This document shows, piece after piece, positions 1 to 64,000 of a DNA stretch of 64,000 nucleotides. The stretch is from a virus. The position numbers and the translations under genes were made by a program. The notes below the pieces were generated by a model. That model was not told the origin of the DNA and did no database searches. It saw only the letters and a program-made list of their open reading frames with translations. The stretch covers positions 32,001 to 96,000 of the IMG/VR virus record IMGVR_UViG_3300032236_001232, one strand, 5' to 3'. The stretch's first letter is position 1; each line of letters opens with the position of its first letter.

Positions 1-635
1 CTATCGGCGCTGGTTCCAGTTGCTACACTTGTACCATTTATGTATAATGTAAGTTGATTTGTACTCGTCCCTGATCTAACAACAGCGATATGATACCAGG
101 CACCGAGAGTCGGTGTCCATGTGTAGGCTATTTTAGAACTGCCGCCATTTGTGAAAATGTTTAAAACATCTGCATTCGAATCCCTACTAATTTCTATAGG
201 ACTCAACCCGCTTTGTCCCATTAAAATCATTCTTTGATTAGTACCAGACCACGCAGTCCAATTTGCCCAAAATTCTACAGTAAAATTGCTTGTGCCGACT
301 GCAAATACAGCATTATTTGATACAAGTAAATTATCAGCAGTTGTTGTTCCAAAATACCCACTCCAATATCCGCTAGGCCAATATGGAGTAAATGAACCTT
401 GTGTTGGAGTTCCGCTGCGAGTGATGGTGAAGTTGTTGGCACTAGAATCTAAAAACGTATTATTTGTAGCAGTATTGACACCAGTTGTTTTAGTTAATAA
501 TACATTATTTGCAAAGTTACTGTCAGTTACAGTGACCGCTGTACCTGAGGAAACAACCCCGGACTTTTGAATAGCTAACCCGTTGCCACGTACAACACCA
601 GTTCCAAACGTTCCTCTTCTATATGCCGCAACCAT
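1..635 (-). CDS. LamG/concanavalin-A-like lectin domain virion protein (partial; runs off the left edge, not in the ORF track)
   Basis: Manual translation from ATG at 635: MVAAYRRGTFG...TFLDSSANNFTITRSGTPTQGSFTPY...FTVEFWANW...WYHIAVVRSG...LTLYINGTSVATG. The frame is open to base 1, and FTVEFW/WYHIAVVR/LYING are LamG-3 motifs. Confidence 0.8.
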   Translation of the reverse strand, partial: MVAAYRRGTFGTGVVRGNGLAIQKSGVVSSGTAVTVTDSNFANNVLLTKTTGVNTATNNTFLDSSANNFTITRSGTPTQGSFTPYWPSGYWSGYFGTTTADNLLVSNNAVFAVGTSNFTVEFWANWTAWSGTNQRMILMGQSGLSPIEISRDSNADVLNIFTNGGSSKIAYTWTPTLGAWYHIAVVRSGTSTNQLTLYINGTSVATGTSAD

Positions 636-638
636 TTT

Positions 639-2870
639 TTATTTTAATCCAGCTAGTTTCAACATGCTCTCCATTTCTCCACGCTCACGAGCCTGATCAA
701 ATGAGTGATCCATATCGTCGGGAGCACTATCACCATGTCCTGGAGCATAATCATCAGCATATGGCTCTTCTGGTTCATACTCGCTTTGCATTTCCATGGC
801 TGTTTTTAATATTTCAGATCTGGTAGGATTTTTGCCAGAAAACGCAGGTGTCATGCCAACTAAATGTTTCCAACTGCTACCAAATTGGCGACGCATATCT
901 CCGGCATTGACCTTTTTGCTACGTAGAGCAGCAATCATTTCAGGTAGGTCATTTTGGAAATCAATATCTCTATCACTCATGGCACCTTCGTCCATTTCTG
1001 GTTCAGCTGGCATTCCACTGAGCTCGCGAATTCTAGCCAATCCATCTACATCATTTACCTTGCCGTGTTTTTTAGCCCAACGACGTGTGAGTTTTTCCAT
1101 AAACTGCTCGGCCATTTCACGAGCACGTTCGCCCATTTCCTCGCCGTATTTTTCAGAAATTTCTTTCTTAACTTCAGTGGCAATGTTCTCTGGATCTCTA
1201 AATGCGCCCACATCGGGATTGTCTTCATTAAAACGACTCTTAACGATTTCAGCAATCTTACGAACCATTCCCTCACGACCTTCTGCGGTCATTGTGCTGT
1301 TGGTCCACATACCTTCATCGTTCTCTGCTGACATGATGCCATGCACAGTAGCAGTACCACGACCTTCTGGTTGTGTCATTTCTGCTGTGGGCTGTTCAGT
1401 TCCTGGCGCAGGTGGTAATTCTGGTGCAGCAGGTGCCGGAGGTTGTTCAGTTCCAGCCGCTGCCACGGGTGCAGGCGACTCGCCTTCTGCATCTGTATAG
1501 TTAATGCCTAGTTTATCTAATAAGCTGGGTTGATTTTCTTTGGCCCAAGGAATGAATACATCTTCCATTGGATCTGCTTCGCTATCAATTCTTGCTTCAT
1601 CTTCAAAGTTTTGATTTAGTTCTTCGTCATCTAATCCTAATTCGCTAAAAAAGTTAATGGCTGTTTCACCATTAGGGCCTAATTGTAATGGTTCTGGTAA
1701 TTGTTCTAATGCCTGTTTAATTGCCGCAATTTGATCGTCAGTTAGTTCGCCACGTTCTGTAGCATCTGCCCAATCTTCAAATTCTTTGAATATGCTTTCT
1801 TTAACTTCTTTGTCATCTTCTTCATCTTCTGTATCATCTTCGCTGACTAGATCTTCTAATTCAATCTCATTAGTTTCTGCCATGATGCGATGTATTAGTG
1901 GAAAGTATTGTGTAAGTTCTTCTTGGAAATTTTTCTGTGTAAATTTGCTCTTGTATTCTTCCATAGTTACAGCATCTAGTTCTGTCATGCTGTCATCAAG
2001 TTGTTCTTGCTCGTTAAATTCTGCTAACCAATTTTCATAATATTGACGCTTGCCTATTGCAGCAATTTTCGCTTTTAGCTCTGTAAGTCGGCCTACGGCC
2101 CTGTCTGTTATTCCTGTGGCGTCATCATGCAGTGTTTGATGTTGAACTTTTCTTTGAAATTCGCCTAGTTGAGCAATTTCCTCACTCATTTTAATAATAG
2201 CACGGCCTGCGGGGTCATGTGGGATGCCACCGTGATCTACGTGTTGTGCCATGGCAAATGCGCCTGCTGGATGAATGAACGGATACTTAAAACGCTCACC
2301 ATCTCTATTTTGAATAAAAATTGCCTTGATGTTTTTACGTTGGCTACGACTACCAGCAAAATCTTCATCTACTGGTTTGTGATGTCTTACAATGACTTCA
2401 GTGCGTCCTTGGATAGCACGACTGGTTTTGCGCGAACTCTTATGGTTCCAACGGCTTTCATTTACGGTGTTCATAGGTTCTTCTTCCTTAGGGCCTTGGG
2501 TCGCAGCTAGATGCTGGAAATCATTTTTGTCAAGGTTGTTTTTGGCAATGTCTCTGGTATCAAATCTCAACAGTCTACGCATGGCAAAGAAACGCATTTC
2601 TTTTAAAAAATCATACCATGTTTGTTTAACAGGAGTATCTTGATTTTCTGTAATGCCTTGACTATAATAAACTTTGAGACTACCCAGATCATTTAGACTG
2701 ATACTAACACGACCTAGATTATTACCTTCGTGAATAAAATCAAAATCAAAGAAGCGAGCTTCGGCTGGATCGATGGTCACAGCGCCGGTTTCGTCGCCCA
2801 TTTCTAAATTACTAAAGCGACTACGCACTTTGTCAAAAACGTCTTGAGAAATTATCTGGATAGGTTTCAT
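639..2870 (-). CDS. Large acidic phage protein, possibly head-associated/internal
   Basis: 743-aa ORF with a very acidic C-terminal half and Pro/Ala linker; TAAATA motif 4 nt upstream of the ATG; lies directly downstream of the terminase. Confidence 0.6.
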   Translation of the reverse strand: MKPIQIISQDVFDKVRSRFSNLEMGDETGAVTIDPAEARFFDFDFIHEGNNLGRVSISLNDLGSLKVYYSQGITENQDTPVKQTWYDFLKEMRFFAMRRLLRFDTRDIAKNNLDKNDFQHLAATQGPKEEEPMNTVNESRWNHKSSRKTSRAIQGRTEVIVRHHKPVDEDFAGSRSQRKNIKAIFIQNRDGERFKYPFIHPAGAFAMAQHVDHGGIPHDPAGRAIIKMSEEIAQLGEFQRKVQHQTLHDDATGITDRAVGRLTELKAKIAAIGKRQYYENWLAEFNEQEQLDDSMTELDAVTMEEYKSKFTQKNFQEELTQYFPLIHRIMAETNEIELEDLVSEDDTEDEEDDKEVKESIFKEFEDWADATERGELTDDQIAAIKQALEQLPEPLQLGPNGETAINFFSELGLDDEELNQNFEDEARIDSEADPMEDVFIPWAKENQPSLLDKLGINYTDAEGESPAPVAAAGTEQPPAPAAPELPPAPGTEQPTAEMTQPEGRGTATVHGIMSAENDEGMWTNSTMTAEGREGMVRKIAEIVKSRFNEDNPDVGAFRDPENIATEVKKEISEKYGEEMGERAREMAEQFMEKLTRRWAKKHGKVNDVDGLARIRELSGMPAEPEMDEGAMSDRDIDFQNDLPEMIAALRSKKVNAGDMRRQFGSSWKHLVGMTPAFSGKNPTRSEILKTAMEMQSEYEPEEPYADDYAPGHGDSAPDDMDHSFDQARERGEMESMLKLAGLK

Positions 2871-2882
2871 CTTGTATTTATG

Positions 2883-3974
2883 TTAAAATGTATTTACATA
2901 GATGGGCATAGGCATAACCCATTCATCTTCGGATTCTTCTCTCATTTTATCATAGATACTGGGATCCCATTCCTGCAGAGTCATGGCCATTCTCACAGCC
3001 AATAACAAACTACTGACTAGATCATCATGGGTTCCAGATTTACCGGCAAAACTTATACCCTTAGCCACATAGGTTTTAAGTTCACTGATTAAGGGCTTGC
3101 TGTTTAATGTCATTCTATTGCTTTCAATTAAATGCTTTAATTTAGCACAGGCTGATATTTTACTAGTATGTGTAGTATTAAATCCTTTGCGGAATCTACG
3201 CACATGACCACGCTTAACTGGTTCACTGAGGAACAGTCCAGGGACACTTTCTTCGCCTATCTCTTCCATGGCTACCAGTGCTGCTTCACCTACGCTATTG
3301 TTTTCAATGCTGTAATATAAACTAGGAGTAACACCTTTCCTCGCACACTCGCTATTGATGTGATTACAAATATCTCTTAATATTCTCACCTGTCCCTGAA
3401 TAGGAGTAAGGTTATGATGCCACTCGGCTACTTGATCAAAACTGGGCAGTTCCATAATCTGTATAGCCGCAGGATCACCACCTGTTCCTAGACTGGGATC
3501 TAATGCCACTAGATAAGTGTGTTTAGGATTGATCTTTTTATACCAACGACATTGACCCATTTTCATTATGGGTTCCTTACCGTCTATACCGGCCAGTTTG
3601 AGACTGCTGATCAGGGTTTCATCAAAAACCAAAAATTCACAATTTTTAACAAGAATATCATTAGCATAAAATCTATGATTTTTTTCAACATTGAATAGAT
3701 CATATACTGGTTCTTTGTCAAACAATTTTACAGATACTACTTTTTCAATACCACTTGCAACTTGAATTCTTATACCGGGAAACAATTTTTGTGCTTCAAT
3801 TGGGCAGAATTTATTATCAAAAAAGTTGTGGTCAGGAGTGCAGGTTATTTCTCTGGTTTCTGTTTTTACCTTCAGTGTTTTTTGTAGGCCTTTATCCAAT
3901 AGCCCCTCAAAATTACTCCATCCGGTGTCGGTGAGGACTTGTAATCCTAATTTATTTTTTAGCAATTCTTCCAC
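2883..3974 (-). CDS. terL: Split-intein C-fragment fused to the terminase large subunit C-terminal (RNase H-like nuclease) domain
   Basis: Probable GTG start at 3974, with AAGGA 8 nt upstream. Intein motifs TCTPDH (block B), VYDL (block F) and VKN|C, then CEFLVFDETLI, the nuclease motif LVALDPSLGTGGD, IENN and HDDLV. Confidence 0.9.
   Translation of the reverse strand: MEELLKNKLGLQVLTDTGWSNFEGLLDKGLQKTLKVKTETREITCTPDHNFFDNKFCPIEAQKLFPGIRIQVASGIEKVVSVKLFDKEPVYDLFNVEKNHRFYANDILVKNCEFLVFDETLISSLKLAGIDGKEPIMKMGQCRWYKKINPKHTYLVALDPSLGTGGDPAAIQIMELPSFDQVAEWHHNLTPIQGQVRILRDICNHINSECARKGVTPSLYYSIENNSVGEAALVAMEEIGEESVPGLFLSEPVKRGHVRRFRKGFNTTHTSKISACAKLKHLIESNRMTLNSKPLISELKTYVAKGISFAGKSGTHDDLVSSLLLAVRMAMTLQEWDPSIYDKMREESEDEWVMPMPIYVNTF
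3642..3974 (-). other. Intein C-fragment (IntC, about 111 aa)
   Basis: LQVLTDTGWSNFEG...ITCTPDH...PVYDLFNVEKNHRFYANDILVKN followed by Cys+1. Confidence 0.9.
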
Positions 3975-4635
3975 GACTAAATCCTTCAGGTTGATTACCT
4001 TCTTTAAATTGACGGGCCACCTCGCCATTGTTATACCACAGCATTCCTCGTTTTGCAGGCAATAATCGAGGCAACCTACCTTTAACATATCCATCTGGAC
4101 AATTTAGAGCATATGTTTCTACTACTCCGTTATTGAACCAGGTTTTTCCTTTGGCAGATCCTACTGTGCCTTTTTTAGCATCACTTATTTTTTTATTTCT
4201 TGCAGGATCTTTAGTATAATCATAATATCCGTCGGCAGATCTAATCTTAATTTGTTTTTCTCTTTCTTCTTCAGACCACCCTGTGCCTTTCTTTCGTCCG
4301 CCAATACCCGGTCTTTTTACACCCCTATTAGCGGCAGGTTTTCCATACATAGGATTTTTATCTCCTAAACGCATTTTAGATAGTTTCTCCTTGGCCTCTG
4401 TAGTATGTTTATAGCCACCGGGATTAGAATTTTTTAATATTTCATAAATTCTTTCTTCGTCTTTCATAATGCCAGATAAACTCAACCATGCTACTCTGTC
4501 CTGCCATCGGCCGTATTTTTCATATAGTTCTTTATGAGCAATGGCATGCTCCTCTATACTTAATTCAACCAAATTTGAAGGTTCATCGGAGCCTCCTGCG
4601 TGTCGAGGTATTATATGATGCTTATGTATTTTCAT
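3952..4635 (-). CDS. Free-standing HNH homing endonuclease with NUMOD3-type DNA-binding repeats
   Basis: HKHHIIPRHAGGSDEPSNLVELSIEEHAIAH (HNH motif); HTTEAKEKLS/GDKNPMYGK (NUMOD3); repeated WFNNG/WYNNG motifs. Probable start is the ATG at 4635, just after its own TAAATA. Confidence 0.9.
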   Translation of the reverse strand: MKIHKHHIIPRHAGGSDEPSNLVELSIEEHAIAHKELYEKYGRWQDRVAWLSLSGIMKDEERIYEILKNSNPGGYKHTTEAKEKLSKMRLGDKNPMYGKPAANRGVKRPGIGGRKKGTGWSEEEREKQIKIRSADGYYDYTKDPARNKKISDAKKGTVGSAKGKTWFNNGVVETYALNCPDGYVKGRLPRLLPAKRGMLWYNNGEVARQFKEGNQPEGFSRGRIAKK

Positions 4636-4661
4636 AATATTATTTATCATTTCGTCAAATA

Positions 4662-5588
4662 TTATGAACTCATCAACAATTGTTTTAAATCTATAATCGA
4701 TATTTGTTCTATTTTTCCATTTGGCCATTTAACAGATATGATAGAATTTCCAGTAATACATTCGTGCTCTCGCCTAAATCGTTCTTCACCAATACGACTG
4801 CGTTCAACTTCGGCCCATTCTTCGTTTCGTTCAGGATGTTCGCTCCAATGTGCTTTGAATGGGAAGAATCCATTCTTACCTGTTTCTGTAGTATTTCCAT
4901 GTTCGTCAAATCGTTTATTGGCTTCGTGCCAGATCTGCGCAAACTGGTCTTCATCACTGTTAGGGGTTGATGTAATAATGGCCTTACCACCAGTGGCCAG
5001 TGTAGGACTAATGGAGGTCCAGAATTCACTGGCAATGTTAGGCGGCACGAACGCAAACTCGTCTGCGTATAGTAGTGATAAACTCATACCCCGGCCAGTT
5101 GTTTCTGTAGTAGTCTGTGCTACAATACGACTGCCGTTATCAAACTCAATACTTTGTTTATTATAACTGGTGCAACCTGCACGAATATGATCAGGACATA
5201 ATTCATAAGCATAACGAACACGCAACATAATCTCTTGAGCACCTGTGTGTTTGTGTGCTGCTACCAGTATGGTGCTGTTATCTACAAACATAGCATACCA
5301 CAGTAGATAACCGGCTGCTGTTGTAGTTTTACCTGTTTGTCTTGGTAGTAGATTTACATTAAATCTATGATCGTGATAACTGTCAATCAGTCTGCGTTGA
5401 TAATCAAATGCTTCGTATTTTAGTTTACCCTTCACCGGATGCTGAATGAAGAAAAAATTGTCTAAGAAGTAATGCGGCCCGTTGACAGGGTCCTTACACT
5501 TCGCCAGTTCTTCAATCATCTGTTCAGTGTATTGAATCTGACTGTGTGGTGTTTTAACCAGTTTATATTCGTTTTCTTTCTTGGCCAT
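4662..5588 (-). CDS. terL: Terminase large subunit N-terminal ATPase domain (T4 gp17-like) fused to a split-intein N-fragment
   Basis: Adenine-binding motif YQ; Walker A PRQTGKTT; Walker B LLYADEFAF; coupling motif ITSTPN; ends RFRREHE|CITGNSIISV... Confidence 0.93.
   Translation of the reverse strand: MAKKENEYKLVKTPHSQIQYTEQMIEELAKCKDPVNGPHYFLDNFFFIQHPVKGKLKYEAFDYQRRLIDSYHDHRFNVNLLPRQTGKTTTAAGYLLWYAMFVDNSTILVAAHKHTGAQEIMLRVRYAYELCPDHIRAGCTSYNKQSIEFDNGSRIVAQTTTETTGRGMSLSLLYADEFAFVPPNIASEFWTSISPTLATGGKAIITSTPNSDEDQFAQIWHEANKRFDEHGNTTETGKNGFFPFKAHWSEHPERNEEWAEVERSRIGEERFRREHECITGNSIISVKWPNGKIEQISIIDLKQLLMSS
4665..4760 (-). other. Intein N-fragment (IntN, 32 aa)
   Basis: CITGNSIISVKWPNGKIEQISIIDLKQLLMSS*, i.e. 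intein block A (C1...I.I.DL) ending at a stop codon. Confidence 0.88.
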
Positions 5589-5604
5589 AATTTTATTTAC
5601 ATAA

Positions 5605-5628
5605 AAAAAGCCTCCGAAGAGGCTTTTT
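5605..5628 (-). terminator. Rho-independent terminator (probably bidirectional)
   Basis: AAAAAGCCTC-TTCG-GAGGCTTTTTTT on the minus strand, downstream of the 5648..6502 gene. Confidence 0.85.
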
Positions 5629-5647
5629 GGTTAAGTTGGGTTAACTG

Positions 5648-6502
5648 TTAACGAGTCTCAGTCACGAACTGTTTCCAGTCTGCCATTAACTGCTCTTCCA
5701 TAGTGGCAAATGCTTTAGGCTTATCGCCGTCCATACGATCACCTTGACCAGGTTGATTCTCACGATGTGCGAATTCATTAGCATCAAAGGGTGCAGGTGG
5801 TTCTGGATCTGCTGGACTATTATCATACATGCCTTCGTCGGCTTCTTCCTCGTCGTCCATTTCCTCATCGCCCATGTCTGGATTCATTTTGTCCATTACA
5901 CTGCGCATCATTTCGCCGTTGCTATGATCGTGATCAAGATCCATAGAAGGTTCGGCAGTTAAAATTGCTGGTTCATGTTCTATGCCTAGATGTGCTGGTT
6001 CAACTTGATGAACACCGGCCAGTTTCATAATGTCTGCTAGCATACCACTGAGTTCAGGACCACTGTTGGCTGTCATGGAAATACTGGCAGGAGTATGTGT
6101 TTGTCCACCCATGCCCGGCATAGGCATCATGCCACATTCTGCTAGGTCTAAACTTTCACTTACGGCAGTTTGATCCATTGTATCGGCAGCAGCAGTCGGG
6201 GCCACAGCAGCAGGGGCAGCACTGGTTTTAAGATAGTTAGGATTCTTTTTTTCAAATTCTTCTGGACTTAGCACAGGAACAGGACGACCGGTAGCATCAA
6301 CCGGAGCACCTTTACCGTTGGCATCTCTCCACTGTTGGTCAGCAACTCGTTTGTTTAATTGCTGCTCATATGGTGTGCCACGATATTTCTGTTGCATAGC
6401 CTGCAATTGTTGTAAGGCAGGACTAGCCTGGCCTTCGCGAATTATATTGGGATTGCCGGCGTCTAATTCGGCCAATCTTTTCATTAGATCGATCATCTGC
6501 AT
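5648..6502 (-). CDS. Acidic low-complexity protein, possibly scaffold/internal head protein
   Basis: 284 aa, rich in Met, Asp, Glu and Pro, with several [ILV]-x-E sites; lies in the head/packaging module. Confidence 0.5.
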   Translation of the reverse strand: MQMIDLMKRLAELDAGNPNIIREGQASPALQQLQAMQQKYRGTPYEQQLNKRVADQQWRDANGKGAPVDATGRPVPVLSPEEFEKKNPNYLKTSAAPAAVAPTAAADTMDQTAVSESLDLAECGMMPMPGMGGQTHTPASISMTANSGPELSGMLADIMKLAGVHQVEPAHLGIEHEPAILTAEPSMDLDHDHSNGEMMRSVMDKMNPDMGDEEMDDEEEADEGMYDNSPADPEPPAPFDANEFAHRENQPGQGDRMDGDKPKAFATMEEQLMADWKQFVTETR

Positions 6503-6506
6503 AATT

Positions 6507-7094
6507 TTATTTCCTTGGATCGGGAGCAGTTTTTAAAATACTGGCCGTGTTGCCTTCGCTATCGGTGCTGTATTTAACAGTGCTTTCTGTAGGGATCTGT
6601 TCACCTCTAGCCTTACGCTCTAGTTTTAGTAGATCATTTAACTCTTTAACAAAACCACTGTTATATTTGTCGCCATAATAATCTTCAAACTGAGGACTTC
6701 CTGCTTCTTTATAATCGGGATCATTTAGTAGCGCACCCTCACGCTGCTCAACTGGTTCCTGGTATTCTTCACTGGGCTCACCTGGACGACGCACAACCAA
6801 ACGCTGTTTACCACATCCAAGTTCTGCACTGAGATATTCAGTCAGTTCATATTGTGTTGTAGGATAGTCCAGTGTAACTTCGTAGATATTAACCTCAGCA
6901 TTTTTAACATGAGGAAAATCTAGTGGTAACTCTTGAATAGGTGTTTTAGCAGTTTTCTTGAAACCACTGAGCGTATATCTACCCAATAGTGACTTCAGTT
7001 GATCTTCTTGGTCAGGGGTGATATCACCGGCGATTTTAACACGAAAATCGTATTGTTTTTTACTTTCAGAAAGGTAGGCTTTGAATGATTTCAT
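6507..7094 (-). CDS. Hypothetical phage protein (head module)
   Basis: 195-aa ORF with an N-terminal MKSFKAYLSES motif resembling T4-like capsid-targeting leaders; TAAATA upstream. Confidence 0.55.
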   Translation of the reverse strand: MKSFKAYLSESKKQYDFRVKIAGDITPDQEDQLKSLLGRYTLSGFKKTAKTPIQELPLDFPHVKNAEVNIYEVTLDYPTTQYELTEYLSAELGCGKQRLVVRRPGEPSEEYQEPVEQREGALLNDPDYKEAGSPQFEDYYGDKYNSGFVKELNDLLKLERKARGEQIPTESTVKYSTDSEGNTASILKTAPDPRK

Positions 7095-7101
7095 AGTGTA
7101 G

Positions 7102-7581
7102 TTATTTATTAAGATTCTTAAGTTTTTCTAAGATGCTATTGCGATCGGTTAAAATATAGCCCTCGCCCTCTACAGTAGCACTCTCTCCACCGTGTTTTTT
7201 CTCTATGGCTAACTTCTTCAACTGCAGATCTACCATCTTTAGTTTTTTATCAATCTTGTTAGTCTTGGCTGTGATGGCAGCATTCATCATTTGTGCTGCT
7301 ACTTCAAACATACGAGCACCAAACCGTGGATCTACATTCATTCCTAGATCCATTAGATCGTCATAGGCCTGTTCTGCCTTATTTGCCAATGCGTCTAATT
7401 CGGCATCACTGACATCACCTAGCCCCTTTACTCTGGGCAATGCGGCGGCAATTTTATCAAATTCTTCTAAGCGATCTTCCAAACTGATCACAGGGGTTGG
7501 GACAGGTTTAACATCCTTAGGATCCATATAAGGAGTATTATCAGGTTCGATGTTCAAAATTTCTTCTAATCTTTTAGTCAT
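7102..7581 (-). CDS. Putative terminase small subunit
   Basis: 159-aa helical protein with ARMFEVAAQMM, resembling the T4 gp16 PRxxEV helix; lies upstream of terL. Confidence 0.5.
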   Translation of the reverse strand: MTKRLEEILNIEPDNTPYMDPKDVKPVPTPVISLEDRLEEFDKIAAALPRVKGLGDVSDAELDALANKAEQAYDDLMDLGMNVDPRFGARMFEVAAQMMNAAITAKTNKIDKKLKMVDLQLKKLAIEKKHGGESATVEGEGYILTDRNSILEKLKNLNK

Positions 7582-7589
7582 AATTTTAA

Positions 7590-8036
7590 TTATCTCTTTT
7601 TATTTGGGTTCCCAACAAAAAGGTCGTGCTCATTAATTACCCTAAATTTAATACCCTGCTGTTTACAGAATTGAGTAGCAGCAGCCCACTTGGCTTGATT
7701 TTTAACAAACTGTGCTTGGTTATAGGGATTTTTTCCTACACGTTCTTTTATCATTTGATTAGCTGGTTTAATCTCTACCATTTCCACATGTTTTGTTTGA
7801 TTACGATCTATGTAGGATATTAGAAAGTCTGGAACATAAACAGTTTGTTTACCAGTTAGTGGGTCACGATAGGGTATTTTTACTGGTTCACTGGACCATT
7901 GTTGAACTGCAGGATTGTTGTCGCAGAACATGCAGAAGGTGGTTTCCCAACTGCTGCGACAGTATGGCAGTTTAGACCCAACATATTTTTCAGGATTCTT
8001 GGGTGTAAATATGCCTTGAGCAAATTTTAAACTCAT
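7590..8036 (-). CDS. Head completion nuclease (T4 gp4-like, TnsA-type PD-(D/E)xK)
   Basis: RSSWE..FC.FCD.NP...W.SE...IPY...YVPDF...EIKP...NQAKWAAA. Confidence 0.85.
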   Translation of the reverse strand: MSLKFAQGIFTPKNPEKYVGSKLPYCRSSWETTFCMFCDNNPAVQQWSSEPVKIPYRDPLTGKQTVYVPDFLISYIDRNQTKHVEMVEIKPANQMIKERVGKNPYNQAQFVKNQAKWAAATQFCKQQGIKFRVINEHDLFVGNPNKKR

Positions 8037-8407
8037 GGTAGGATATTTCTTGCTACCTCAAAGTTGGGTTCAAACGCTAAACCATATCCTAAAAAACTCG
8101 TCTTTATTCTGTTGTTATTAACTATCTCTGATACTAGCGCACTGATTTCGACGTTGTCTAATCCTTTTAGAGTATCTAATATTTCCATAGGATTATAGCC
8201 GTCTTTTTTTGCTTGTTTAATTATAACAACAACTACAGATTCAGCAGCACTGGGTTCAAATCCCCTGCCGGTGAAGAATGATTTCATTGCTTCAAATGTG
8301 TTGTTATCTAGTTCAAGGGGTTTTTCGTAGTAGGTATCAAAAGCCAGAACAGTGGAGTTTTGATTGGCGGTAGACTTTAAGGGAAGATTGCTATAGATAT
8401 TTGACAT
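8033..8407 (-). CDS. Hypothetical protein
   Basis: 124-aa ORF tightly coupled to its neighbours. Confidence 0.6.
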   Translation of the reverse strand: MSNIYSNLPLKSTANQNSTVLAFDTYYEKPLELDNNTFEAMKSFFTGRGFEPSAAESVVVVIIKQAKKDGYNPMEILDTLKGLDNVEISALVSEIVNNNRIKTSFLGYGLAFEPNFEVARNILP

Positions 8408-8410
8408 ATT

Positions 8411-9511
8411 TTATGTTCTTGGAAATGTTACAGCTCGTGCCTTGGTAAAAACTTCTTGTACTGTTGTCCCAGCAATGGTTAACCCAGTATTGATATCGTT
8501 TTTTACACTACCGGGTTGATTACCCGATGATGATATATTACTCAGCGCCCCGGATAATATACTGTAGCCTTCTTGTCTTAGACCGGCTTTGTTAAACTGA
8601 CTAACACTTTTTACCAGATCCTTAGTCTGTAGTGCTACACCTAAATAATCTAATGGAGTTTTGGCATTGGCCAGTGTCCCATCTTCGCCAAAAATAGAAT
8701 CTGCTCCAGCAATGGCTCCTAATACACCGCCGCCGGTTCTTAATGGACTAGGGGCATTGTCGTAATAAACAGCAGAAAATTTTCCAGAAGCATCATTTTT
8801 CTTTATTTTGCCTTGCCTGTATACAACAGCTTCATATGCCAAATTCATTTTATTGGTAAGTATTTTACCAGATTCTTCTTGACTTAAACTGTCGTGTGTC
8901 CAGTCGGATATTTTTGGATTGAGTAATGTAAACTGTGTAAATCTTTTTTTATGTAATACAAAAATATCTATACTATCAAAAAAGTTTTTATTTTGAAAAT
9001 TATCCAATCCGTATGCATAATCAGTGATGCCATATTTTGTATCAGAAAATTCTAATACCGTTCCATCTGCTGCTCGTGCTTGTCCATACTTGCCATCGAA
9101 GTAGTAATAGTTATAATAGTTCTTCCAGAGATTTGTAGTTGCATCGCCGTTATCGTCATGGAAATCAATACTAACTTCGCTATATGTCATCTTGGTTTGA
9201 ACAACTGTTTTTCTGTTATACTGATTAAGTGTTTCAGTATTGATCTTAAATTTAGGGAGATCAACTCTTTTAGCTAGAAATCCAATGTCGTTAAGACCTC
9301 TTGTTATATATGTAGGATCTAATTTATTAATAATATCTTTATTAACATTAAAATTTACAAAATATAAGAATCCTACCTTAGGGGACCGATCGTAATTATT
9401 TTGAACATATAAACGATTAGCATGTTGGTAGTCTCTAAGATCACCATCATACCCGCCGCCGAGGATTCCGGTTGCTACATTACCGAGAAAATTTGTAAAT
9501 GCGTTACTCAT
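8411..9511 (-). CDS. Tail-tube-like baseplate/tube initiator protein
   Basis: Tube-fold-like motifs (AKRVDLPKF...NQYNRK...FHDD...LAYE); adjacent to the tail tube gene. Confidence 0.6.
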   Translation of the reverse strand: MSNAFTNFLGNVATGILGGGYDGDLRDYQHANRLYVQNNYDRSPKVGFLYFVNFNVNKDIINKLDPTYITRGLNDIGFLAKRVDLPKFKINTETLNQYNRKTVVQTKMTYSEVSIDFHDDNGDATTNLWKNYYNYYYFDGKYGQARAADGTVLEFSDTKYGITDYAYGLDNFQNKNFFDSIDIFVLHKKRFTQFTLLNPKISDWTHDSLSQEESGKILTNKMNLAYEAVVYRQGKIKKNDASGKFSAVYYDNAPSPLRTGGGVLGAIAGADSIFGEDGTLANAKTPLDYLGVALQTKDLVKSVSQFNKAGLRQEGYSILSGALSNISSSGNQPGSVKNDINTGLTIAGTTVQEVFTKARAVTFPRT

Positions 9512-9530
9512 GCTAATATTTAGCCAAATA

Positions 9531-9557
9531 AAAAGGCCTGGTTTTTAAGCCAGGCCT
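9531..9557 (-). terminator. Rho-independent terminator after the tail tube gene
   Basis: AGGCCTGG-CTTAAAAA-CCAGGCCT followed by TTTT on the minus strand. Confidence 0.75.
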
Positions 9558-9577
9558 GGGTTGATAAAAGCGGTTTA

Positions 9578-10213
9578 TTAGCCGCCTAGTGCTAATGTGC
9601 GGATTGTGCGTCCTACATCTACACCTAGTCCAGTGCGATCTCCACCTGGACGATTTAGTTGGATAGCATTATCGTAGGTGATGGTTAGTGAAATATCCAT
9701 TGGATCGTTACTACCATAATCCCCACCTTGATATTGAGCCTGTTTAATAAAGCATCCTAAGAATTCAAAACTTTCTAAACTAGTTGGTTCGTAAGCACCG
9801 TTACCACCGTCAGTAATTTCAACACGCATTCTAAACTTGTAATCAACACCGGATGCTGCGCCACTTTGCTCATAGAAATCAAACTGTTTCTGTAGTTGCT
9901 CGCCGACTTTTCTAGTAACTGCTCCAGTGACATCGTCACGTAGAACCACTTTGGTATCCGCAAAACTATGACGACCTGCTAGCTTAACAGTGCTGTTATA
10001 AACTTTGAGAGAAATTTGCTCAAAGCTCACATCAGGTCTTCCTGCGTTCATAACCTGTTTTGTCATTTCTGTGCTGGGTGCGCCGGCAACTCCGAAGTTA
10101 TCGAACGTAACACGAAAACGATATTTCAGTTTCGGCATCAACAAACCTTGAGTATTGCTACTCTGGTTTGTCGATAAAGGCACTGTAAATCTATTTAAAC
10201 TTGCGATTGGCAT
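9578..10213 (-). CDS. Tail tube protein (T4 gp19-like)
   Basis: YRFRV.F...RP.V...KLAGR...LRDD...GCF...ISLTITYDNA; directly downstream of the sheath gene; strong AAGGAG Shine-Dalgarno. Confidence 0.85.
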   Translation of the reverse strand: MPIASLNRFTVPLSTNQSSNTQGLLMPKLKYRFRVTFDNFGVAGAPSTEMTKQVMNAGRPDVSFEQISLKVYNSTVKLAGRHSFADTKVVLRDDVTGAVTRKVGEQLQKQFDFYEQSGAASGVDYKFRMRVEITDGGNGAYEPTSLESFEFLGCFIKQAQYQGGDYGSNDPMDISLTITYDNAIQLNRPGGDRTGLGVDVGRTIRTLALGG

Positions 10214-10245
10214 CTGGATGCTCCTTTATTCTTATTATTTACCTA

Positions 10246-13230
10246 TTATTTCCCGGCAGCAATTTCACCAGTATTCTTAATTCTCAATGGAATGTAGATG
10301 AATTCCACAGCTTTAACTGGTTCAATAGCAATATCCATATACAACTCACTGCGGTCAATTCTCGCAGGAGTATTGTTTGAAGTGTCACAAACAACAATAA
10401 AGTCATATAGAGCACGTTGACCTACTAGCTCGATCAATAGACTTTCAGCAGCAGCTTTAATTTCTCTACGTGTCTGAGCATCGTTTGGTTCAAACAAGAA
10501 TGGCTTAGCTAATATAGACAACTGTCTTCTCAAGTAAGCTACCAATCTAACCACATTGATACGATCTAGCGCACTGGCTACACTGGCACGGGTCTGTTGA
10601 CCAAAGTTAACTAGTCCAACGCCAGGTAATGTAGCGATAGGATTAATAGCAATCTTGTCAGTTGGGTTTTGTAACACATCTCTCAATGCTTGATATATTG
10701 CCGCTGTTTTAAACTCGCCTTCACCTGTAATGTATCCTACGGATGTAGCATTGTCGACGCCGCCCCGGCGTGTCCCTGCTGGTGCAAACCATGGATAACT
10801 CTTAGCATCACTATTGGTAATAGTGCGTAGCATCATATGACTTGCTGGCACAACAATATTCTTGCCTGTATTATCTGTGGTATAACCACTAGGATAGAAT
10901 ACACCTAAATATTCATTATGTGTAACTAACCCGTCCTCGCCATTGTCATACGCATTAGCAGTATTTTTACCCCATGCTGCTAGATCAGTGGCATTGGGTG
11001 CCAATCTAAATGGTGTATCACCGACTACAAATGCTGTTTGACCGATATCTGTGTTAAACGCAACCATGTTAGCAATGGCCTCTGGATATCCAGGCGTAGC
11101 AATCAAGTTGAAGGTCAATGTATCTGTATCTCTAATTGCGGTGTTAGCATCAATGAAAGACTTTAAGCCGTCAACTACAAATTTTCTCTGTGCTAGACGA
11201 CCAAATACTCCACTGCCATCCTCATTGGTGCCACTAACACAGGTCCAACGATTTGGATTGTATCCGGACATGCTGTCATTATTGTGTCTAATATTATTAG
11301 CTGTTGTATCTATCGCACCTCTCATGTATTCTTTTACATTATATCCCGAGCGGCGTAGATTCCATAGTCTGATACCTTTTGGATATAACGCAGGATCTGG
11401 ACAATCTGGATCAACATAATTGCTGGACAATAGATTTACGATAGTTGCCGGATCTTCATCGGCACCTGCTGTGCTCCACCGAGCATTGGCAAACACCCAC
11501 CCGTCTGGACTGGTTTGATCTGTAGTATCCTGTAGATTCCACATCTTCGAATCGGCATCATAAACATATACATCTTTACCATATCTATCTGTGTCGGCTG
11601 TGCTAACCCAAATGTCATTAGTAACAAGAGCATTTCCGTTACTTTGTGTTGTTGGTTCGATAGCAGACACAATAGGACCAGCTGGATCAGTGGTAGGATA
11701 AGCATTTAAGTACCCAGACCAATTGGTTCCAGTATGGACCATAATATCAACTTCGCCTAAGTTAACATCGTACCAAAGTTTTCCATCTGCTGGATCAGTA
11801 TATGGAGCGGTAGTCTTGGCCTGATAGCCCAATGGCTTCCAATTAGAAGCTAGGAAATCAAATGCGCTATCCGGTGAAGCATATACATTGGTTATTGTGC
11901 TGGTGTTAATACTAGAATTGGCTAATGGTGTTCCGGCGCCATCTTTATATTCAAAATCACCACCTAGTAAGTGACTGATTGTTAATTTATTGGTAGTATC
12001 ATTATAGGAAGCAGAGATGTTAGTCAATGTTGAAGCAATAATAGCTGTTGCAGCATTTTTAGCAACGCTGTTCTTTGCCCCAGTTGTCCACGGAGCAACC
12101 GTAATCTCTACAGTAGGTCCCCAGCTTGTGCCACTGGCTAATGTTTCTCTAATCGTGAATTTTTGTGTAGCCGCACTGCTGGTTGTAGTTACTGCAGGAC
12201 TGGTTACAACAGTAGCACCGGATCCGTTGCGTTTCCATAATTTAAAGTTGGCAACAGGGTTAGTTGCGTGATCGTAGTTGGACTCGATAAACAGTGTGCC
12301 TACTGCTATGTTTTTACCACCACCAGTAAAGTCTAATTTTTGTAGGGCTTGTTGTGTGCTGGAATAGATAGCGGTAGATACTGTGCTCCAAGTTTGAGTT
12401 GAACCACTGTAATATTTTACACTCCAATTTGCTCCATTGCCAGGCGTGGTTGTTTTGACCCAAACACTACCTGTATGTGTAGCAGTAGAAGTGAAATCAG
12501 GATAGTCAGTGTGTGGACTGATTTTTAATGTTTTGTTAGTAAGGGTATTAGAAACATTTAACCAGGCAGTGCCGCCTACTACTTGCCAAGAAGAAGTGGA
12601 TCTATACCATAATGTATTTTCATTATCGGCTGTTACGACCATGGCATAATCACCAATCGCTTCATTGAGTCTTCCTTCAACCGGAGTCATGCCATCACTA
12701 GTTACAGTATCAACATTGGTATCATCAATGATTCGCGGAGTCTTGGCAACAAAGTCTCCCTTTCCACTCTTTAGTGTAGGATCCCATTCAAATACACCAT
12801 ATAGGCTATTTTCACTGTCAACCCAATATGTGCGATCAGCAGGGCTGCCTGTTGGAATACTAGTTGCTGGTTTTAGTTGTCCTAAATCAACATCGGCACG
12901 AGCAATGTAAGCACGTGAACTTACACCTAATAAACTATATGCCGCCTGCAAACCGTATTCGTTTAATTCGTTGCCGTGGATTGGATTCCCGGCAGTATCG
13001 GTATAAAACCTTGGAGTTCCAAATGTGTCTACCAAATCACGCTGACTTGTGATAACATATATCTTACCACTGTTTGCTGCTGTGGTACCCTGTGCAACTC
13101 CACCGCTTGGGGTAGTTTTATCTTGTGCTGTAGCAACGAATAAAATAGGAACGGTTCCCGGAGCAGCCGGAGTATAAAAACTCTCGTCGATTACTGTTAC
13201 GAGCGTGCCTGGTGATTGTAATGTAGCCAT
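10246..13230 (-). CDS. Contractile tail sheath protein (T4 gp18-like) with large inserted domains
   Basis: N-terminal LQSPG..V.VIDES; C-terminal WFAPAGTRRG, INPI, RINVVRL, FEPND, VVCDTSNNTPARID, PVKAVEFIYI. Confidence 0.95.
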   Translation of the reverse strand: MATLQSPGTLVTVIDESFYTPAAPGTVPILFVATAQDKTTPSGGVAQGTTAANSGKIYVITSQRDLVDTFGTPRFYTDTAGNPIHGNELNEYGLQAAYSLLGVSSRAYIARADVDLGQLKPATSIPTGSPADRTYWVDSENSLYGVFEWDPTLKSGKGDFVAKTPRIIDDTNVDTVTSDGMTPVEGRLNEAIGDYAMVVTADNENTLWYRSTSSWQVVGGTAWLNVSNTLTNKTLKISPHTDYPDFTSTATHTGSVWVKTTTPGNGANWSVKYYSGSTQTWSTVSTAIYSSTQQALQKLDFTGGGKNIAVGTLFIESNYDHATNPVANFKLWKRNGSGATVVTSPAVTTTSSAATQKFTIRETLASGTSWGPTVEITVAPWTTGAKNSVAKNAATAIIASTLTNISASYNDTTNKLTISHLLGGDFEYKDGAGTPLANSSINTSTITNVYASPDSAFDFLASNWKPLGYQAKTTAPYTDPADGKLWYDVNLGEVDIMVHTGTNWSGYLNAYPTTDPAGPIVSAIEPTTQSNGNALVTNDIWVSTADTDRYGKDVYVYDADSKMWNLQDTTDQTSPDGWVFANARWSTAGADEDPATIVNLLSSNYVDPDCPDPALYPKGIRLWNLRRSGYNVKEYMRGAIDTTANNIRHNNDSMSGYNPNRWTCVSGTNEDGSGVFGRLAQRKFVVDGLKSFIDANTAIRDTDTLTFNLIATPGYPEAIANMVAFNTDIGQTAFVVGDTPFRLAPNATDLAAWGKNTANAYDNGEDGLVTHNEYLGVFYPSGYTTDNTGKNIVVPASHMMLRTITNSDAKSYPWFAPAGTRRGGVDNATSVGYITGEGEFKTAAIYQALRDVLQNPTDKIAINPIATLPGVGLVNFGQQTRASVASALDRINVVRLVAYLRRQLSILAKPFLFEPNDAQTRREIKAAAESLLIELVGQRALYDFIVVCDTSNNTPARIDRSELYMDIAIEPVKAVEFIYIPLRIKNTGEIAAGK

Positions 13231-13331
13231 TTGTATGATCTCCTGATGGATTTACTTTATATTATTTAGCTACTAGATTAAAAAATCTCCAGGTTAAATA
13301 CACACGAAAAGGGCACAAAAAGGGCAGTCGT

Positions 13332-13667
13332 ATGCGTAAATTATGTAAGAAATGTCAGTCACGCCCGGTAGCTATTAACTATCGTAAAGAAGGGCGTGTC
13401 TTTTATAGAAGTCAATGCGACCACTGCGCTCGCGGTTTAGAAAAATCTAAACCACTGTGGGTGTTGTCAGGATATAAGAAAAAAGATCAGTGCGATCGAT
13501 GCGGGTTTAAGAGTCGCCATCCAGAAGTGTTTAATGTCTTTTATGTTGACGGCGACTTAACCAATAATAGAATTACTAATCTTAAAACAGTCTGTGCTAA
13601 CTGCCAGCGAACACTTCATCAAGACGGGGTGCGTTGGCGTCAGGGAGATTTGACTCCCGATTTTTAA
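13332..13667 (+). CDS. Zn-finger/HNH-like protein
   Basis: Four CxxC pairs; VFYVDGDLTNNRITNLKTVCANC resembles an HNH motif but lacks the catalytic His. Confidence 0.7.
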   Translation: MRKLCKKCQSRPVAINYRKEGRVFYRSQCDHCARGLEKSKPLWVLSGYKKKDQCDRCGFKSRHPEVFNVFYVDGDLTNNRITNLKTVCANCQRTLHQDGVRWRQGDLTPDF

Positions 13668-14292
13668 CTACAGATTCTAAAGCCGCAAATAGATCCGAAA
13701 TAGATCCATTGTTGTCAATTTCAAGGTCGATGGGTTGACCAATCCAGGAAGTTTCGCTAGCATGGATTCCTAGATCCTCTAAACATTTACGACCTATAGC
13801 CCACCCTATATTTCCATTTGGACCTTTATTGTAGCTTTCAGCATGATGATACCATTCGGGTTCTGGGCCGCGTTTAATCCTAATTACTTTTCCACCAGCA
13901 TTTTTAATTGCTGTAATTTCATTAGGAAAACGAACATCACTGATAACAATATTATCACGTGTTTTGCGCATTTTATTTTCTAAACTGGCAATCCAAATTT
14001 CGTCGTGGAATGCACCACGTAGAACTTCTGTGCCCCAATATTGTAGAATCCATCTAGGAGTAAGATTGGCAATTCCTAATCGCAATGACCACCAAGTATC
14101 GACCTGTTCTCGCCACTCTCTGGCTTCCTTGGTACGACCTTCTAGCAGTGTTCTATCCCATCCAAATACTGCTGCTACAGCATCTTTCAATGTGCTGGCA
14201 AAACTGTCTCGCCTAAATTGATGATAATTTACAAGGTAGTCTGCTGCTGTGTCCTTGCCTGCTGAGATAAATCCTACAAACCCGATGATCAT
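13597..14292 (-). CDS. Deoxynucleoside monophosphate kinase (T4 gp1-like)
   Basis: MIIGFVGFISAGKDT P-loop; SFA..LKD; TPRWILQYWGTE; ISDVRFPNE; HASE. Confidence 0.9.
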   Translation of the reverse strand: MIIGFVGFISAGKDTAADYLVNYHQFRRDSFASTLKDAVAAVFGWDRTLLEGRTKEAREWREQVDTWWSLRLGIANLTPRWILQYWGTEVLRGAFHDEIWIASLENKMRKTRDNIVISDVRFPNEITAIKNAGGKVIRIKRGPEPEWYHHAESYNKGPNGNIGWAIGRKCLEDLGIHASETSWIGQPIDLEIDNNGSISDLFAALESVVKNRESNLPDANAPRLDEVFAGS

Positions 14293-14351
14293 ATGCTCTC
14301 CCACTAGATAGTAATATTATATTACAGTCTAATTAAAAAATCAATCTCAGT

Positions 14352-15110
14352 TTAGCCAATTACAAATGTAAGAGGTGTTCCACCATCTTTGTAGTTGATT
14401 AGGTCTTGTTCCAATACTTCGAGTTCAGCCTTGCCTTCGCCTTTGAGAGCAGCACCATTTAACTGTGTGGCACCTTGCGGACTAGCAATACTGCCAAATT
14501 TTTCACGTGCTTCGCCTAACATGAGTTTACAAGTGGCCAAACTGTAGTCATATAACCACTGCCTTGCTTGTGGATCTTGTAGTAAATTAAAGTCTGGTCG
14601 ATAGTTATACATCCAAACTAACAATTCTTCCTCATTACGAGGACGCTGCATTAGTGTTAGCAATTTAGTAGTTTGGTTAAATGTAAAATTAATATCACTA
14701 CCAAACATTTTACCTACTTGTTTTTGATAGCTAGCGAATGCGTAATAGGTAGCCAACCCGCCCATATGAGTAGATGTTAACAAATATGTATTACTATAGG
14801 CCAGGTTGAATGGTTCAAACAAACTACCGCCATCGCCACCGCCTGTGCGACTACCAATACTGCGACGAAATAACTGTCGAATACCCATTACTTCTTTGGG
14901 CATGACATAATCGTTAGTGTCGGTTATGGTAGTAATAAATCCAAAACTTTCTTCAACACTGTTGCTGCTGCGCTGACGAAATTTTGTCAGTGCGCGATCT
15001 ATGGCAATATTGTAATCTTTGGGTTCTAATTCAACATCAACCATGCTGCCGCCCAGCATACTTTGAATATATTCTATGACTTGTTGTCTTTCGTTTAAGG
15101 AGTCGCTCAT
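14352..15110 (-). CDS. Neck protein (T4 gp13-like head-tail adaptor)
   Basis: Probable start MSDSLNE at 15110; LGG.MVDVEL, AIDRAL, W..DYSLA..K..LGEAREKF..I..P.G...LNG. Confidence 0.8.
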   Translation of the reverse strand: MSDSLNERQQVIEYIQSMLGGSMVDVELEPKDYNIAIDRALTKFRQRSSNSVEESFGFITTITDTNDYVMPKEVMGIRQLFRRSIGSRTGGGDGGSLFEPFNLAYSNTYLLTSTHMGGLATYYAFASYQKQVGKMFGSDINFTFNQTTKLLTLMQRPRNEEELLVWMYNYRPDFNLLQDPQARQWLYDYSLATCKLMLGEAREKFGSIASPQGATQLNGAALKGEGKAELEVLEQDLINYKDGGTPLTFVIG

Positions 15111-15115
15111 ATGAA

Positions 15116-15133
15116 TATTTATACTAATAAATA
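15116..15133. promoter_or_regulatory. Back-to-back TAAATA late-promoter motifs driving the divergent gp13 and HNH-gp14-gp15 transcripts
   Basis: TATTTA-TACTAA-TAAATA between the divergent ATGs at 15110 (-) and 15141 (+); resembles the T4 late promoter TATAAATA. Confidence 0.7.
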
Positions 15134-15140
15134 CAACACT

Positions 15141-15872
15141 ATGCCAGAAACCTTTGCTTTCCTCCAAAACAAATATACCAGGTGGTATTTTAATATTATT
15201 TCCAATGCTCAAAATAGAGATATTGTTGGCTATATTGAAAAACATCATATTATTCCTAAAAGTTTAGGTGGAAGTAATCACAAAGACAATTTAGTTAAAT
15301 TAACCGCACGAGAGCATTTTATATGTCACTGGTTACTTACTAAGATGGTAATTGAAACAAAACATCGATATCAAATGTGGAATGCATTTAGTTGTATGTT
15401 ATATCGAACCAGATCCGATCAAACTCGATATAAAGTAACTGGACAAATATTTGAGAATATCAAAAAAGAGGGTGCTAAAATCAAAAGTATTAAATTCAGT
15501 GGAGAAAATAACCCAATGTATGGAAAAACTCATTCTAATGAAGCAAGGGTTAAAATGGGTATTTCTCATCTGGGTCAAAAACGATCTAAAGAAACCTGTA
15601 AAAATATAAGTCTATCTAGGTTAGGAAAATCTAAAACAGAATCCCACAAAAATTCTTTAAAAAAATCTTGGTCTGAAAATAGAGAATCTCGATCTGGAAA
15701 AAATCATCCAGGATATGGTAAACCGTTAGACGACAGCATTAAAGAAAAAATAAGGCAATCAGTTTTAAATAAACCATTACATACCTGCGAACATTGTGGG
15801 AAAACTACAACTAAGGGTAATTATCGAAGATGGCACAGTGATAATTGTAAAGTTATTTTAGGAGTAATCTAA
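15141..15872 (+). CDS. HNH homing endonuclease with NUMOD3 repeats
   Basis: YIEKHHIIPKSLGGSN.KDNLVKLTAREHFICHWLL; GENNPMYGKTHS; C-terminal CEHCGK...RWH.DNCK. Probable start is the ATG at 15141. Confidence 0.9.
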   Translation: MPETFAFLQNKYTRWYFNIISNAQNRDIVGYIEKHHIIPKSLGGSNHKDNLVKLTAREHFICHWLLTKMVIETKHRYQMWNAFSCMLYRTRSDQTRYKVTGQIFENIKKEGAKIKSIKFSGENNPMYGKTHSNEARVKMGISHLGQKRSKETCKNISLSRLGKSKTESHKNSLKKSWSENRESRSGKNHPGYGKPLDDSIKEKIRQSVLNKPLHTCEHCGKTTTKGNYRRWHSDNCKVILGVI

Positions 15873-17077
15873 TGCCTCGCCTGTCAATGTTCCGCCCAGA
15901 GAAAGGAAAAGATTTTCGTTTCTTAGATCGCATTATCAATGAAGAATTTCAAGTAGGTGGAACAGATGTCTACCTACACAAATATATCGGACCTGTTGAT
16001 CCATTAGAAGGAGCCAGCACTCCAGGAACTCCCGTGAATACCAATCCTATTCCAGAATTAGGAATCCAGGATGTGATTTTTATGGAGAATAGAGATAGAC
16101 ATTATGATCCCGATGTCTATGTTATGCGCTGTATCTACACTATGCAGGACTTGGATTTTAATTTAAGCCAGTTTGGATTGTTTCTACAGAATGATACCAT
16201 TATGATTCATTTTCATTTGCGTAATACAGTAGATACAATTCAACGAAAAGTCATGCCAGGCGATGTAATAGAACTACCGCACCTCAAAGATGAATATGCA
16301 CTGGACAATAACTTAGTGGCACTAAAACGATTTTATGTTATACAGGATGTTAGTCGTCCTGCTGTGGGATTTAGTCAAACATGGTATCCACATTTGCTTC
16401 GTGCTAAATGTGTGCCTATGGTGGACAGTCAAGAGTTTAAAGAAATTCTTGATAGCGATGCTGGAGCAGGAAATGGCAGCACTTTACGAGATCTTCTCAG
16501 CACATATCAACGCAGCATAGAAACTAATGATCAAATCATAGCAGAGGCAGAAAAGGATGCGCCTAGCAGTGGATATAATACACAGAATTTGTATGTCATT
16601 CCTACTAGAGAATCAGGATTAGTCAATGTGGCCGATGCCAGTATAGACTATGCAGATGCTAGCGCAGAGTTATCAGTATTAGATGCCAGTGTGGTATTAC
16701 AAACTCCAAATAAAAATTATTATTTGAATTATCTCAGTGATGATGGTATTCCTCCAAATGGAGCAGCATATGGATTCGGCATATCATTTCCCTCCAACCC
16801 TATTACAGGACAATTTTTCCTTAGATCGGACTATTTGCCAAATAGACTATATAGGTATGATGGCAGACATTGGATTAAATTTGAAGATAATGTGCGAATG
16901 ACTCTAAATAATCTAGGCAACGAAGATACTGCTAGTGGAACATTTGCTGGTAAACAAGTTAGACAAACACAAAAAACTGGATTTATTAATAATGCCAACA
17001 CTGCTACCATTAACGGTGAGGTTGTAGTAGAACGCCAGGCACTCAGTAAGGCATTAAAACCCAAGGCGGACAATTAA
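15872..17077 (+). CDS. Neck/head-closure protein (T4 gp14-like)
   Basis: DVIFMENRDR.Y, LSQFGLFL..D, GDVIELPH; lies between the gp13-like and gp15-like genes. Confidence 0.7.
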   Translation: MPRLSMFRPEKGKDFRFLDRIINEEFQVGGTDVYLHKYIGPVDPLEGASTPGTPVNTNPIPELGIQDVIFMENRDRHYDPDVYVMRCIYTMQDLDFNLSQFGLFLQNDTIMIHFHLRNTVDTIQRKVMPGDVIELPHLKDEYALDNNLVALKRFYVIQDVSRPAVGFSQTWYPHLLRAKCVPMVDSQEFKEILDSDAGAGNGSTLRDLLSTYQRSIETNDQIIAEAEKDAPSSGYNTQNLYVIPTRESGLVNVADASIDYADASAELSVLDASVVLQTPNKNYYLNYLSDDGIPPNGAAYGFGISFPSNPITGQFFLRSDYLPNRLYRYDGRHWIKFEDNVRMTLNNLGNEDTASGTFAGKQVRQTQKTGFINNANTATINGEVVVERQALSKALKPKADN

Positions 17078-17078
17078 T

Positions 17079-17588
17079 ATGTATATCTATAAATTTACTC
17101 ACATAGAAACAGGAAGATCTTATGTAGGACAAACTATTCAAGATCCTAATCGGCGTAGGCTTGAACATATTTGTGATAGTAGACATACTCCACGAACATA
17201 TCACTTTCACAATGCATTGAAAAAATATGGAATAGGTGCATTCAGTTTTGAAGTTATTGCAAAAGCATCATCGTTGGATGAGTTAAATGTCTTGGAAGAA
17301 AAATTCATTGTAGAGTTTGATAGTATTGCTAATGGATTTAATATTAGAAATGGTGGAGGAAATAAGACACATCATCCTGACAGTATTAAGCGAATGAGCG
17401 AGGCACAAAAAGCTGTTAGGGCTGAAAGAAAAATTAATGGCACCGATAGTGGTTGGAAAAGAAAAGATGGCGGACCGATGAAGGGTAAAGCTCATCCAAA
17501 TAAAGGCGGAACAAGTTCGTTAAAAGGAAAAACTTTAAAAATGATTGACGGTAAGAAAAGATGGGTAGAACGGGAGGCGTCGGTTTAA
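17079..17588 (+). CDS. GIY-YIG homing endonuclease
   Basis: MYIYKFT...GRSYVGQT...R..EH...FHNALKKYG...F.FEVI...E..FI...GFN. Confidence 0.9.
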   Translation: MYIYKFTHIETGRSYVGQTIQDPNRRRLEHICDSRHTPRTYHFHNALKKYGIGAFSFEVIAKASSLDELNVLEEKFIVEFDSIANGFNIRNGGGNKTHHPDSIKRMSEAQKAVRAERKINGTDSGWKRKDGGPMKGKAHPNKGGTSSLKGKTLKMIDGKKRWVEREASV

Positions 17589-17603
17589 TACCGATGAATT
17601 AAG

Positions 17604-18998
17604 ATGGACCACTACTATGATGGACAGGTAAGACGATATCTATCTCAGTTCATGCGTATCATGAGCAACTTCAGTGTGAAGGATGCTAAAGGTCAACTAA
17701 CTCGTGTTCCTGTAAGATACGGAGATATGAGCCGTCAGGTATCTCAAATACTAAAGAAAAACAGTGAGAATACCGTTCCTAGTGCGCCTTTTATTGCTTG
17801 TTATATTAAAGATTTACAATATGATCGTGCTAGAATGCAGGAACCGACATTTGTCAGCACAGTTAATATCAGAGAACGTGCCCTAGATGCCGCTGGTAAT
17901 CAATACCTAAACACCCAAGGGAGCAATTATACTGTAGAGCGTATGATGCCAGTTCCTTATCTGGCTGACTTTGCTGCAGATATTTGGACAACCAATACTG
18001 ATCAAAAACTACAATTATGGGAACAGATCTCTGTGCTGTTTAATCCCAGTTTAGAATTACAGACCACCGATAACTATATTGATTGGACCAGTATTAGTGT
18101 TCTTACTCTTAAAAGTCAAACATGGACCAGTCGAGCTGTGCCACAAGGGTTAGAACAAGATATTGAAATATTAAACATGGTATTTGATACACATGTTTGG
18201 ATCACACCGCCTGTTAAAGTTAAGAAGTTAGGGATTATCACTAAAATTATTACCACAGCGTTTAGCACAGAACAAGGGGTTATTAGCAGTGATTATAGCA
18301 ATGCCGATGCTGTATTAGGATCGTTAGGTGATACACTGCTTAATGTTGTTGTAACACCAGGAGATTTTGATTTACTAGTGATGAATAATGTAGCCACACT
18401 GATATCACAAAATGGTCAAAATGATTTCTTAGACATCACTGCTCCAGCTTATCAAAATTCTTGGCGTAGTGTATTGGATCTATATCCTGGGTCCTTTAAG
18501 GCCGGTATCAGTCAAATAAGATTAAAGAAAGATGATGGCACAGAAATTGTTGCTTATATCAGTTTAGATCCTACCGATGAAAGGCGTATGGTATTAAATA
18601 TCGACAGCGATACTATTCCTACTAATACTATTATCAGCGGAAGAGGCACAGTAGATGCTATTATTAATCCAGAAACATTCAATCCTAGCGGAAGAGTAAC
18701 CGGAACACGGTATTTGATTCTCGAAGATCTCAATATCAATAATCAATATTCAGATGTAGGCTATGATGGCCCAGATGCTTGGAAGAATTCAGACAACTCT
18801 GATCCACAGGCGCATGGCAATGATATTATAGAGTGGGATGGTAGTCAATGGAACATCGTGTTCGATTCTACTACAGTCACCGATGTAGTTTATATAACTA
18901 ATTCTTATACAGGGGTTCAATATAAATGGAGTCAAGGGTCGTGGAGCAAGAGTTTCGAGGGAGTATACGACAAGGCTCTATGGCGTCTAGTGCTATAA
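17604..18998 (+). CDS. Tail terminator/sheath stabiliser (T4 gp15-like) with a C-terminal extension
   Basis: YYDGQVRRY..QF...SNF; VPVRYG; PVPY; QLWEQI.VLFNP. Confidence 0.8.
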   Translation: MDHYYDGQVRRYLSQFMRIMSNFSVKDAKGQLTRVPVRYGDMSRQVSQILKKNSENTVPSAPFIACYIKDLQYDRARMQEPTFVSTVNIRERALDAAGNQYLNTQGSNYTVERMMPVPYLADFAADIWTTNTDQKLQLWEQISVLFNPSLELQTTDNYIDWTSISVLTLKSQTWTSRAVPQGLEQDIEILNMVFDTHVWITPPVKVKKLGIITKIITTAFSTEQGVISSDYSNADAVLGSLGDTLLNVVVTPGDFDLLVMNNVATLISQNGQNDFLDITAPAYQNSWRSVLDLYPGSFKAGISQIRLKKDDGTEIVAYISLDPTDERRMVLNIDSDTIPTNTIISGRGTVDAIINPETFNPSGRVTGTRYLILEDLNINNQYSDVGYDGPDAWKNSDNSDPQAHGNDIIEWDGSQWNIVFDSTTVTDVVYITNSYTGVQYKWSQGSWSKSFEGVYDKALWRLVL

Positions 18999-19420
18999 AT
19001 CGTATTGTCTGCAGTGGAGGATTATTCCTCTCTAAAGACACTCGAAGGTTTTTATTGTTGTTACGTAGCTCGGGTAAAACAGCCGGAACATGGGGATTTG
19101 TTGGTGGTAAAAAAGAACCTGCTGATAGCACACCAATTGATACTCTAATAAGAGAGTCCCAAGAGGAAGTAGGTCGCACTCCTACAATAAAAAAGATTGT
19201 TCCTTTAGAATTGTTTACCAGTAATGATCAACACTTTCAATACAGCACCTATGTATTACTAGTCGATCGTGAATTTATTCCTATACTAAACAACGAACAC
19301 GAAGGGTATGCTTGGTGTAATTATAACTCATGGCCCAAGCCATTACACCAAGGTGTTAAGAATAGTTTTAATAATAAAACAATACGAGCTAAGTTAGAAG
19401 TGTTGCTAGACTTAATCTAA
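18980..19420 (+). CDS. Nudix hydrolase
   Basis: Nudix box GGKKEPADSTPIDTLIRESQEEVG; probable start MASSAIN at 18980. Confidence 0.88.
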   Translation: MASSAINRIVCSGGLFLSKDTRRFLLLLRSSGKTAGTWGFVGGKKEPADSTPIDTLIRESQEEVGRTPTIKKIVPLELFTSNDQHFQYSTYVLLVDREFIPILNNEHEGYAWCNYNSWPKPLHQGVKNSFNNKTIRAKLEVLLDLI

Positions 19421-20065
19421 TAGGTCTGGTCCAAATGCCCAGGTTCCGAGGTGTCTCAATTCCATACTAAGGTTAGTATCAATTTTAACTGTGTATCCTG
19501 CCTGAGCCATTTTTTGACAAAGTATCATATCTTCGCCTAAGTGATCATTACTTTCCGGGCTCCACCCAAATTCAAACCATGGTTTAGGAATAATATCAAA
19601 TATGTCTGCTCGCATCAGCATACAGCCCATACCCACTCCTTCAACCGGAACCAATTCATCTCTGGCTTCAAAAGGCAAAGGATCTTGCCAATTGCCGATA
19701 GTCTCATAGGCAACACCCTTAGCAGGTAGTTGTCGTCTGATATAATTTGCGGCTACAATAGGTTCTTTATGAGCTAATAATCTCAGTGCTGTGCTAGCAG
19801 GAGCAACGATATCACTGTCTAACCACAATAGATATTCTGCCCCGGTTTCTCTACCAAATGTAGCAAGACGTTCTCTTTGTGTAAGAAGAATGGTGCTGGC
19901 ATCCATGATAACCTGTGTATCTAGACCATTCATAGTGTTTAGTTTAACGATTTCTGCGAGGCATAGTGCATGAGCACTATGTAGTAAATCTCTAGTAGGA
20001 ACTAGTATTGCCAGTTTGTTTTTTTTAATTGACCATTGACTTGTAGCAAATACGCTCTTTTTCAT
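19412..20065 (-). CDS. GT-A fold glycosyltransferase-like protein
   Basis: QRERLA...LLWLDSDI (DxD), GVGMGCMLM, GEDMILC. Confidence 0.75.
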   Translation of the reverse strand: MKKSVFATSQWSIKKNKLAILVPTRDLLHSAHALCLAEIVKLNTMNGLDTQVIMDASTILLTQRERLATFGRETGAEYLLWLDSDIVAPASTALRLLAHKEPIVAANYIRRQLPAKGVAYETIGNWQDPLPFEARDELVPVEGVGMGCMLMRADIFDIIPKPWFEFGWSPESNDHLGEDMILCQKMAQAGYTVKIDTNLSMELRHLGTWAFGPDLLD

Positions 20066-20532
20066 GCACCCGCCACATCTCTGCTCAAGGTCTCTCCTTG
20101 TATAACCAATTCTCTAATAGCATTAATTAAGTCTTGGGTGCGTTTAGCAGTGAGAATAAAATCGCTAGGGCTAAGTTTACAGGTCATGCTCATTGTTTCT
20201 GCACTGACCTTATCTTTACATAGCACTTCGATAGCACCGCGTCGAGCTAGATTTTCAATAAAATTTTGTCTAACAATTTCGTCGTCGTTACTAATTAATT
20301 CTAAACATTCGTCTTGATCTAATTCTTCTGCTAGTTCTTCAAGAATGGCCAATTCTGCTACCTCTTCTTCTAAGGGGTTATCCTCATTTTGAAGAATTTG
20401 AATTCTATTTAAAAAATCTATTAGTGTTGCTGGATTGGTAGTTCGATCGTTATAAACAATGTTATCTAGTTCCCACCGACTAGGGCCGACTGGAACTTGT
20501 GATAGAATGTAATCTACGTTTAATTTTGTCAT
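20062..20532 (-). CDS. Hypothetical acidic helical protein
   Basis: 156-aa ORF in an operon with the fibre gene and the GT gene. Confidence 0.6.
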   Translation of the reverse strand: MTKLNVDYILSQVPVGPSRWELDNIVYNDRTTNPATLIDFLNRIQILQNEDNPLEEEVAELAILEELAEELDQDECLELISNDDEIVRQNFIENLARRGAIEVLCKDKVSAETMSMTCKLSPSDFILTAKRTQDLINAIRELVIQGETLSRDVAGA

Positions 20533-20543
20533 TTTTTGCCATT

Positions 20544-20747
20544 TTAGTTAGGATAAGCATTAGGAGTTGTCTTACCGCCAAACGTGCTAGAAAAACTAAT
20601 TTGAGCATTAGCTGCCTTACCGCCATAATTGACACCTAGTGTGGCACTTAATTTAATGTTACTGCCGGCTGAATGAGCAACACCCGAGAATGCTGTATAA
20701 ACCTGTCCCATTACTATTGTTGCCCCTGTTGCCGGTAAAGTTGCCAT
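20544..20747 (-). CDS. Small fibre-associated protein (possible fibre-tip cap)
   Basis: 67 aa, MATLPATGATIVMGQV...ISFSSTFGG; begins 3 nt after the stop of the S74-containing fibre; AAGGA Shine-Dalgarno. Confidence 0.6.
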   Translation of the reverse strand: MATLPATGATIVMGQVYTAFSGVAHSAGSNIKLSATLGVNYGGKAANAQISFSSTFGGKTTPNAYPN

Positions 20748-20750
20748 TTT

Positions 20751-23700
20751 TTATTCCTTAGAAGTCAACGTATTTATTGCTTCTTTCAACTGAATAATTT
20801 GCTGTTGTTGTTCTTTAATAGCCTCTACAAGCAGTGGTATTAGTTTTTCGTATTGAATAGTTTGGTAATTTTCCCCTGATTTACTTCCACCTGCTCCATC
20901 ATCATCAAACGGTGCTGGACGAACCGCTTCTGGTAAGACTGCATCAACTTCATCTGCAAACAATCCTACCAGCTTCTTGGTTCTATCATAACCAAAAGAC
21001 TCAGCTGTAGCATTTGGTGTATATGTAATACCTGTTAATGATAACACCTTCACAACAGCATTGTCAATAGTTTGGACATTTTCCTTAAGGCGTCTATCTG
21101 AATAATATGCTGTGATTTCGCTACTAGCACGTATTTCGCCCGCAACTCCCGGAACGGCAGTTCCCGCGGATATTGCCCCACCAATTATAATATTCCCGCC
21201 AATACCCGCACCGCCTGCTACTTGCAGAGCACCTGTAATTGTTGATGTCGCCGCAGTAGTATTTGTTATTGTAAATTGTGTAGCTAACGGACTACCCGGG
21301 CCTTGTGGCCCTTGCGGACCGGTATTACCAGTTGGTCCTTGTGGCCCTTGAGCACCAGTAACACCTTGTGGACCTTGCGCTCCAGTAACACCTTGTGGTC
21401 CTTGTGGTCCTTGCGCTCCAGTATTACCAGTTGGCCCTTGTGGTCCTTGTGGTCCAACCGAACTGCTCCACGTAAATCCAGTTCCAGTCCATGCTAGATA
21501 TGTAGTAGCAGTAGTAGGTGCTGCTATAAATCCTGTGGCACCGACACCGGTTTGATAATGTAGTTGATTTGCTGCACCGCCTGCTATGTTAGTAGCAGTA
21601 GTAGAAGTTCCTGTTAGATTTCCAATAAAGGTAGTTGCAGTTACTACACCGCCGACAAATAACCCGCCACCGATTCCAACACCACCTATTACCTGTAATG
21701 CCCCGGTATTGGTGCTAGTAACGCCAGTAGTAGCAGTAACTACCACTTTGGTAATGGTAGCGGTATTGCCAGTTAGATTACCTACGTTACTGATATCGCC
21801 GCCGGTCATATCAATGTCGCTACCACCAGCACCGGCAATATATAATGTGCCGCCTACATATAAATCTTTACCAACTGCTAATCCACCTGCTACCTGTAGC
21901 GCACCAGTTAGTGTAGATGTGGCATTAGTTACACCCGGTACAATGATATTTGTAGCTGTAAGTGTAGTGCCGTTATAAGTTAATCCGCTACTAAATGCAG
22001 TAGTTCCAGTTGATGTTTGATAAGGAATTTGATCTTTAATACCACCGGCAATATTTGTAGCATTGGTTGCAGTTGTTGCAGTTCCAGTTACAGAACCGGT
22101 AAAGTTACCAACAAATGTAGTAGCAGTTACTACACCGCCGACATACAGACCACCACCGATGCCAACTCCACCGACTACAGTTAGTGCGCCAGTTTGAGTA
22201 GTGGCAGACCCTGTTGAATTGGTAAGAATAATATTACCGGTTCTAAATGTACCATATGTAGCACTAGTGAATACACTGCTGGTGCTTTCTGCGCCTGCAC
22301 TATACCAATTTAAATATTTGTTGGTATTATCTATTACTAGTGCGGCATTTGTATCCGTTGAATTCGCAAAATAATGGAACCTAAAACCAACGTCTTTTCC
22401 GTCATCTACATTCCATTTTCCATATACCCCACTAGGAGGTACGTGAACTTCTATTAGGTTATCAGTGTAATATGTGTTACTACTTAATACATTGGTAGCA
22501 GTACCATTGAAAGTTACCTGGCCACTGAATGTAGTATCGCCGGTAACTAAAAGTGTACCGCCAATGCCGACGTTATTAACTAGATAACTATCACCGGTTA
22601 CACCTAATCCACCGCCGGTTATTACTAAACTTTGTCCACCGGTAGCACTGGCACTGCCTGTTCCACTGGTTGCTTGAACTTGTGTTACATAAGTAGGGGC
22701 ACTAGCACCTGCTGTTAATAATGATTTTTGTGTTCCGCTTAATGCTAGGAAAGCTGTGGTATTAGCGGCACTTTGATAAGGTAAACTACCGGCAGAACCA
22801 GCTAGTAAATTAGCAGCATAACCAACCTGTAATGTACTGGTGTTGGTAATATTAGATCCTGCTATGCTACCTACAAAAGTTGTAGCAGTGACTATTCCGC
22901 CGACATATAATCCACCTGCTACCCCAACACCGCCGGCAATTTGCAATACACCAGTATTTGTGCTGTATGCTCCGGTAGTAGCAGTGATAATAAACTTAGT
23001 AATAGTAGCTGTATTTGCAGTTAGATTACCAATATTACTAATATCGCCGCCGGTCATATCAATGTCGCTACCACCAGCACCAGCAATATAAAGTGTTCCA
23101 CCTACGTATAAATCTTTACCAACTGCCAATCCTCCTGCTACTTGAATTGCACCAGTAGTGGTTGATACTGCATTAGTTGTGCCATTAACAATTAAATTAG
23201 TAGCAGTAATAGTTGCACCAACAAATAATCCGCCGCCAACTCCGACTCCGCCAACTACCTGTAAAGCACCCGTGTTGGTCGAGCTTGTAGGAGTTGTATT
23301 GGTAATTGTCGTGGCATTAACTACTGCTCCGCCAGTAAATGAACTTCCACTACTGGTACTCACTGCATAACCATTAACATAGACATTGGTTGCTGTAATT
23401 ACACCGCCGACATATAATGCACCACCGACACCAATACCACCGTTAACAACCAGTGCACCTGTAGTAGTCGATACTGATGTAGCGGTATCATATACTATAA
23501 CTTGTGTAGCTGTGGAGAATAAAACATCACCTGTTCCGTCAGGATCAATTAATAGATTAGCATTTGACCCTACTGGATATGTTGTAATATTAAGAGTAGT
23601 TATATTACCGACGTGATTTGTAGCGGTAACAGTGCCACCGACAAACAAGTTACCACCGACACCAACTCCACCGGCTACTTGTAATGCTCCGGTAACTGTC

Positions 23701-26690
23701 GATGATACATTAGTTGTACCAGGAACTACAATGTTAGTAGCGGTAAATGTTGTACCATTGAATGTTAACCCACTACCGAATGTAGTAATGCCCGCAGCAC
23801 TTTGATATGGAATTTGATTTGTGCCACCACCGATAATGTTATTGGCATTTACAGCACTATTAACATAAACACTTGAGGTGTTAGTAAATGCCGGAGCCGA
23901 TCCACTTCCTTGACTGACCAATAACCACCCAGCAGTTCCTTGTGCTAAAAACGCGGTGGTATTAGGAGCACTTTGATATACCAATGAGCCGTTTGCAACG
24001 CCATTACCTAATAAATTGGCTGCATAACCAACTTGTTGAGTTGAGGTATTACCGGAATTTAAAATATTAGCTACAGCAGCATTACCGACATACATACTAC
24101 CTGTGCTAATGAAAGCAGTAGAACCTGCACCTGTTTGATAAGCAAATTGATTAGCGCTACCACCTGCTAAATTAACAGCAGTTGTCATCAATGTAGATGT
24201 TGTTAGCGTAACTGTGGCTACATTAGCAGCAACACTAGCACTGAGACCTGTATTGAAATTAATAGTAGCAGCGGTTCCCTGACTTATTCCAAGACTCTGA
24301 ATGGTTAACGAACTGGCTGTACTAACTGCATAACCGTTAACATAGATATTGGTAGCAGTTACTACACCGCCGACATATAAACCTCCACTGATACCGACAC
24401 CGCCGGCTACAGTGAGTGCCCCGGTATTTGTGCTAGTAACACCAATTGTAGAACTGATATTGGTTGTGGTGAATGTTCCTGTATTAGCAGATATTCTACC
24501 AACTCCAAACATATCGCCACCCCCCATATCGAGGTCACCGCCTGCCGAACCAGCAATAGTTAATGTTCCACCAATATATAAATCTTTACCAACTGCTAAT
24601 CCTCCCGCTACCTGCAATGCTCCTGTGGTAGTCGATGTAGCATTAGTTGTACCAGGAACAATGATATTGGTAGCGGTTATTGTATTACCGACATATAAAC
24701 CACCGCCGATACCAACACCACCGGTTACCTGTAAAGCACCGGTATTAGTTGAGATAGCAGCAGTGCTACCTGTTAGTGTTAGTGTATTTTGATATACAGG
24801 GGATCCTGTACCACCGCTAACTAAAATTTGTCCTGCTGTACCTGGTCCGACAAATCCAGTTGTGCCAGGGGCTGTTTGATATACTATTTGTCCTGCTGTA
24901 CCATTTAATATATTTGTAGCAGTAATTCCACCGGGTAAACTTGCTGCTGCCGCTATCGATGATCCTAATGTCGAAGTAGTAACTACTTGTGACCCGGAAG
25001 CCAATATTGAAGTCCCAGATGACTTAACTGCAACTGAGCCGATATATAGAGTTCCGCTGGTTACATAAACATCTCTAAAGGGGTTAGCAAGTGATCCTAA
25101 ATCTACAGAGGAGTTCCCTGGCATAATGGAACCGCCTACATATAAACTTCCACCTATTCCAACTCCCCCAATTACCTGTAAGGCACCAGTTGCAGTGCTA
25201 GATGATACAGTGTTATTACTAACCGATATAGAAGCAAATGTTACCGAGCTGGTTGTATATAAATCTTGGTCGGTTCTACTCGGGCCCTGCGGTCCTTGAG
25301 CTCCGGTATTACCAGTTGGTCCCTGTGGCCCGGTTACTCCCTGCGGTCCTTGTGCCCCTGTGTTACCAGTTGGACCCTGCGGTCCTTGAGCACCGGTATT
25401 ACCAGTTGGGCCTTGTGGTCCCGTAACTCCTTGTGGTCCTTGCGCTCCGGTATTACCAGTTGGTCCTTGAGGTCCTTGAGCACCGGTGTTACCTGTAACT
25501 CCCTGCGGTCCTTGTGGTCCCGTAACTCCTTGTGGTCCTTGAGCACCTGTGTTGCCTTGAGGTCCTTGTGGTCCCGTAACTCCCTGTGGACCTTGTGGTC
25601 CTGTAACTCCTTGCGGTCCTTGAGCACCAGTATCACCAGTTGGTCCTTGTGGTCCCTGAGCACCGGTGTTTCCTTGTGGCCCTTGTGGCCCGGTTACTCC
25701 TTGTGGTCCTTGAGCTCCGGTATTACCAGTCGGTCCCTGTGGCCCGGTTACTCCCTGAGGTCCTTGTGGTCCCTGAGCACCGGTGTTTCCTTGTGGCCCT
25801 TGTGGCCCTGTTACTCCTTGTGGTCCTTGAGCCCCGGTGTTACCTGTAACTCCCTGCGGTCCTTGTGGTCCCGTAACTCCTTGTGGCCCTTGCGGACCTG
25901 TTACCCCTTGCGGTCCTTGTGGGCCCGTTGGGCCAACTGCACTAACCAATTGTCCGTTGGTATAGATATTACCGGCATATATAGATCCACCAATACCAAC
26001 ACCGCCTGCAATAATTAATGCACCAGTAGTAGTAGAACTAGCAGCAGTATTATTAGTTGTTTGTATAATATCATCTGTTTTAACCAGCGTAGTGGTAACA
26101 GTAGTATACTGAATTGTTAATTTTTGAGCGACAATTTCGCCGCCGATATATAAATTGCCCCCAATGCCGACTCCGCCGGTTACAATTAAAGCACCTGTAG
26201 TAGTAGAACTGGCTTGAGTGTTTAATGTGAGCGTAGCCGTCGATCCAATAGTAAGGCCGGTGCTGGCATTAAACTTGTTAATTGTTGTAGATTCTAGCCC
26301 TACATATGATCCGTCAACAACATCTGCTAGTGTAAAATATCTATCACCCGGAGTTAAGGTATTAACTTGAATATTATCTGCATTGGTGCTAGATCCAGCA
26401 CTAATACTCCCTAAATTAGACCACGAAGCTGTGCTTCCGTCACTAGTTAATACGGTATTGGCACCACCGATAGGTATAAAACCAGTGGTCCCCGGGGCTG
26501 TTTGATAAGGAATACTGCCAGATGTTCCACCTGCTAGGTTAGTGGCGGTATTAGCAGTGTTTGCTGTTCCTGAGCCCGACCCCGATCCTGAGCTAGTCCG
26601 AGTCCACGAGTTTGTGCTAGTGGAATATGTATAGGTAATACCGTTTAGGGTAGTAGTTTGACCATTGGTTGCCGGTGCTGGAAAAGACAA
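20751..26690 (-). CDS. Long tail fibre with collagen-like segments and a C-terminal intramolecular chaperone (peptidase S74)
   Basis: TTG start with AAGGA Shine-Dalgarno; Gly-X-Y runs; repeated TGALQVxGGVGIGG units; C-terminal [10 protein letters not shown]...LVEAIKEQQ. Confidence 0.88.
21295..21455 (-). repeat. Short collagen-like Gly-X-Y repeat
   Basis: [15 protein letters not shown] triplets. Confidence 0.9.
25281..25935 (-). repeat. Long collagen-like Gly-X-Y repeat (roughly 70 triplets)
   Basis: Uninterrupted [18 protein letters not shown] triplets; 9-nt periodic DNA. Confidence 0.95.
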
Positions 26691-26817
26691 TTGAATTTCC
26701 TTGAAAGGTTAATCGATAGTGTATTTATAGATATTTTAAAAGAAAAATAAATTTCTAATTTATCCTTCTTTCTTCTAAAAATACTACTATTCTACACCTT
26801 ACGGGGATTATTGAACA

Positions 26818-27129
26818 TTACTCGGATTCGAGGATTTCTTTAATTCTAGCCATAAGCGTTTCGTCTGTCCATGTACCTCGAACTGCAAGATACTCATCTC
26901 CTTCCCATGCAAAGAATGTTCTAGGAATCGGGTCGGCCCCTATCGGTTCAAAAACTACAGTTACCTGGACACTATTGCGACGACCTCGCCCAAAATTAAA
27001 ATTATCGGTTTGAGCATTGCCGGGTGTATATCCATAATTTTCTTGAACATCTGCGAGATAGAAAGAATCAGCAATTACAGCCTCAACTGGAGGAATCACT
27101 ACAACAGGTTTGCTTAATGATGTTGACAT
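26818..27129 (-). CDS. Hypothetical protein
   Basis: 103-aa ORF with AAGGA Shine-Dalgarno and an upstream TAAATA at 27155-27160. Confidence 0.6.
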   Translation of the reverse strand: MSTSLSKPVVVIPPVEAVIADSFYLADVQENYGYTPGNAQTDNFNFGRGRRNSVQVTVVFEPIGADPIPRTFFAWEGDEYLAVRGTWTDETLMARIKEILESE

Positions 27130-27164
27130 AAAAAATCCTTTTAAAATATTACAATATTTATTGT

Positions 27165-27389
27165 CTAATCTTTTTCTGTAACTATCACAGCAACACGATC
27201 AATCCAAATTAATCTACCATAACAGGCAATGTTCCACTTGGTTTCGCCGTGTTCTTGTGTGCATTCTGTAAAAGTTTCCCCGATTAATCTTACATCGGTT
27301 GCTAGATGTTCAACACCATTTTCAAAAACTCTCCAAACTAAATCAGATCCGTTATGCTTAGTGTTGAACCTAACGTGATATTTGTTCAT
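27165..27389 (-). CDS. Hypothetical protein
   Basis: 74-aa ORF overlapping the stop of the APS-kinase fusion gene. Confidence 0.6.
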   Translation of the reverse strand: MNKYHVRFNTKHNGSDLVWRVFENGVEHLATDVRLIGETFTECTQEHGETKWNIACYGRLIWIDRVAVIVTEKD

Positions 27390-28240
27390 TTCAATCCAAG
27401 TTCTTGCCGAATTTTAGTTGCCGATATATTATGTATAGCATCATCAAAGGTTTCTTGTTCGATTTTATATCCTACATCTCTTCCGTAGGTAATATTAACA
27501 ATATTAGGCACAACCTGAATTTCGTATTGACCTTGATACAATGGATCTAAATCCCTACGAATAAATGATTTAACTTGTTCTACCGCAAATGGGTTACTTC
27601 CTTGCCACCCTTGGCAATCACGAATTTGTATTACTACCTGTCCAGTCTTGGCGATAGCCCGATCAAACAGTGCTCGATGCCCAGCATGCCATGGTTGCCA
27701 TCTGCCTAACATCTGCACAGTTTCTTTTTGCCAGTCAAATACAGGGCGACGCTTATTATAAAGAATATGGCTGCCTACAAATTCTGCCCATTTTTCACAG
27801 TTTTGTTCGGTAATCCTAAAGTCGTAAACATCCGGCGGAACAAAGGCTTTGTTAGTGTCCTCATAGCGACCGGCAGCAATAGTATCCATCCATATAACCC
27901 AATCTGCTTTAAAGTTATGACGCATTTCGGGTAATGGTGCTACAAAATCACAAATAACATAATCGCCTGTGCATTCTAAAGCAAATCTAGCCATTCGAAA
28001 ACTTTGTCTGATGCGCCCTTCTCGACTAAAATCCCAATCATTATATCTTTGGCGAATATCGTCGGCATTAAACCAATCTACACGGGCACGGAAATTGCTA
28101 GGTGCAATTTCATGTCCTACAGCTCTTTCGAGCGGCATAGTTTCAAGATTACTGAAATCTTCAAGATAAGTTTTAAGAGCTTTTGCTAGATATGTTTTAC
28201 CTGCTCCAGGTAATCCCATAATTAAAATTTTAACAGGCAT
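27386..28240 (-). CDS. Adenylylsulfate (APS) kinase-like domain fused to a HIGH-motif nucleotidyltransferase domain
   Basis: P-loop GLPGAGKT; NADDIR...DFSREGR.RQ (CysC-like); CDFVAP; C-terminal GRWQPWHAGH and ISATKIR. Confidence 0.8.
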   Translation of the reverse strand: MPVKILIMGLPGAGKTYLAKALKTYLEDFSNLETMPLERAVGHEIAPSNFRARVDWFNADDIRQRYNDWDFSREGRIRQSFRMARFALECTGDYVICDFVAPLPEMRHNFKADWVIWMDTIAAGRYEDTNKAFVPPDVYDFRITEQNCEKWAEFVGSHILYNKRRPVFDWQKETVQMLGRWQPWHAGHRALFDRAIAKTGQVVIQIRDCQGWQGSNPFAVEQVKSFIRRDLDPLYQGQYEIQVVPNIVNITYGRDVGYKIEQETFDDAIHNISATKIRQELGLK

Positions 28241-28249
28241 GATTATTCC

Positions 28250-29080
28250 TTATTCGTATAGTGATTTAATATCGTCTGTTGTTTCTCTTTTAACTTCCGT
28301 AACAGTTTCACCAGTTTGAGTGGTAGATTGGGGAGAATTTAATCTATCATTTATTACTCGAATTAAATCTACAGCATAGACATGTTGTTCCGAACATGCA
28401 CAAGATGTTTTGGCATTTAACCAAATATTATATCCAAGATCGGTGATTTTATCGCACAGCACAATTGAATCGCTGAAAGACTTACCATCTTTTACCTTGT
28501 ATTCAAATACATTCTTGATTTCATTGCCTGTATTATTGGTGATTGATATATTTGTATCCAATAATTCTTCTACAACTTCTTTGCTGAGTTTTAAAAATCC
28601 CGCACTGGAATATTTTACTTTAAAAAAGTCTTCTTTATTTTTTTCAAATTTATCAAAATCCATGTCTAGATCAAATACAATATCTTGAACTACTTTTTTA
28701 ATTACAGGCAATCCTACAACATCCTCTGGGCTGAGAATTATTTCTAAAAAAGAATTAGCATCCCACGCTAAATTAGCATCAATCAATACAGCACACTTGT
28801 AGTCTGTATCTCTTAATGTGTTTAACAGTTCATTTTTTGCCATCGGTGGGTTAGACATGTGCCCAATGAATGATGTAAATACTCTAATGCCATATCTCAT
28901 ACAGAGTCTGATAGTATTAGATAAACTGTTGGCATATAATGCAGATACAGAATTATTTTCTGTATAGGTTAAAATAACCACATTGACAAATTCCTGCTGG
29001 TCAACATTTGTTGTTGATGTTTCTTCGACTGTTGTTTGAGTAGCTCGAGCAGGAATTTCGAGCCGTTTGTTATTTTTCAT
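28250..29080 (-). CDS. GT-A glycosyltransferase-like protein with a degenerate DxD motif
   Basis: Paralogue-like to the 29080 gene, but LIDANLAWD replaces DSDI.W and SDS replaces SED. Confidence 0.6.
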   Translation of the reverse strand: MKNNKRLEIPARATQTTVEETSTTNVDQQEFVNVVILTYTENNSVSALYANSLSNTIRLCMRYGIRVFTSFIGHMSNPPMAKNELLNTLRDTDYKCAVLIDANLAWDANSFLEIILSPEDVVGLPVIKKVVQDIVFDLDMDFDKFEKNKEDFFKVKYSSAGFLKLSKEVVEELLDTNISITNNTGNEIKNVFEYKVKDGKSFSDSIVLCDKITDLGYNIWLNAKTSCACSEQHVYAVDLIRVINDRLNSPQSTTQTGETVTEVKRETTDDIKSLYE

Positions 29081-29850
29081 TATAGTTCCTTGTAGATGTT
29101 TTTAAATGATTTTAAATAATCAAGGCCAGAGGAATTAGTTGTATCGATATATTGCTTTGTTTGATTTTTAAAATTATTTTTATACCATTTTAAAAAATTC
29201 CCTGTATACTTTTTTCCACCGTAATGGTTACAAGTAATGTGCGGATCTAAATATATCTTAAAATTTCCTTCTTCACGAAGCCTATTACATACGTATATAT
29301 CCTCGCTGACTAAAGATTTGCCTTTAATCTGAATGTTAAATATAGCCTTTCTGTGTTTAACTGTGTCCGTTGATGATTCGGGTATTTCTGTATAGGGCTC
29401 ACTGTTGTCCCATAACCATTGGCAAGCCTTTCTACTAAATCTTAAAAATCCAGTTCCTAATCCTCTAACTTCATATAGATTCTGTATACTCGGTTTCATT
29501 TCTCCAAAATATCCCACATACATCTCCGGAGAATCACTTTTTTTAGGGTATGTGCCACCAACAACATCTACCGGATAACTAAGTATTTTAAAGAAGTCTT
29601 CTGGATTCCACTCTATATCAGAGTCAATCCAAAATAGATCATCGCAATCGTTATCTAATGCTATAAACAGTGTGTCATTTCTTGCTCGTTGGATTAGCGC
29701 ATCATAACTAACCCACATTGGTATAATTTCAACGTTTTCATCAAACGATCGTTTAACAGTGCCAACAAGGCTATTGGCATACCAGGAATCAACCCTTCCA
29801 TCATAGCAAGGGGTGCCTATAACAACTCTTCTTTTTTTATCTTTTGACAT
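29080..29850 (-). CDS. GT-A glycosyltransferase-like protein
   Basis: IGTPCYDG, IQRARN, FWIDSDIEW, GTGFL, SEDIYVC. Confidence 0.8.
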   Translation of the reverse strand: MSKDKKRRVVIGTPCYDGRVDSWYANSLVGTVKRSFDENVEIIPMWVSYDALIQRARNDTLFIALDNDCDDLFWIDSDIEWNPEDFFKILSYPVDVVGGTYPKKSDSPEMYVGYFGEMKPSIQNLYEVRGLGTGFLRFSRKACQWLWDNSEPYTEIPESSTDTVKHRKAIFNIQIKGKSLVSEDIYVCNRLREEGNFKIYLDPHITCNHYGGKKYTGNFLKWYKNNFKNQTKQYIDTTNSSGLDYLKSFKNIYKEL

Positions 29851-30745
29851 CTTTTATTAAATTTTTCCATAGTGGCATTCTAGCATTCCAAGACCAGAAT
29901 TTATTGTAATGATCGGATTGTTCTTTGTAAAATAAGTCATTATGATTGTATTCTTCTATTGCTTGATTCAATGCTGCTGTATAGGAATCTACTAATACAG
30001 CATGATCCTGTGTATAGTTTACATAGGTTGCCCAATCTGAACAGGTCTCAAATAATGCTCCATAATTGGTTACTAATAATTTACACCCGGCTGCTGCTGC
30101 TTCAATAGCCGAAATACAACTGGTCTCTTCAAATATACTTGGATAAGCAAATATATGAGCGGACTGTAGTGCTTTCCTTACACCCGAGTTCGAAGCATAT
30201 CCCATATAATTTACGTTTTTCATGCTTTTAGCTCTATTAAACATTTCAATGTAACGATCACCAAATTGTCGATCAAAAGATTTGCCGTAAATTATAGTAG
30301 AAGAATATATATCCAATTCAACATCGTCTCTATCAAGTTTTTCAAAGCTATCTAACAATACAGATAATCCTCTCCACGGAGTAGATGTATATATCAGTTT
30401 TAATTTTCCATTATTAGGTTTTTTAACATGGGGTATCGGTTCAATCCAATTTTTAATTACTCGAGATTTATTTTCTGGAATATGAAAAATATATCTAAAT
30501 TTTTCATATTGCCAATTTGAAGCATAAACAAAGTAATCAATTTTATTAACAAAATCTTCGTTGGCCATTAGGACAACATTTTCTTGATCGTAGTTCAATT
30601 CCTGCCAAAGAATATTAATCCTACCTTCTTGTATTAGGTTAAAATCACACATGGATGAAATTAGATTAATATCTGGTTCAAAATCGTTCACCATGTATTT
30701 CATTAACGAGTAATACATCAACTCCGATCCGCCAAGTGGTTTCAT
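29837..30745 (-). CDS. GT-B glycosyltransferase (GT4/group 1-like)
   Basis: GGSE N-terminus; YTSTPWRGL; YPSIFEETSCISAIEAAAAG. Confidence 0.85.
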   Translation of the reverse strand: MKPLGGSELMYYSLMKYMVNDFEPDINLISSMCDFNLIQEGRINILWQELNYDQENVVLMANEDFVNKIDYFVYASNWQYEKFRYIFHIPENKSRVIKNWIEPIPHVKKPNNGKLKLIYTSTPWRGLSVLLDSFEKLDRDDVELDIYSSTIIYGKSFDRQFGDRYIEMFNRAKSMKNVNYMGYASNSGVRKALQSAHIFAYPSIFEETSCISAIEAAAAGCKLLVTNYGALFETCSDWATYVNYTQDHAVLVDSYTAALNQAIEEYNHNDLFYKEQSDHYNKFWSWNARMPLWKNLIKDVKR

Positions 30746-31392
30746 ATTTTATTAAACAGTATATCAATTTGAAGTAAAAATTCATTGCTATCATACATAC
30801 AATGCATTATATCTAAAATTTGATAATCTTTACTTCTCATATATTCAATTACATCACCGACTAGCGGGGCCTCCAAGTTGTATGGTTTAACTGAAGTTTC
30901 TATTAATATATATTTTGGTTGATATATTGTTAAAAAGTTTTCAGCCCCTCTAAGTATGTCCAGTTCTGATCCTTGTGTATCTAGTTTCACTAGCCCCGAA
31001 TTTTTCCAATTTCCTCTAAAGTTTACTCTTTTTGAAATATCGTCTAATGTAGTTGTTCTCTTTTTTATTACAATAGGATTTTTATAATATTGAGTCAGTT
31101 CCCTATATACTGAACTACCTGTTGTAATTGAATTTTCGTTGTGTAATGTAAAAAAATCTAATTCTTGATTAGATCTATCGCTTAGTAATGCAAAAATAGC
31201 ATCGCTATATAGCCAAGGTTGTTGTCTTTCGTCGGCTTCTATTTGCCATACCCTAGCTTCAGGCCAATAATTTTTTACTGTCCTAGTAAATTCACCCCGA
31301 TAGGCTCCAATATCTAAAAAATGGCTTATATCTACACCGGAGTTTTTTAATACAGAAAGCCGACGACTAATACTATTCATTAGTCTATCCAC
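30742..31392 (-). CDS. FkbM-family SAM-dependent methyltransferase
   Basis: LDIGAYRG; TTLDD; KLDTQGSELDILRGA. Confidence 0.9.
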   Translation of the reverse strand: MDRLMNSISRRLSVLKNSGVDISHFLDIGAYRGEFTRTVKNYWPEARVWQIEADERQQPWLYSDAIFALLSDRSNQELDFFTLHNENSITTGSSVYRELTQYYKNPIVIKKRTTTLDDISKRVNFRGNWKNSGLVKLDTQGSELDILRGAENFLTIYQPKYILIETSVKPYNLEAPLVGDVIEYMRSKDYQILDIMHCMYDSNEFLLQIDILFNKI

Positions 31393-32192
31393 TTGACTTG
31401 ACGTTTCATATGGTCAAAATCTTTTTTCCAAAAGGACTGATCAGCATACATCTTCCATAAATCCTCAGGAATAATCGGTTTCCTCGGAGTCCATTCAACT
31501 TTTTTCTTAATAGTATGTAGCCCAGACATTGAAACTTTATCATCAAAATTATTATAATTGTCTTCTACATTATCAAAATCGTGATTAAAATACGGTTCAT
31601 TTAAAAAGGCATAAATTTGACGCATGGTATTTTCTGGACGTTTTGTGATTGCGTCATAATTCACTACACAAATTATATCTTTTTCATTAGAGTATAATGC
31701 TTGTTTTGTGCAGGCCAACGGAGCATTTAAGAAACCACCGATAGCCATAACTGTATGTGTCCTTTCGTATACACTGATATGTTCTTGACTTCCATAAATG
31801 CCTTTTAACGTGAGGGGATTTTTTTCATTAATTCGTTCAATGCTGTCGAGTATCCAAGGAACATCTCTTATACACAGTATTAATTTTCCATCGGGCCAAA
31901 TGGTTTTTATCATCGGTGTATGCGCCGCCCATCCCCTATTGGTATTAAAACAAACTGCGTTCCCATCGCTATAATAGGCTTCAAACATTGCCCTAATAAT
32001 CAATCGTCTTTTTTCAATTGTGACAAATTCTTCCATTCCGGGGGCCGATTGAACTGTTTGAATAATAGATCTGCTCATATCCAATACAGGATCGGTCATT
32101 GATGCTGTAAATCTAGGGTTTTGTTTTAAAATAGCACTGAGCATAGTGCTGCCAGATCTAGGTAGTCCTGAAATAAAGTGTAATTTTTCCAT
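31380..32192 (-). CDS. Sulfotransferase family protein
   Basis: 5'-PSB loop FISGLPRSGSTML; 3'-PB-like IRD...ILDS; YD.....PE.TMRQIY.FL. Confidence 0.88.
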   Translation of the reverse strand: MEKLHFISGLPRSGSTMLSAILKQNPRFTASMTDPVLDMSRSIIQTVQSAPGMEEFVTIEKRRLIIRAMFEAYYSDGNAVCFNTNRGWAAHTPMIKTIWPDGKLILCIRDVPWILDSIERINEKNPLTLKGIYGSQEHISVYERTHTVMAIGGFLNAPLACTKQALYSNEKDIICVVNYDAITKRPENTMRQIYAFLNEPYFNHDFDNVEDNYNNFDDKVSMSGLHTIKKKVEWTPRKPIIPEDLWKMYADQSFWKKDFDHMKRQVKWID

Positions 32193-32195
32193 AAG

Positions 32196-33893
32196 TTATT
32201 CTTTAACTATTAATTTTTTAATGTCAGGAAGATAAAGATAGTTGATATCACAATTTAATATAGTATCTAGGGCATCTTCAATTGAGTCTACTAGAGGGGC
32301 TCCTGCTAGATTAAAACTGGTATTAAACAATACAGGAACTCCAGTTTTCTCATAAAAGGATTTTATTAATTCGTAATAGTTTTTATTTTCTTTACTCTTA
32401 ACTGTTTGAATTCTACAGGTGCCGTCGACATGTGTAATAGCAGGAATATCACCTAACTTATCGGGGTGGACATTAACCGCATACATCATGTAAGGTGAAT
32501 CTTCCAGTCCTCTCATTTCAAACCATTCTTCGGCATGTTCTGCCATTACGGATCCGGCAAAGGGTCTAAACCATTCACGCCCTTTAACTTGATTGACAAT
32601 GTCTTTTCCATTAGGAGTTCTAGGATCAAATAAAATACTTCTATTTCCCAGTGCCCTAGGACCACCTTCTGCTCTACCAGAGAACATAGCCACAATATTT
32701 TGATCTGCTATAAGTTGACTAACCTTATTGGCATCAGTATTGTGCATTTTACATTTAATCGTTTTAACATAATCCTCAAGAGCAGCATAGCTAGGAGCGA
32801 ATCCCAAATACAATGTATCTAGTTTTTTGGCCTCTGTGGAATTGCTATGAGAATACCATGCTAATTTAGCTAGCCCGATGGCTGTTCCACCATCGTGCGC
32901 GATAGGATCAACATATAAATTAATATTAGGGAATCGTTTTTTGTAATAATAATTGGCCATACAATTCAGGCCATATCCGCCGGATAATACTACATTAGTT
33001 TCCCCAGATAGATCAATTGCCTTTTCGATTAGGTCCCCTAACTGTTCTTGTGTTGCCTGTTGAACTGCCCACGCTAGGTTTTTATCTACGTCGGATACTT
33101 CACTAAAATCTTTATGCCAAACTTGAGGCTCAATTGTTCTTTTTAAATATGGGAATCTATTTTCATCGATTACTGCGCCACGGGGATATAAAGGAATTAA
33201 TAGATTTTTATTTCCTTTTCCTTCAATAAAGAACTCTGGAATTTTAGGATCGTATTCCCCATATGGTGCTAGCCCCATGGTCTTGCCAGCCTCTATAAAC
33301 CCAAATCCTAGATAATCACTAACTGCTTCATATGCTTTGGTTATAGTTACGGTATTATCAAATTCTTGTATACCATTATTAAAATAACTTGCATTACCGT
33401 CTGCATATCTTTTATAAAGAGGTTCAATATCGGTAGGATATCCGCATTTATAGATAGATTCAGTTTCAAAACCTGCTACAGCTTGTTGGTTAGGTTCTTG
33501 TCCTACTAGTGCCTGATGAACACTACCTGCTCCATCAGCTATAATAGCAACAGCAGTTTCAAACCCACTGTTGTAAAACGCACCAGCAGCATGACCTAGA
33601 TGGTGCTGAGATCCTAAATTTGTAATAGAAACGGACGGATTATACTTACGAACTAGAGCAGAATAAGGATCTTCAAATGTCCACGGTAGTAGTGGTAAGT
33701 CATTGCTAGTTCCACCGATAATTAATTCATCTATTTTATATTCGTGAAGTATGCGAATCATGGCTTTAAAAGGATTTCCGTCATACTTCATACGACTAAG
33801 ACGTTCTTCTTCTACATAATATATCAGTTTACCATCGGATACCAGTGCTGCTGACCCGTTATGTCCGGGATTTATAGCCAATATGTTATACAT
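32196..33893 (-). CDS. Carbamoyltransferase (NodU/CmcH/TobZ family)
   Basis: EERLSR.K, HHLGHA..AFY.SGF, GGYGLNC.AN, GRAEGGPRALGNRSIL, FRPFA, HVDGTCRIQTV, NTSFN. Confidence 0.93.
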   Translation of the reverse strand: MYNILAINPGHNGSAALVSDGKLIYYVEEERLSRMKYDGNPFKAMIRILHEYKIDELIIGGTSNDLPLLPWTFEDPYSALVRKYNPSVSITNLGSQHHLGHAAGAFYNSGFETAVAIIADGAGSVHQALVGQEPNQQAVAGFETESIYKCGYPTDIEPLYKRYADGNASYFNNGIQEFDNTVTITKAYEAVSDYLGFGFIEAGKTMGLAPYGEYDPKIPEFFIEGKGNKNLLIPLYPRGAVIDENRFPYLKRTIEPQVWHKDFSEVSDVDKNLAWAVQQATQEQLGDLIEKAIDLSGETNVVLSGGYGLNCMANYYYKKRFPNINLYVDPIAHDGGTAIGLAKLAWYSHSNSTEAKKLDTLYLGFAPSYAALEDYVKTIKCKMHNTDANKVSQLIADQNIVAMFSGRAEGGPRALGNRSILFDPRTPNGKDIVNQVKGREWFRPFAGSVMAEHAEEWFEMRGLEDSPYMMYAVNVHPDKLGDIPAITHVDGTCRIQTVKSKENKNYYELIKSFYEKTGVPVLFNTSFNLAGAPLVDSIEDALDTILNCDINYLYLPDIKKLIVKE

Positions 33894-33896
33894 CTA

Positions 33897-34823
33897 TTAC
33901 CTTTTTTCAATATTTGTAACTATAGCATCGTAGATTTCTTTTATTTCTTTGTCAGAAAATTCCATTAGACTTTCATTATACCTATCTGCCAATGCCGAGT
34001 CAAGCCCTGTTATTCTAATTGGAGAGTATTTTTTCGGTCCTTCTTTTTCTAAGACTTGAAAATAGTCAGGATAAGATGTGTTTATAGGAAATGTAGAACC
34101 ATAAATTACAGTTCCTCTAGTATTAACAGCCCGTGCCATGTGTTGTCCTACACTGTCTACACCTACAAAATAATCGCAGGCTTTAATTAAGCAGGCCCAC
34201 ATGCGTAGATCGGCTGCCGGCACCTTCATAGTTACATTATCTTCAGGAACATATAGATTTTGTTCTCCAAAAAATATTAAATTGTATCTAGCGGCAAGTT
34301 TTTTTGCCAAACTTACAAATGCTGAGGCACTTAAACTACGCGATGACGTATCTAATACATCATTTTTGCTAGCAGTTGCTCCAGATCCAAATGGTTGAAA
34401 TACAATAGTTTTTGGTTTTTTGCCGTTTTCTTTAGCCTCTGCTATTGTCTGTTCGGCCCATATTGTTTCGTTTTTGTTGAAAAACATTACAGGCGGACCC
34501 AAGTCGGAATGATCTGTAGTTTGGTTTATCTCTTGATCAAATGCTTCTGCTAAAGAAAGTTTTTGATTGAAGTAACCAGGAACACGATACGGTTCAGGGC
34601 TGTGGATTACATCGGCTTTTGATATGATATTATCAAAAAGACCCTTTGTATCTAAACTGTAAACACGATCCTGTAGTTCTGGGATGCTCCATAATAGCGC
34701 ATCCCATCCCGGGATAAGTATTTTCCAATCAGCTGTAGGGTTAAGTTTATGAAATTTAAGTAGAGCAGGAATTGCGGCAATGATTCTTCCAGCACCGCCG
34801 TCTATGTAAAAAATTTGATTCAT
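33897..34823 (-). CDS. GT9 (heptosyltransferase-like) glycosyltransferase
   Basis: DGGAGR..AAIPAL; IVFQPFG; CDYFVGVDSVGQHMARA...VIYGST (GT9 DSGxxHxAxA-like). Confidence 0.75.
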   Translation of the reverse strand: MNQIFYIDGGAGRIIAAIPALLKFHKLNPTADWKILIPGWDALLWSIPELQDRVYSLDTKGLFDNIISKADVIHSPEPYRVPGYFNQKLSLAEAFDQEINQTTDHSDLGPPVMFFNKNETIWAEQTIAEAKENGKKPKTIVFQPFGSGATASKNDVLDTSSRSLSASAFVSLAKKLAARYNLIFFGEQNLYVPEDNVTMKVPAADLRMWACLIKACDYFVGVDSVGQHMARAVNTRGTVIYGSTFPINTSYPDYFQVLEKEGPKKYSPIRITGLDSALADRYNESLMEFSDKEIKEIYDAIVTNIEKR

Positions 34824-34832
34824 TGATCACCG

Positions 34833-37800
34833 TCATAGATTTTGTTCCAGTGTATTTACTCTTGTTGTCAATGCGGCAAATTTTTCTTCTAATTCCTGTA
34901 TAGCTTTTACAACTACCGGGAGTAATCTATCGTGTGTAACCATCCATCTATCGGATTCGTCTTTATTAACCAATCCCATCCATTCGGCATCAAATTGTTG
35001 AACAGCCTCATCTAAATTCTGCGCTGTAAATCCTGATTGGGTCATGCCCTTTTTACCATCATTAGGGGCATCTCTTTGGTCCCAAGTAAATTTTACCGGA
35101 CGAACTGCTTTAATAAAATCTAAACCAATCGGGATGCCCTGAATATTGGTCTTATCTCTACAATCAGATAGAACAGTCCAGGCCACCTGAACTCTCGCAC
35201 AAGCAATGTTACCATTGCCAATTGATATAAAGTTGTTACATCCAGTTGCGGCACCAGCAGAGCCTGCCCCAATCATGATTGCGTTATATCCTGTATGGGT
35301 AGGTCCTGCGTTATCACCAATAGCAACGTTACATCCTGTCACACTGTTGGTTCCGCATAGAGCATTTCGTCCAATAGCAATACTACAGTTTCCTGTAATG
35401 TTGGCACATAATGCGTTGGGCCCAATAGCCACATTATTACAACCTGAGATGGTTTTGTATAATGATCTATACCCAACTGCCACATTACTATCAATGAGGC
35501 TGTTGGCACACAAGCTGCCGTTTCCTGCTAGAGCACCGGCTCCTATAGCAACGTTTTTGCTACCAGTTCCTAAACATCTAAAAGCATTACACCCCATTAC
35601 TACGTTAACACCACCATTTTGGAAGTTGAGTGCAGAATAAGGTCCTATGGATATATTACATGCTGGGCTTTGGTTGGTCTGCCCCATTGCACAAGAACCC
35701 ATAATGATATTACCATTTCCTAAACAGGCAGCACATGCCGCACTAAATCCTAGGACTACGTTAAAGCATCCACTATTAGTGGCTGCTCCGGCAGCTGAAC
35801 AGAAATTAGATAGCGCATATCTTCCTACTACAGTATTGTGACATCCGTTGCTACAATACATAGATCTTTCGCCAATTGCTACGTTACCGATTACAAAAGC
35901 ACCCGATGTAGTTAACGCTTTGAATCCAACTGCGGTATTACTAGTGCCAGCGACGTTCAATCGTTGACCGGCATATGACCCTATGAGAACATTATTACAA
36001 GTGCAAATACCTGCTCCCACCCCGGTACCTATCATAATATTATGAAACCCTCCGTTTCCAGCACAATATCCTATAGCAATATTATTAGTAACAGGAGAAC
36101 TAGAAGGACCATGTAATGTGCAGATACCCAAGGCAATATTAAAACAAAAACACCCACTGCAATTACATTGCGCTGCCCTATAGCCTAAAGCAATATTAGA
36201 TTGCACAGAGTCTATACCGCCGAGCATTTTCAGAGCGCAATATCCTATTGCTAAATTGTTTTTACCATTTAAATTTCCACTGGATTTACCGATCGCTATA
36301 TTATTAGTGCCGGTGCTTAGTGTAAGACCAGCTTGATCTCCAATGGCAATATTATTGAATCCGGTAGTTAACCCACATAGTGCGTTAAATCCAACTGCTA
36401 CATTTGAACAACCTGTAACGCTCTTGTATAAAGCTCTATAGCCAATTGCTACACTATTAGAAACAGAACTACTGGCACATAAACTACCACATCCTGATAA
36501 AGCACCTGTTCCTACAGCAACGTTATTAGTACCGGTTCCTAAACATCTAAAAGCACCAAATCCTATTGCTGTATTACCATTACCAGATTGGAAATTAAGA
36601 GCAGCAAATGCTCCTATAGCAATGTTACACGCAGGAGACTGAGTGGCCTGCCCCATTGCACAGCCGCCCATGATGATATTTAGACATCCTAAACAACCAG
36701 CACAAGCTGCACTAAGTCCTACAACTATGTTACAACCACCGCTATTATTAGTTGATGTTGAACAGAAGTTAGATAGCGCATATCTTCCTATAACAATGTT
36801 CTGATTACCGCTGGCACAATACATGGCCCTTTCACCTATTACCACGCTACCGCATACACCGGCAGTTGCTGTGTTTAGGGCTTTAAATCCAAGAACGGTA
36901 TTGGCAAAAGAACAACCGCCTACTCGTTGTGCCGCGTATCCTCCTATGATGGTATTAAAACAAGTATTACCCGATACAGCGGAACTCATCGTTGGTGCGG
37001 CCAGCGTACCTATTACAATATTTTGACATCCTCCGTTTCCAGCGCAATATCCTATGTTAATATTACCAATACCGGATCTACACCGGAATGAACAAGGTCC
37101 TATAGCAACATTAAAACATGAATCGGCAGCTACAGCACCCATTGCCTTATAGCCTATAGCGGTATTGCAGTGAACGCTATCAACCGCACAACAAACCCGT
37201 AAGGAGCAATAGCCTATTGCTGTATTGCCTTTGCCATTTAAACAGGCGCTTAATTTACCAATTACTGTATTATGGAACCCTGTACTCAGTCCAAAACCGG
37301 CTTGATCTCCAATGGCAATATTTGAAAATCCGGTAGTTAAATTACATAATGCGCTAAATCCAACTGCTACGTTTGAACAACCGGTAACGCTCTTGTACAA
37401 AGCATTTGTACCAACTGCTACACTATTAGAAACAGAACTACTGGCACATAAACTACCACTTCCTGACAACGCACATGTTCCTACGGCAACGTTATTGGTG
37501 CCAGTTCCTAAACATCTAAAAGCACCAAATCCTATTGCTGTATTACCATTACCAGATTGGAAATTAAGAGCAGCAAATGCTCCTTCTATGACGTTACAAG
37601 ACGGACTTTGAGTAGCTTGAGACATGGCACAAAGGCCTATGATAGAATTTAGACATCCTAAGCAAGAAGCACACCCTGCACTAAATCCTATAACTATGTT
37701 ACAACTACCGGCGTTAACAGCCGCACCGGCAGCCGAACAAAAATTAGATAAAGCGTACCGCCCTATAACGACATTATTAATACCAGCAGAGCAATACATA

Positions 37801-39872
37801 GCCCTATCGCCTATTGCTACGTTGCCGGATATATTAATAGTTGCTGTGCTTAGAGCCTTAAATCCAAGAACTGTATTGCCATTTCCATTAGTACTAAGTA
37901 GTTGTCCGGCATATGATCCTAGAAAGGTATTGTTTAGACTATTTAGAGCAATACAATTCCCAGATTTTGCGCCTATTGTAACATTCAAGCACCCGTTATT
38001 GCCGGCCGAGTATCCTATGGCAATATTAAAAGACTGCGGGGAAGATCCTTTTAGTGTCAATGTTCCTATAGCAATATTTTGACAGGCTCCTGCGGTTGAC
38101 GTACACCTCATTGACAGCATACCTATAGCAATATTACATTGGTGAACAGCATAACCAGTAGCGCCAGTGGGACTGAAATGAGAACAACATCCTACAGCAA
38201 TATTACCGTTACCGTTTGTTTTTCCAGTACATTTACCTATCAATATGTTATTGCTTGCGGTAGTCATTCCAGGGCCAGCGGATTCGCCTAACGCAATATT
38301 ATTAATACCGCAAGTGAGTGAACCTAACGAGTTATTCCCAATTGCTACATTGCTAAATCCAGAAAAACTACAGTATGCCGCGGAGCTTGCAAATAATGCG
38401 TTTTTTCCAATTGCAATGCTAGCACAAGTACCGCCGCAATAAAGAGCCTGTGGTCCAATTGCTATGGTATAATTTACAGGAGTTACACTACTACATCTTG
38501 AGGCTCGATAACCAAGAGCAATTGATTTACATCCGGCTGATGTTGTTAATTCGTTCGCTCCATTACCTATGGCAATTGTGTTTGTCAGTCCATTTACTGA
38601 AAGTAAAGCGTTACAGCCAATGGCAATAGCGCAGGTAGCTCTACTGGCTCCGGCACATTGTCCAATACTGATACTAAACGGACTACAACATTGAGAATAG
38701 CCTGCTTTATATCCAATTGCTATTTTTTGACAGCAAGAAGCGGTAGCAGTGGACATGCCTGCTTTGTAGCCTATAGCAATATCAAAATATCGTCCGCCGC
38801 TACTCTCTGCTGCTCTATATCCTAAAGCAACGTTGCCTCGTCCTACACTGTTACAACGTAAAGCACAAGTCCCGATAGCAACATTAAAACATCCGGTAGT
38901 AGAGCAACAATTAGCTTGTTTACCGATACCGATGTTGTTAACACCTCCAGTATTCAGTCCTAGCGCAACATATCCTATTGCAACATTATAATTCCCGGAA
39001 ACATTACAACATAACGCTTTTTTTCCAAGCACAATATTATTATTTCCAATGGTATTGGCCCTGAATGTGCTATAACCGAGTCCGATATTATTATTACCAC
39101 TGGTGTTGCCCACCATTGAATAACAACCAATCGCAATATTATTAAGACCTGTACTACTTGCCAATGTGCCAGGGCCACCGACATCGAATGCGCAATATGT
39201 GTCTAAGCTAACACTGCCGCCACCACCCCCACTAGCGCCGCTCGGTCCGCTTGGGCCCTGTGGGCCTTGTGCTCCGGTATTACCTTGGACTCCTTGTGGT
39301 CCTTGAGCACCAGTATTGCCAGTTGGTCCTTGTGGTCCTTGTGCGCCAGTATTTCCTTGGACTCCTTGCGGTCCTTGAGCACCAGTATTACCAGTTGGTC
39401 CTTGTGGTCCTTGTGCTCCGGTAAACACAGACCCAGATCCGTTAACATACAGACCTGCTGAAGTTATTTTGAGACGTTCTGTTGAGCCAGCCGCTATAAT
39501 AACAGTATTAGACATTCCGGAAACAACAGTGCTTCCGCCAATAATGGTATTATTTGTGCCGTTTGTTAATGCTGCACCTGCATTATAACCAATGGCAATA
39601 TTACAACCAGTGGCATTACTCGAACAAAGGGCTTTATAACCGATGGCAATACTGGAATTTCCAGTGATATTATTTCTTAATGCACTGTATCCTATGGCAG
39701 CATTTCTACTACCCGATGTGTTAGATGCTAATGAACATAACCCTATGGCTACGTTTTTAAGACCGGTGGTTACCGATGTTAAGTTGTTAACACCTAATGC
39801 AACGTTGCCACTGGTTGTATCACACCCAGTAATATTAGGTATTACTGTGTTACCACAAATTTTAATTGCCAT
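34833..39872 (-). CDS. Cysteine-rich beta-helical (NxAIG-repeat) fibre/adhesin with a short collagen segment and C-terminal S74 chaperone
   Basis: Dozens of N[IV]A[IL]G..A repeats (YadA-head-like); about 100 Cys by manual count; C-terminal SDCRDKTNI...GFTAQ...VKAIQEL. Confidence 0.85.
35400..38330 (-). repeat. Three tandem internal repeats of about 320 aa in the Cys-rich fibre
   Basis: [10 protein letters not shown] recurs at about 37745, 36770 and 35805, and AFRCLGTG also recurs three times at the same spacing; period about 970 nt; boundaries approximate. Confidence 0.85.
39245..39422 (-). repeat. Collagen-like Gly-X-Y repeat
   Basis: [12 protein letters not shown] units. Confidence 0.9.
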
Positions 39873-39946
39873 CTTCGCTTTTCCTTAATGCTCGGCTTAC
39901 TGAGTGTATTTAGCCCAGTTTTAAAAATTAATCCTTCCTAGACCAG

Positions 39947-41152
39947 TTATTTAATTTTCTCCATTAATTTATCAATTTGGTCTTGTTGAGATTTGATAGC
40001 TTCTAATAAAATACCGATTAGAGGCAAATAACTAATTGATTTTAACCCGGTTTGATTGGTTCCTACTAATTCTGGCAACGTTTCTTCTAACTCCTGCGCT
40101 ATTAATCCATAGGATAATTTTCCAGATTGTTTCCAATTAAATTGCACTCCTCTGAGATTACGTAAAATATCGTGAGGGTTACTTATGGTAGCCACATTGT
40201 CTTTCATACTTAGGTCAGATGTGGTGTTAATATCTGTACAAGATAGCACCCCTGTTCCTGGATCAAAGGTTAAACTGGCATTAAACGCAGTATTTCCAGC
40301 ACTACTTTGATAGGGAATCTGATTAGTGCTACCACCAATAATATTATTGGAATTAACAGCACTATTAACATATATGCTAGATGTGTTAGTAAATGCAGGA
40401 GGGTTTCCTGCTCCTCCACTGACCATTAGCCAACCAGCACTTCCTTGAGCTAAGAAAGCAGTATTATCAGCAGAACTTTGATATAATAATGATCCATTGC
40501 CAACACCATTGCCTAGGATATTTTCAGCATAACCAACCTGTTGTGTGCTTGTATTGCCCGGGTTGAGAATATTAGCCACGGCAGCATTACCTACATAAAT
40601 GCTGCCTGTACTGGTATATGTAGGAGCACTGGTTCCAGCACTGACTAAAATCTGTCCTGTTGTGCCCGGTCCAGCAAATGCTGTTGTATCGGGCGCACTC
40701 ATGTAGACTAATTGACCGGCAGTTCCGCCAGATATACCTGCTCCGCCGCCACCTCCACCTCCACTGCTGCCAGCAGGGCCAGTTATATCTAACCAAACAT
40801 TATACCCACTTCCGTTATCTGTATACCTGTAGGTAATATCTGCACTACTATTATACCAGATATCTCCTACTGTAGGATTACTCGGTGGAGTAGTGCCAGT
40901 GGTGCTGCGAATACCGCCACCGACTACTGTTCCGCTGATATAGACCGAACCGCCTACACCTATACCGCCGGCGACAAGTAATGCTCCGGTAGTAGTGCCA
41001 GTGCTAGCTGTAGCATTGGTAATACTGAGATAGGTAGTAGAGGTAACTTGACCTGCTACTCTAGTCCACGACGATGTGGCTGTAGAGTAGCTATAGGTGA
41101 TACCATTAACTACGCTATTTTGTCCATTAGTTGGTAATACAGGGAAACTCAT
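39947..41152 (-). CDS. Short fibre/adaptor protein with a C-terminal S74 chaperone
   Basis: N-terminal MSFPVLPTNGQ; VGDIWYN module; TSDLSMKDN...GLIAQELE...LLEAIK. Confidence 0.85.
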   Translation of the reverse strand: MSFPVLPTNGQNSVVNGITYSYSTATSSWTRVAGQVTSTTYLSITNATASTGTTTGALLVAGGIGVGGSVYISGTVVGGGIRSTTGTTPPSNPTVGDIWYNSSADITYRYTDNGSGYNVWLDITGPAGSSGGGGGGGAGISGGTAGQLVYMSAPDTTAFAGPGTTGQILVSAGTSAPTYTSTGSIYVGNAAVANILNPGNTSTQQVGYAENILGNGVGNGSLLYQSSADNTAFLAQGSAGWLMVSGGAGNPPAFTNTSSIYVNSAVNSNNIIGGSTNQIPYQSSAGNTAFNASLTFDPGTGVLSCTDINTTSDLSMKDNVATISNPHDILRNLRGVQFNWKQSGKLSYGLIAQELEETLPELVGTNQTGLKSISYLPLIGILLEAIKSQQDQIDKLMEKIK

Positions 41153-41212
41153 ATTTGTGTCCCCTGTATTTAATCTAACGTCTCAGCACTGTTTCCATTA
41201 TTGAACATTGGA

Positions 41213-44200
41213 TTATAAGGCCGCTACTCTGCTCTGGAAGTCTAGGAAGCTACTAGATGCTGCTACAACTGCTTTGAAAGCCGCCAATGTCATATAAGCT
41301 GCCGAACCATTTGCAATAGCAGGACCATTTATATCAACCCAATAACTTGTTGTGCCATCGTTAGTGTATCGATACATTGTGTCATTGCTGGTATTGTACC
41401 AAATGTCTCCAACTGTAGCATTAGCCGGCACAGTCGATGTGCTTGAACTACGCACACCGCCACCGACAATGTGTCCAGCAACATTAAGTTCGCCGCCCAT
41501 TCCAACATCTGTGCTGAAATAGCTAGCACCTGTTACACCAAGACCGCCGCCAGTGATATTAACACTTTGCGATGCTACTGTGCTGCTGCTAGCTGTTCCA
41601 CCACTAAATGTGCTGGTGCTTTGCCATACAGGAGCATTACCTGTGCCATATACTAGATGCTGTTGAGCTGTACCACCTGCCAAGAACGCTGTGGTGCTAG
41701 CACCAGTTTGATATGGTAAACTTCCAGCACTGCCTCCAATAATATTATTGGATTTTACAGAACTATCAACATACATGCTACTGGTACTAACAAAAGCAGT
41801 AGCACCTGCGGCAGTTTGATAAGCAAACTGACCAGTTGTTCCACCAAACAAGTTCTGCGCACTGACAGCACCGTTAACATACATACTGCCGGTACTAACA
41901 AAAGCAGTAGTATTAGCAGCACTTTGATATGCAAACTGTCCAGTTGTTCCACCTAGTAAGTTTTGAGAGTTAACAGCATTACCAACATACATACTCGCAG
42001 TGCTAGCAAAAGCAGTAGTGCCCGGAGCAGTTTGATAAGCAAACTGGTTGGCCGTTCCGCCTGCTAGGTTAGTAGCTGTAGTAGCTAATGCGGCTGTTCC
42101 TGCTAGCGCACCAACGAATGATGTAGCAGTTACAACACCACCGACAAACAAGTTGCCACCAAATCCAGCACCGCCAACAACTACCAATGCACCTGTGTTA
42201 GTAGAAGTAACACCGGTTGTAGCACTAACTTTAATTCCGCCGGCATTTGATCCTGCGCTAACCCAGTATGCGCTACCGTCATATAGCCAAGAAGCATATG
42301 GTGTGCTTGTTGTTCCAATCTGTAAACCAGAACCAGCTGCTAGAGCTGCACTGCCGCTGCCTGTGCTTAGTGTTAATGTCTTATCGCCTGTAGCAATGCT
42401 ATTGCTATTAACAGTAAACGAAGTTCCGTCAACATACAAGTCGCCTGCTAGATAAGCACTACCACCAACAAACAAGTTACCACCGATACCAGCACCGCCA
42501 ACTACTTGGAATGCACCAGTTGTAGTAGACGAAGCATTTGTGTTACCAGTTACACTAACGTTGCCTGTAGCAAGTGTTGTGCCATTATAAGTTAATCCAC
42601 TACCGAATGTTGTAGCGCCTGCAGCACTTTGATATGGAATTTGGTTAGTAGCACCGCCAATAATGTTATTGGCATTAACAGCACTATTAACATAGATACT
42701 ACCAGTGGTAGTAAATGCTGGAGCAGATCCTGCACCCTGACTAACCAACAACCAACCAGCAGTTCCCTGTGCTAAGAAAGCAGTGGTATCTGGGGCACTT
42801 TGATATACTAATGCACCATTTCCTGCCCCATTTCCTAGTAAATTCTTAGCAAAACCAACCTGTTGTGTGCTGGTGTTACCTGGGTTGAGAATATTAGCAA
42901 CAGCAGCATTACCAACATACATACTACCTGTGCTAGCAAAAGCAGTAGCACCTGCAGCAGTTTGATATGCAAACTGTCCAGTTGTTCCACCAAACAAGTT
43001 CTGAGCACTAACAGCACCATTAACATACATACTACCTGTGCTAACAAACGCAGTAGTATTTGCAGCGCTTTGATATGCAAATTGTCCAGTTGTTCCACCT
43101 AGCAGATTCTGAGAATTAACTGCGTTACCGACATACATACTTGCAGTGCTAGCAAAAGCAGTAGCACCTGCAGCAGTTTGATAAGCGAATTGGTTAGCAC
43201 TTCCGCCTGCTAAATTAACAGCAGTAGTCATCAATGTAGATGTTGTTAGCGTAACCGTAGCTACATTGGAAGAAACACTAGCACTAAGTCCTGTACTAAA
43301 GTTAATAGTGCCTGCATTACCCTGACCAACTCCAAGACTTTGAATAGCCAATGCACTAGCTGTACTAACAGCGTATGGTCCAACAAAGAAATTGGTAGCT
43401 GTTACAACCCCACCAACATACATTCCACCGCCTACGCCAACACCACCGGTTACAACTAAAGCACCTGTGGTGGTTGAATTTGTTGATGTATTTGAATATA
43501 CCGATAAATTACCGTTGATATCGATCTGCATCTTTGTACCAAACGGAGTATACCAACGGAAGTTGCCGTTATAGTTGTCTATCTGCCAAGTTGTACCACT
43601 GTTAGCAAATCCAATTCTTGGACTTGCCGGAGTACTGCCTGCTACCCCTAGGTATAAAGCAACAGTAGTAGTCGAAGCTACTTCATCGTAGGCACCGGTA
43701 AATTTACCGTATCCACTGGAAATAACATTACCCCCTACACCTATACCGCCTGCAACTTGTAACGCTCCGGTTACTGTTGATGTAGCATTAGTTGTACCAG
43801 GAACTACAATATTAGTAGCAGTAAATGTTGTGCCGTTAAATGTTAATCCACTACCAAATGTAGTAGCACCTGCAGCACTCTGATAAGGAATTTGATCCTT
43901 AGCACCACCAATAATATTATTAGAGTTAACAGCACTATTAACATAAATGCTACCAGTACTGGTATATACCGGAATAGCAGCACCACCACTTACAAGAATC
44001 TGGCCTGCTGTACCTGGACCTACATAGTCGGTAGTACTAGGAGCACTTTGATACAATAGTTGACCAGCAGTACCGCCTCGTATTTCTTCTGCATACACAG
44101 CACTGTTGACATACATACTGCCAGTGCTGGTAAATGCAGGAGCACCATTAGTAGTCGCTTGTAGGAATTGTCCTGTTGTACCACTGTTAACAAACGCAGT

Positions 44201-46756
44201 TGTATTGGCCGCACTTTGATATGCAATTTGTCCCTGCGAACCAGCTAACACATTAGCGGCAAATCCAACTTGTTGTGTGCTAGTGTTACCTGCATTTAGA
44301 ATGTTAGCTACGGCGGCATTACCTACGTAGATACTTCCTGTACTGGTATATGTAGGAGCACTGGTTCCGGCACTGACTAAAATCTGACCTGTTGTTCCTG
44401 GTCCAACAAATCCTGTTACACCCGGACTGCTTTGATATGTTAACTGACCAGCTGTGCCACCACGCAATGTTTCGGCATTGACTGCGCTATTAACATAGAT
44501 ACTGCCTGTGCTAGTATATGTAGGAGCACTGGCACCGGCACTGACTAACAGTTGTCCTGCTGTTCCTGGCCCGACAAATCCAGTTGTGTCTGTTGCACTT
44601 TGATAAACTATTTGTCCTGCTGTTCCGCCGACAATATTATTGGCCTTTGAGGCTGTTCCTGAGAACGCACCAATAAATGTCGTAGCTGTTACGGTACCGC
44701 CTACAACCAATCCTCCGCCGATACCAACACCACCGGCTACTCTAAGAGCACCAGTTTGTGTATTAAGAACTCCTTCTGTGCTTTTTAGAAATACTCTACC
44801 AGTTTGGAATGTACCATAGGTTGCAGTGTTAAAGGTACCGCCTGTTCCTTCAGCACCAGTTTCGTACCATTCTAGATATTTGCTGTCATTAGCTAGCACT
44901 AGTGCAGCATTGTTGTCTGCCCCCGCATAATAATGGAAACGGAATCCAATATCCTTACCATCATCAACTGACCACTGTCCGTATACTCCGGTAGGAGGAA
45001 CGTGCATTTCGATAATGTTGTCTGTATAGTATGTGTTAGTACTAAGGTTATAAGTTGCTGTACCGTTAAATGTAACAGTTCCACGGAATGTTGTATCACC
45101 ACCGACTACTAAGGTTTTATCAACCCAAGCACCGCCTGCTACATATAATGAGTTGCTAGTATTTGTACCTGTATCAGCACTAGTGCTACCAGCAATTAAA
45201 GAACCTGCAGTTTTTAATCCAGCGCTGAAATAGCTATCACCTGTTACACCAAGTCCGCCACTGGTAATTGTAACGCTTTGATTTGCTACACCGGTTGCAC
45301 TGGCTGTACCACCACTAAATGTGCTGGTGCTTTGCCATACTAGTGTATTGCCCGTTCCATAAACTAAATGTTGCTGAGCCGCTCCGCCTGCTAAGAAAGT
45401 AGTAACTCCTGCTGCACTTTGATATGGTAAACTTCCAGCGCTGCCTCCACGCAATGTTTCAGCGTTAACAGCACTATTAACATAGATACTGCCAGTAGTA
45501 GTAAATGCCGGAGCAGAACCTGCACCTTGACTAACCAACAACCAACCAGCAGTTCCTTGTGCTAAGAAAGCAGTGGTGTTGGCAGCACTTTGATATACCA
45601 ATGCGCCGTTTCCTGCTCCATTGCCCAGTAAATTAGCAGCATAACCAACTTGTTGTGTACTGGTGTTACCTGGATTAAGGATGTTGGCAATAGCAGCATT
45701 GCCAACATACATACTGGCAGTGCTAGTAAAGCTAGGAGCGCCATTTGTAGTAGCTTGTAGGAATTGTCCAGTTGTTCCGCTGTTTGCAAAAGCTGTTGCT
45801 CCTGCAGCAGTTTGATAATGAATTTGTCCCTGTGAACCGCCTGCTAAATTAACAGCAGTTGTCATTAGGGTAGATGTTGTTAGTGTAACTGTGGCTACAT
45901 TAGCAGAAACACTGGCGCTAAGACCTGTGCTAAAGTTAATAGTACCAGCATTACCTTGGCCAACTCCAAGACTTTGAATAGCTAATGCACTAGCGGTGCT
46001 AACAGCATATGGTCCAACGAATAAATTAGTAGCAGTGATCACTCCGCCGACATACATTCCACCGCCTACGCCAACACCACCAGCTACCTGTAATGCGCCA
46101 GTATTTGTGCTAGTAACACCAATTGTAGAACTAATATTGGTAGTAGTAAATGTACCAGTATTGGCTGTGATTCTGCCAACTCCGAGAATATCACCACCGC
46201 CCATATCAATATCGCCGCCCGAAGAACCAGCAATAGTTAATGTTCCGCCAATGTATAGGTCTTTACCAACGGCTAATCCGCCAGCTACTTGCAATGCTCC
46301 GGTAACTGTCGATGTAGCATTAGTTACACCAGGAACAATAATATTAGTAGCAGTAAATGTAGTACCGTCAAATGTTAATCCACTGTTAAACGTAGTGATA
46401 CCTACTGCGCTTTGATAAGGAATCTGGTTCTTTAAACCACCTGCTATATTGGTAGCAGTATTGGCAGTAGCAGCCGATACGTTGCCACCAAGTGTACCAT
46501 TAAATGTACCATATATTGCTGTTGCTGTTAAAGCACCACCAATATACATTCCGCCGCCGACTCCAACTCCGCCTATGACTTGTAAGGCTCCTGTTGTGGT
46601 ATTAGCAACTCCTGTATTGTTGGTAATGCTGAGATAAGTTGTAGATGTAACTTGTCCAGCAACTCTGGTCCATGCGGTAGTTGAAGTGCTGTAGGAGTAG
46701 GTTATTCCATTAACTACTGCGGTTTGTCCATTTGCGGGCGACGTTGGAAATGACAT
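41213..46756 (-). CDS. Long tail fibre protein with GQxxYQ(S/T)AxxTTAF repeats
   Basis: 1847 aa, rich in Gly, Thr, Ser and Ala; more than 15 YQ(S/T)A repeats; N-terminal MSFPTSPANGQ; C-terminal VGDIWYN module; no S74 domain. Confidence 0.85.
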   Translation of the reverse strand: MSFPTSPANGQTAVVNGITYSYSTSTTAWTRVAGQVTSTTYLSITNNTGVANTTTGALQVIGGVGVGGGMYIGGALTATAIYGTFNGTLGGNVSAATANTATNIAGGLKNQIPYQSAVGITTFNSGLTFDGTTFTATNIIVPGVTNATSTVTGALQVAGGLAVGKDLYIGGTLTIAGSSGGDIDMGGGDILGVGRITANTGTFTTTNISSTIGVTSTNTGALQVAGGVGVGGGMYVGGVITATNLFVGPYAVSTASALAIQSLGVGQGNAGTINFSTGLSASVSANVATVTLTTSTLMTTAVNLAGGSQGQIHYQTAAGATAFANSGTTGQFLQATTNGAPSFTSTASMYVGNAAIANILNPGNTSTQQVGYAANLLGNGAGNGALVYQSAANTTAFLAQGTAGWLLVSQGAGSAPAFTTTGSIYVNSAVNAETLRGGSAGSLPYQSAAGVTTFLAGGAAQQHLVYGTGNTLVWQSTSTFSGGTASATGVANQSVTITSGGLGVTGDSYFSAGLKTAGSLIAGSTSADTGTNTSNSLYVAGGAWVDKTLVVGGDTTFRGTVTFNGTATYNLSTNTYYTDNIIEMHVPPTGVYGQWSVDDGKDIGFRFHYYAGADNNAALVLANDSKYLEWYETGAEGTGGTFNTATYGTFQTGRVFLKSTEGVLNTQTGALRVAGGVGIGGGLVVGGTVTATTFIGAFSGTASKANNIVGGTAGQIVYQSATDTTGFVGPGTAGQLLVSAGASAPTYTSTGSIYVNSAVNAETLRGGTAGQLTYQSSPGVTGFVGPGTTGQILVSAGTSAPTYTSTGSIYVGNAAVANILNAGNTSTQQVGFAANVLAGSQGQIAYQSAANTTAFVNSGTTGQFLQATTNGAPAFTSTGSMYVNSAVYAEEIRGGTAGQLLYQSAPSTTDYVGPGTAGQILVSGGAAIPVYTSTGSIYVNSAVNSNNIIGGAKDQIPYQSAAGATTFGSGLTFNGTTFTATNIVVPGTTNATSTVTGALQVAGGIGVGGNVISSGYGKFTGAYDEVASTTTVALYLGVAGSTPASPRIGFANSGTTWQIDNYNGNFRWYTPFGTKMQIDINGNLSVYSNTSTNSTTTGALVVTGGVGVGGGMYVGGVVTATNFFVGPYAVSTASALAIQSLGVGQGNAGTINFSTGLSASVSSNVATVTLTTSTLMTTAVNLAGGSANQFAYQTAAGATAFASTASMYVGNAVNSQNLLGGTTGQFAYQSAANTTAFVSTGSMYVNGAVSAQNLFGGTTGQFAYQTAAGATAFASTGSMYVGNAAVANILNPGNTSTQQVGFAKNLLGNGAGNGALVYQSAPDTTAFLAQGTAGWLLVSQGAGSAPAFTTTGSIYVNSAVNANNIIGGATNQIPYQSAAGATTFGSGLTYNGTTLATGNVSVTGNTNASSTTTGAFQVVGGAGIGGNLFVGGSAYLAGDLYVDGTSFTVNSNSIATGDKTLTLSTGSGSAALAAGSGLQIGTTSTPYASWLYDGSAYWVSAGSNAGGIKVSATTGVTSTNTGALVVVGGAGFGGNLFVGGVVTATSFVGALAGTAALATTATNLAGGTANQFAYQTAPGTTAFASTASMYVGNAVNSQNLLGGTTGQFAYQSAANTTAFVSTGSMYVNGAVSAQNLFGGTTGQFAYQTAAGATAFVSTSSMYVDSSVKSNNIIGGSAGSLPYQTGASTTAFLAGGTAQQHLVYGTGNAPVWQSTSTFSGGTASSSTVASQSVNITGGGLGVTGASYFSTDVGMGGELNVAGHIVGGGVRSSSTSTVPANATVGDIWYNTSNDTMYRYTNDGTTSYWVDINGPAIANGSAAYMTLAAFKAVVAASSSFLDFQSRVAAL

Positions 46757-46821
46757 AATATTTGTTCCTTAGTGTTGGTTTTGTATAGCGTTAGCTATAT
46801 TTATAATTTTGTTTAGGTATT

Positions 46822-49800
46822 TCATTCCGATTGATACCCTTTCTTTAACATTTCGATTTCTTGTTTAAGTTCTTTAATAGCCTCTATAAGCAGTGGCACT
46901 ATTTTTTCATACTGAATAGTTTGATAGTTTTCTCCAGATTTACTTCCACCTGCTCCGTCATCGTCGAACGGTGCTGGACGAACTGCTTCGGGCAATACTG
47001 CTTTAACCTCATCTGCAAATAGTCCTACTAATTTTTTATTTTTATCATATCCAAATGATTCTGCTAAGTCGTTTGGCGTATATGTAATACCATTCAATGA
47101 AAGAACTTTAACCACAGCATTATCGATTATTTGAACATTTTCTTTTAGTCTACGGTCTGAATAGTATGCTGTGACTTCATTAGTAGCACGAATTTCACCA
47201 CCTGTGCCGCTCGGAACCGTTCCTACTCCAAGGCTGAGAATTTGTGCTCCGCTATCACTAGTAGTAGTTCTTGCAATTCCATTAGTGCGAACTTCAAAAG
47301 TTCTTCCAGTGCCACCAGGGTTGTCAATATATCCACCCAGACCCGAAGCATTACTCCATATTTGAACAGCACTTGCTCCTGCTTGTATTAATTTTAGAAA
47401 GGCTCCGGACCCGCCCGAAGAATTAACTGTAACACCTCCACTTCCGTTCGGGGAGTCATTAACAAATAATGTGTTTGCAGTTGTACTATAGGAAAGATTG
47501 CCACTTAATGCTGTTGCATTTTGTCCTGTAATAGTAACACCGACTGGATAAAAAGTATAAGCAGAGGTATTGGTAGCATTAATAACATTGCTTGGTCCAG
47601 AAGCACCGCTAGGTCCTTGCGGTCCTTGAGCTCCAGTATTACCAGTTGGTCCTTGCGGACCTTGTGCTCCAGTATTACCTTGGACTCCTTGTGGTCCTTG
47701 TGGTCCTTGAGCGCCAGTATTGCCTTGCGGTCCTTGTGGTCCTTGTGCGCCAGTATTACCAGTTGGTCCTTGTGGACCTTGAGCACCAGTATTGCCTTGC
47801 GGTCCTTGTGGTCCTTGTGCGCCAGTATTACCAGTTGGTCCTTGTGGTCCTTGTGCGCCAGTATTACCAGTTGGTCCTTGTGGACCAGTTACTCCCTGTG
47901 GTCCCTGTGGTCCCTGGGCACCAGTATTGCCTTGCGGTCCTTGCGGTCCTTGAGCACCAGTGTTACCAGTCGGTCCTTGTGGACCGGTGACTCCTTGTGG
48001 TCCTTGAGCGCCAGTATTGCCTGTTGGTCCCTGTGGTCCTTGAGCGCCAGTATTGCCTGTTGGTCCCTGTGGACCGGTGACTCCTTGTGGGCCTTGAGCA
48101 CCGGTGTTGCCAGTCGGTCCTTGTGGACCTTGTGCGCCAGTATTACCAGTCGGTCCTTGCGGTCCTTGAGCACCTGTGTTACCAGTTACTCCCTGTGGTC
48201 CTTGTGCGCCAGTATTGCCAGTTGGTCCCTGTGGTCCCTGTGCTCCGGTATTACCAGTAGGCCCTTGCGGCCCTGTAACTCCTTGTGGGCCTTGTGCGCC
48301 AGTATTACCTTGCGGTCCAGTTGGACCAGTCGGTCCTACTGCACTAACTAATTGTCCATTGGTATAGATATTACCTGCATATATAGATCCGCCAATACCG
48401 ACTCCGCCTGCAACAATCAATGCCCCAGTTGTAGTAGAACTTGCGGCTGTATTATTAGTTGTTTGTATAACATCGTCAGTTTTAACTAACGTAGTAGTAA
48501 CAGTTGTATATTCTATAGTCAGCTTCTGAGCAACAATTTCTCCGCCAACATATAAATTTCCACCAACGCCAACTCCGCCTATTACTTGTAAGGCTCCTGT
48601 AGAGGTACTACTTGACGAAGTATTATTGCTAACTGATATTGCAGCAAATGTTACTGAGCTGGTAGTATATAGATCTTGATTTGTTCTACTAGGTCCTTGT
48701 GGCCCTGCGACTCCTTGCGGTCCTTGTGGTCCTGCGACTCCTTGCGGTCCTTGAGGTCCTTGTGCTCCGGTGTTACCTGTAACACCTTGCGGTCCTTGAG
48801 CACCAGTGTTACCTGTAACACCTTGCGGTCCTTGTGCGCCAGTATTACCAGTTGGTCCTTGTGGACCTTGAGCACCGGTATTGCCTTGAGGACCTTGTGG
48901 TCCAGTAACTCCTTGAGGTCCTTGTGCGCCAGTATTACCAGTCGGTCCTTGTGGTCCTTGTGCTCCAGTGTTACCCGTAACTCCTTGAGGTCCTTGTGCG
49001 CCAGTATTACCAGTTGGTCCTTGTGGTCCTTGGGCACCTGTATTGCCTTGTGGTCCCTGTGGACCGGTAACTCCTTGCGGCCCTTGAGCACCAGTATCTC
49101 CGGTCGGTCCTTGTGGACCTTGAGCACCGGTATTACCAGTTACACCTTGCGGTCCTTGTGGTCCCTGTGCTCCAGTATTACCAGTCGGCCCTTGTGGCCC
49201 AGTAACTCCTTGAGGTCCTTGTGCGCCAGTATTGCCTTGCGGTCCTTGTGGGCCTTGTGCTCCAGTATTACCAGTTACACCTTGCGGTCCCTGAGCACCA
49301 GTATTACCAGTAACTCCTTGTGGTCCTTGTGGTCCTTGAGCACCAGTATTACCAGTCGGTCCTTGTGGACCTGTAACTCCTTGTGGTCCTTGAGCACCGG
49401 TATCGCCTGTAACTCCTTGTGGGCCTTGTGCGCCAGTATTACCAGTTGGTCCTTGTGGGCCTTGTGCTCCAGTATTACCTGTCGGTCCTTGTGGTCCTGT
49501 AACTCCTTGTGGTCCTTGAGCACCGGTATCGCCTGTTGGTCCTTGTGGGCCAGCCGACCCTGCTGCTCCAATTAATTGTCCATTAGTGTAGATATTGCCA
49601 GCATATAAAGATCCGCCGATTCCTACACCCCCAATAACTTGTAGGGCTCCAGTTATTGTTGAACTAGCTTCAGCATTCCCTGTTACTAATAAATTCTCAG
49701 ATGAAACTTGATGATTCGTTGAATTGTATGTTAATACGGTATCCGCATCTAAAGGACTATAAGTTCCATCCTTAGTTTCGGTTAATGCTACATAATATGT

Positions 49801-51039
49801 ATTGCCTGGTTGAACGTTATTAACTAGAATATTGTCAGAATTGCTAGCACCACCTGCTGTTATTCCTGCTAGCATATCTGCTGTAAAGTTAACTACAGCA
49901 GGCCCGGTCATATCTATCCAATAGATTTCGCCGCTGCCATCATCAGTATATCTATATACAGCATCGTTTGTAGTGTTGTACCAAACATCGCCTACTGTGG
50001 GATTAATCGGTGCATTAGCAGCAGTTGTAGTCCTTACACCGCCACCTATAATTCTACCGCCTACATTTAAATTTCCGCTAATACCTACACCGCCTTCAAC
50101 TAGAACGGCTCCAGTATTTGTTCCTGTAGATTCTATGCCGCCGGTAACTTTAAGTCCCGGACCAGGTCCTGTATTGGCTAATATTGTAGATACCCCAACA
50201 GTTCCTGTGCTAGGACCACCCGGTGTAAGACTAAGTTGGAAGCGTGTAGGACTTAATACAGCAGGAACGTAATATGTTGTTCCAGAAACTAATCCAAGTC
50301 CCGATGTTTGAGGAACTACAACCTCGCCGCCGCTAAAAGCGTGAACGCTATCTGTTAAAAAGCTAACGCCATTAAAACTTAATATAGTTACAGTGGCACT
50401 GGATCCGTTAATGCTGACACTACCACCTACACTAACGTTGTTAGTTATTCTTGCACTACCTGTTAGTATACCACCGCTAATGGATAGTTTAGCAACAGAA
50501 AGTGTTTGACTGCCGGCGTCGTATGTTAATGACGAATCAGCATCCAAAGGACTATAATTTCCATCCTTGAGCTCACTTAATGTCACATAGTAACTAGTAG
50601 TAGAAAAAGTATCTACATTGTTGATTTGAACATTGTCGGCATTAATACTACCGCCGACTGGTCCGGAAATGTTATTCCCGCCTATGGTACCAAATATTGT
50701 ACCACCTACATATACATCGCCGCCAATACCTACTCCGCCTGCTACTGTCAATGCACCAGTATCGGTACTGGTACTGCTAGAAGTATTGAGTATTATAATC
50801 GAATAGGTAGTAGTATTACCCGAGTGTGTAACAGTTTGAAGGGTGGAAGTTGTTAGAACAGCACCGCCTCTGGTATATACTGTCCCACCTACCCAAAGAT
50901 CTTTAACAACAGATGCTCCACCAGCAACGTGAAGCGCACCAGACGAGGTGTCGATAGAATTAGTTGTTGATTCAACTGTGGCAGTTGTTGAGACCACCAG
51001 ACCATTTTTGACTACAAAGTCAATATTATTCAGAGCCAT
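46822..51039 (-). CDS. Collagen-rich tail fibre with a C-terminal S74 chaperone
   Basis: Two long Gly-X-Y runs; N-terminal DFVVKNGL; C-terminal [10 protein letters not shown]...LIEAIKEL. Confidence 0.88.
47595..48335 (-). repeat. Collagen-like Gly-X-Y repeat (roughly 80 triplets)
   Basis: [12 protein letters not shown] periodicity. Confidence 0.95.
48690..49560 (-). repeat. Collagen-like Gly-X-Y repeat (roughly 95 triplets)
   Basis: [15 protein letters not shown] triplets. Confidence 0.95.
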
Positions 51040-51116
51040 TAGCTTCCCTCTCCACTATAACGGCTTAGGTTATATAAAGAGTATTTATACGTTTGGGATA
51101 AAGTATAGTATAAAGC

Positions 51117-51143
51117 AAAACAGGACCTTGCGGTCCTGTTTTT
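51117..51143 (-). terminator. Rho-independent terminator (probably bidirectional)
   Basis: AAAACAGGACC-TTGC-GGTCCTGTTTTT. Confidence 0.85.
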
Positions 51144-51159
51144 GCCTAGCTATGCTATA

Positions 51160-54100
51160 TTAACAATAGTTTTCAATACTGGTTATGATACTTTGACGAA
51201 CCACTTGAATATTCATACTACTTGTAGAATAGTTAGGAGTAAATGTTATTTCAACATTTCCACTAACGATACTACCGCTAAATGTCCCAAGCTCGCCTAG
51301 AGTAGTTATAATACCGTACTCACTCATATAAACATTGGTACCATCTTGGATGACCATGATTTCTTGAGTGTGTATCTTACCACCGTTGTCAGTAAGTTGA
51401 ACCATGTATTTGGCACTGGTATAAGTACCGCTATCCCAGCTGTCAATAACCTCTGTCCAGCTTCCGTTAAGTCCGGTATAGCTTCCACCACTCTGCATGC
51501 TGTTGACAATGAACACACCGTCGATTGGCTTGCCGTCTGGGCTTTCACCACCAACATCACCGCCGTTGTTCATACCAGCGTAGAGCACACCGCCTACTGC
51601 AACATCGCCTAGTGCTTTAATAGCACCACGGACTCCTAACGATTGACTTGTTTGATCAAGATCCTTACCGTACACATCGACACTGTTATCGGTACTAGTA
51701 ATAGTTAACGATGTAGCAGTAAAGGTACCGGTAATATCGACATTATTAAGTGTCGCAGTACCAGTCGATATGATGTCCATAAACTGACTGCTTGTGCTGG
51801 ACAGTTTCTTTCCACCTAAGTAGATATCATTGGCAATGTAAACACTGCCGTTAAATGTAGCAGTTGTTCCAACATACAAGTCTTTCTGTATGCTAGCACC
51901 ACCTTGTGTGTTAAAAGAAACATAGTCGGCAGTATTAGCTAGGCTAGGATTATCATTGTTAATCCAAACCATTCTACCAAAGTAAGCACCACCGTTTGGT
52001 ATGTTCAACGCTGCGTCAGGATAACCATACCCACCTTCTGTACCATCGACTAGTAAAGTAGCAGTTTCAACAAATGTCGCTGTTACATTGTTAGCAAAGA
52101 TTGTACCAGTTGAATGAACATCAGCAAATGTACCTGTGCTACCAGTAATCTGGTCAACACCATCTAGGCTATTACCCTGGACATACAGCGTGCCTTGAAC
52201 ATACAAGTCTGCGTTAATATAAGCATTTTGATCAACATATAAACCACCAGCAATACTTGCTCCACCAACTACTTGTAGGGCACCTGTTGCTGTTGTATTG
52301 GTTGAACTAGCTGCTGTTCCTTTAATAATGACACTGTTATTAACTGTTAGTGTGTTATTAAATGTTGTAGTACGAGTTAGCTCTTTAGTAGCCGAGTTAT
52401 AAACTACTAGAGTTGTAGCTGTACTATCATCACGCAGGGAATCTACATAGAACTTACCAGTGTCGTCGTAAACTTTAGTACCGTTTGGCAATGCTAGTTT
52501 ACCATCGATGCCATAAACCCACTCATTGCCAGCTTCACTGGTTTTGATTAGAACCTGTGACTGAGCATCAAGCACCAAGTCTCTAGCACCGCCGCCAAGA
52601 GCAACACTGTTCTCTTCACGTAGATTTGCAGTGCTATCAAACTCAACCCGACCAGTAGTTGATGTGAATACCAAGTTGCCACCGACACCCACCGACAATC
52701 CAACATTAACACCACCGTTTGGTACATCTAGTGCTGCGGTTACTGGACCATCATTATAGTTAGCATTGGAATCAATGTAGATAGCTTTCTTAGAATAGAT
52801 ACCACCGTTTGGAATCATCAACGCTGCATCGTTTGCATAACTGTAACCACCTTCTGTACCATCAATAGTGATAGTATTAGCACCAGTGATATTACCACCA
52901 GTCATAGTGATGTCGCCGCCGGTTCCGCCAGTGACTTCAAGCGCACCGCTAACTGATAGTGTAGCGCTACCACTGTTGTAGGTTAAACCGCTGTCGTCGA
53001 CTAGGTTAAGATCGTTATCAGTGAATACAACACGACCACTGGTTAAGTTTTGTGGACGAACATATGGTGCCTGGAAGTATTTGCTGCCACCATCATTGAA
53101 CACCAAGTTACCACTAGTGTTTAGTGTTAAGGTGATACCATCTGCTTCCATGTGTGCGCCGGCGGTGTTTACCCAAATAAAAGCATCGTTGTTATAGTTT
53201 AGTTGAGCATAGTAATCACTATATAATTCAATGCTTTGACCACTATCGGCAGCCAATACATTATCAGCCTCACCATCTTTACCAGTGCTATCGTTGGTAT
53301 AAAGGTTAACGGTATTAACTTTGAAAGAATAGTTATCACCATCATACTGTAGATAGCTGGTTGCTGTGGTTATATCATTGTCTTTCTGATACAAGACACT
53401 CCACTGTGGACCAACAACGTTGGTTGCTGTAGTAGCACGACCGACTGAAGTTCCCGAAGCACTTTGCCAAGTAGCTGTAGTACCACCGTTATCCCAAGTT
53501 AAAACTTGATGATCAGCTGTTCCAGCAGGAATAAATGTTGTCTCACCGCTGGCTGTTTGAATTGGAATCTGTCCATTCAAACCACGATTTAAGTTATCTG
53601 CTTTTGTAGCAGTACCATATAACTTGTTATGTGTACCTGTTTCGTCTTGTAGATAGATATCACCAGCAATGCCAACACCACCAGCAATAATCAGTGCGCC
53701 AGTTCCGGTATTAGATGATGGAGTAGTATTAACCAGTTCAATAGCACCAGTCTTAAATGTGCCATATGTTGTGCCAGTAAATACACCACCTGCTGTTTCA
53801 GTTCCGTCACTATACCACTCTAAATAACTGCTGTCGTTAGCAAACCCTAAGAATGCGTTTTTGTCAGCACCTTTGTAGTAGTGGAAAATAAAACCAATGT
53901 CTTTACCATCATCTGTACCCCAGGCGTGATTGTTTAAATCACCACCGTTTGGTGTGTGCATGTTGATGATATTGTCTGTATAGACTGTGTTGGTAGAATA
54001 TACATAAGTTGCTGTACCATTAAATGTTACACTGCCACGGAATGTTGTATCCCCAGCAACAACTAGTGTCTTGTCAACCCAAGCACCGCCGTCAACGTAG

Positions 54101-55467
54101 AATGCGTTAGAAGTTTTAGTTCCTGTATTTGCAGCAGCACTCTTAACAATCAAGTTGTCGCCGATGTAAACACCGCCTGCTACTTTTAGTGCAGCATCGC
54201 CGCCGCCTGAATCTGTAGCAGTTTGTGTGCTGTCGATGATTGCTCGCTTGTTAACATAAAGTCCACCGCTGGATAGATTTAATGCTGGGTAACTGCCATT
54301 GGCATCATTTGTGCTGGCTATTACTACGTTAAGACCAAAATTAGCGCCGCCATTTGGAACATTTAGCGCACCGATACCTGTATCACCGCCTTCGGTACCA
54401 TCGATAAGCACATTTTTGGCAACGTAAATACCACCTTGGCCAACATGTAATGATGCTGAACTACTTGTTGCATCATTGGTTGTAGAACCACCAATGTAAA
54501 CATCTTGATCAACATAAGCACCTCCAGAGGCTACTCTTAATGCTCCGCCACCGGCTGTTGAACCGTTAGTTGTGCTGTCAATCTGTAGATCTTTATTGAT
54601 GTAAGCACCACCTTGATCTAACTTTAGAGCAGGTTCGGCATCTCCAGCAGCACCACTAGAATGAATAAACACATTCTCATGGATGTATGCACCACCGTTT
54701 GTAAGTACTAATGCACCAGCAGGAGTACCACTGGCATGAGTAGTACCGTCAATTTTTAAATCGTTGTAAATGTAAGCACCACCGGCACTGACATTTAGGG
54801 CTGGGTGAGCATCGGCTGCATCGCCGGTGTCGCTTAATTTAACACCACCGTTACTAACACCTTTGATTTCTAATGCAGCAGTGGAAGTAGCATTAGCAAG
54901 ATGAGTTAATTTTAAGACACCGCTGTTATCAAAAACCAATTCATTTAAATTTGAACCGTTGTTGTTTGTCTGGAAAATAACACCATCAGTTCCGTTTACA
55001 GTAACCTCAGCATAGGCGTTACCGGGACCGTATAACCCAGCATTATAAATCAAACTTGAAGCAGCGTCGGAGCTGACTTTTGTACTACGACCGGAAACAG
55101 CCTTAACTGTTAAATCATATCCGGTGTTTAATCCAGTAATACCTTCGTTACCGTCAATAACGATATTGCTGACTGTGCTAACACCGTCAACTACTAATGT
55201 ACCAGCAGCATATGTATTGCCTGTTGCGGCTTGAATAGTGAAATTACCATTGTTAACATCGACATTGCCGGCAACAGTTAATGTGCTTTTTAGAACGCTA
55301 GGACCAAAAACAGTAGCACTGCTTCCGATCAATATGTCCTTAGCGAACGCGGCGCCACCATTCACTTGTAGCGTGCCGGTGTTGCCAGTTGATGTAGATA
55401 CCGGGTTAGTCGTTCCTTGAACGATTAAACCAGATTTTACAATAAAATCTTTAGAAAGTAGTGCCAT
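51160..55467 (-). CDS. Long fibre protein
   Basis: 1435 aa; repeated ALxVxxGGAYI units; N-terminal DFIVKSGL; C-terminal IDSW...SAKY...EY domain. Confidence 0.8.
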   Translation of the reverse strand: MALLSKDFIVKSGLIVQGTTNPVSTSTGNTGTLQVNGGAAFAKDILIGSSATVFGPSVLKSTLTVAGNVDVNNGNFTIQAATGNTYAAGTLVVDGVSTVSNIVIDGNEGITGLNTGYDLTVKAVSGRSTKVSSDAASSLIYNAGLYGPGNAYAEVTVNGTDGVIFQTNNNGSNLNELVFDNSGVLKLTHLANATSTAALEIKGVSNGGVKLSDTGDAADAHPALNVSAGGAYIYNDLKIDGTTHASGTPAGALVLTNGGAYIHENVFIHSSGAAGDAEPALKLDQGGAYINKDLQIDSTTNGSTAGGGALRVASGGAYVDQDVYIGGSTTNDATSSSASLHVGQGGIYVAKNVLIDGTEGGDTGIGALNVPNGGANFGLNVVIASTNDANGSYPALNLSSGGLYVNKRAIIDSTQTATDSGGGDAALKVAGGVYIGDNLIVKSAAANTGTKTSNAFYVDGGAWVDKTLVVAGDTTFRGSVTFNGTATYVYSTNTVYTDNIINMHTPNGGDLNNHAWGTDDGKDIGFIFHYYKGADKNAFLGFANDSSYLEWYSDGTETAGGVFTGTTYGTFKTGAIELVNTTPSSNTGTGALIIAGGVGIAGDIYLQDETGTHNKLYGTATKADNLNRGLNGQIPIQTASGETTFIPAGTADHQVLTWDNGGTTATWQSASGTSVGRATTATNVVGPQWSVLYQKDNDITTATSYLQYDGDNYSFKVNTVNLYTNDSTGKDGEADNVLAADSGQSIELYSDYYAQLNYNNDAFIWVNTAGAHMEADGITLTLNTSGNLVFNDGGSKYFQAPYVRPQNLTSGRVVFTDNDLNLVDDSGLTYNSGSATLSVSGALEVTGGTGGDITMTGGNITGANTITIDGTEGGYSYANDAALMIPNGGIYSKKAIYIDSNANYNDGPVTAALDVPNGGVNVGLSVGVGGNLVFTSTTGRVEFDSTANLREENSVALGGGARDLVLDAQSQVLIKTSEAGNEWVYGIDGKLALPNGTKVYDDTGKFYVDSLRDDSTATTLVVYNSATKELTRTTTFNNTLTVNNSVIIKGTAASSTNTTATGALQVVGGASIAGGLYVDQNAYINADLYVQGTLYVQGNSLDGVDQITGSTGTFADVHSTGTIFANNVTATFVETATLLVDGTEGGYGYPDAALNIPNGGAYFGRMVWINNDNPSLANTADYVSFNTQGGASIQKDLYVGTTATFNGSVYIANDIYLGGKKLSSTSSQFMDIISTGTATLNNVDITGTFTATSLTITSTDNSVDVYGKDLDQTSQSLGVRGAIKALGDVAVGGVLYAGMNNGGDVGGESPDGKPIDGVFIVNSMQSGGSYTGLNGSWTEVIDSWDSGTYTSAKYMVQLTDNGGKIHTQEIMVIQDGTNVYMSEYGIITTLGELGTFSGSIVSGNVEITFTPNYSTSSMNIQVVRQSIITSIENYC

Positions 55468-55492
55468 TTTTTAAATTTCCTTTAGTTATAGT

Positions 55493-56272
55493 CTATGAGG
55501 CTAATCCTGTCCTCAACACTTTAATATTTTTAGCAGTTGGATAGTAAGGTGTAAAATACAATCTCACTATTTCGTCCATTTGAACGTCTGCTTCAAACTC
55601 CCCCATCTCCCCATTTGTAGTTAATACAGCATATTCTGTTGCATATACCGTACCTACATTATCCACCAACAACAGTATTTCGATGGTCTGAAAGTCTGCT
55701 GTGGGTCCATCCCCTTCGTCTATTTGTATTAGATACTTGGCTGACCTAAATTGGTCAACTGAATAAGAATCTATTACTACAGTTCCAGTCGTATTTACCA
55801 ACATTACCGTAGAATCAAACACTGCATCCATGATTTTGACCGATTCTGAAGTCAATCTTCCTTCCACCCAAATATCCCCACCTACACCTATCCCGCCTTC
55901 TACTAACAACGCTCCTGTAGTTGTGCTAGTAGATTCGGTAGTGTTTAAAATTATTATTTGGTTGGTGGTGGTGTTGCCAACATCAGTTACTCTCTGTAGG
56001 TTAGGTGCCGGGGCATATTGACCAATAGTAGCTGTAGTGACAATTTCAGCACCATTAATAGTGCTGGTTGTCCCGGCGTTAATTGCTCCGCCTACTCCGA
56101 CACCACCGGCGACTACCAATGCTCCTGTGGTTGTGCTAGTAGACTGTGCGCTGCCACCTACAGATAATGGACTAGTCTTGATCCAAGCATATCCGTTCCA
56201 TACCCATGTGTTAGACCCAATAGTCCAAGTATCTCCAACATTAGGATTAGGAGGAAAATTTAATTCTGACAT
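55493..56272 (-). CDS. Short fibre adaptor protein
   Basis: N-terminal LNFPPNPNVGD...WNGYAW; TGALVVAGGVG units; C-terminal IDSY...SAKY...EY domain. Confidence 0.75.
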   Translation of the reverse strand: MSELNFPPNPNVGDTWTIGSNTWVWNGYAWIKTSPLSVGGSAQSTSTTTGALVVAGGVGVGGAINAGTTSTINGAEIVTTATIGQYAPAPNLQRVTDVGNTTTNQIIILNTTESTSTTTGALLVEGGIGVGGDIWVEGRLTSESVKIMDAVFDSTVMLVNTTGTVVIDSYSVDQFRSAKYLIQIDEGDGPTADFQTIEILLLVDNVGTVYATEYAVLTTNGEMGEFEADVQMDEIVRLYFTPYYPTAKNIKVLRTGLAS

Positions 56273-56300
56273 ATTTCTACTCTTTGTTCGTTAATCATTT

Positions 56301-58406
56301 TTATATTGCCGATGTAAATTGTATCCAGAACGTGCTAGTTCCGTCTTTAATATATTGTAGTTCAACCCCAAAATTAGGATCAATCCAAAAATCCCCAACT
56401 CTTGGACCCGGCGGCGGTGATGTTGATATCGTTACCCTCGGGGTATATAGTAAATTATTTTCATATGCATTACCGTCCATACTATAAATGCTACCAGGGA
56501 CATTTAATGTGCTAGTTCCAGTAACAAAATAAGTGCTTGTGGATTTGTCAGTTGTAATATATGTTAATGCACTATCGCTGTCTATTGGGCTATAATCCCC
56601 AATTAGTTCACTTAATCCTAGATAGTATGTTTGTAAAGGGACAGTATCATTAATAAACACATTGTCACTATTGGTAGCAGTAGATGCTAGACCGGCAGAT
56701 AATGAAGAAAAATCTTGCCAGGTTGCAGTGCTACCATTGCTGGTTAATACTTTATTGTTACCACCGATAGGAATAAATCCAGTAACCCCGTCGGCAGTTT
56801 GATACGGTATACTACCTAGCGCTCCGCCTGCTAAATTAGTTGCAGTAGTAATGGTACCTGTAATCAAATATCTTACATTCATTCCATTGTAGAATGTGGC
56901 CATTCCGGTGACCATTAAATCACCTTTAATTCCAGTCCCGCCAAACACAGTTAGAGCACCATATGGACTTAGACTGTTTATTTTACCACCACTAACGTAA
57001 GTTCCAAACCCAGTTCCATTAACGGGTTGGGTTAATGCTTCATCATAATAGATACTGAATGTAGTAGTTCCTAAGTAACTAGCCCAATAAATTTGATCAT
57101 TTAATTCGGTAGTTCCTACTATTTCTGTTAATACAACTTCTGTTCCTGTGCTAATTTCGTAAGTGCTGTCAATATGAACTACAACTGGATTGGTTTTATC
57201 AATTCCTAATATGTCAGTTAGATATATTGTGGCGCTTACCTCAGTCCCTAACCCAATACCGGTATTACTGTTGAGTTGTAAATAACCGTTTCCATCGTAA
57301 TAGAACACGCTACCAATATTAACTTGGTTATCTAGCCCATTGACTAGGTTATCACCACCTATACTGATATTGGCGGTGCCTCGAGTTATGTTATTTCCAA
57401 CTTCGTGACCTAGGAATATATTGTAGCTACCTGTGGTTAAATTAACAGCAGTACGGTCTCCAACAAGTAAGTTTTGTTTACCATTAATAAGATTACGACC
57501 TGCGTCTGTTCCAATAGCAATATTGTCATCCCACACAGTATCAAGATATACTGTTCCGCTGTTTACGTAAGCAGTATATCCGCTACCGTTAACAGGAATG
57601 CTTAAATTAATATCCGAATACAGGGCAATTGATGATGGGCTTAATACATTAATGTAGTAATTGTTATTATTAAGCTGAGTTGTACCAATAATACCATCTA
57701 TGGTAACTAATGTTCCTGTGCTTAACCCATGTTGTGGAGCAGTAACTACTACAGCAGGTCCACCTAATGCAACATTAGTAACTGTTGCTGCTGTTAGTAA
57801 ATGATAAATTCCTAGATTTTTAAGAGCACTATCACCAATAGCAATGGAATTATTAATCTGTGTGCCCGAACTAAGAGCATAACGACCTACTGCAATACTT
57901 TTATAACTTGTTGAGAGTCCTGTTAATGCGTCGTAACCGATGACAATACTTTCTTGACCATTAAAATCATTATCTACTGTAGGGGTAGCAACACCCTGTA
58001 TAACAATATTATTAAGTCCTTGCCACCCTTGACCAATAGTTAATCCATTAACATGTATATCTTTTTCTGTCCATAGTGCATCACTAATCCCAACACCGCC
58101 TTTGATAATTAGCGCACCTGTGTTTGTGCTTGTGCTAGCTGTTCCACCGGCTACAATAACAACGCCGGTTCCGGTCCCTATCAATTTTATATCTTGATTA
58201 GCGATATTGCTGAATACATTACCTGAACTAAATTCTAAATTACCCAAGCTGGATCTATAACTGGTACGCAATAAGTTGTCGGTAACTAGCGTATAGCCAG
58301 TACTGGTAGTAGGAGTTGGTGGTAATTGGGGTTGCGCCCCTTTAAGATCAATAAATTGACCGCTTCCACCGCGTCTTAGAGTTGATCCGCTTAATAATGA
58401 TGGCAT
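56301..58406 (-). CDS. Fibre/virion structural protein with NxAIG repeats and two E1-FCCH-like beta domains
   Basis: PAVVVTAPQHGLSTGTLVTIDGIIGTTQLNNNNYYI and a second copy (NPVVV...STGTEVVLTEIVGTTELNDQIY); C-terminal VGDFW module. Confidence 0.7.
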   Translation of the reverse strand: MPSLLSGSTLRRGGSGQFIDLKGAQPQLPPTPTTSTGYTLVTDNLLRTSYRSSLGNLEFSSGNVFSNIANQDIKLIGTGTGVVIVAGGTASTSTNTGALIIKGGVGISDALWTEKDIHVNGLTIGQGWQGLNNIVIQGVATPTVDNDFNGQESIVIGYDALTGLSTSYKSIAVGRYALSSGTQINNSIAIGDSALKNLGIYHLLTAATVTNVALGGPAVVVTAPQHGLSTGTLVTIDGIIGTTQLNNNNYYINVLSPSSIALYSDINLSIPVNGSGYTAYVNSGTVYLDTVWDDNIAIGTDAGRNLINGKQNLLVGDRTAVNLTTGSYNIFLGHEVGNNITRGTANISIGGDNLVNGLDNQVNIGSVFYYDGNGYLQLNSNTGIGLGTEVSATIYLTDILGIDKTNPVVVHIDSTYEISTGTEVVLTEIVGTTELNDQIYWASYLGTTTFSIYYDEALTQPVNGTGFGTYVSGGKINSLSPYGALTVFGGTGIKGDLMVTGMATFYNGMNVRYLITGTITTATNLAGGALGSIPYQTADGVTGFIPIGGNNKVLTSNGSTATWQDFSSLSAGLASTATNSDNVFINDTVPLQTYYLGLSELIGDYSPIDSDSALTYITTDKSTSTYFVTGTSTLNVPGSIYSMDGNAYENNLLYTPRVTISTSPPPGPRVGDFWIDPNFGVELQYIKDGTSTFWIQFTSAI

Positions 58407-58418
58407 CGTATTTCTCTA

Positions 58419-58799
58419 TTATGAATTTGCAGTTTCTAATATACTTAAAACTAATTGCAGAGAATTTTCATTCCCAGCATAGGCATAAACTTTATCTAAA
58501 CTTTCTATAATCATTTTACCTGTTAGTGGGGTTCCTGCGTCATTTTCAGGAATTGCAAAATTTTTCACCAAATAACTAGTTCCGGTACTCTGATAACCAT
58601 TTCCCTGAGCATCAGCTAATACCGGTCGTGTTCTATAATGTAGGAAACTGACAGTTTGTGTAGTAGTGGTTAAGTTAGCTACCTGTGCCATTAATACAAT
58701 TGCTGTAACACCAATAGGTGCTGTATAAACTGTGGATGTGGTACTAGTGGTTAACACTGCCGTTTTTGTTAAAAATTTATTTAATGGTAACTGTGCCAT
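58419..58799 (-). CDS. Small virion structural/adaptor protein
   Basis: 126 aa; VYTAP.G.TAIVL.AQVAN...LSILE; coupled between fibre genes. Confidence 0.65.
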   Translation of the reverse strand: MAQLPLNKFLTKTAVLTTSTTSTVYTAPIGVTAIVLMAQVANLTTTTQTVSFLHYRTRPVLADAQGNGYQSTGTSYLVKNFAIPENDAGTPLTGKMIIESLDKVYAYAGNENSLQLVLSILETANS

Positions 58800-58813
58800 T
58801 TTATTTTATCCTA

Positions 58814-61800
58814 TTATTCGATTGCTAATATGAATGGAGTCATATTTGCGTATAAACTTTGTACAAATGTTCTTCCGCTTAGAACTCCAGTTGCCTGACT
58901 AATGACTAAACCTCGTCCTATGCGGAAGTCACCGTTTTGATCGGTGCTGGTAAAGAACACTTTGCCGCCATCTAGGGGTATTGTTTCTTTAGCCTGAACA
59001 GGATCTAAGATTCCCCTTTGAGGTAGTGCTCCATAATTAGTACCTGCTCCTACATATTCAAATAGATATCCGCTGGCGCTAATATAGCTACGTTGGTAGA
59101 AATTAACTGTAGCACCGTCTGGGAACAAATCTGTGCTAACAACTGCTTCACCTAGTTCTACTATGTGATGCGTTCCTGCCCTAGACCAATAACTTAATCC
59201 GCTCATTACACTATTATAGTTGCCGCCTGTTTCTAAATCGTAAATTAATCTCTGTAAAATAATTTTAGTATCGCGTTTACATTTTGTATCGATATAATCT
59301 ATTTGGGCTTGTGTTAATCCGCTGAATACACCAGGCTGCATAGCATGAACATATGCTGTTACTTCGTCTGCTAAGAAGTCTAAATTTTCTTTAATTAGTG
59401 TAATAGCGGAACCTGCTCCACTGGTTATTGTTCCAGTTTTTGTTACAGAATTCGCCGGCACCACTGCTTTGGCGGCGGTAATATTAGCTGCTCCTATTAT
59501 GTTGGTTATATTAGCAAATCTAGTATTAATGAACGCTGTAGCACTACCGCCACCTGTAATCAATGGTAATACAACTTGACTACTAGTTGTCATATATGTA
59601 GGAGATACGGTAGTGTTACTAATAACTTTGTTAGTTAAAGTGTTTAAGTAGACCATAGAAGCAATATGTGCGTTTACTTGATTATAAGTAGGACCTTGAT
59701 ATAAATTAGTATCACTTGGTGGTACTAAAATATTATTGTTTAATTCGTAAGGATTTGTAGCAACTGTACTGCTTAATACTGTATAATAACTGTTACCGCA
59801 GAAATACAGTGTGAAGTAAGTAGGGTTAGTAGGATCTCCGGCAGTTCCAGTAGATGCTGGATATAATGCCTTATTAAATGTAATGGCATTATAATTAATA
59901 TCAGTTACTACTGTTCCTGTACCAGCATACCATACACCATTATCATCATACTGTCTACCATACTGATCTCTAATATAAACGTCATTACCTACGGCAATGT
60001 CTGTTGTATCAATATCTCTTAAAATAATTGTAGAAGTTGTTAGTGTTCCGGTACTGGGTTGGGCATTTAAAAATCCAGGGAAACCTTGTTCATTGATGTG
60101 TCCTACTGGTGGTTCAACTTCCATTATTAAAGAAATGTGTGGACGATCTGCTGTATCCGGTAGGAAAACTTCTACCTTTCCCTTATTGGGCCAAAACCCA
60201 TTGGGATAATATTGATCTAATCCGTCTGCTCCCGGGCTAAATGGATAAGCTCTATTAGGAGGATTAAACACAGTGCCACCAAAAGCCCTCGGCCCATATC
60301 CTTTGGCAACCAAACATTGATCTCCAAAGTTACTATTACTGTTTGTGATAGATGCTATACCACCATTTTCTACTAGAACAGCAGTAGAACAGAAAATTGT
60401 AAACACTGACACCAACTGAGCATAACCATTGTTGGTGATATGCACACCTTTTCCACCTTGCGGTAACTGGGTAAATGCGTCATAGACAAAGGATTGAATA
60501 GGACTAATGTCGCTGACTACAGCGCCGTCTACTAAACTTCCGCCCATTGCACCGATAGGATCGACCTTTCTCTGGTTCCAGGTATTTGCATTACCTGTAT
60601 ATTCTAGACTTAGTTGTTCAACTTCAAAATCTTGTTTAGGGAATATGTAAGTATTACCAAAATATAAGGTAGCATTATTTCCAAAACCTATTGTGGCTGT
60701 GCTGAGACCAACGGTATATACCTGGTTAGTGTTGGTAACTGATACTACTGTTGGGGCTATTTTAACATCTGCCCCGTTTATACCAGTTAAAGAAAATAAT
60801 CCACCTCCAGCATAAGACGGAGGAGCAGCACTAACTCCATTGTTTATAATGGTTGTAACAATATTAAAGTTTCGTTTAACTGCTTCCTGGGGCATATAGT
60901 CCCCACCGTATTGGAAGAATGTGTTTATGACTTGATTGTGTGTTACACCTGTGAATGTATTAGTGCAAACAGTATTAGCAATAACTTCTAAACTGCGATC
61001 TCTTGCATAATTTATAGCATTAGTTGTTGTGGTCAGTTGATGGGCAACATAGTTGTAACCGCGATTCCAATAACTTAATCCTGCTTCAACACTTTTTTGA
61101 TTGCCGCCTAATAAAATATCTTGGCTAACTGCATCAATAATTAATCCAACATCTCTATAACATTTATCGTTATCGTAAGTGAATCCTGGGTAAGTAGCAT
61201 TGATCCATTTGATAGTATTTTCTTGGATAAATGATCTATTGGCCTGCATTAGTATTTCTGCACTAACAAATGCTGCATCGGGGCCCGTGCTTTTATAAAT
61301 GTCTGGAGAATTAGACGGACTTGTTATTGTTGCTGTTACTATTCCATATAAGGTAGAAATAGATGCTGTAGATATTGCCCCACCGGGTAAGGCCCAGTTA
61401 ATAACTTGGTGTGCGGTATAGCCAGTATAGGTATTTGTACAAGTGGTATTGGTAACAATCTCTTTACTACGATCTCTTAGATATTCGATTGCCGCGATGG
61501 TTTGTGCTTCTTGTCCAGCAATTACACTAACTACTCCGTTATAATATGCCAATCCGCTTTCAACAGACTTTTCATTGCCACCAAATGCAGCATCATATGC
61601 TGTATTTTCTACTAAAATGCCAACATCTCTATAGCATTTTTCTCGATTATATTCAAATCCTGGAAATAGTGCATCAACACGAGCAACAACTTGTTGCTGT
61701 AAGAAAGGCTTATTGGCCAATAACAGCGTTCTTGCATTAAAGAATCCAGGATTTTGTTGACCAGCATTTACACTCATTCCTACTGCAATCGTTCCAGTGC

Positions 61801-63223
61801 TTACATTAACTACCAATGTAGTTGTATTAGAGACCCAAGTTCCTGTGCCAACCGCAGTAGGAATCTGAACTGTTTGATCAGGAACAAACATTGTACCATC
61901 TTTCAGCCAAGGGCCGCTTAGATTGGTACAGTTTTGAATATAAGGACTATGGAATAAGTTAATACGATTATCGCCTTCCAACGGTGGGAATGCTGTACAA
62001 TAAGCACCTCTATTGAACCCAGGAGCATACGCACCTTCTAATAGACCACTGCGGCCATTTAAGAACTGCATGAATGCTAGATAGCATCCTGAATTCATAT
62101 GGAACAAATCTTGAGTTTTATTAATCGGTTCAATACTACAAGTTCTCAAATCTGATCCTACAATACTAGTATAAGGTTTTAATTGTAGTGGATTATCTTC
62201 TAAGTAATGCCCAGGGGCTACACGGATTTGTGTTCCAGATTGATAATAAGGACTGTTTAATGCACCGCCGATAGTTCGGCAAGCACGTCCTGCATCCATA
62301 GCACGACCATCGTTGGTATCATCTCCGTCCATGGTAACATAAAGAATATTGGTTACTACTGGAGCAGTTCCAATTGGGTTGGTTCCCCTAACTCTTAAAT
62401 CACCAAATACATCTACTTGACCAGCACCCAGCACCATTGTACTAGACTTTGAACTGGAATCTAAATACTTGGAATAAATGGTTTCTAAATAAGAACCAGT
62501 AAAGTTATTAACAGAATAAACTTCGCCACCGACTAAAATGTTTTCTGTTACAGCAGCACCGCCTTTAACAACCAAGGCTGCTGTATCTAGATCCACTCCT
62601 TGATCATTCCTTGCTATTTGATTAGCAACTACCTGTAAACGATCAGTGGACAATCTACCCTCGGCAGGATTGTAAGACAATCCCTGAGGATTATCCACTC
62701 CTACTTGTCCGGTATTATCGATAAACAGTGAAGCATTTCCAGTTCCGGGAGCAAATGTTAAGTAAAATGGGCTGTCGTCGTTAGTTTGTTGTATTAACAG
62801 TTGCGTAGATGTAGTTGCTGTTAATGCTGTACTAATTCTACCATAGATAAAGCCGCCTACTGCGAGATCTTTTTCTATACCAACACCGCCGGTAAAGTAT
62901 GCTCCGCCTAGCTGGCGTTCTGCTGTTGTGCTATATGCAGTCTGGTCGATAGTAGCAGGATCGTTACCTGTAGGATTAAGAATATTTCCTACGTTATGAT
63001 CCGCTGCCGCAGTTCCACCTGTAGTACCAACAATAACCCTACCACCAGTAACAACAACATTACCGGAATCAACAGTTACATTACCCGATACAACTTCAAC
63101 ATTACCTTGAGATACAGTGACTTGCCCGCCTGCTGAGGGCGTTAAAACTACATTACCAGCAGGAGTGCTGATGGTTTGATCGCCAGTAGATTTTACATTT
63201 TTAGAACCAGTAGTGCGGGCCAT
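58814..63223 (-). CDS. Large baseplate-proximal fibre/virion structural protein (pectin-lyase-like segment plus helical repeats)
   Basis: YVTMDGDDTNDG...CRTI..A...PGHYLE; three copies of KC.RD...(A/Y)D...GGN..SV..GL.Y. Confidence 0.7.
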   Translation of the reverse strand: MARTTGSKNVKSTGDQTISTPAGNVVLTPSAGGQVTVSQGNVEVVSGNVTVDSGNVVVTGGRVIVGTTGGTAAADHNVGNILNPTGNDPATIDQTAYSTTAERQLGGAYFTGGVGIEKDLAVGGFIYGRISTALTATTSTQLLIQQTNDDSPFYLTFAPGTGNASLFIDNTGQVGVDNPQGLSYNPAEGRLSTDRLQVVANQIARNDQGVDLDTAALVVKGGAAVTENILVGGEVYSVNNFTGSYLETIYSKYLDSSSKSSTMVLGAGQVDVFGDLRVRGTNPIGTAPVVTNILYVTMDGDDTNDGRAMDAGRACRTIGGALNSPYYQSGTQIRVAPGHYLEDNPLQLKPYTSIVGSDLRTCSIEPINKTQDLFHMNSGCYLAFMQFLNGRSGLLEGAYAPGFNRGAYCTAFPPLEGDNRINLFHSPYIQNCTNLSGPWLKDGTMFVPDQTVQIPTAVGTGTWVSNTTTLVVNVSTGTIAVGMSVNAGQQNPGFFNARTLLLANKPFLQQQVVARVDALFPGFEYNREKCYRDVGILVENTAYDAAFGGNEKSVESGLAYYNGVVSVIAGQEAQTIAAIEYLRDRSKEIVTNTTCTNTYTGYTAHQVINWALPGGAISTASISTLYGIVTATITSPSNSPDIYKSTGPDAAFVSAEILMQANRSFIQENTIKWINATYPGFTYDNDKCYRDVGLIIDAVSQDILLGGNQKSVEAGLSYWNRGYNYVAHQLTTTTNAINYARDRSLEVIANTVCTNTFTGVTHNQVINTFFQYGGDYMPQEAVKRNFNIVTTIINNGVSAAPPSYAGGGLFSLTGINGADVKIAPTVVSVTNTNQVYTVGLSTATIGFGNNATLYFGNTYIFPKQDFEVEQLSLEYTGNANTWNQRKVDPIGAMGGSLVDGAVVSDISPIQSFVYDAFTQLPQGGKGVHITNNGYAQLVSVFTIFCSTAVLVENGGIASITNSNSNFGDQCLVAKGYGPRAFGGTVFNPPNRAYPFSPGADGLDQYYPNGFWPNKGKVEVFLPDTADRPHISLIMEVEPPVGHINEQGFPGFLNAQPSTGTLTTSTIILRDIDTTDIAVGNDVYIRDQYGRQYDDNGVWYAGTGTVVTDINYNAITFNKALYPASTGTAGDPTNPTYFTLYFCGNSYYTVLSSTVATNPYELNNNILVPPSDTNLYQGPTYNQVNAHIASMVYLNTLTNKVISNTTVSPTYMTTSSQVVLPLITGGGSATAFINTRFANITNIIGAANITAAKAVVPANSVTKTGTITSGAGSAITLIKENLDFLADEVTAYVHAMQPGVFSGLTQAQIDYIDTKCKRDTKIILQRLIYDLETGGNYNSVMSGLSYWSRAGTHHIVELGEAVVSTDLFPDGATVNFYQRSYISASGYLFEYVGAGTNYGALPQRGILDPVQAKETIPLDGGKVFFTSTDQNGDFRIGRGLVISQATGVLSGRTFVQSLYANMTPFILAIE

Positions 63224-63253
63224 CTATCTTTTTCCTTTAGAGTATTTATTAGT

Positions 63254-63781
63254 TTAATGAATTCGCAGTTCCACAGCATCCACCATTACAGGATCACGAT
63301 GAGGCCAGTGTGGATGAGCACGAAACCTAAAAATTATACCAAACGTTGAATTTTTAATATCGTCAATGGTTAATGTGATTGCTTTCCATACATCACTGGG
63401 ACCACCATATACTTTTATCGGAGCAATAGGCAATGTGGCGCGATTTTCTCCGATGCTTTCTCCGTCAAGACACAGTTCCACAGTATCATCAGTGGCTCTA
63501 CCATATCTCTGTGTAGTAAGTCTTGCTTCTATCCCAGATAGTGTTTCTGGTAAGTTAGTAAATCGAAAACCAGTAGCACGAATATAATAAGTTTTATTTG
63601 TAATATCGTGTTTAGGACTGCGAGCAATATGTTGTAGTGCTCCTTGTGTTTGAATACTTCTAGCATCAAGAGTTTTTAATGCACTGAAGCTGTCTATTTC
63701 TCGCCAAGGAATATGTGTTGCTTCTCCGCCAGGTTCGACATATTGAATAACATTAGTAGGTAGGGTCCAGGCAGTGGTCAT
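63254..63781 (-). CDS. Hypothetical protein (probable virion structural)
   Basis: 175-aa ORF with TAAATA 5 nt upstream of the ATG. Confidence 0.6.
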   Translation of the reverse strand: MTTAWTLPTNVIQYVEPGGEATHIPWREIDSFSALKTLDARSIQTQGALQHIARSPKHDITNKTYYIRATGFRFTNLPETLSGIEARLTTQRYGRATDDTVELCLDGESIGENRATLPIAPIKVYGGPSDVWKAITLTIDDIKNSTFGIIFRFRAHPHWPHRDPVMVDAVELRIH

Positions 63782-63807
63782 ACCAGTATTTATGTTATGT
63801 TATAAAT

Positions 63808-63834
63808 GGAAAAGGGCCGCAAAGGGCCCTTTTC
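63808..63834 (-). terminator. Rho-independent terminator
   Basis: GAAAAGGGCC-CTTTGC-GGCCCTTTTCC on the minus strand. Confidence 0.8.
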
Positions 63835-63854
63835 TTACAGTATTTCTACTGTTT

Positions 63855-64000
63855 TTAAGCAGTATGTGCTAGGGAAACAATACCAAGGCTAGCACTGCTA
63901 ATAGACCAACCAGCGGACGAACCGTCGGCAAATCTATATCCAGCACCGGCACTGGTTCTTTGAACTAGATAAGCTCTGTGTGCAGTTAGCTTGGTTACCC
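63855..64000 (-). CDS. 3' end of a gene entering from the right edge (partial, function unknown)
   Basis: Open frame ...VTKLTAHRAYLVQRTSAGAGYRFADGSSAGWSISSASLGIVSLAHTA* followed by a terminator. Confidence 0.65.
   Translation of the reverse strand, partial: VTKLTAHRAYLVQRTSAGAGYRFADGSSAGWSISSASLGIVSLAHTA

Follow-up and report, generated by a model that had tools for sequence, protein, structure and literature searches.

Paired terminal motifs in a phage fibre gene cluster suggest segments joined end to end in gene order

Results

The window analysed here, a stretch of 64,000 nucleotides covering positions 32,001 to 96,000 of the IMG/VR virus record IMGVR_UViG_3300032236_001232, encodes on its minus strand the fibre proteins P0001 to P0007, whose recurring motifs are collected in Table 1. 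We refer to the two N-terminal motifs as plug a and plug b, and to their candidate sockets as module A and domain B. Four genes, with starts at 56272, 46756, 41152 and 26690, encode plug a as residues 1-33 of their translations, and in the last of them (P0007) the second P of the motif is replaced by A. Plug b forms the start of the genes at 55467 and 51039, and domain B the end of 55493..56272 and 51160..55467. Every motif reported by the first-pass annotation was recovered at its place in these translations. The plug of P0007 has no adjoining A within the window, and no A module was found there in its upstream neighbour. A C-terminal Peptidase_S74 domain (PF13884) was detected above the cut-off of 22 in P0004 (40.1 bits), P0006 (43.7 bits) and P0007 (38.6 bits), and the protein encoded by 34833..39872 bears one as well (32.7 bits). 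The earlier suggestion that S74 chaperones sit at would-be free tips agrees with this distribution, S74 being found only on proteins without a C-terminal connector. The N-terminus of P0001 may provide an extra joint toward upstream proteins.

Table 1 Fibre genes of the window with their plugs, candidate sockets and chaperone domains (window positions).
Feature	Position	Strand	Description
P0001, fibre segment 1	56301..58406	(-)	701 aa; two E1_FCCH-like barrels; module A1 forms the end; N-terminus conserved
Module A1 of P0001	56307..56438	(-)	aa 657-700, exact C-terminus; three-strand beta-meander predicted
P0002, adaptor segment 2	55493..56272	(-)	259 aa; plug a1, two shaft repeats and gp9-like C-terminal domain
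Plug a1 of P0002	56174..56272	(-)	aa 1-33; pLDDT 78-89; strands 15-18, 21-25, 30-32
Candidate socket B1 of P0002	55496..55834	(-)	aa 147-259; T4 gp9 C-terminal domain fold
P0003, fibre segment 3	51160..55467	(-)	1435 aa; N-terminal plug b1, variable shaft, C-terminal socket B2 (candidate)
Plug b1 of P0003	55408..55467	(-)	aa 1-20; DFxVKxGL core
Candidate socket B2 of P0003	51184..51528	(-)	~aa 1314-1428, approximate coordinates; paralogue of B1
P0004, fibre segment 4	46822..51039	(-)	1405 aa; plug b2, internal A2, two collagen runs, S74 chaperone
Plug b2 of P0004	50980..51039	(-)	aa 1-20
Module A2 of P0004	49900..50034	(-)	internal, aa 336-380
Peptidase_S74 chaperone core of P0004	46978..47160	(-)	Pfam match
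P0005, fibre	41213..46756	(-)	1847 aa; N-terminal plug a2, near-terminal A2; without S74 domain
Plug a2 of P0005	46658..46756	(-)	N-terminal
Module A2 of P0005	41321..41452	(-)	35 aa short of the C-terminus
P0006, small tip fibre	39947..41152	(-)	401 aa; plug a2 41054-41152; A2 in cis 40775-40909 (internal); S74 40064-40219
P0007, fibre	20751..26690	(-)	1979 aa, TTG start; plug a2 26592-26690; collagen runs; S74 20919-21101

As the first-pass annotation had noticed, five of the six socket-bearing genes in the window are followed by a gene that starts with the matching plug. At least five matched junctions arise with P ~0.009 in permutations confined to the 8 fibre genes and with P ~1e-4 in those over all 19 genes, so that chance is an unlikely source of the arrangement. 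Of the window's four A sites, those of P0004 and P0006 are internal, a position in which end-on docking is impossible.

Plug a and module A follow one common pattern, P..P..G(D/Q)..aromatic..aromatic-x-aromatic..W, structure predictions give both the same three-strand meander, and hhalign aligns the two at P = 6e-4 over 21 columns. Their subtypes co-vary across the junctions, A1 going with a1 and A2 with a2. The three a2 plugs are almost identical to one another and hence cannot by themselves dictate an order, which speaks against the orthogonality of the pairs that had been proposed. Between P0005 and P0006 the a2 plugs are ~85% identical as protein (aligned N-termini) and 67% as DNA, and the non-coding DNA upstream of the plug genes is unrelated (25-37%); the plugs have diverged much further in DNA than in protein, which places selection on the peptide. 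Neither plug a nor module A reaches the threshold of any Pfam family. Module A resembles the first third of the DUF2793 profile (PF10983) with E 7.8e-6 in P0139 and 0.035 in P0006, matches that span only ~29 of the 87 profile positions and whose best scores, 26.1 bits (P0139) and 14.4 bits (P0006 1-135), stay under the gathering score of 27, and isolated A1 and a1 pieces gave no DUF2793 match at all. We know of no docking role for this family.

In the AF2 model of P0002 (pLDDT 80-91 across residues 150-259), B1 forms an eight-strand beta-sandwich that superposes on the C-terminal domain of T4 gp9, with 1QEX as the top Foldseek match (E 1.3e-6) and an alignment to gp9 169-284 of Z 13.8 and rmsd 2.1 Å over 109 residues (VIA-align). 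The Pfam family T4_gp9_10_C (PF23618) matches P0002 residues 153-226 at 23.9 bits (E 5.5e-5), which falls under the gathering cut-off of 25; the Pfam scan returned no PF23618 match for P0003, and the homologue P0098 bears the family in a precomputed table. The first-pass annotation had held the modules to differ from those of gp10-type docking, a view that does not survive for socket B, which has the gp9 C-terminal fold and is not new. The structural match is limited to gp9 169-284: P0002 lacks both the N-terminal coiled coil and the middle domain by which T4 gp9 binds the baseplate protein gp7, and its residues 1-146 consist of plug a and the shaft repeats. Subtypes co-vary at these junctions too (B1/b1 against B2/b2), and hhalign shows a faint likeness of plug b to gp34 residues 1-18 (probability 9%, P = 0.003). 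The gp9-like fold also terminates tailspikes of Acinetobacter phages, and a fibre of Synechococcus phage S-SM2 ends in it and is followed by a gene without plug b, so that the fold alone is no proof of a socket.

The order of an A-ending gene, a gene running from a to B, a gene running from b to B and a gene running from b to a variable tip recurs at 38-95% identity in 13 or more distinct related contigs, much of this adjacency reflecting orthologous synteny and not independent events. The proposed pairing of termini (A end before a start, B end before b start) is kept in every related contig. In L010, a near-terminal A precedes a gene that has no plug. L024 has neither B on its third protein nor b on the gene after it, another end/start pair, present in L015 too, standing in place of both, so that where the junction differs the partners have been exchanged jointly. 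Plug a begins at residues 1-4 in all 28 matches from the window and its relatives, and A1 ends 0-2 residues from the C-terminus in all 13 P0001 homologues. The ends of the proteins are conserved and the middles are not: identity at the N-terminus, middle and C-terminus is 64/38/53% in family 1, 50/34/58% in family 2, 60/29/45% in family 3 and 62/15/23% in family 4; the C-termini are conserved in families 1-3 but not in family 4, a pattern expected of joints and not of free tips. In the closest relative, L009, the A2 homologous to that of P0004 is the C-terminus of a 386-aa protein, which makes the chain linear in L009 and suggests that the internal position of A2 in P0004 arose by recent fusion to a collagen/S74 fibre. 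Just past A2, three close relatives diverge into a stop, a short tail or a 1020-aa extension, and the fibre genes are mosaics sharing segments at 72-86% identity.

Beyond these relatives, with E <= 0.001 as the limit, the plug profile matches 8,057 protein clusters, part of which are noise. Among the 150 best representatives (of 1.8 billion proteins) plug a is N-terminal in 110, and 31 of the remaining 40 are Kelch-like repeat noise; in viral contigs it is N-terminal in all 80 loci found by pattern matching. From the global census, seven plug genes were sampled, and each lies downstream of a gene ending in A; these upstream genes belong to three unrelated families, including 59-60-aa proteins that are nearly bare A modules. 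In the viral contigs, 31 of the 80 plug loci have an A-ending gene upstream and 5 more an A-like one (~45%), with stop-to-start gaps of 9-28 nt at the A-end/plug junctions. The adjacency seen in the window holds for this share of the wider sample and fails in the remainder. In L033, only two of five plug genes follow an A-bearing gene and three do not. In all five additional phage genomes with the plug, complete or nearly so, A-like modules lie within the same cluster of genes.

The expectation that plug count tracks socket count is supported by six contigs, where strong sockets and plugs number 4/4, 3/3, 3/2, 1/1, 1/1 and 1/1, but strict matching of numbers is not, as L033 has five plug genes and ten A modules. 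Module A is an internal shaft repeat as well, with 7-9 copies in P0139 and P0140, and plug and A adjoin in cis at the N-terminus of P0139, of three L033 proteins and of P0006. Because A is also a shaft repeat, internal sockets, the match of four plugs to four A modules and branching are not established; given the shaft copies and the terminal position of the L009 homologue, the reading of internal A modules as sockets or branch points is not supported, and the count of four had left out weaker A-like copies, two in each of three short fibres that this genome encodes beyond the window.

Discussion

We favour, with a probability of roughly 0.6, a fibre built serially, head to tail, with joints of two types and with its segments joined in gene order. 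Since the connectors at successive ends match, the order of the genes is probably the order of end-to-end joining. The gene products would be parts of a long fibre carried by a contractile-tailed giant phage. Each part would be produced separately, presumably as a trimer, and its C-terminus would meet the N-terminus of the following one. The motifs, their places at the protein ends, the fold of B, the preserved adjacency and the joint variation of subtypes are observed, whereas we infer the contacts between segments, their trimeric state and the place of anchoring on the virion. At joint B, the C-terminal beta-sandwich with the gp9 C-terminal fold would take the N-terminal DFxVKxGL peptide of the next protein, acting as T4 gp9 does toward the gp34 N-terminus, in the cognate subtypes B1/b1 and B2/b2. 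At joint A, a C-terminal three-strand beta-meander of ~40 aa would meet the shorter, related N-terminal meander of the next protein, in the subtypes A1/a1 and A2/a2. The core chain P0001 > P0002 > P0003 > P0004 would be ancestral to a large uncultured clade, with P0004 as its variable, host-facing, distal end, which P0005 and P0006 probably lengthen or replace via A2/a2 in the manner of the linear L009, and internal A modules would be mainly shaft repeats.

Much of the same evidence could be read as generic fibre parts, namely N-terminal caps, shaft repeats and beta-sandwich ends, with each fibre attaching alone or to a common adaptor and the pairing produced by fibre-gene clustering, orthologous synteny and duplication. 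Such parts would be at home in proteins with tandem A repeats or with plug and A side by side (P0139, three L033 proteins, P0006), in the roughly half of plug genes without an A-ending neighbour, in tailspikes that end in the gp9-like fold without a known partner, and in S-SM2 with its B but no b. They explain poorly, however, why at least five unrelated families end exactly in A with a plug gene 9-28 nt on, some of them 59 aa long and little else, why L024 exchanges both partners, why C-termini are kept in families 1-3 and not in family 4, and why S74 is missing from exactly the proteins with a C-terminal connector, and we regard this reading as unlikely. Conserved ends might alternatively serve as patches of DNA homology for the recombinational exchange of fibre cassettes, protein docking being unnecessary; the breakpoints directly after A2, beyond which three close relatives continue differently, and the mosaic genes with their shared segments would suit such exchange, but plug DNA that is less conserved than plug protein, unrelated upstream DNA and modules conserved between lineages without alignable DNA make it very improbable.

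The first-pass annotation went further than the serial fibre and had six sockets, internal A modules included, bind plugs, so that eight proteins form one branched fibre with orthogonal pairs and S74-processed tips. This seems to us improbable. The 4/4 counts and the five of six collinear junctions of this genome speak for it, as do the internal-A genes P0004, L010_16272 and L029_9992, each of which precedes a plug gene, and the A-like modules in the same cluster of all five further plug genomes. Yet proteins with 7-9 A modules would demand as many partners, plugs and A modules are unequal in L033 and in L010 (2 vs 3), the P0004-type A is terminal in the linear L009 chain, near-identical a2 plugs are not orthogonal, and the weaker copies in the three short fibres went uncounted. 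We give equally little credence to a bolder extension in which A and a are the halves of an undescribed general connector present in many lineages, in some on 59-aa adaptors, and internal A docks laterally to build a tree-like or bottle-brush, programmable host-recognition organ.

The favoured serial fibre would resemble T4 gp9/gp34-gp35-gp36-gp37 in its separately made segments, its genes in assembly order and its end-to-end joints. B has the gp9 C-terminal fold, and the proposed docking partner would use its N-terminus as in T4, the long tail fibre there attaching coaxially to the gp9 C-terminal domain via the gp34 N-terminus (PMC3004832). Unlike in T4, where it belongs to a baseplate protein, the gp9-like domain lies here on distal segment ends, twice in series; neither a gp35-like hinge protein nor a T4 counterpart of joint A/a was identified. 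The DUF2793 proteins that module A partly resembles are annotated as tail fibres in alphaproteobacterial phages and GTA (PMC5026251). In anchor-branch complexes (CBA120 TSP1-4, G7C gp66/gp63.1, the K1-5 adaptor and the Klebsiella KP32/KP34/phiK64-1 groups), short conserved N-terminal peptides dock on a small beta-sandwich of another protein and parts are re-used modularly (PMC6872550, PMC8825819, PMC13352976), but their gp10-type XD2/XD3 sit near the anchor N-terminus, dock off-axis and branch, whereas the candidate sockets here are C-terminal, of gp9-C or A type, and serial. No XD2/XD3 appeared in the Pfam scans of P0001-P0007 or among the structural matches of P0002.

The concept of fibre joining is established in T4, Ackermannviridae and Klebsiella phages, and what is gained is a new list of parts together with an extensive data set open to testing, the principle itself not being new. 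If the joints are real, the T4 gp9 socket would be re-used serially at segment ends and not on the baseplate, a small, widespread connector would be added, and the architecture of very long multi-segment fibres would become readable from the gene order and end motifs of uncultured phage genomes.

Terminal motifs and gene order in the fibre cluster

Translations and profile searches placed all motifs of the first-pass annotation at the positions it had claimed, namely N-terminal "plugs" a and b and their presumed "sockets", module A and domain B. Each of the four comes in subtypes 1 and 2. Also confirmed was the observation that socket genes are collinear with plug genes, the matching plug gene being next in five out of six cases (P = 0.009 when the order of the eight fibre genes alone was shuffled, P about 1e-4 for all 19 genes); the interpretation drawn from it, pairs matched in number that chain into one long branched fibre, is partly supported.

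The source contig (163,947 bp, viral), whose bases 32001-96000 make up the window, has a CheckV completeness of 46%, and since a 352,190-bp contig carries the P0001 protein as well, the phage is probably a giant one. Its tail is contractile, with tail tube proteins, sheath, sheath stabiliser and terminase all encoded in the window.

Positions of fibre genes and other features (window coordinates unless a locus is named)
Feature	Position	Remarks
All fibre genes	20751 to 63223	Minus strand
Giant protein and ~126-aa protein	58419-63223	Syntenic in every relative, with the conserved N-terminus of P0001 (56301-58406); C-terminal ~40 aa of giant protein strongly conserved; ~126-aa protein conserved
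P0001	56301..58406	Module A at C-terminus
P0002	55493..56272	Plug a at residue 1 (gene start 56272); domain B at end
P0003	51160..55467	Plug b at start; domain B at end
P0004	46822..51039	Plug b at start; internal module A; S74 chaperone
P0005	41213..46756	Plug a at residue 1 (gene start 46756); module A 35 aa before end
Residues beyond A2 of P0005	41213-41320	35-38 aa here and in the L009 homologue; P0001 homologues stop at the module itself
P0006	39947..41152	Plug a at residue 1 (gene start 41152); internal module A; S74 chaperone
Cys-rich fibre	34833..39872	Own S74 chaperone; no a or b plug
Transferase genes	27386-34823	Glycosyl-, carbamoyl-, sulfo- and methyl-; after the Cys-rich fibre gene
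P0007	20751..26690	Plug a at residue 1 (gene start 26690); S74 chaperone
GIY-YIG homing endonuclease gene	17079-17588	Between neck and sheath-stabiliser genes
Tail sheath	10246-13230	
Three short fibre genes	G000:C1:136012-139956	Beyond the window, next to baseplate genes; 451, 327, 415 aa
59-60-aa genes	L036 2785-2964; L037 368-550; L039 774-953	A-ending, upstream of a plug-a gene
Alternative end/start pair	L015:10860-15260 and 15505 onward	After fourth protein
Alternative end/start pair	L024:11171-15337 and 15612 onward	Replaces B/b joint
Multi-A fibre	L033:10001-12832	

Domain B has the fold of the T4 gp9 C-terminal domain

The proposal that the docking modules differ from gp10-like ones is contradicted by domain B, which carries the C-terminal fold of T4 gp9. 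Residues 153-226 of P0002 gave a near-threshold Pfam match to T4_gp9_10_C, an AlphaFold2 model built from 30 homologues was confident over residues 150-259 and had T4 gp9 (1QEX) as its top Foldseek match (E 1.3e-6), and VIA-align superposed residues 147-259 on gp9 169-284 with a Z of 13.8 and an rmsd of 2.1 Å over 109 residues. Pair B would therefore be a known socket-fibre joint in a distant and relocated form. Plug b aligns weakly, though in exact N-terminal register, with the first 18 residues of T4 gp34 (hhalign P = 0.003, probability 9%), a possible likeness that serves as a lead only. Caution is needed in reading B as a socket, since the gp9-like fold is likewise found at the end of several tailspikes of Acinetobacter phages and of a fibre of Synechococcus phage S-SM2, where the following gene has no plug b.

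That S-SM2 fibre C-terminus was the sole tblastn match of P0002 among cultured phages, and blastn of 55400-58500 against them returned no match, so that collection contains no cultured phage closely related to the clade. Public data contain 775 homologues of P0002, all without a name and in clusters called "hypothetical protein" throughout.

Order and termini are conserved among relatives

Among 22 viral loci, at least 13 distinct ones, with 38-95% identity, share the same order: a giant protein, a protein of about 130 aa, a P0001 homologue ending in A1, a P0002 homologue (a1...B1), a P0003 homologue (b1...B2) and a protein that starts with b2 but is unrelated in its distal part. In every same-order locus 0-2 residues separate A1 from the stop codon, plug a begins at residue 1-4 in 28 out of 28 matches, and the subtype pairing (A1/a1, A2/a2, B1/b1, B2/b2) is constant throughout. 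Moreover, termini are better conserved than middles, with N-terminal, middle and C-terminal identities of 64%, 38% and 53% among P0001 homologues, 50%, 34% and 58% for P0002, and 60%, 29% and 45% for P0003; in the P0004 family (62%, 15% and 23%) the N-terminus alone is kept, the picture expected if the last segment of a chain is a host-specific tip. At the other end, the giant protein, the ~126-aa protein and the P0001 N-terminus are probably further joints or the fibre anchor.

Between P0005 and P0006, the a2 plug shows about 85% protein identity (aligned N-termini) but only 67% DNA identity, and the DNA upstream of it is unrelated, so selection acts on the peptide. The three a2 plugs are too similar to serve as an order code.

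In one relative (L024) domain B is missing from the third protein and plug b from the next gene, and both carry another end/start pair, which is also found after the fourth protein of L015. This pair consists of a short ...YNT.T.S.D.VF tail and then a gene start MAKL.(T/S)GTRIYGT, and occurs after different proteins in the two lineages.

A wider census of plug a

Searching 1.84 billion representative proteins with the plug profile gave 8,057 matches at E <= 0.001; among the best 150 of these, 110 carried the full plug at the extreme N-terminus and 31 were Kelch-like repeat noise. Eight census proteins were looked up, and in all seven with visible upstream DNA the A module ends the upstream gene, which is P0001-like in L035, L040 and L041, a different fibre in L034, and 59-60 aa long in L036, L037 and L039. 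These very small proteins comprise a short conserved N-terminal peptide, one A module and essentially nothing more, and with a ~700-aa fibre gene on one side and a plug-a gene on the other they look like minimal stand-alone adaptors. The global census also contains P0337 (126 aa), which opens with plug a at residue 1, closes with an A module and could be a minimal link connecting on both sides.

Plug a1, written as a degenerate DNA pattern, returned 80 viral loci, where the match was in frame at an ORF N-terminus in 80 out of 80 and the conserved F fell at residue 3-6 in 76. An A-ending gene (HMM E <= 1e-3) lies upstream in 31 (27 of 63 distinct loci) and a gene that is A-like by pattern in five more, with stop-to-start gaps of 9-28 nt. 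The remaining half have other upstream neighbours, fibre-chaperone-like genes among them; in all five long genomes of this kind that were searched, four of them rated complete, the plug gene's own fibre cluster still contains A-like modules. The expectation that adjacency is conserved holds for the shared order of the relatives, but not for about half of these plug loci.

Module A is also a shaft element

Plug a and module A have one pattern in common, and a three-strand meander is predicted for both (strands 15-18, 21-25 and 30-32 of P0002, pLDDT 78-89; strands 82-85, 90-97 and 100-106 in the last 110 aa of P0001, pLDDT 70-84). Their P..P..G(D/Q) cores align in profile-profile comparison (P = 6e-4, 21 columns, probability 29%), and we consider them, with moderate confidence, to be one small module in two variants. 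Taken in isolation, neither the plug nor the A piece matched a Pfam family, module A giving sub-threshold matches to DUF2793. Among PDB sequences the profiles found only marginal matches, the best of which, residues 73-99 of the phiKZ inner-capsid protein gp184 (E 0.014), is uninformative on docking. Complex prediction, with alignments, for three copies each of the C-terminal 110 aa of P0001 and the N-terminal 70 aa of P0002 scored 0.75 in three out of three runs, but one unrelated control reached 0.60, so the scores count neither for nor against docking.

Module A also recurs inside fibre shafts: the fibre proteins P0139 (946 aa) and P0140 (943 aa), both from the 365-kb contig L033, open with plug a2 and carry 7-9 copies of it at even spacing. 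Plug and A frequently adjoin in cis at one N-terminus, e.g., in P0006, and the three short fibres of this genome have two weaker A-like copies each, in tandem behind an N-terminal domain that they share. The closest relative (L009) has a P0004 homologue of 386 aa that ends 6 residues past A2; its gene is followed by an a2 gene with a product ending near A2 and then by a third a2 gene, so that this chain is linear. The window's P0004 has 1,020 residues more, resembling parts of P0007, and its A2 was therefore probably made internal through fusion. The L010 version of this protein extends 44 aa past A2, and the gene that follows it is without a plug.

Given these repeats, cis copies, uncounted A-like copies and the L009 and L010 layouts, internal A modules acting as sockets, a four-to-four match and branching are not established. 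Plug count does track socket count in part, with strong A/a counts of 4/4 in this genome, 3/3 on the L009 contig (a plug gene directly after each A) and 1/1 in three others, but L010 has 3/2, and the 365-kb L033 has five plug genes, all inside 15 kb and only two preceded by an A-bearing gene, against ten A modules in four proteins.

Proposed assembly and known joints

We infer that the segments fold as trimers and that those with free ends would use S74 chaperones. One segment would be capped at its C-terminus, either by the gp9-like sandwich (B) or by the meander of module A, to which the next segment's N-terminal peptide (b) or meander (a) may bind end-on, along the threefold axis. The resulting chain would run from P0001 through P0002 and P0003 to P0004, with P0005, P0006 and perhaps P0007 joined on via A2/a2 joints. 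This assembly goes beyond what is shown, namely the modules, where they lie, the B fold and the pattern across relatives; the trimers, the contacts, the site of anchoring and any branching are inferred.

The principle of such joints is already established in three systems: gp9 with gp34-gp37 in T4 (PMC3004832), the branched spikes of Ackermannviridae and G7C, which use gp10-like domains (PMC8825819), and Klebsiella phages, whose "conserved peptides" dock on T4gp10-like domains (PMC6872550), with experimental validation reported in 2026 (PMC13352976). The fibre cluster described here differs from all of these in the size of its uncultured clade, in its apparent stand-alone mini-adaptors, in a second proposed connector that is a small predicted meander with no Pfam family at or above threshold, and in a putative gp9-C-type socket that is placed on the fibre segments themselves, C-terminally and in series.
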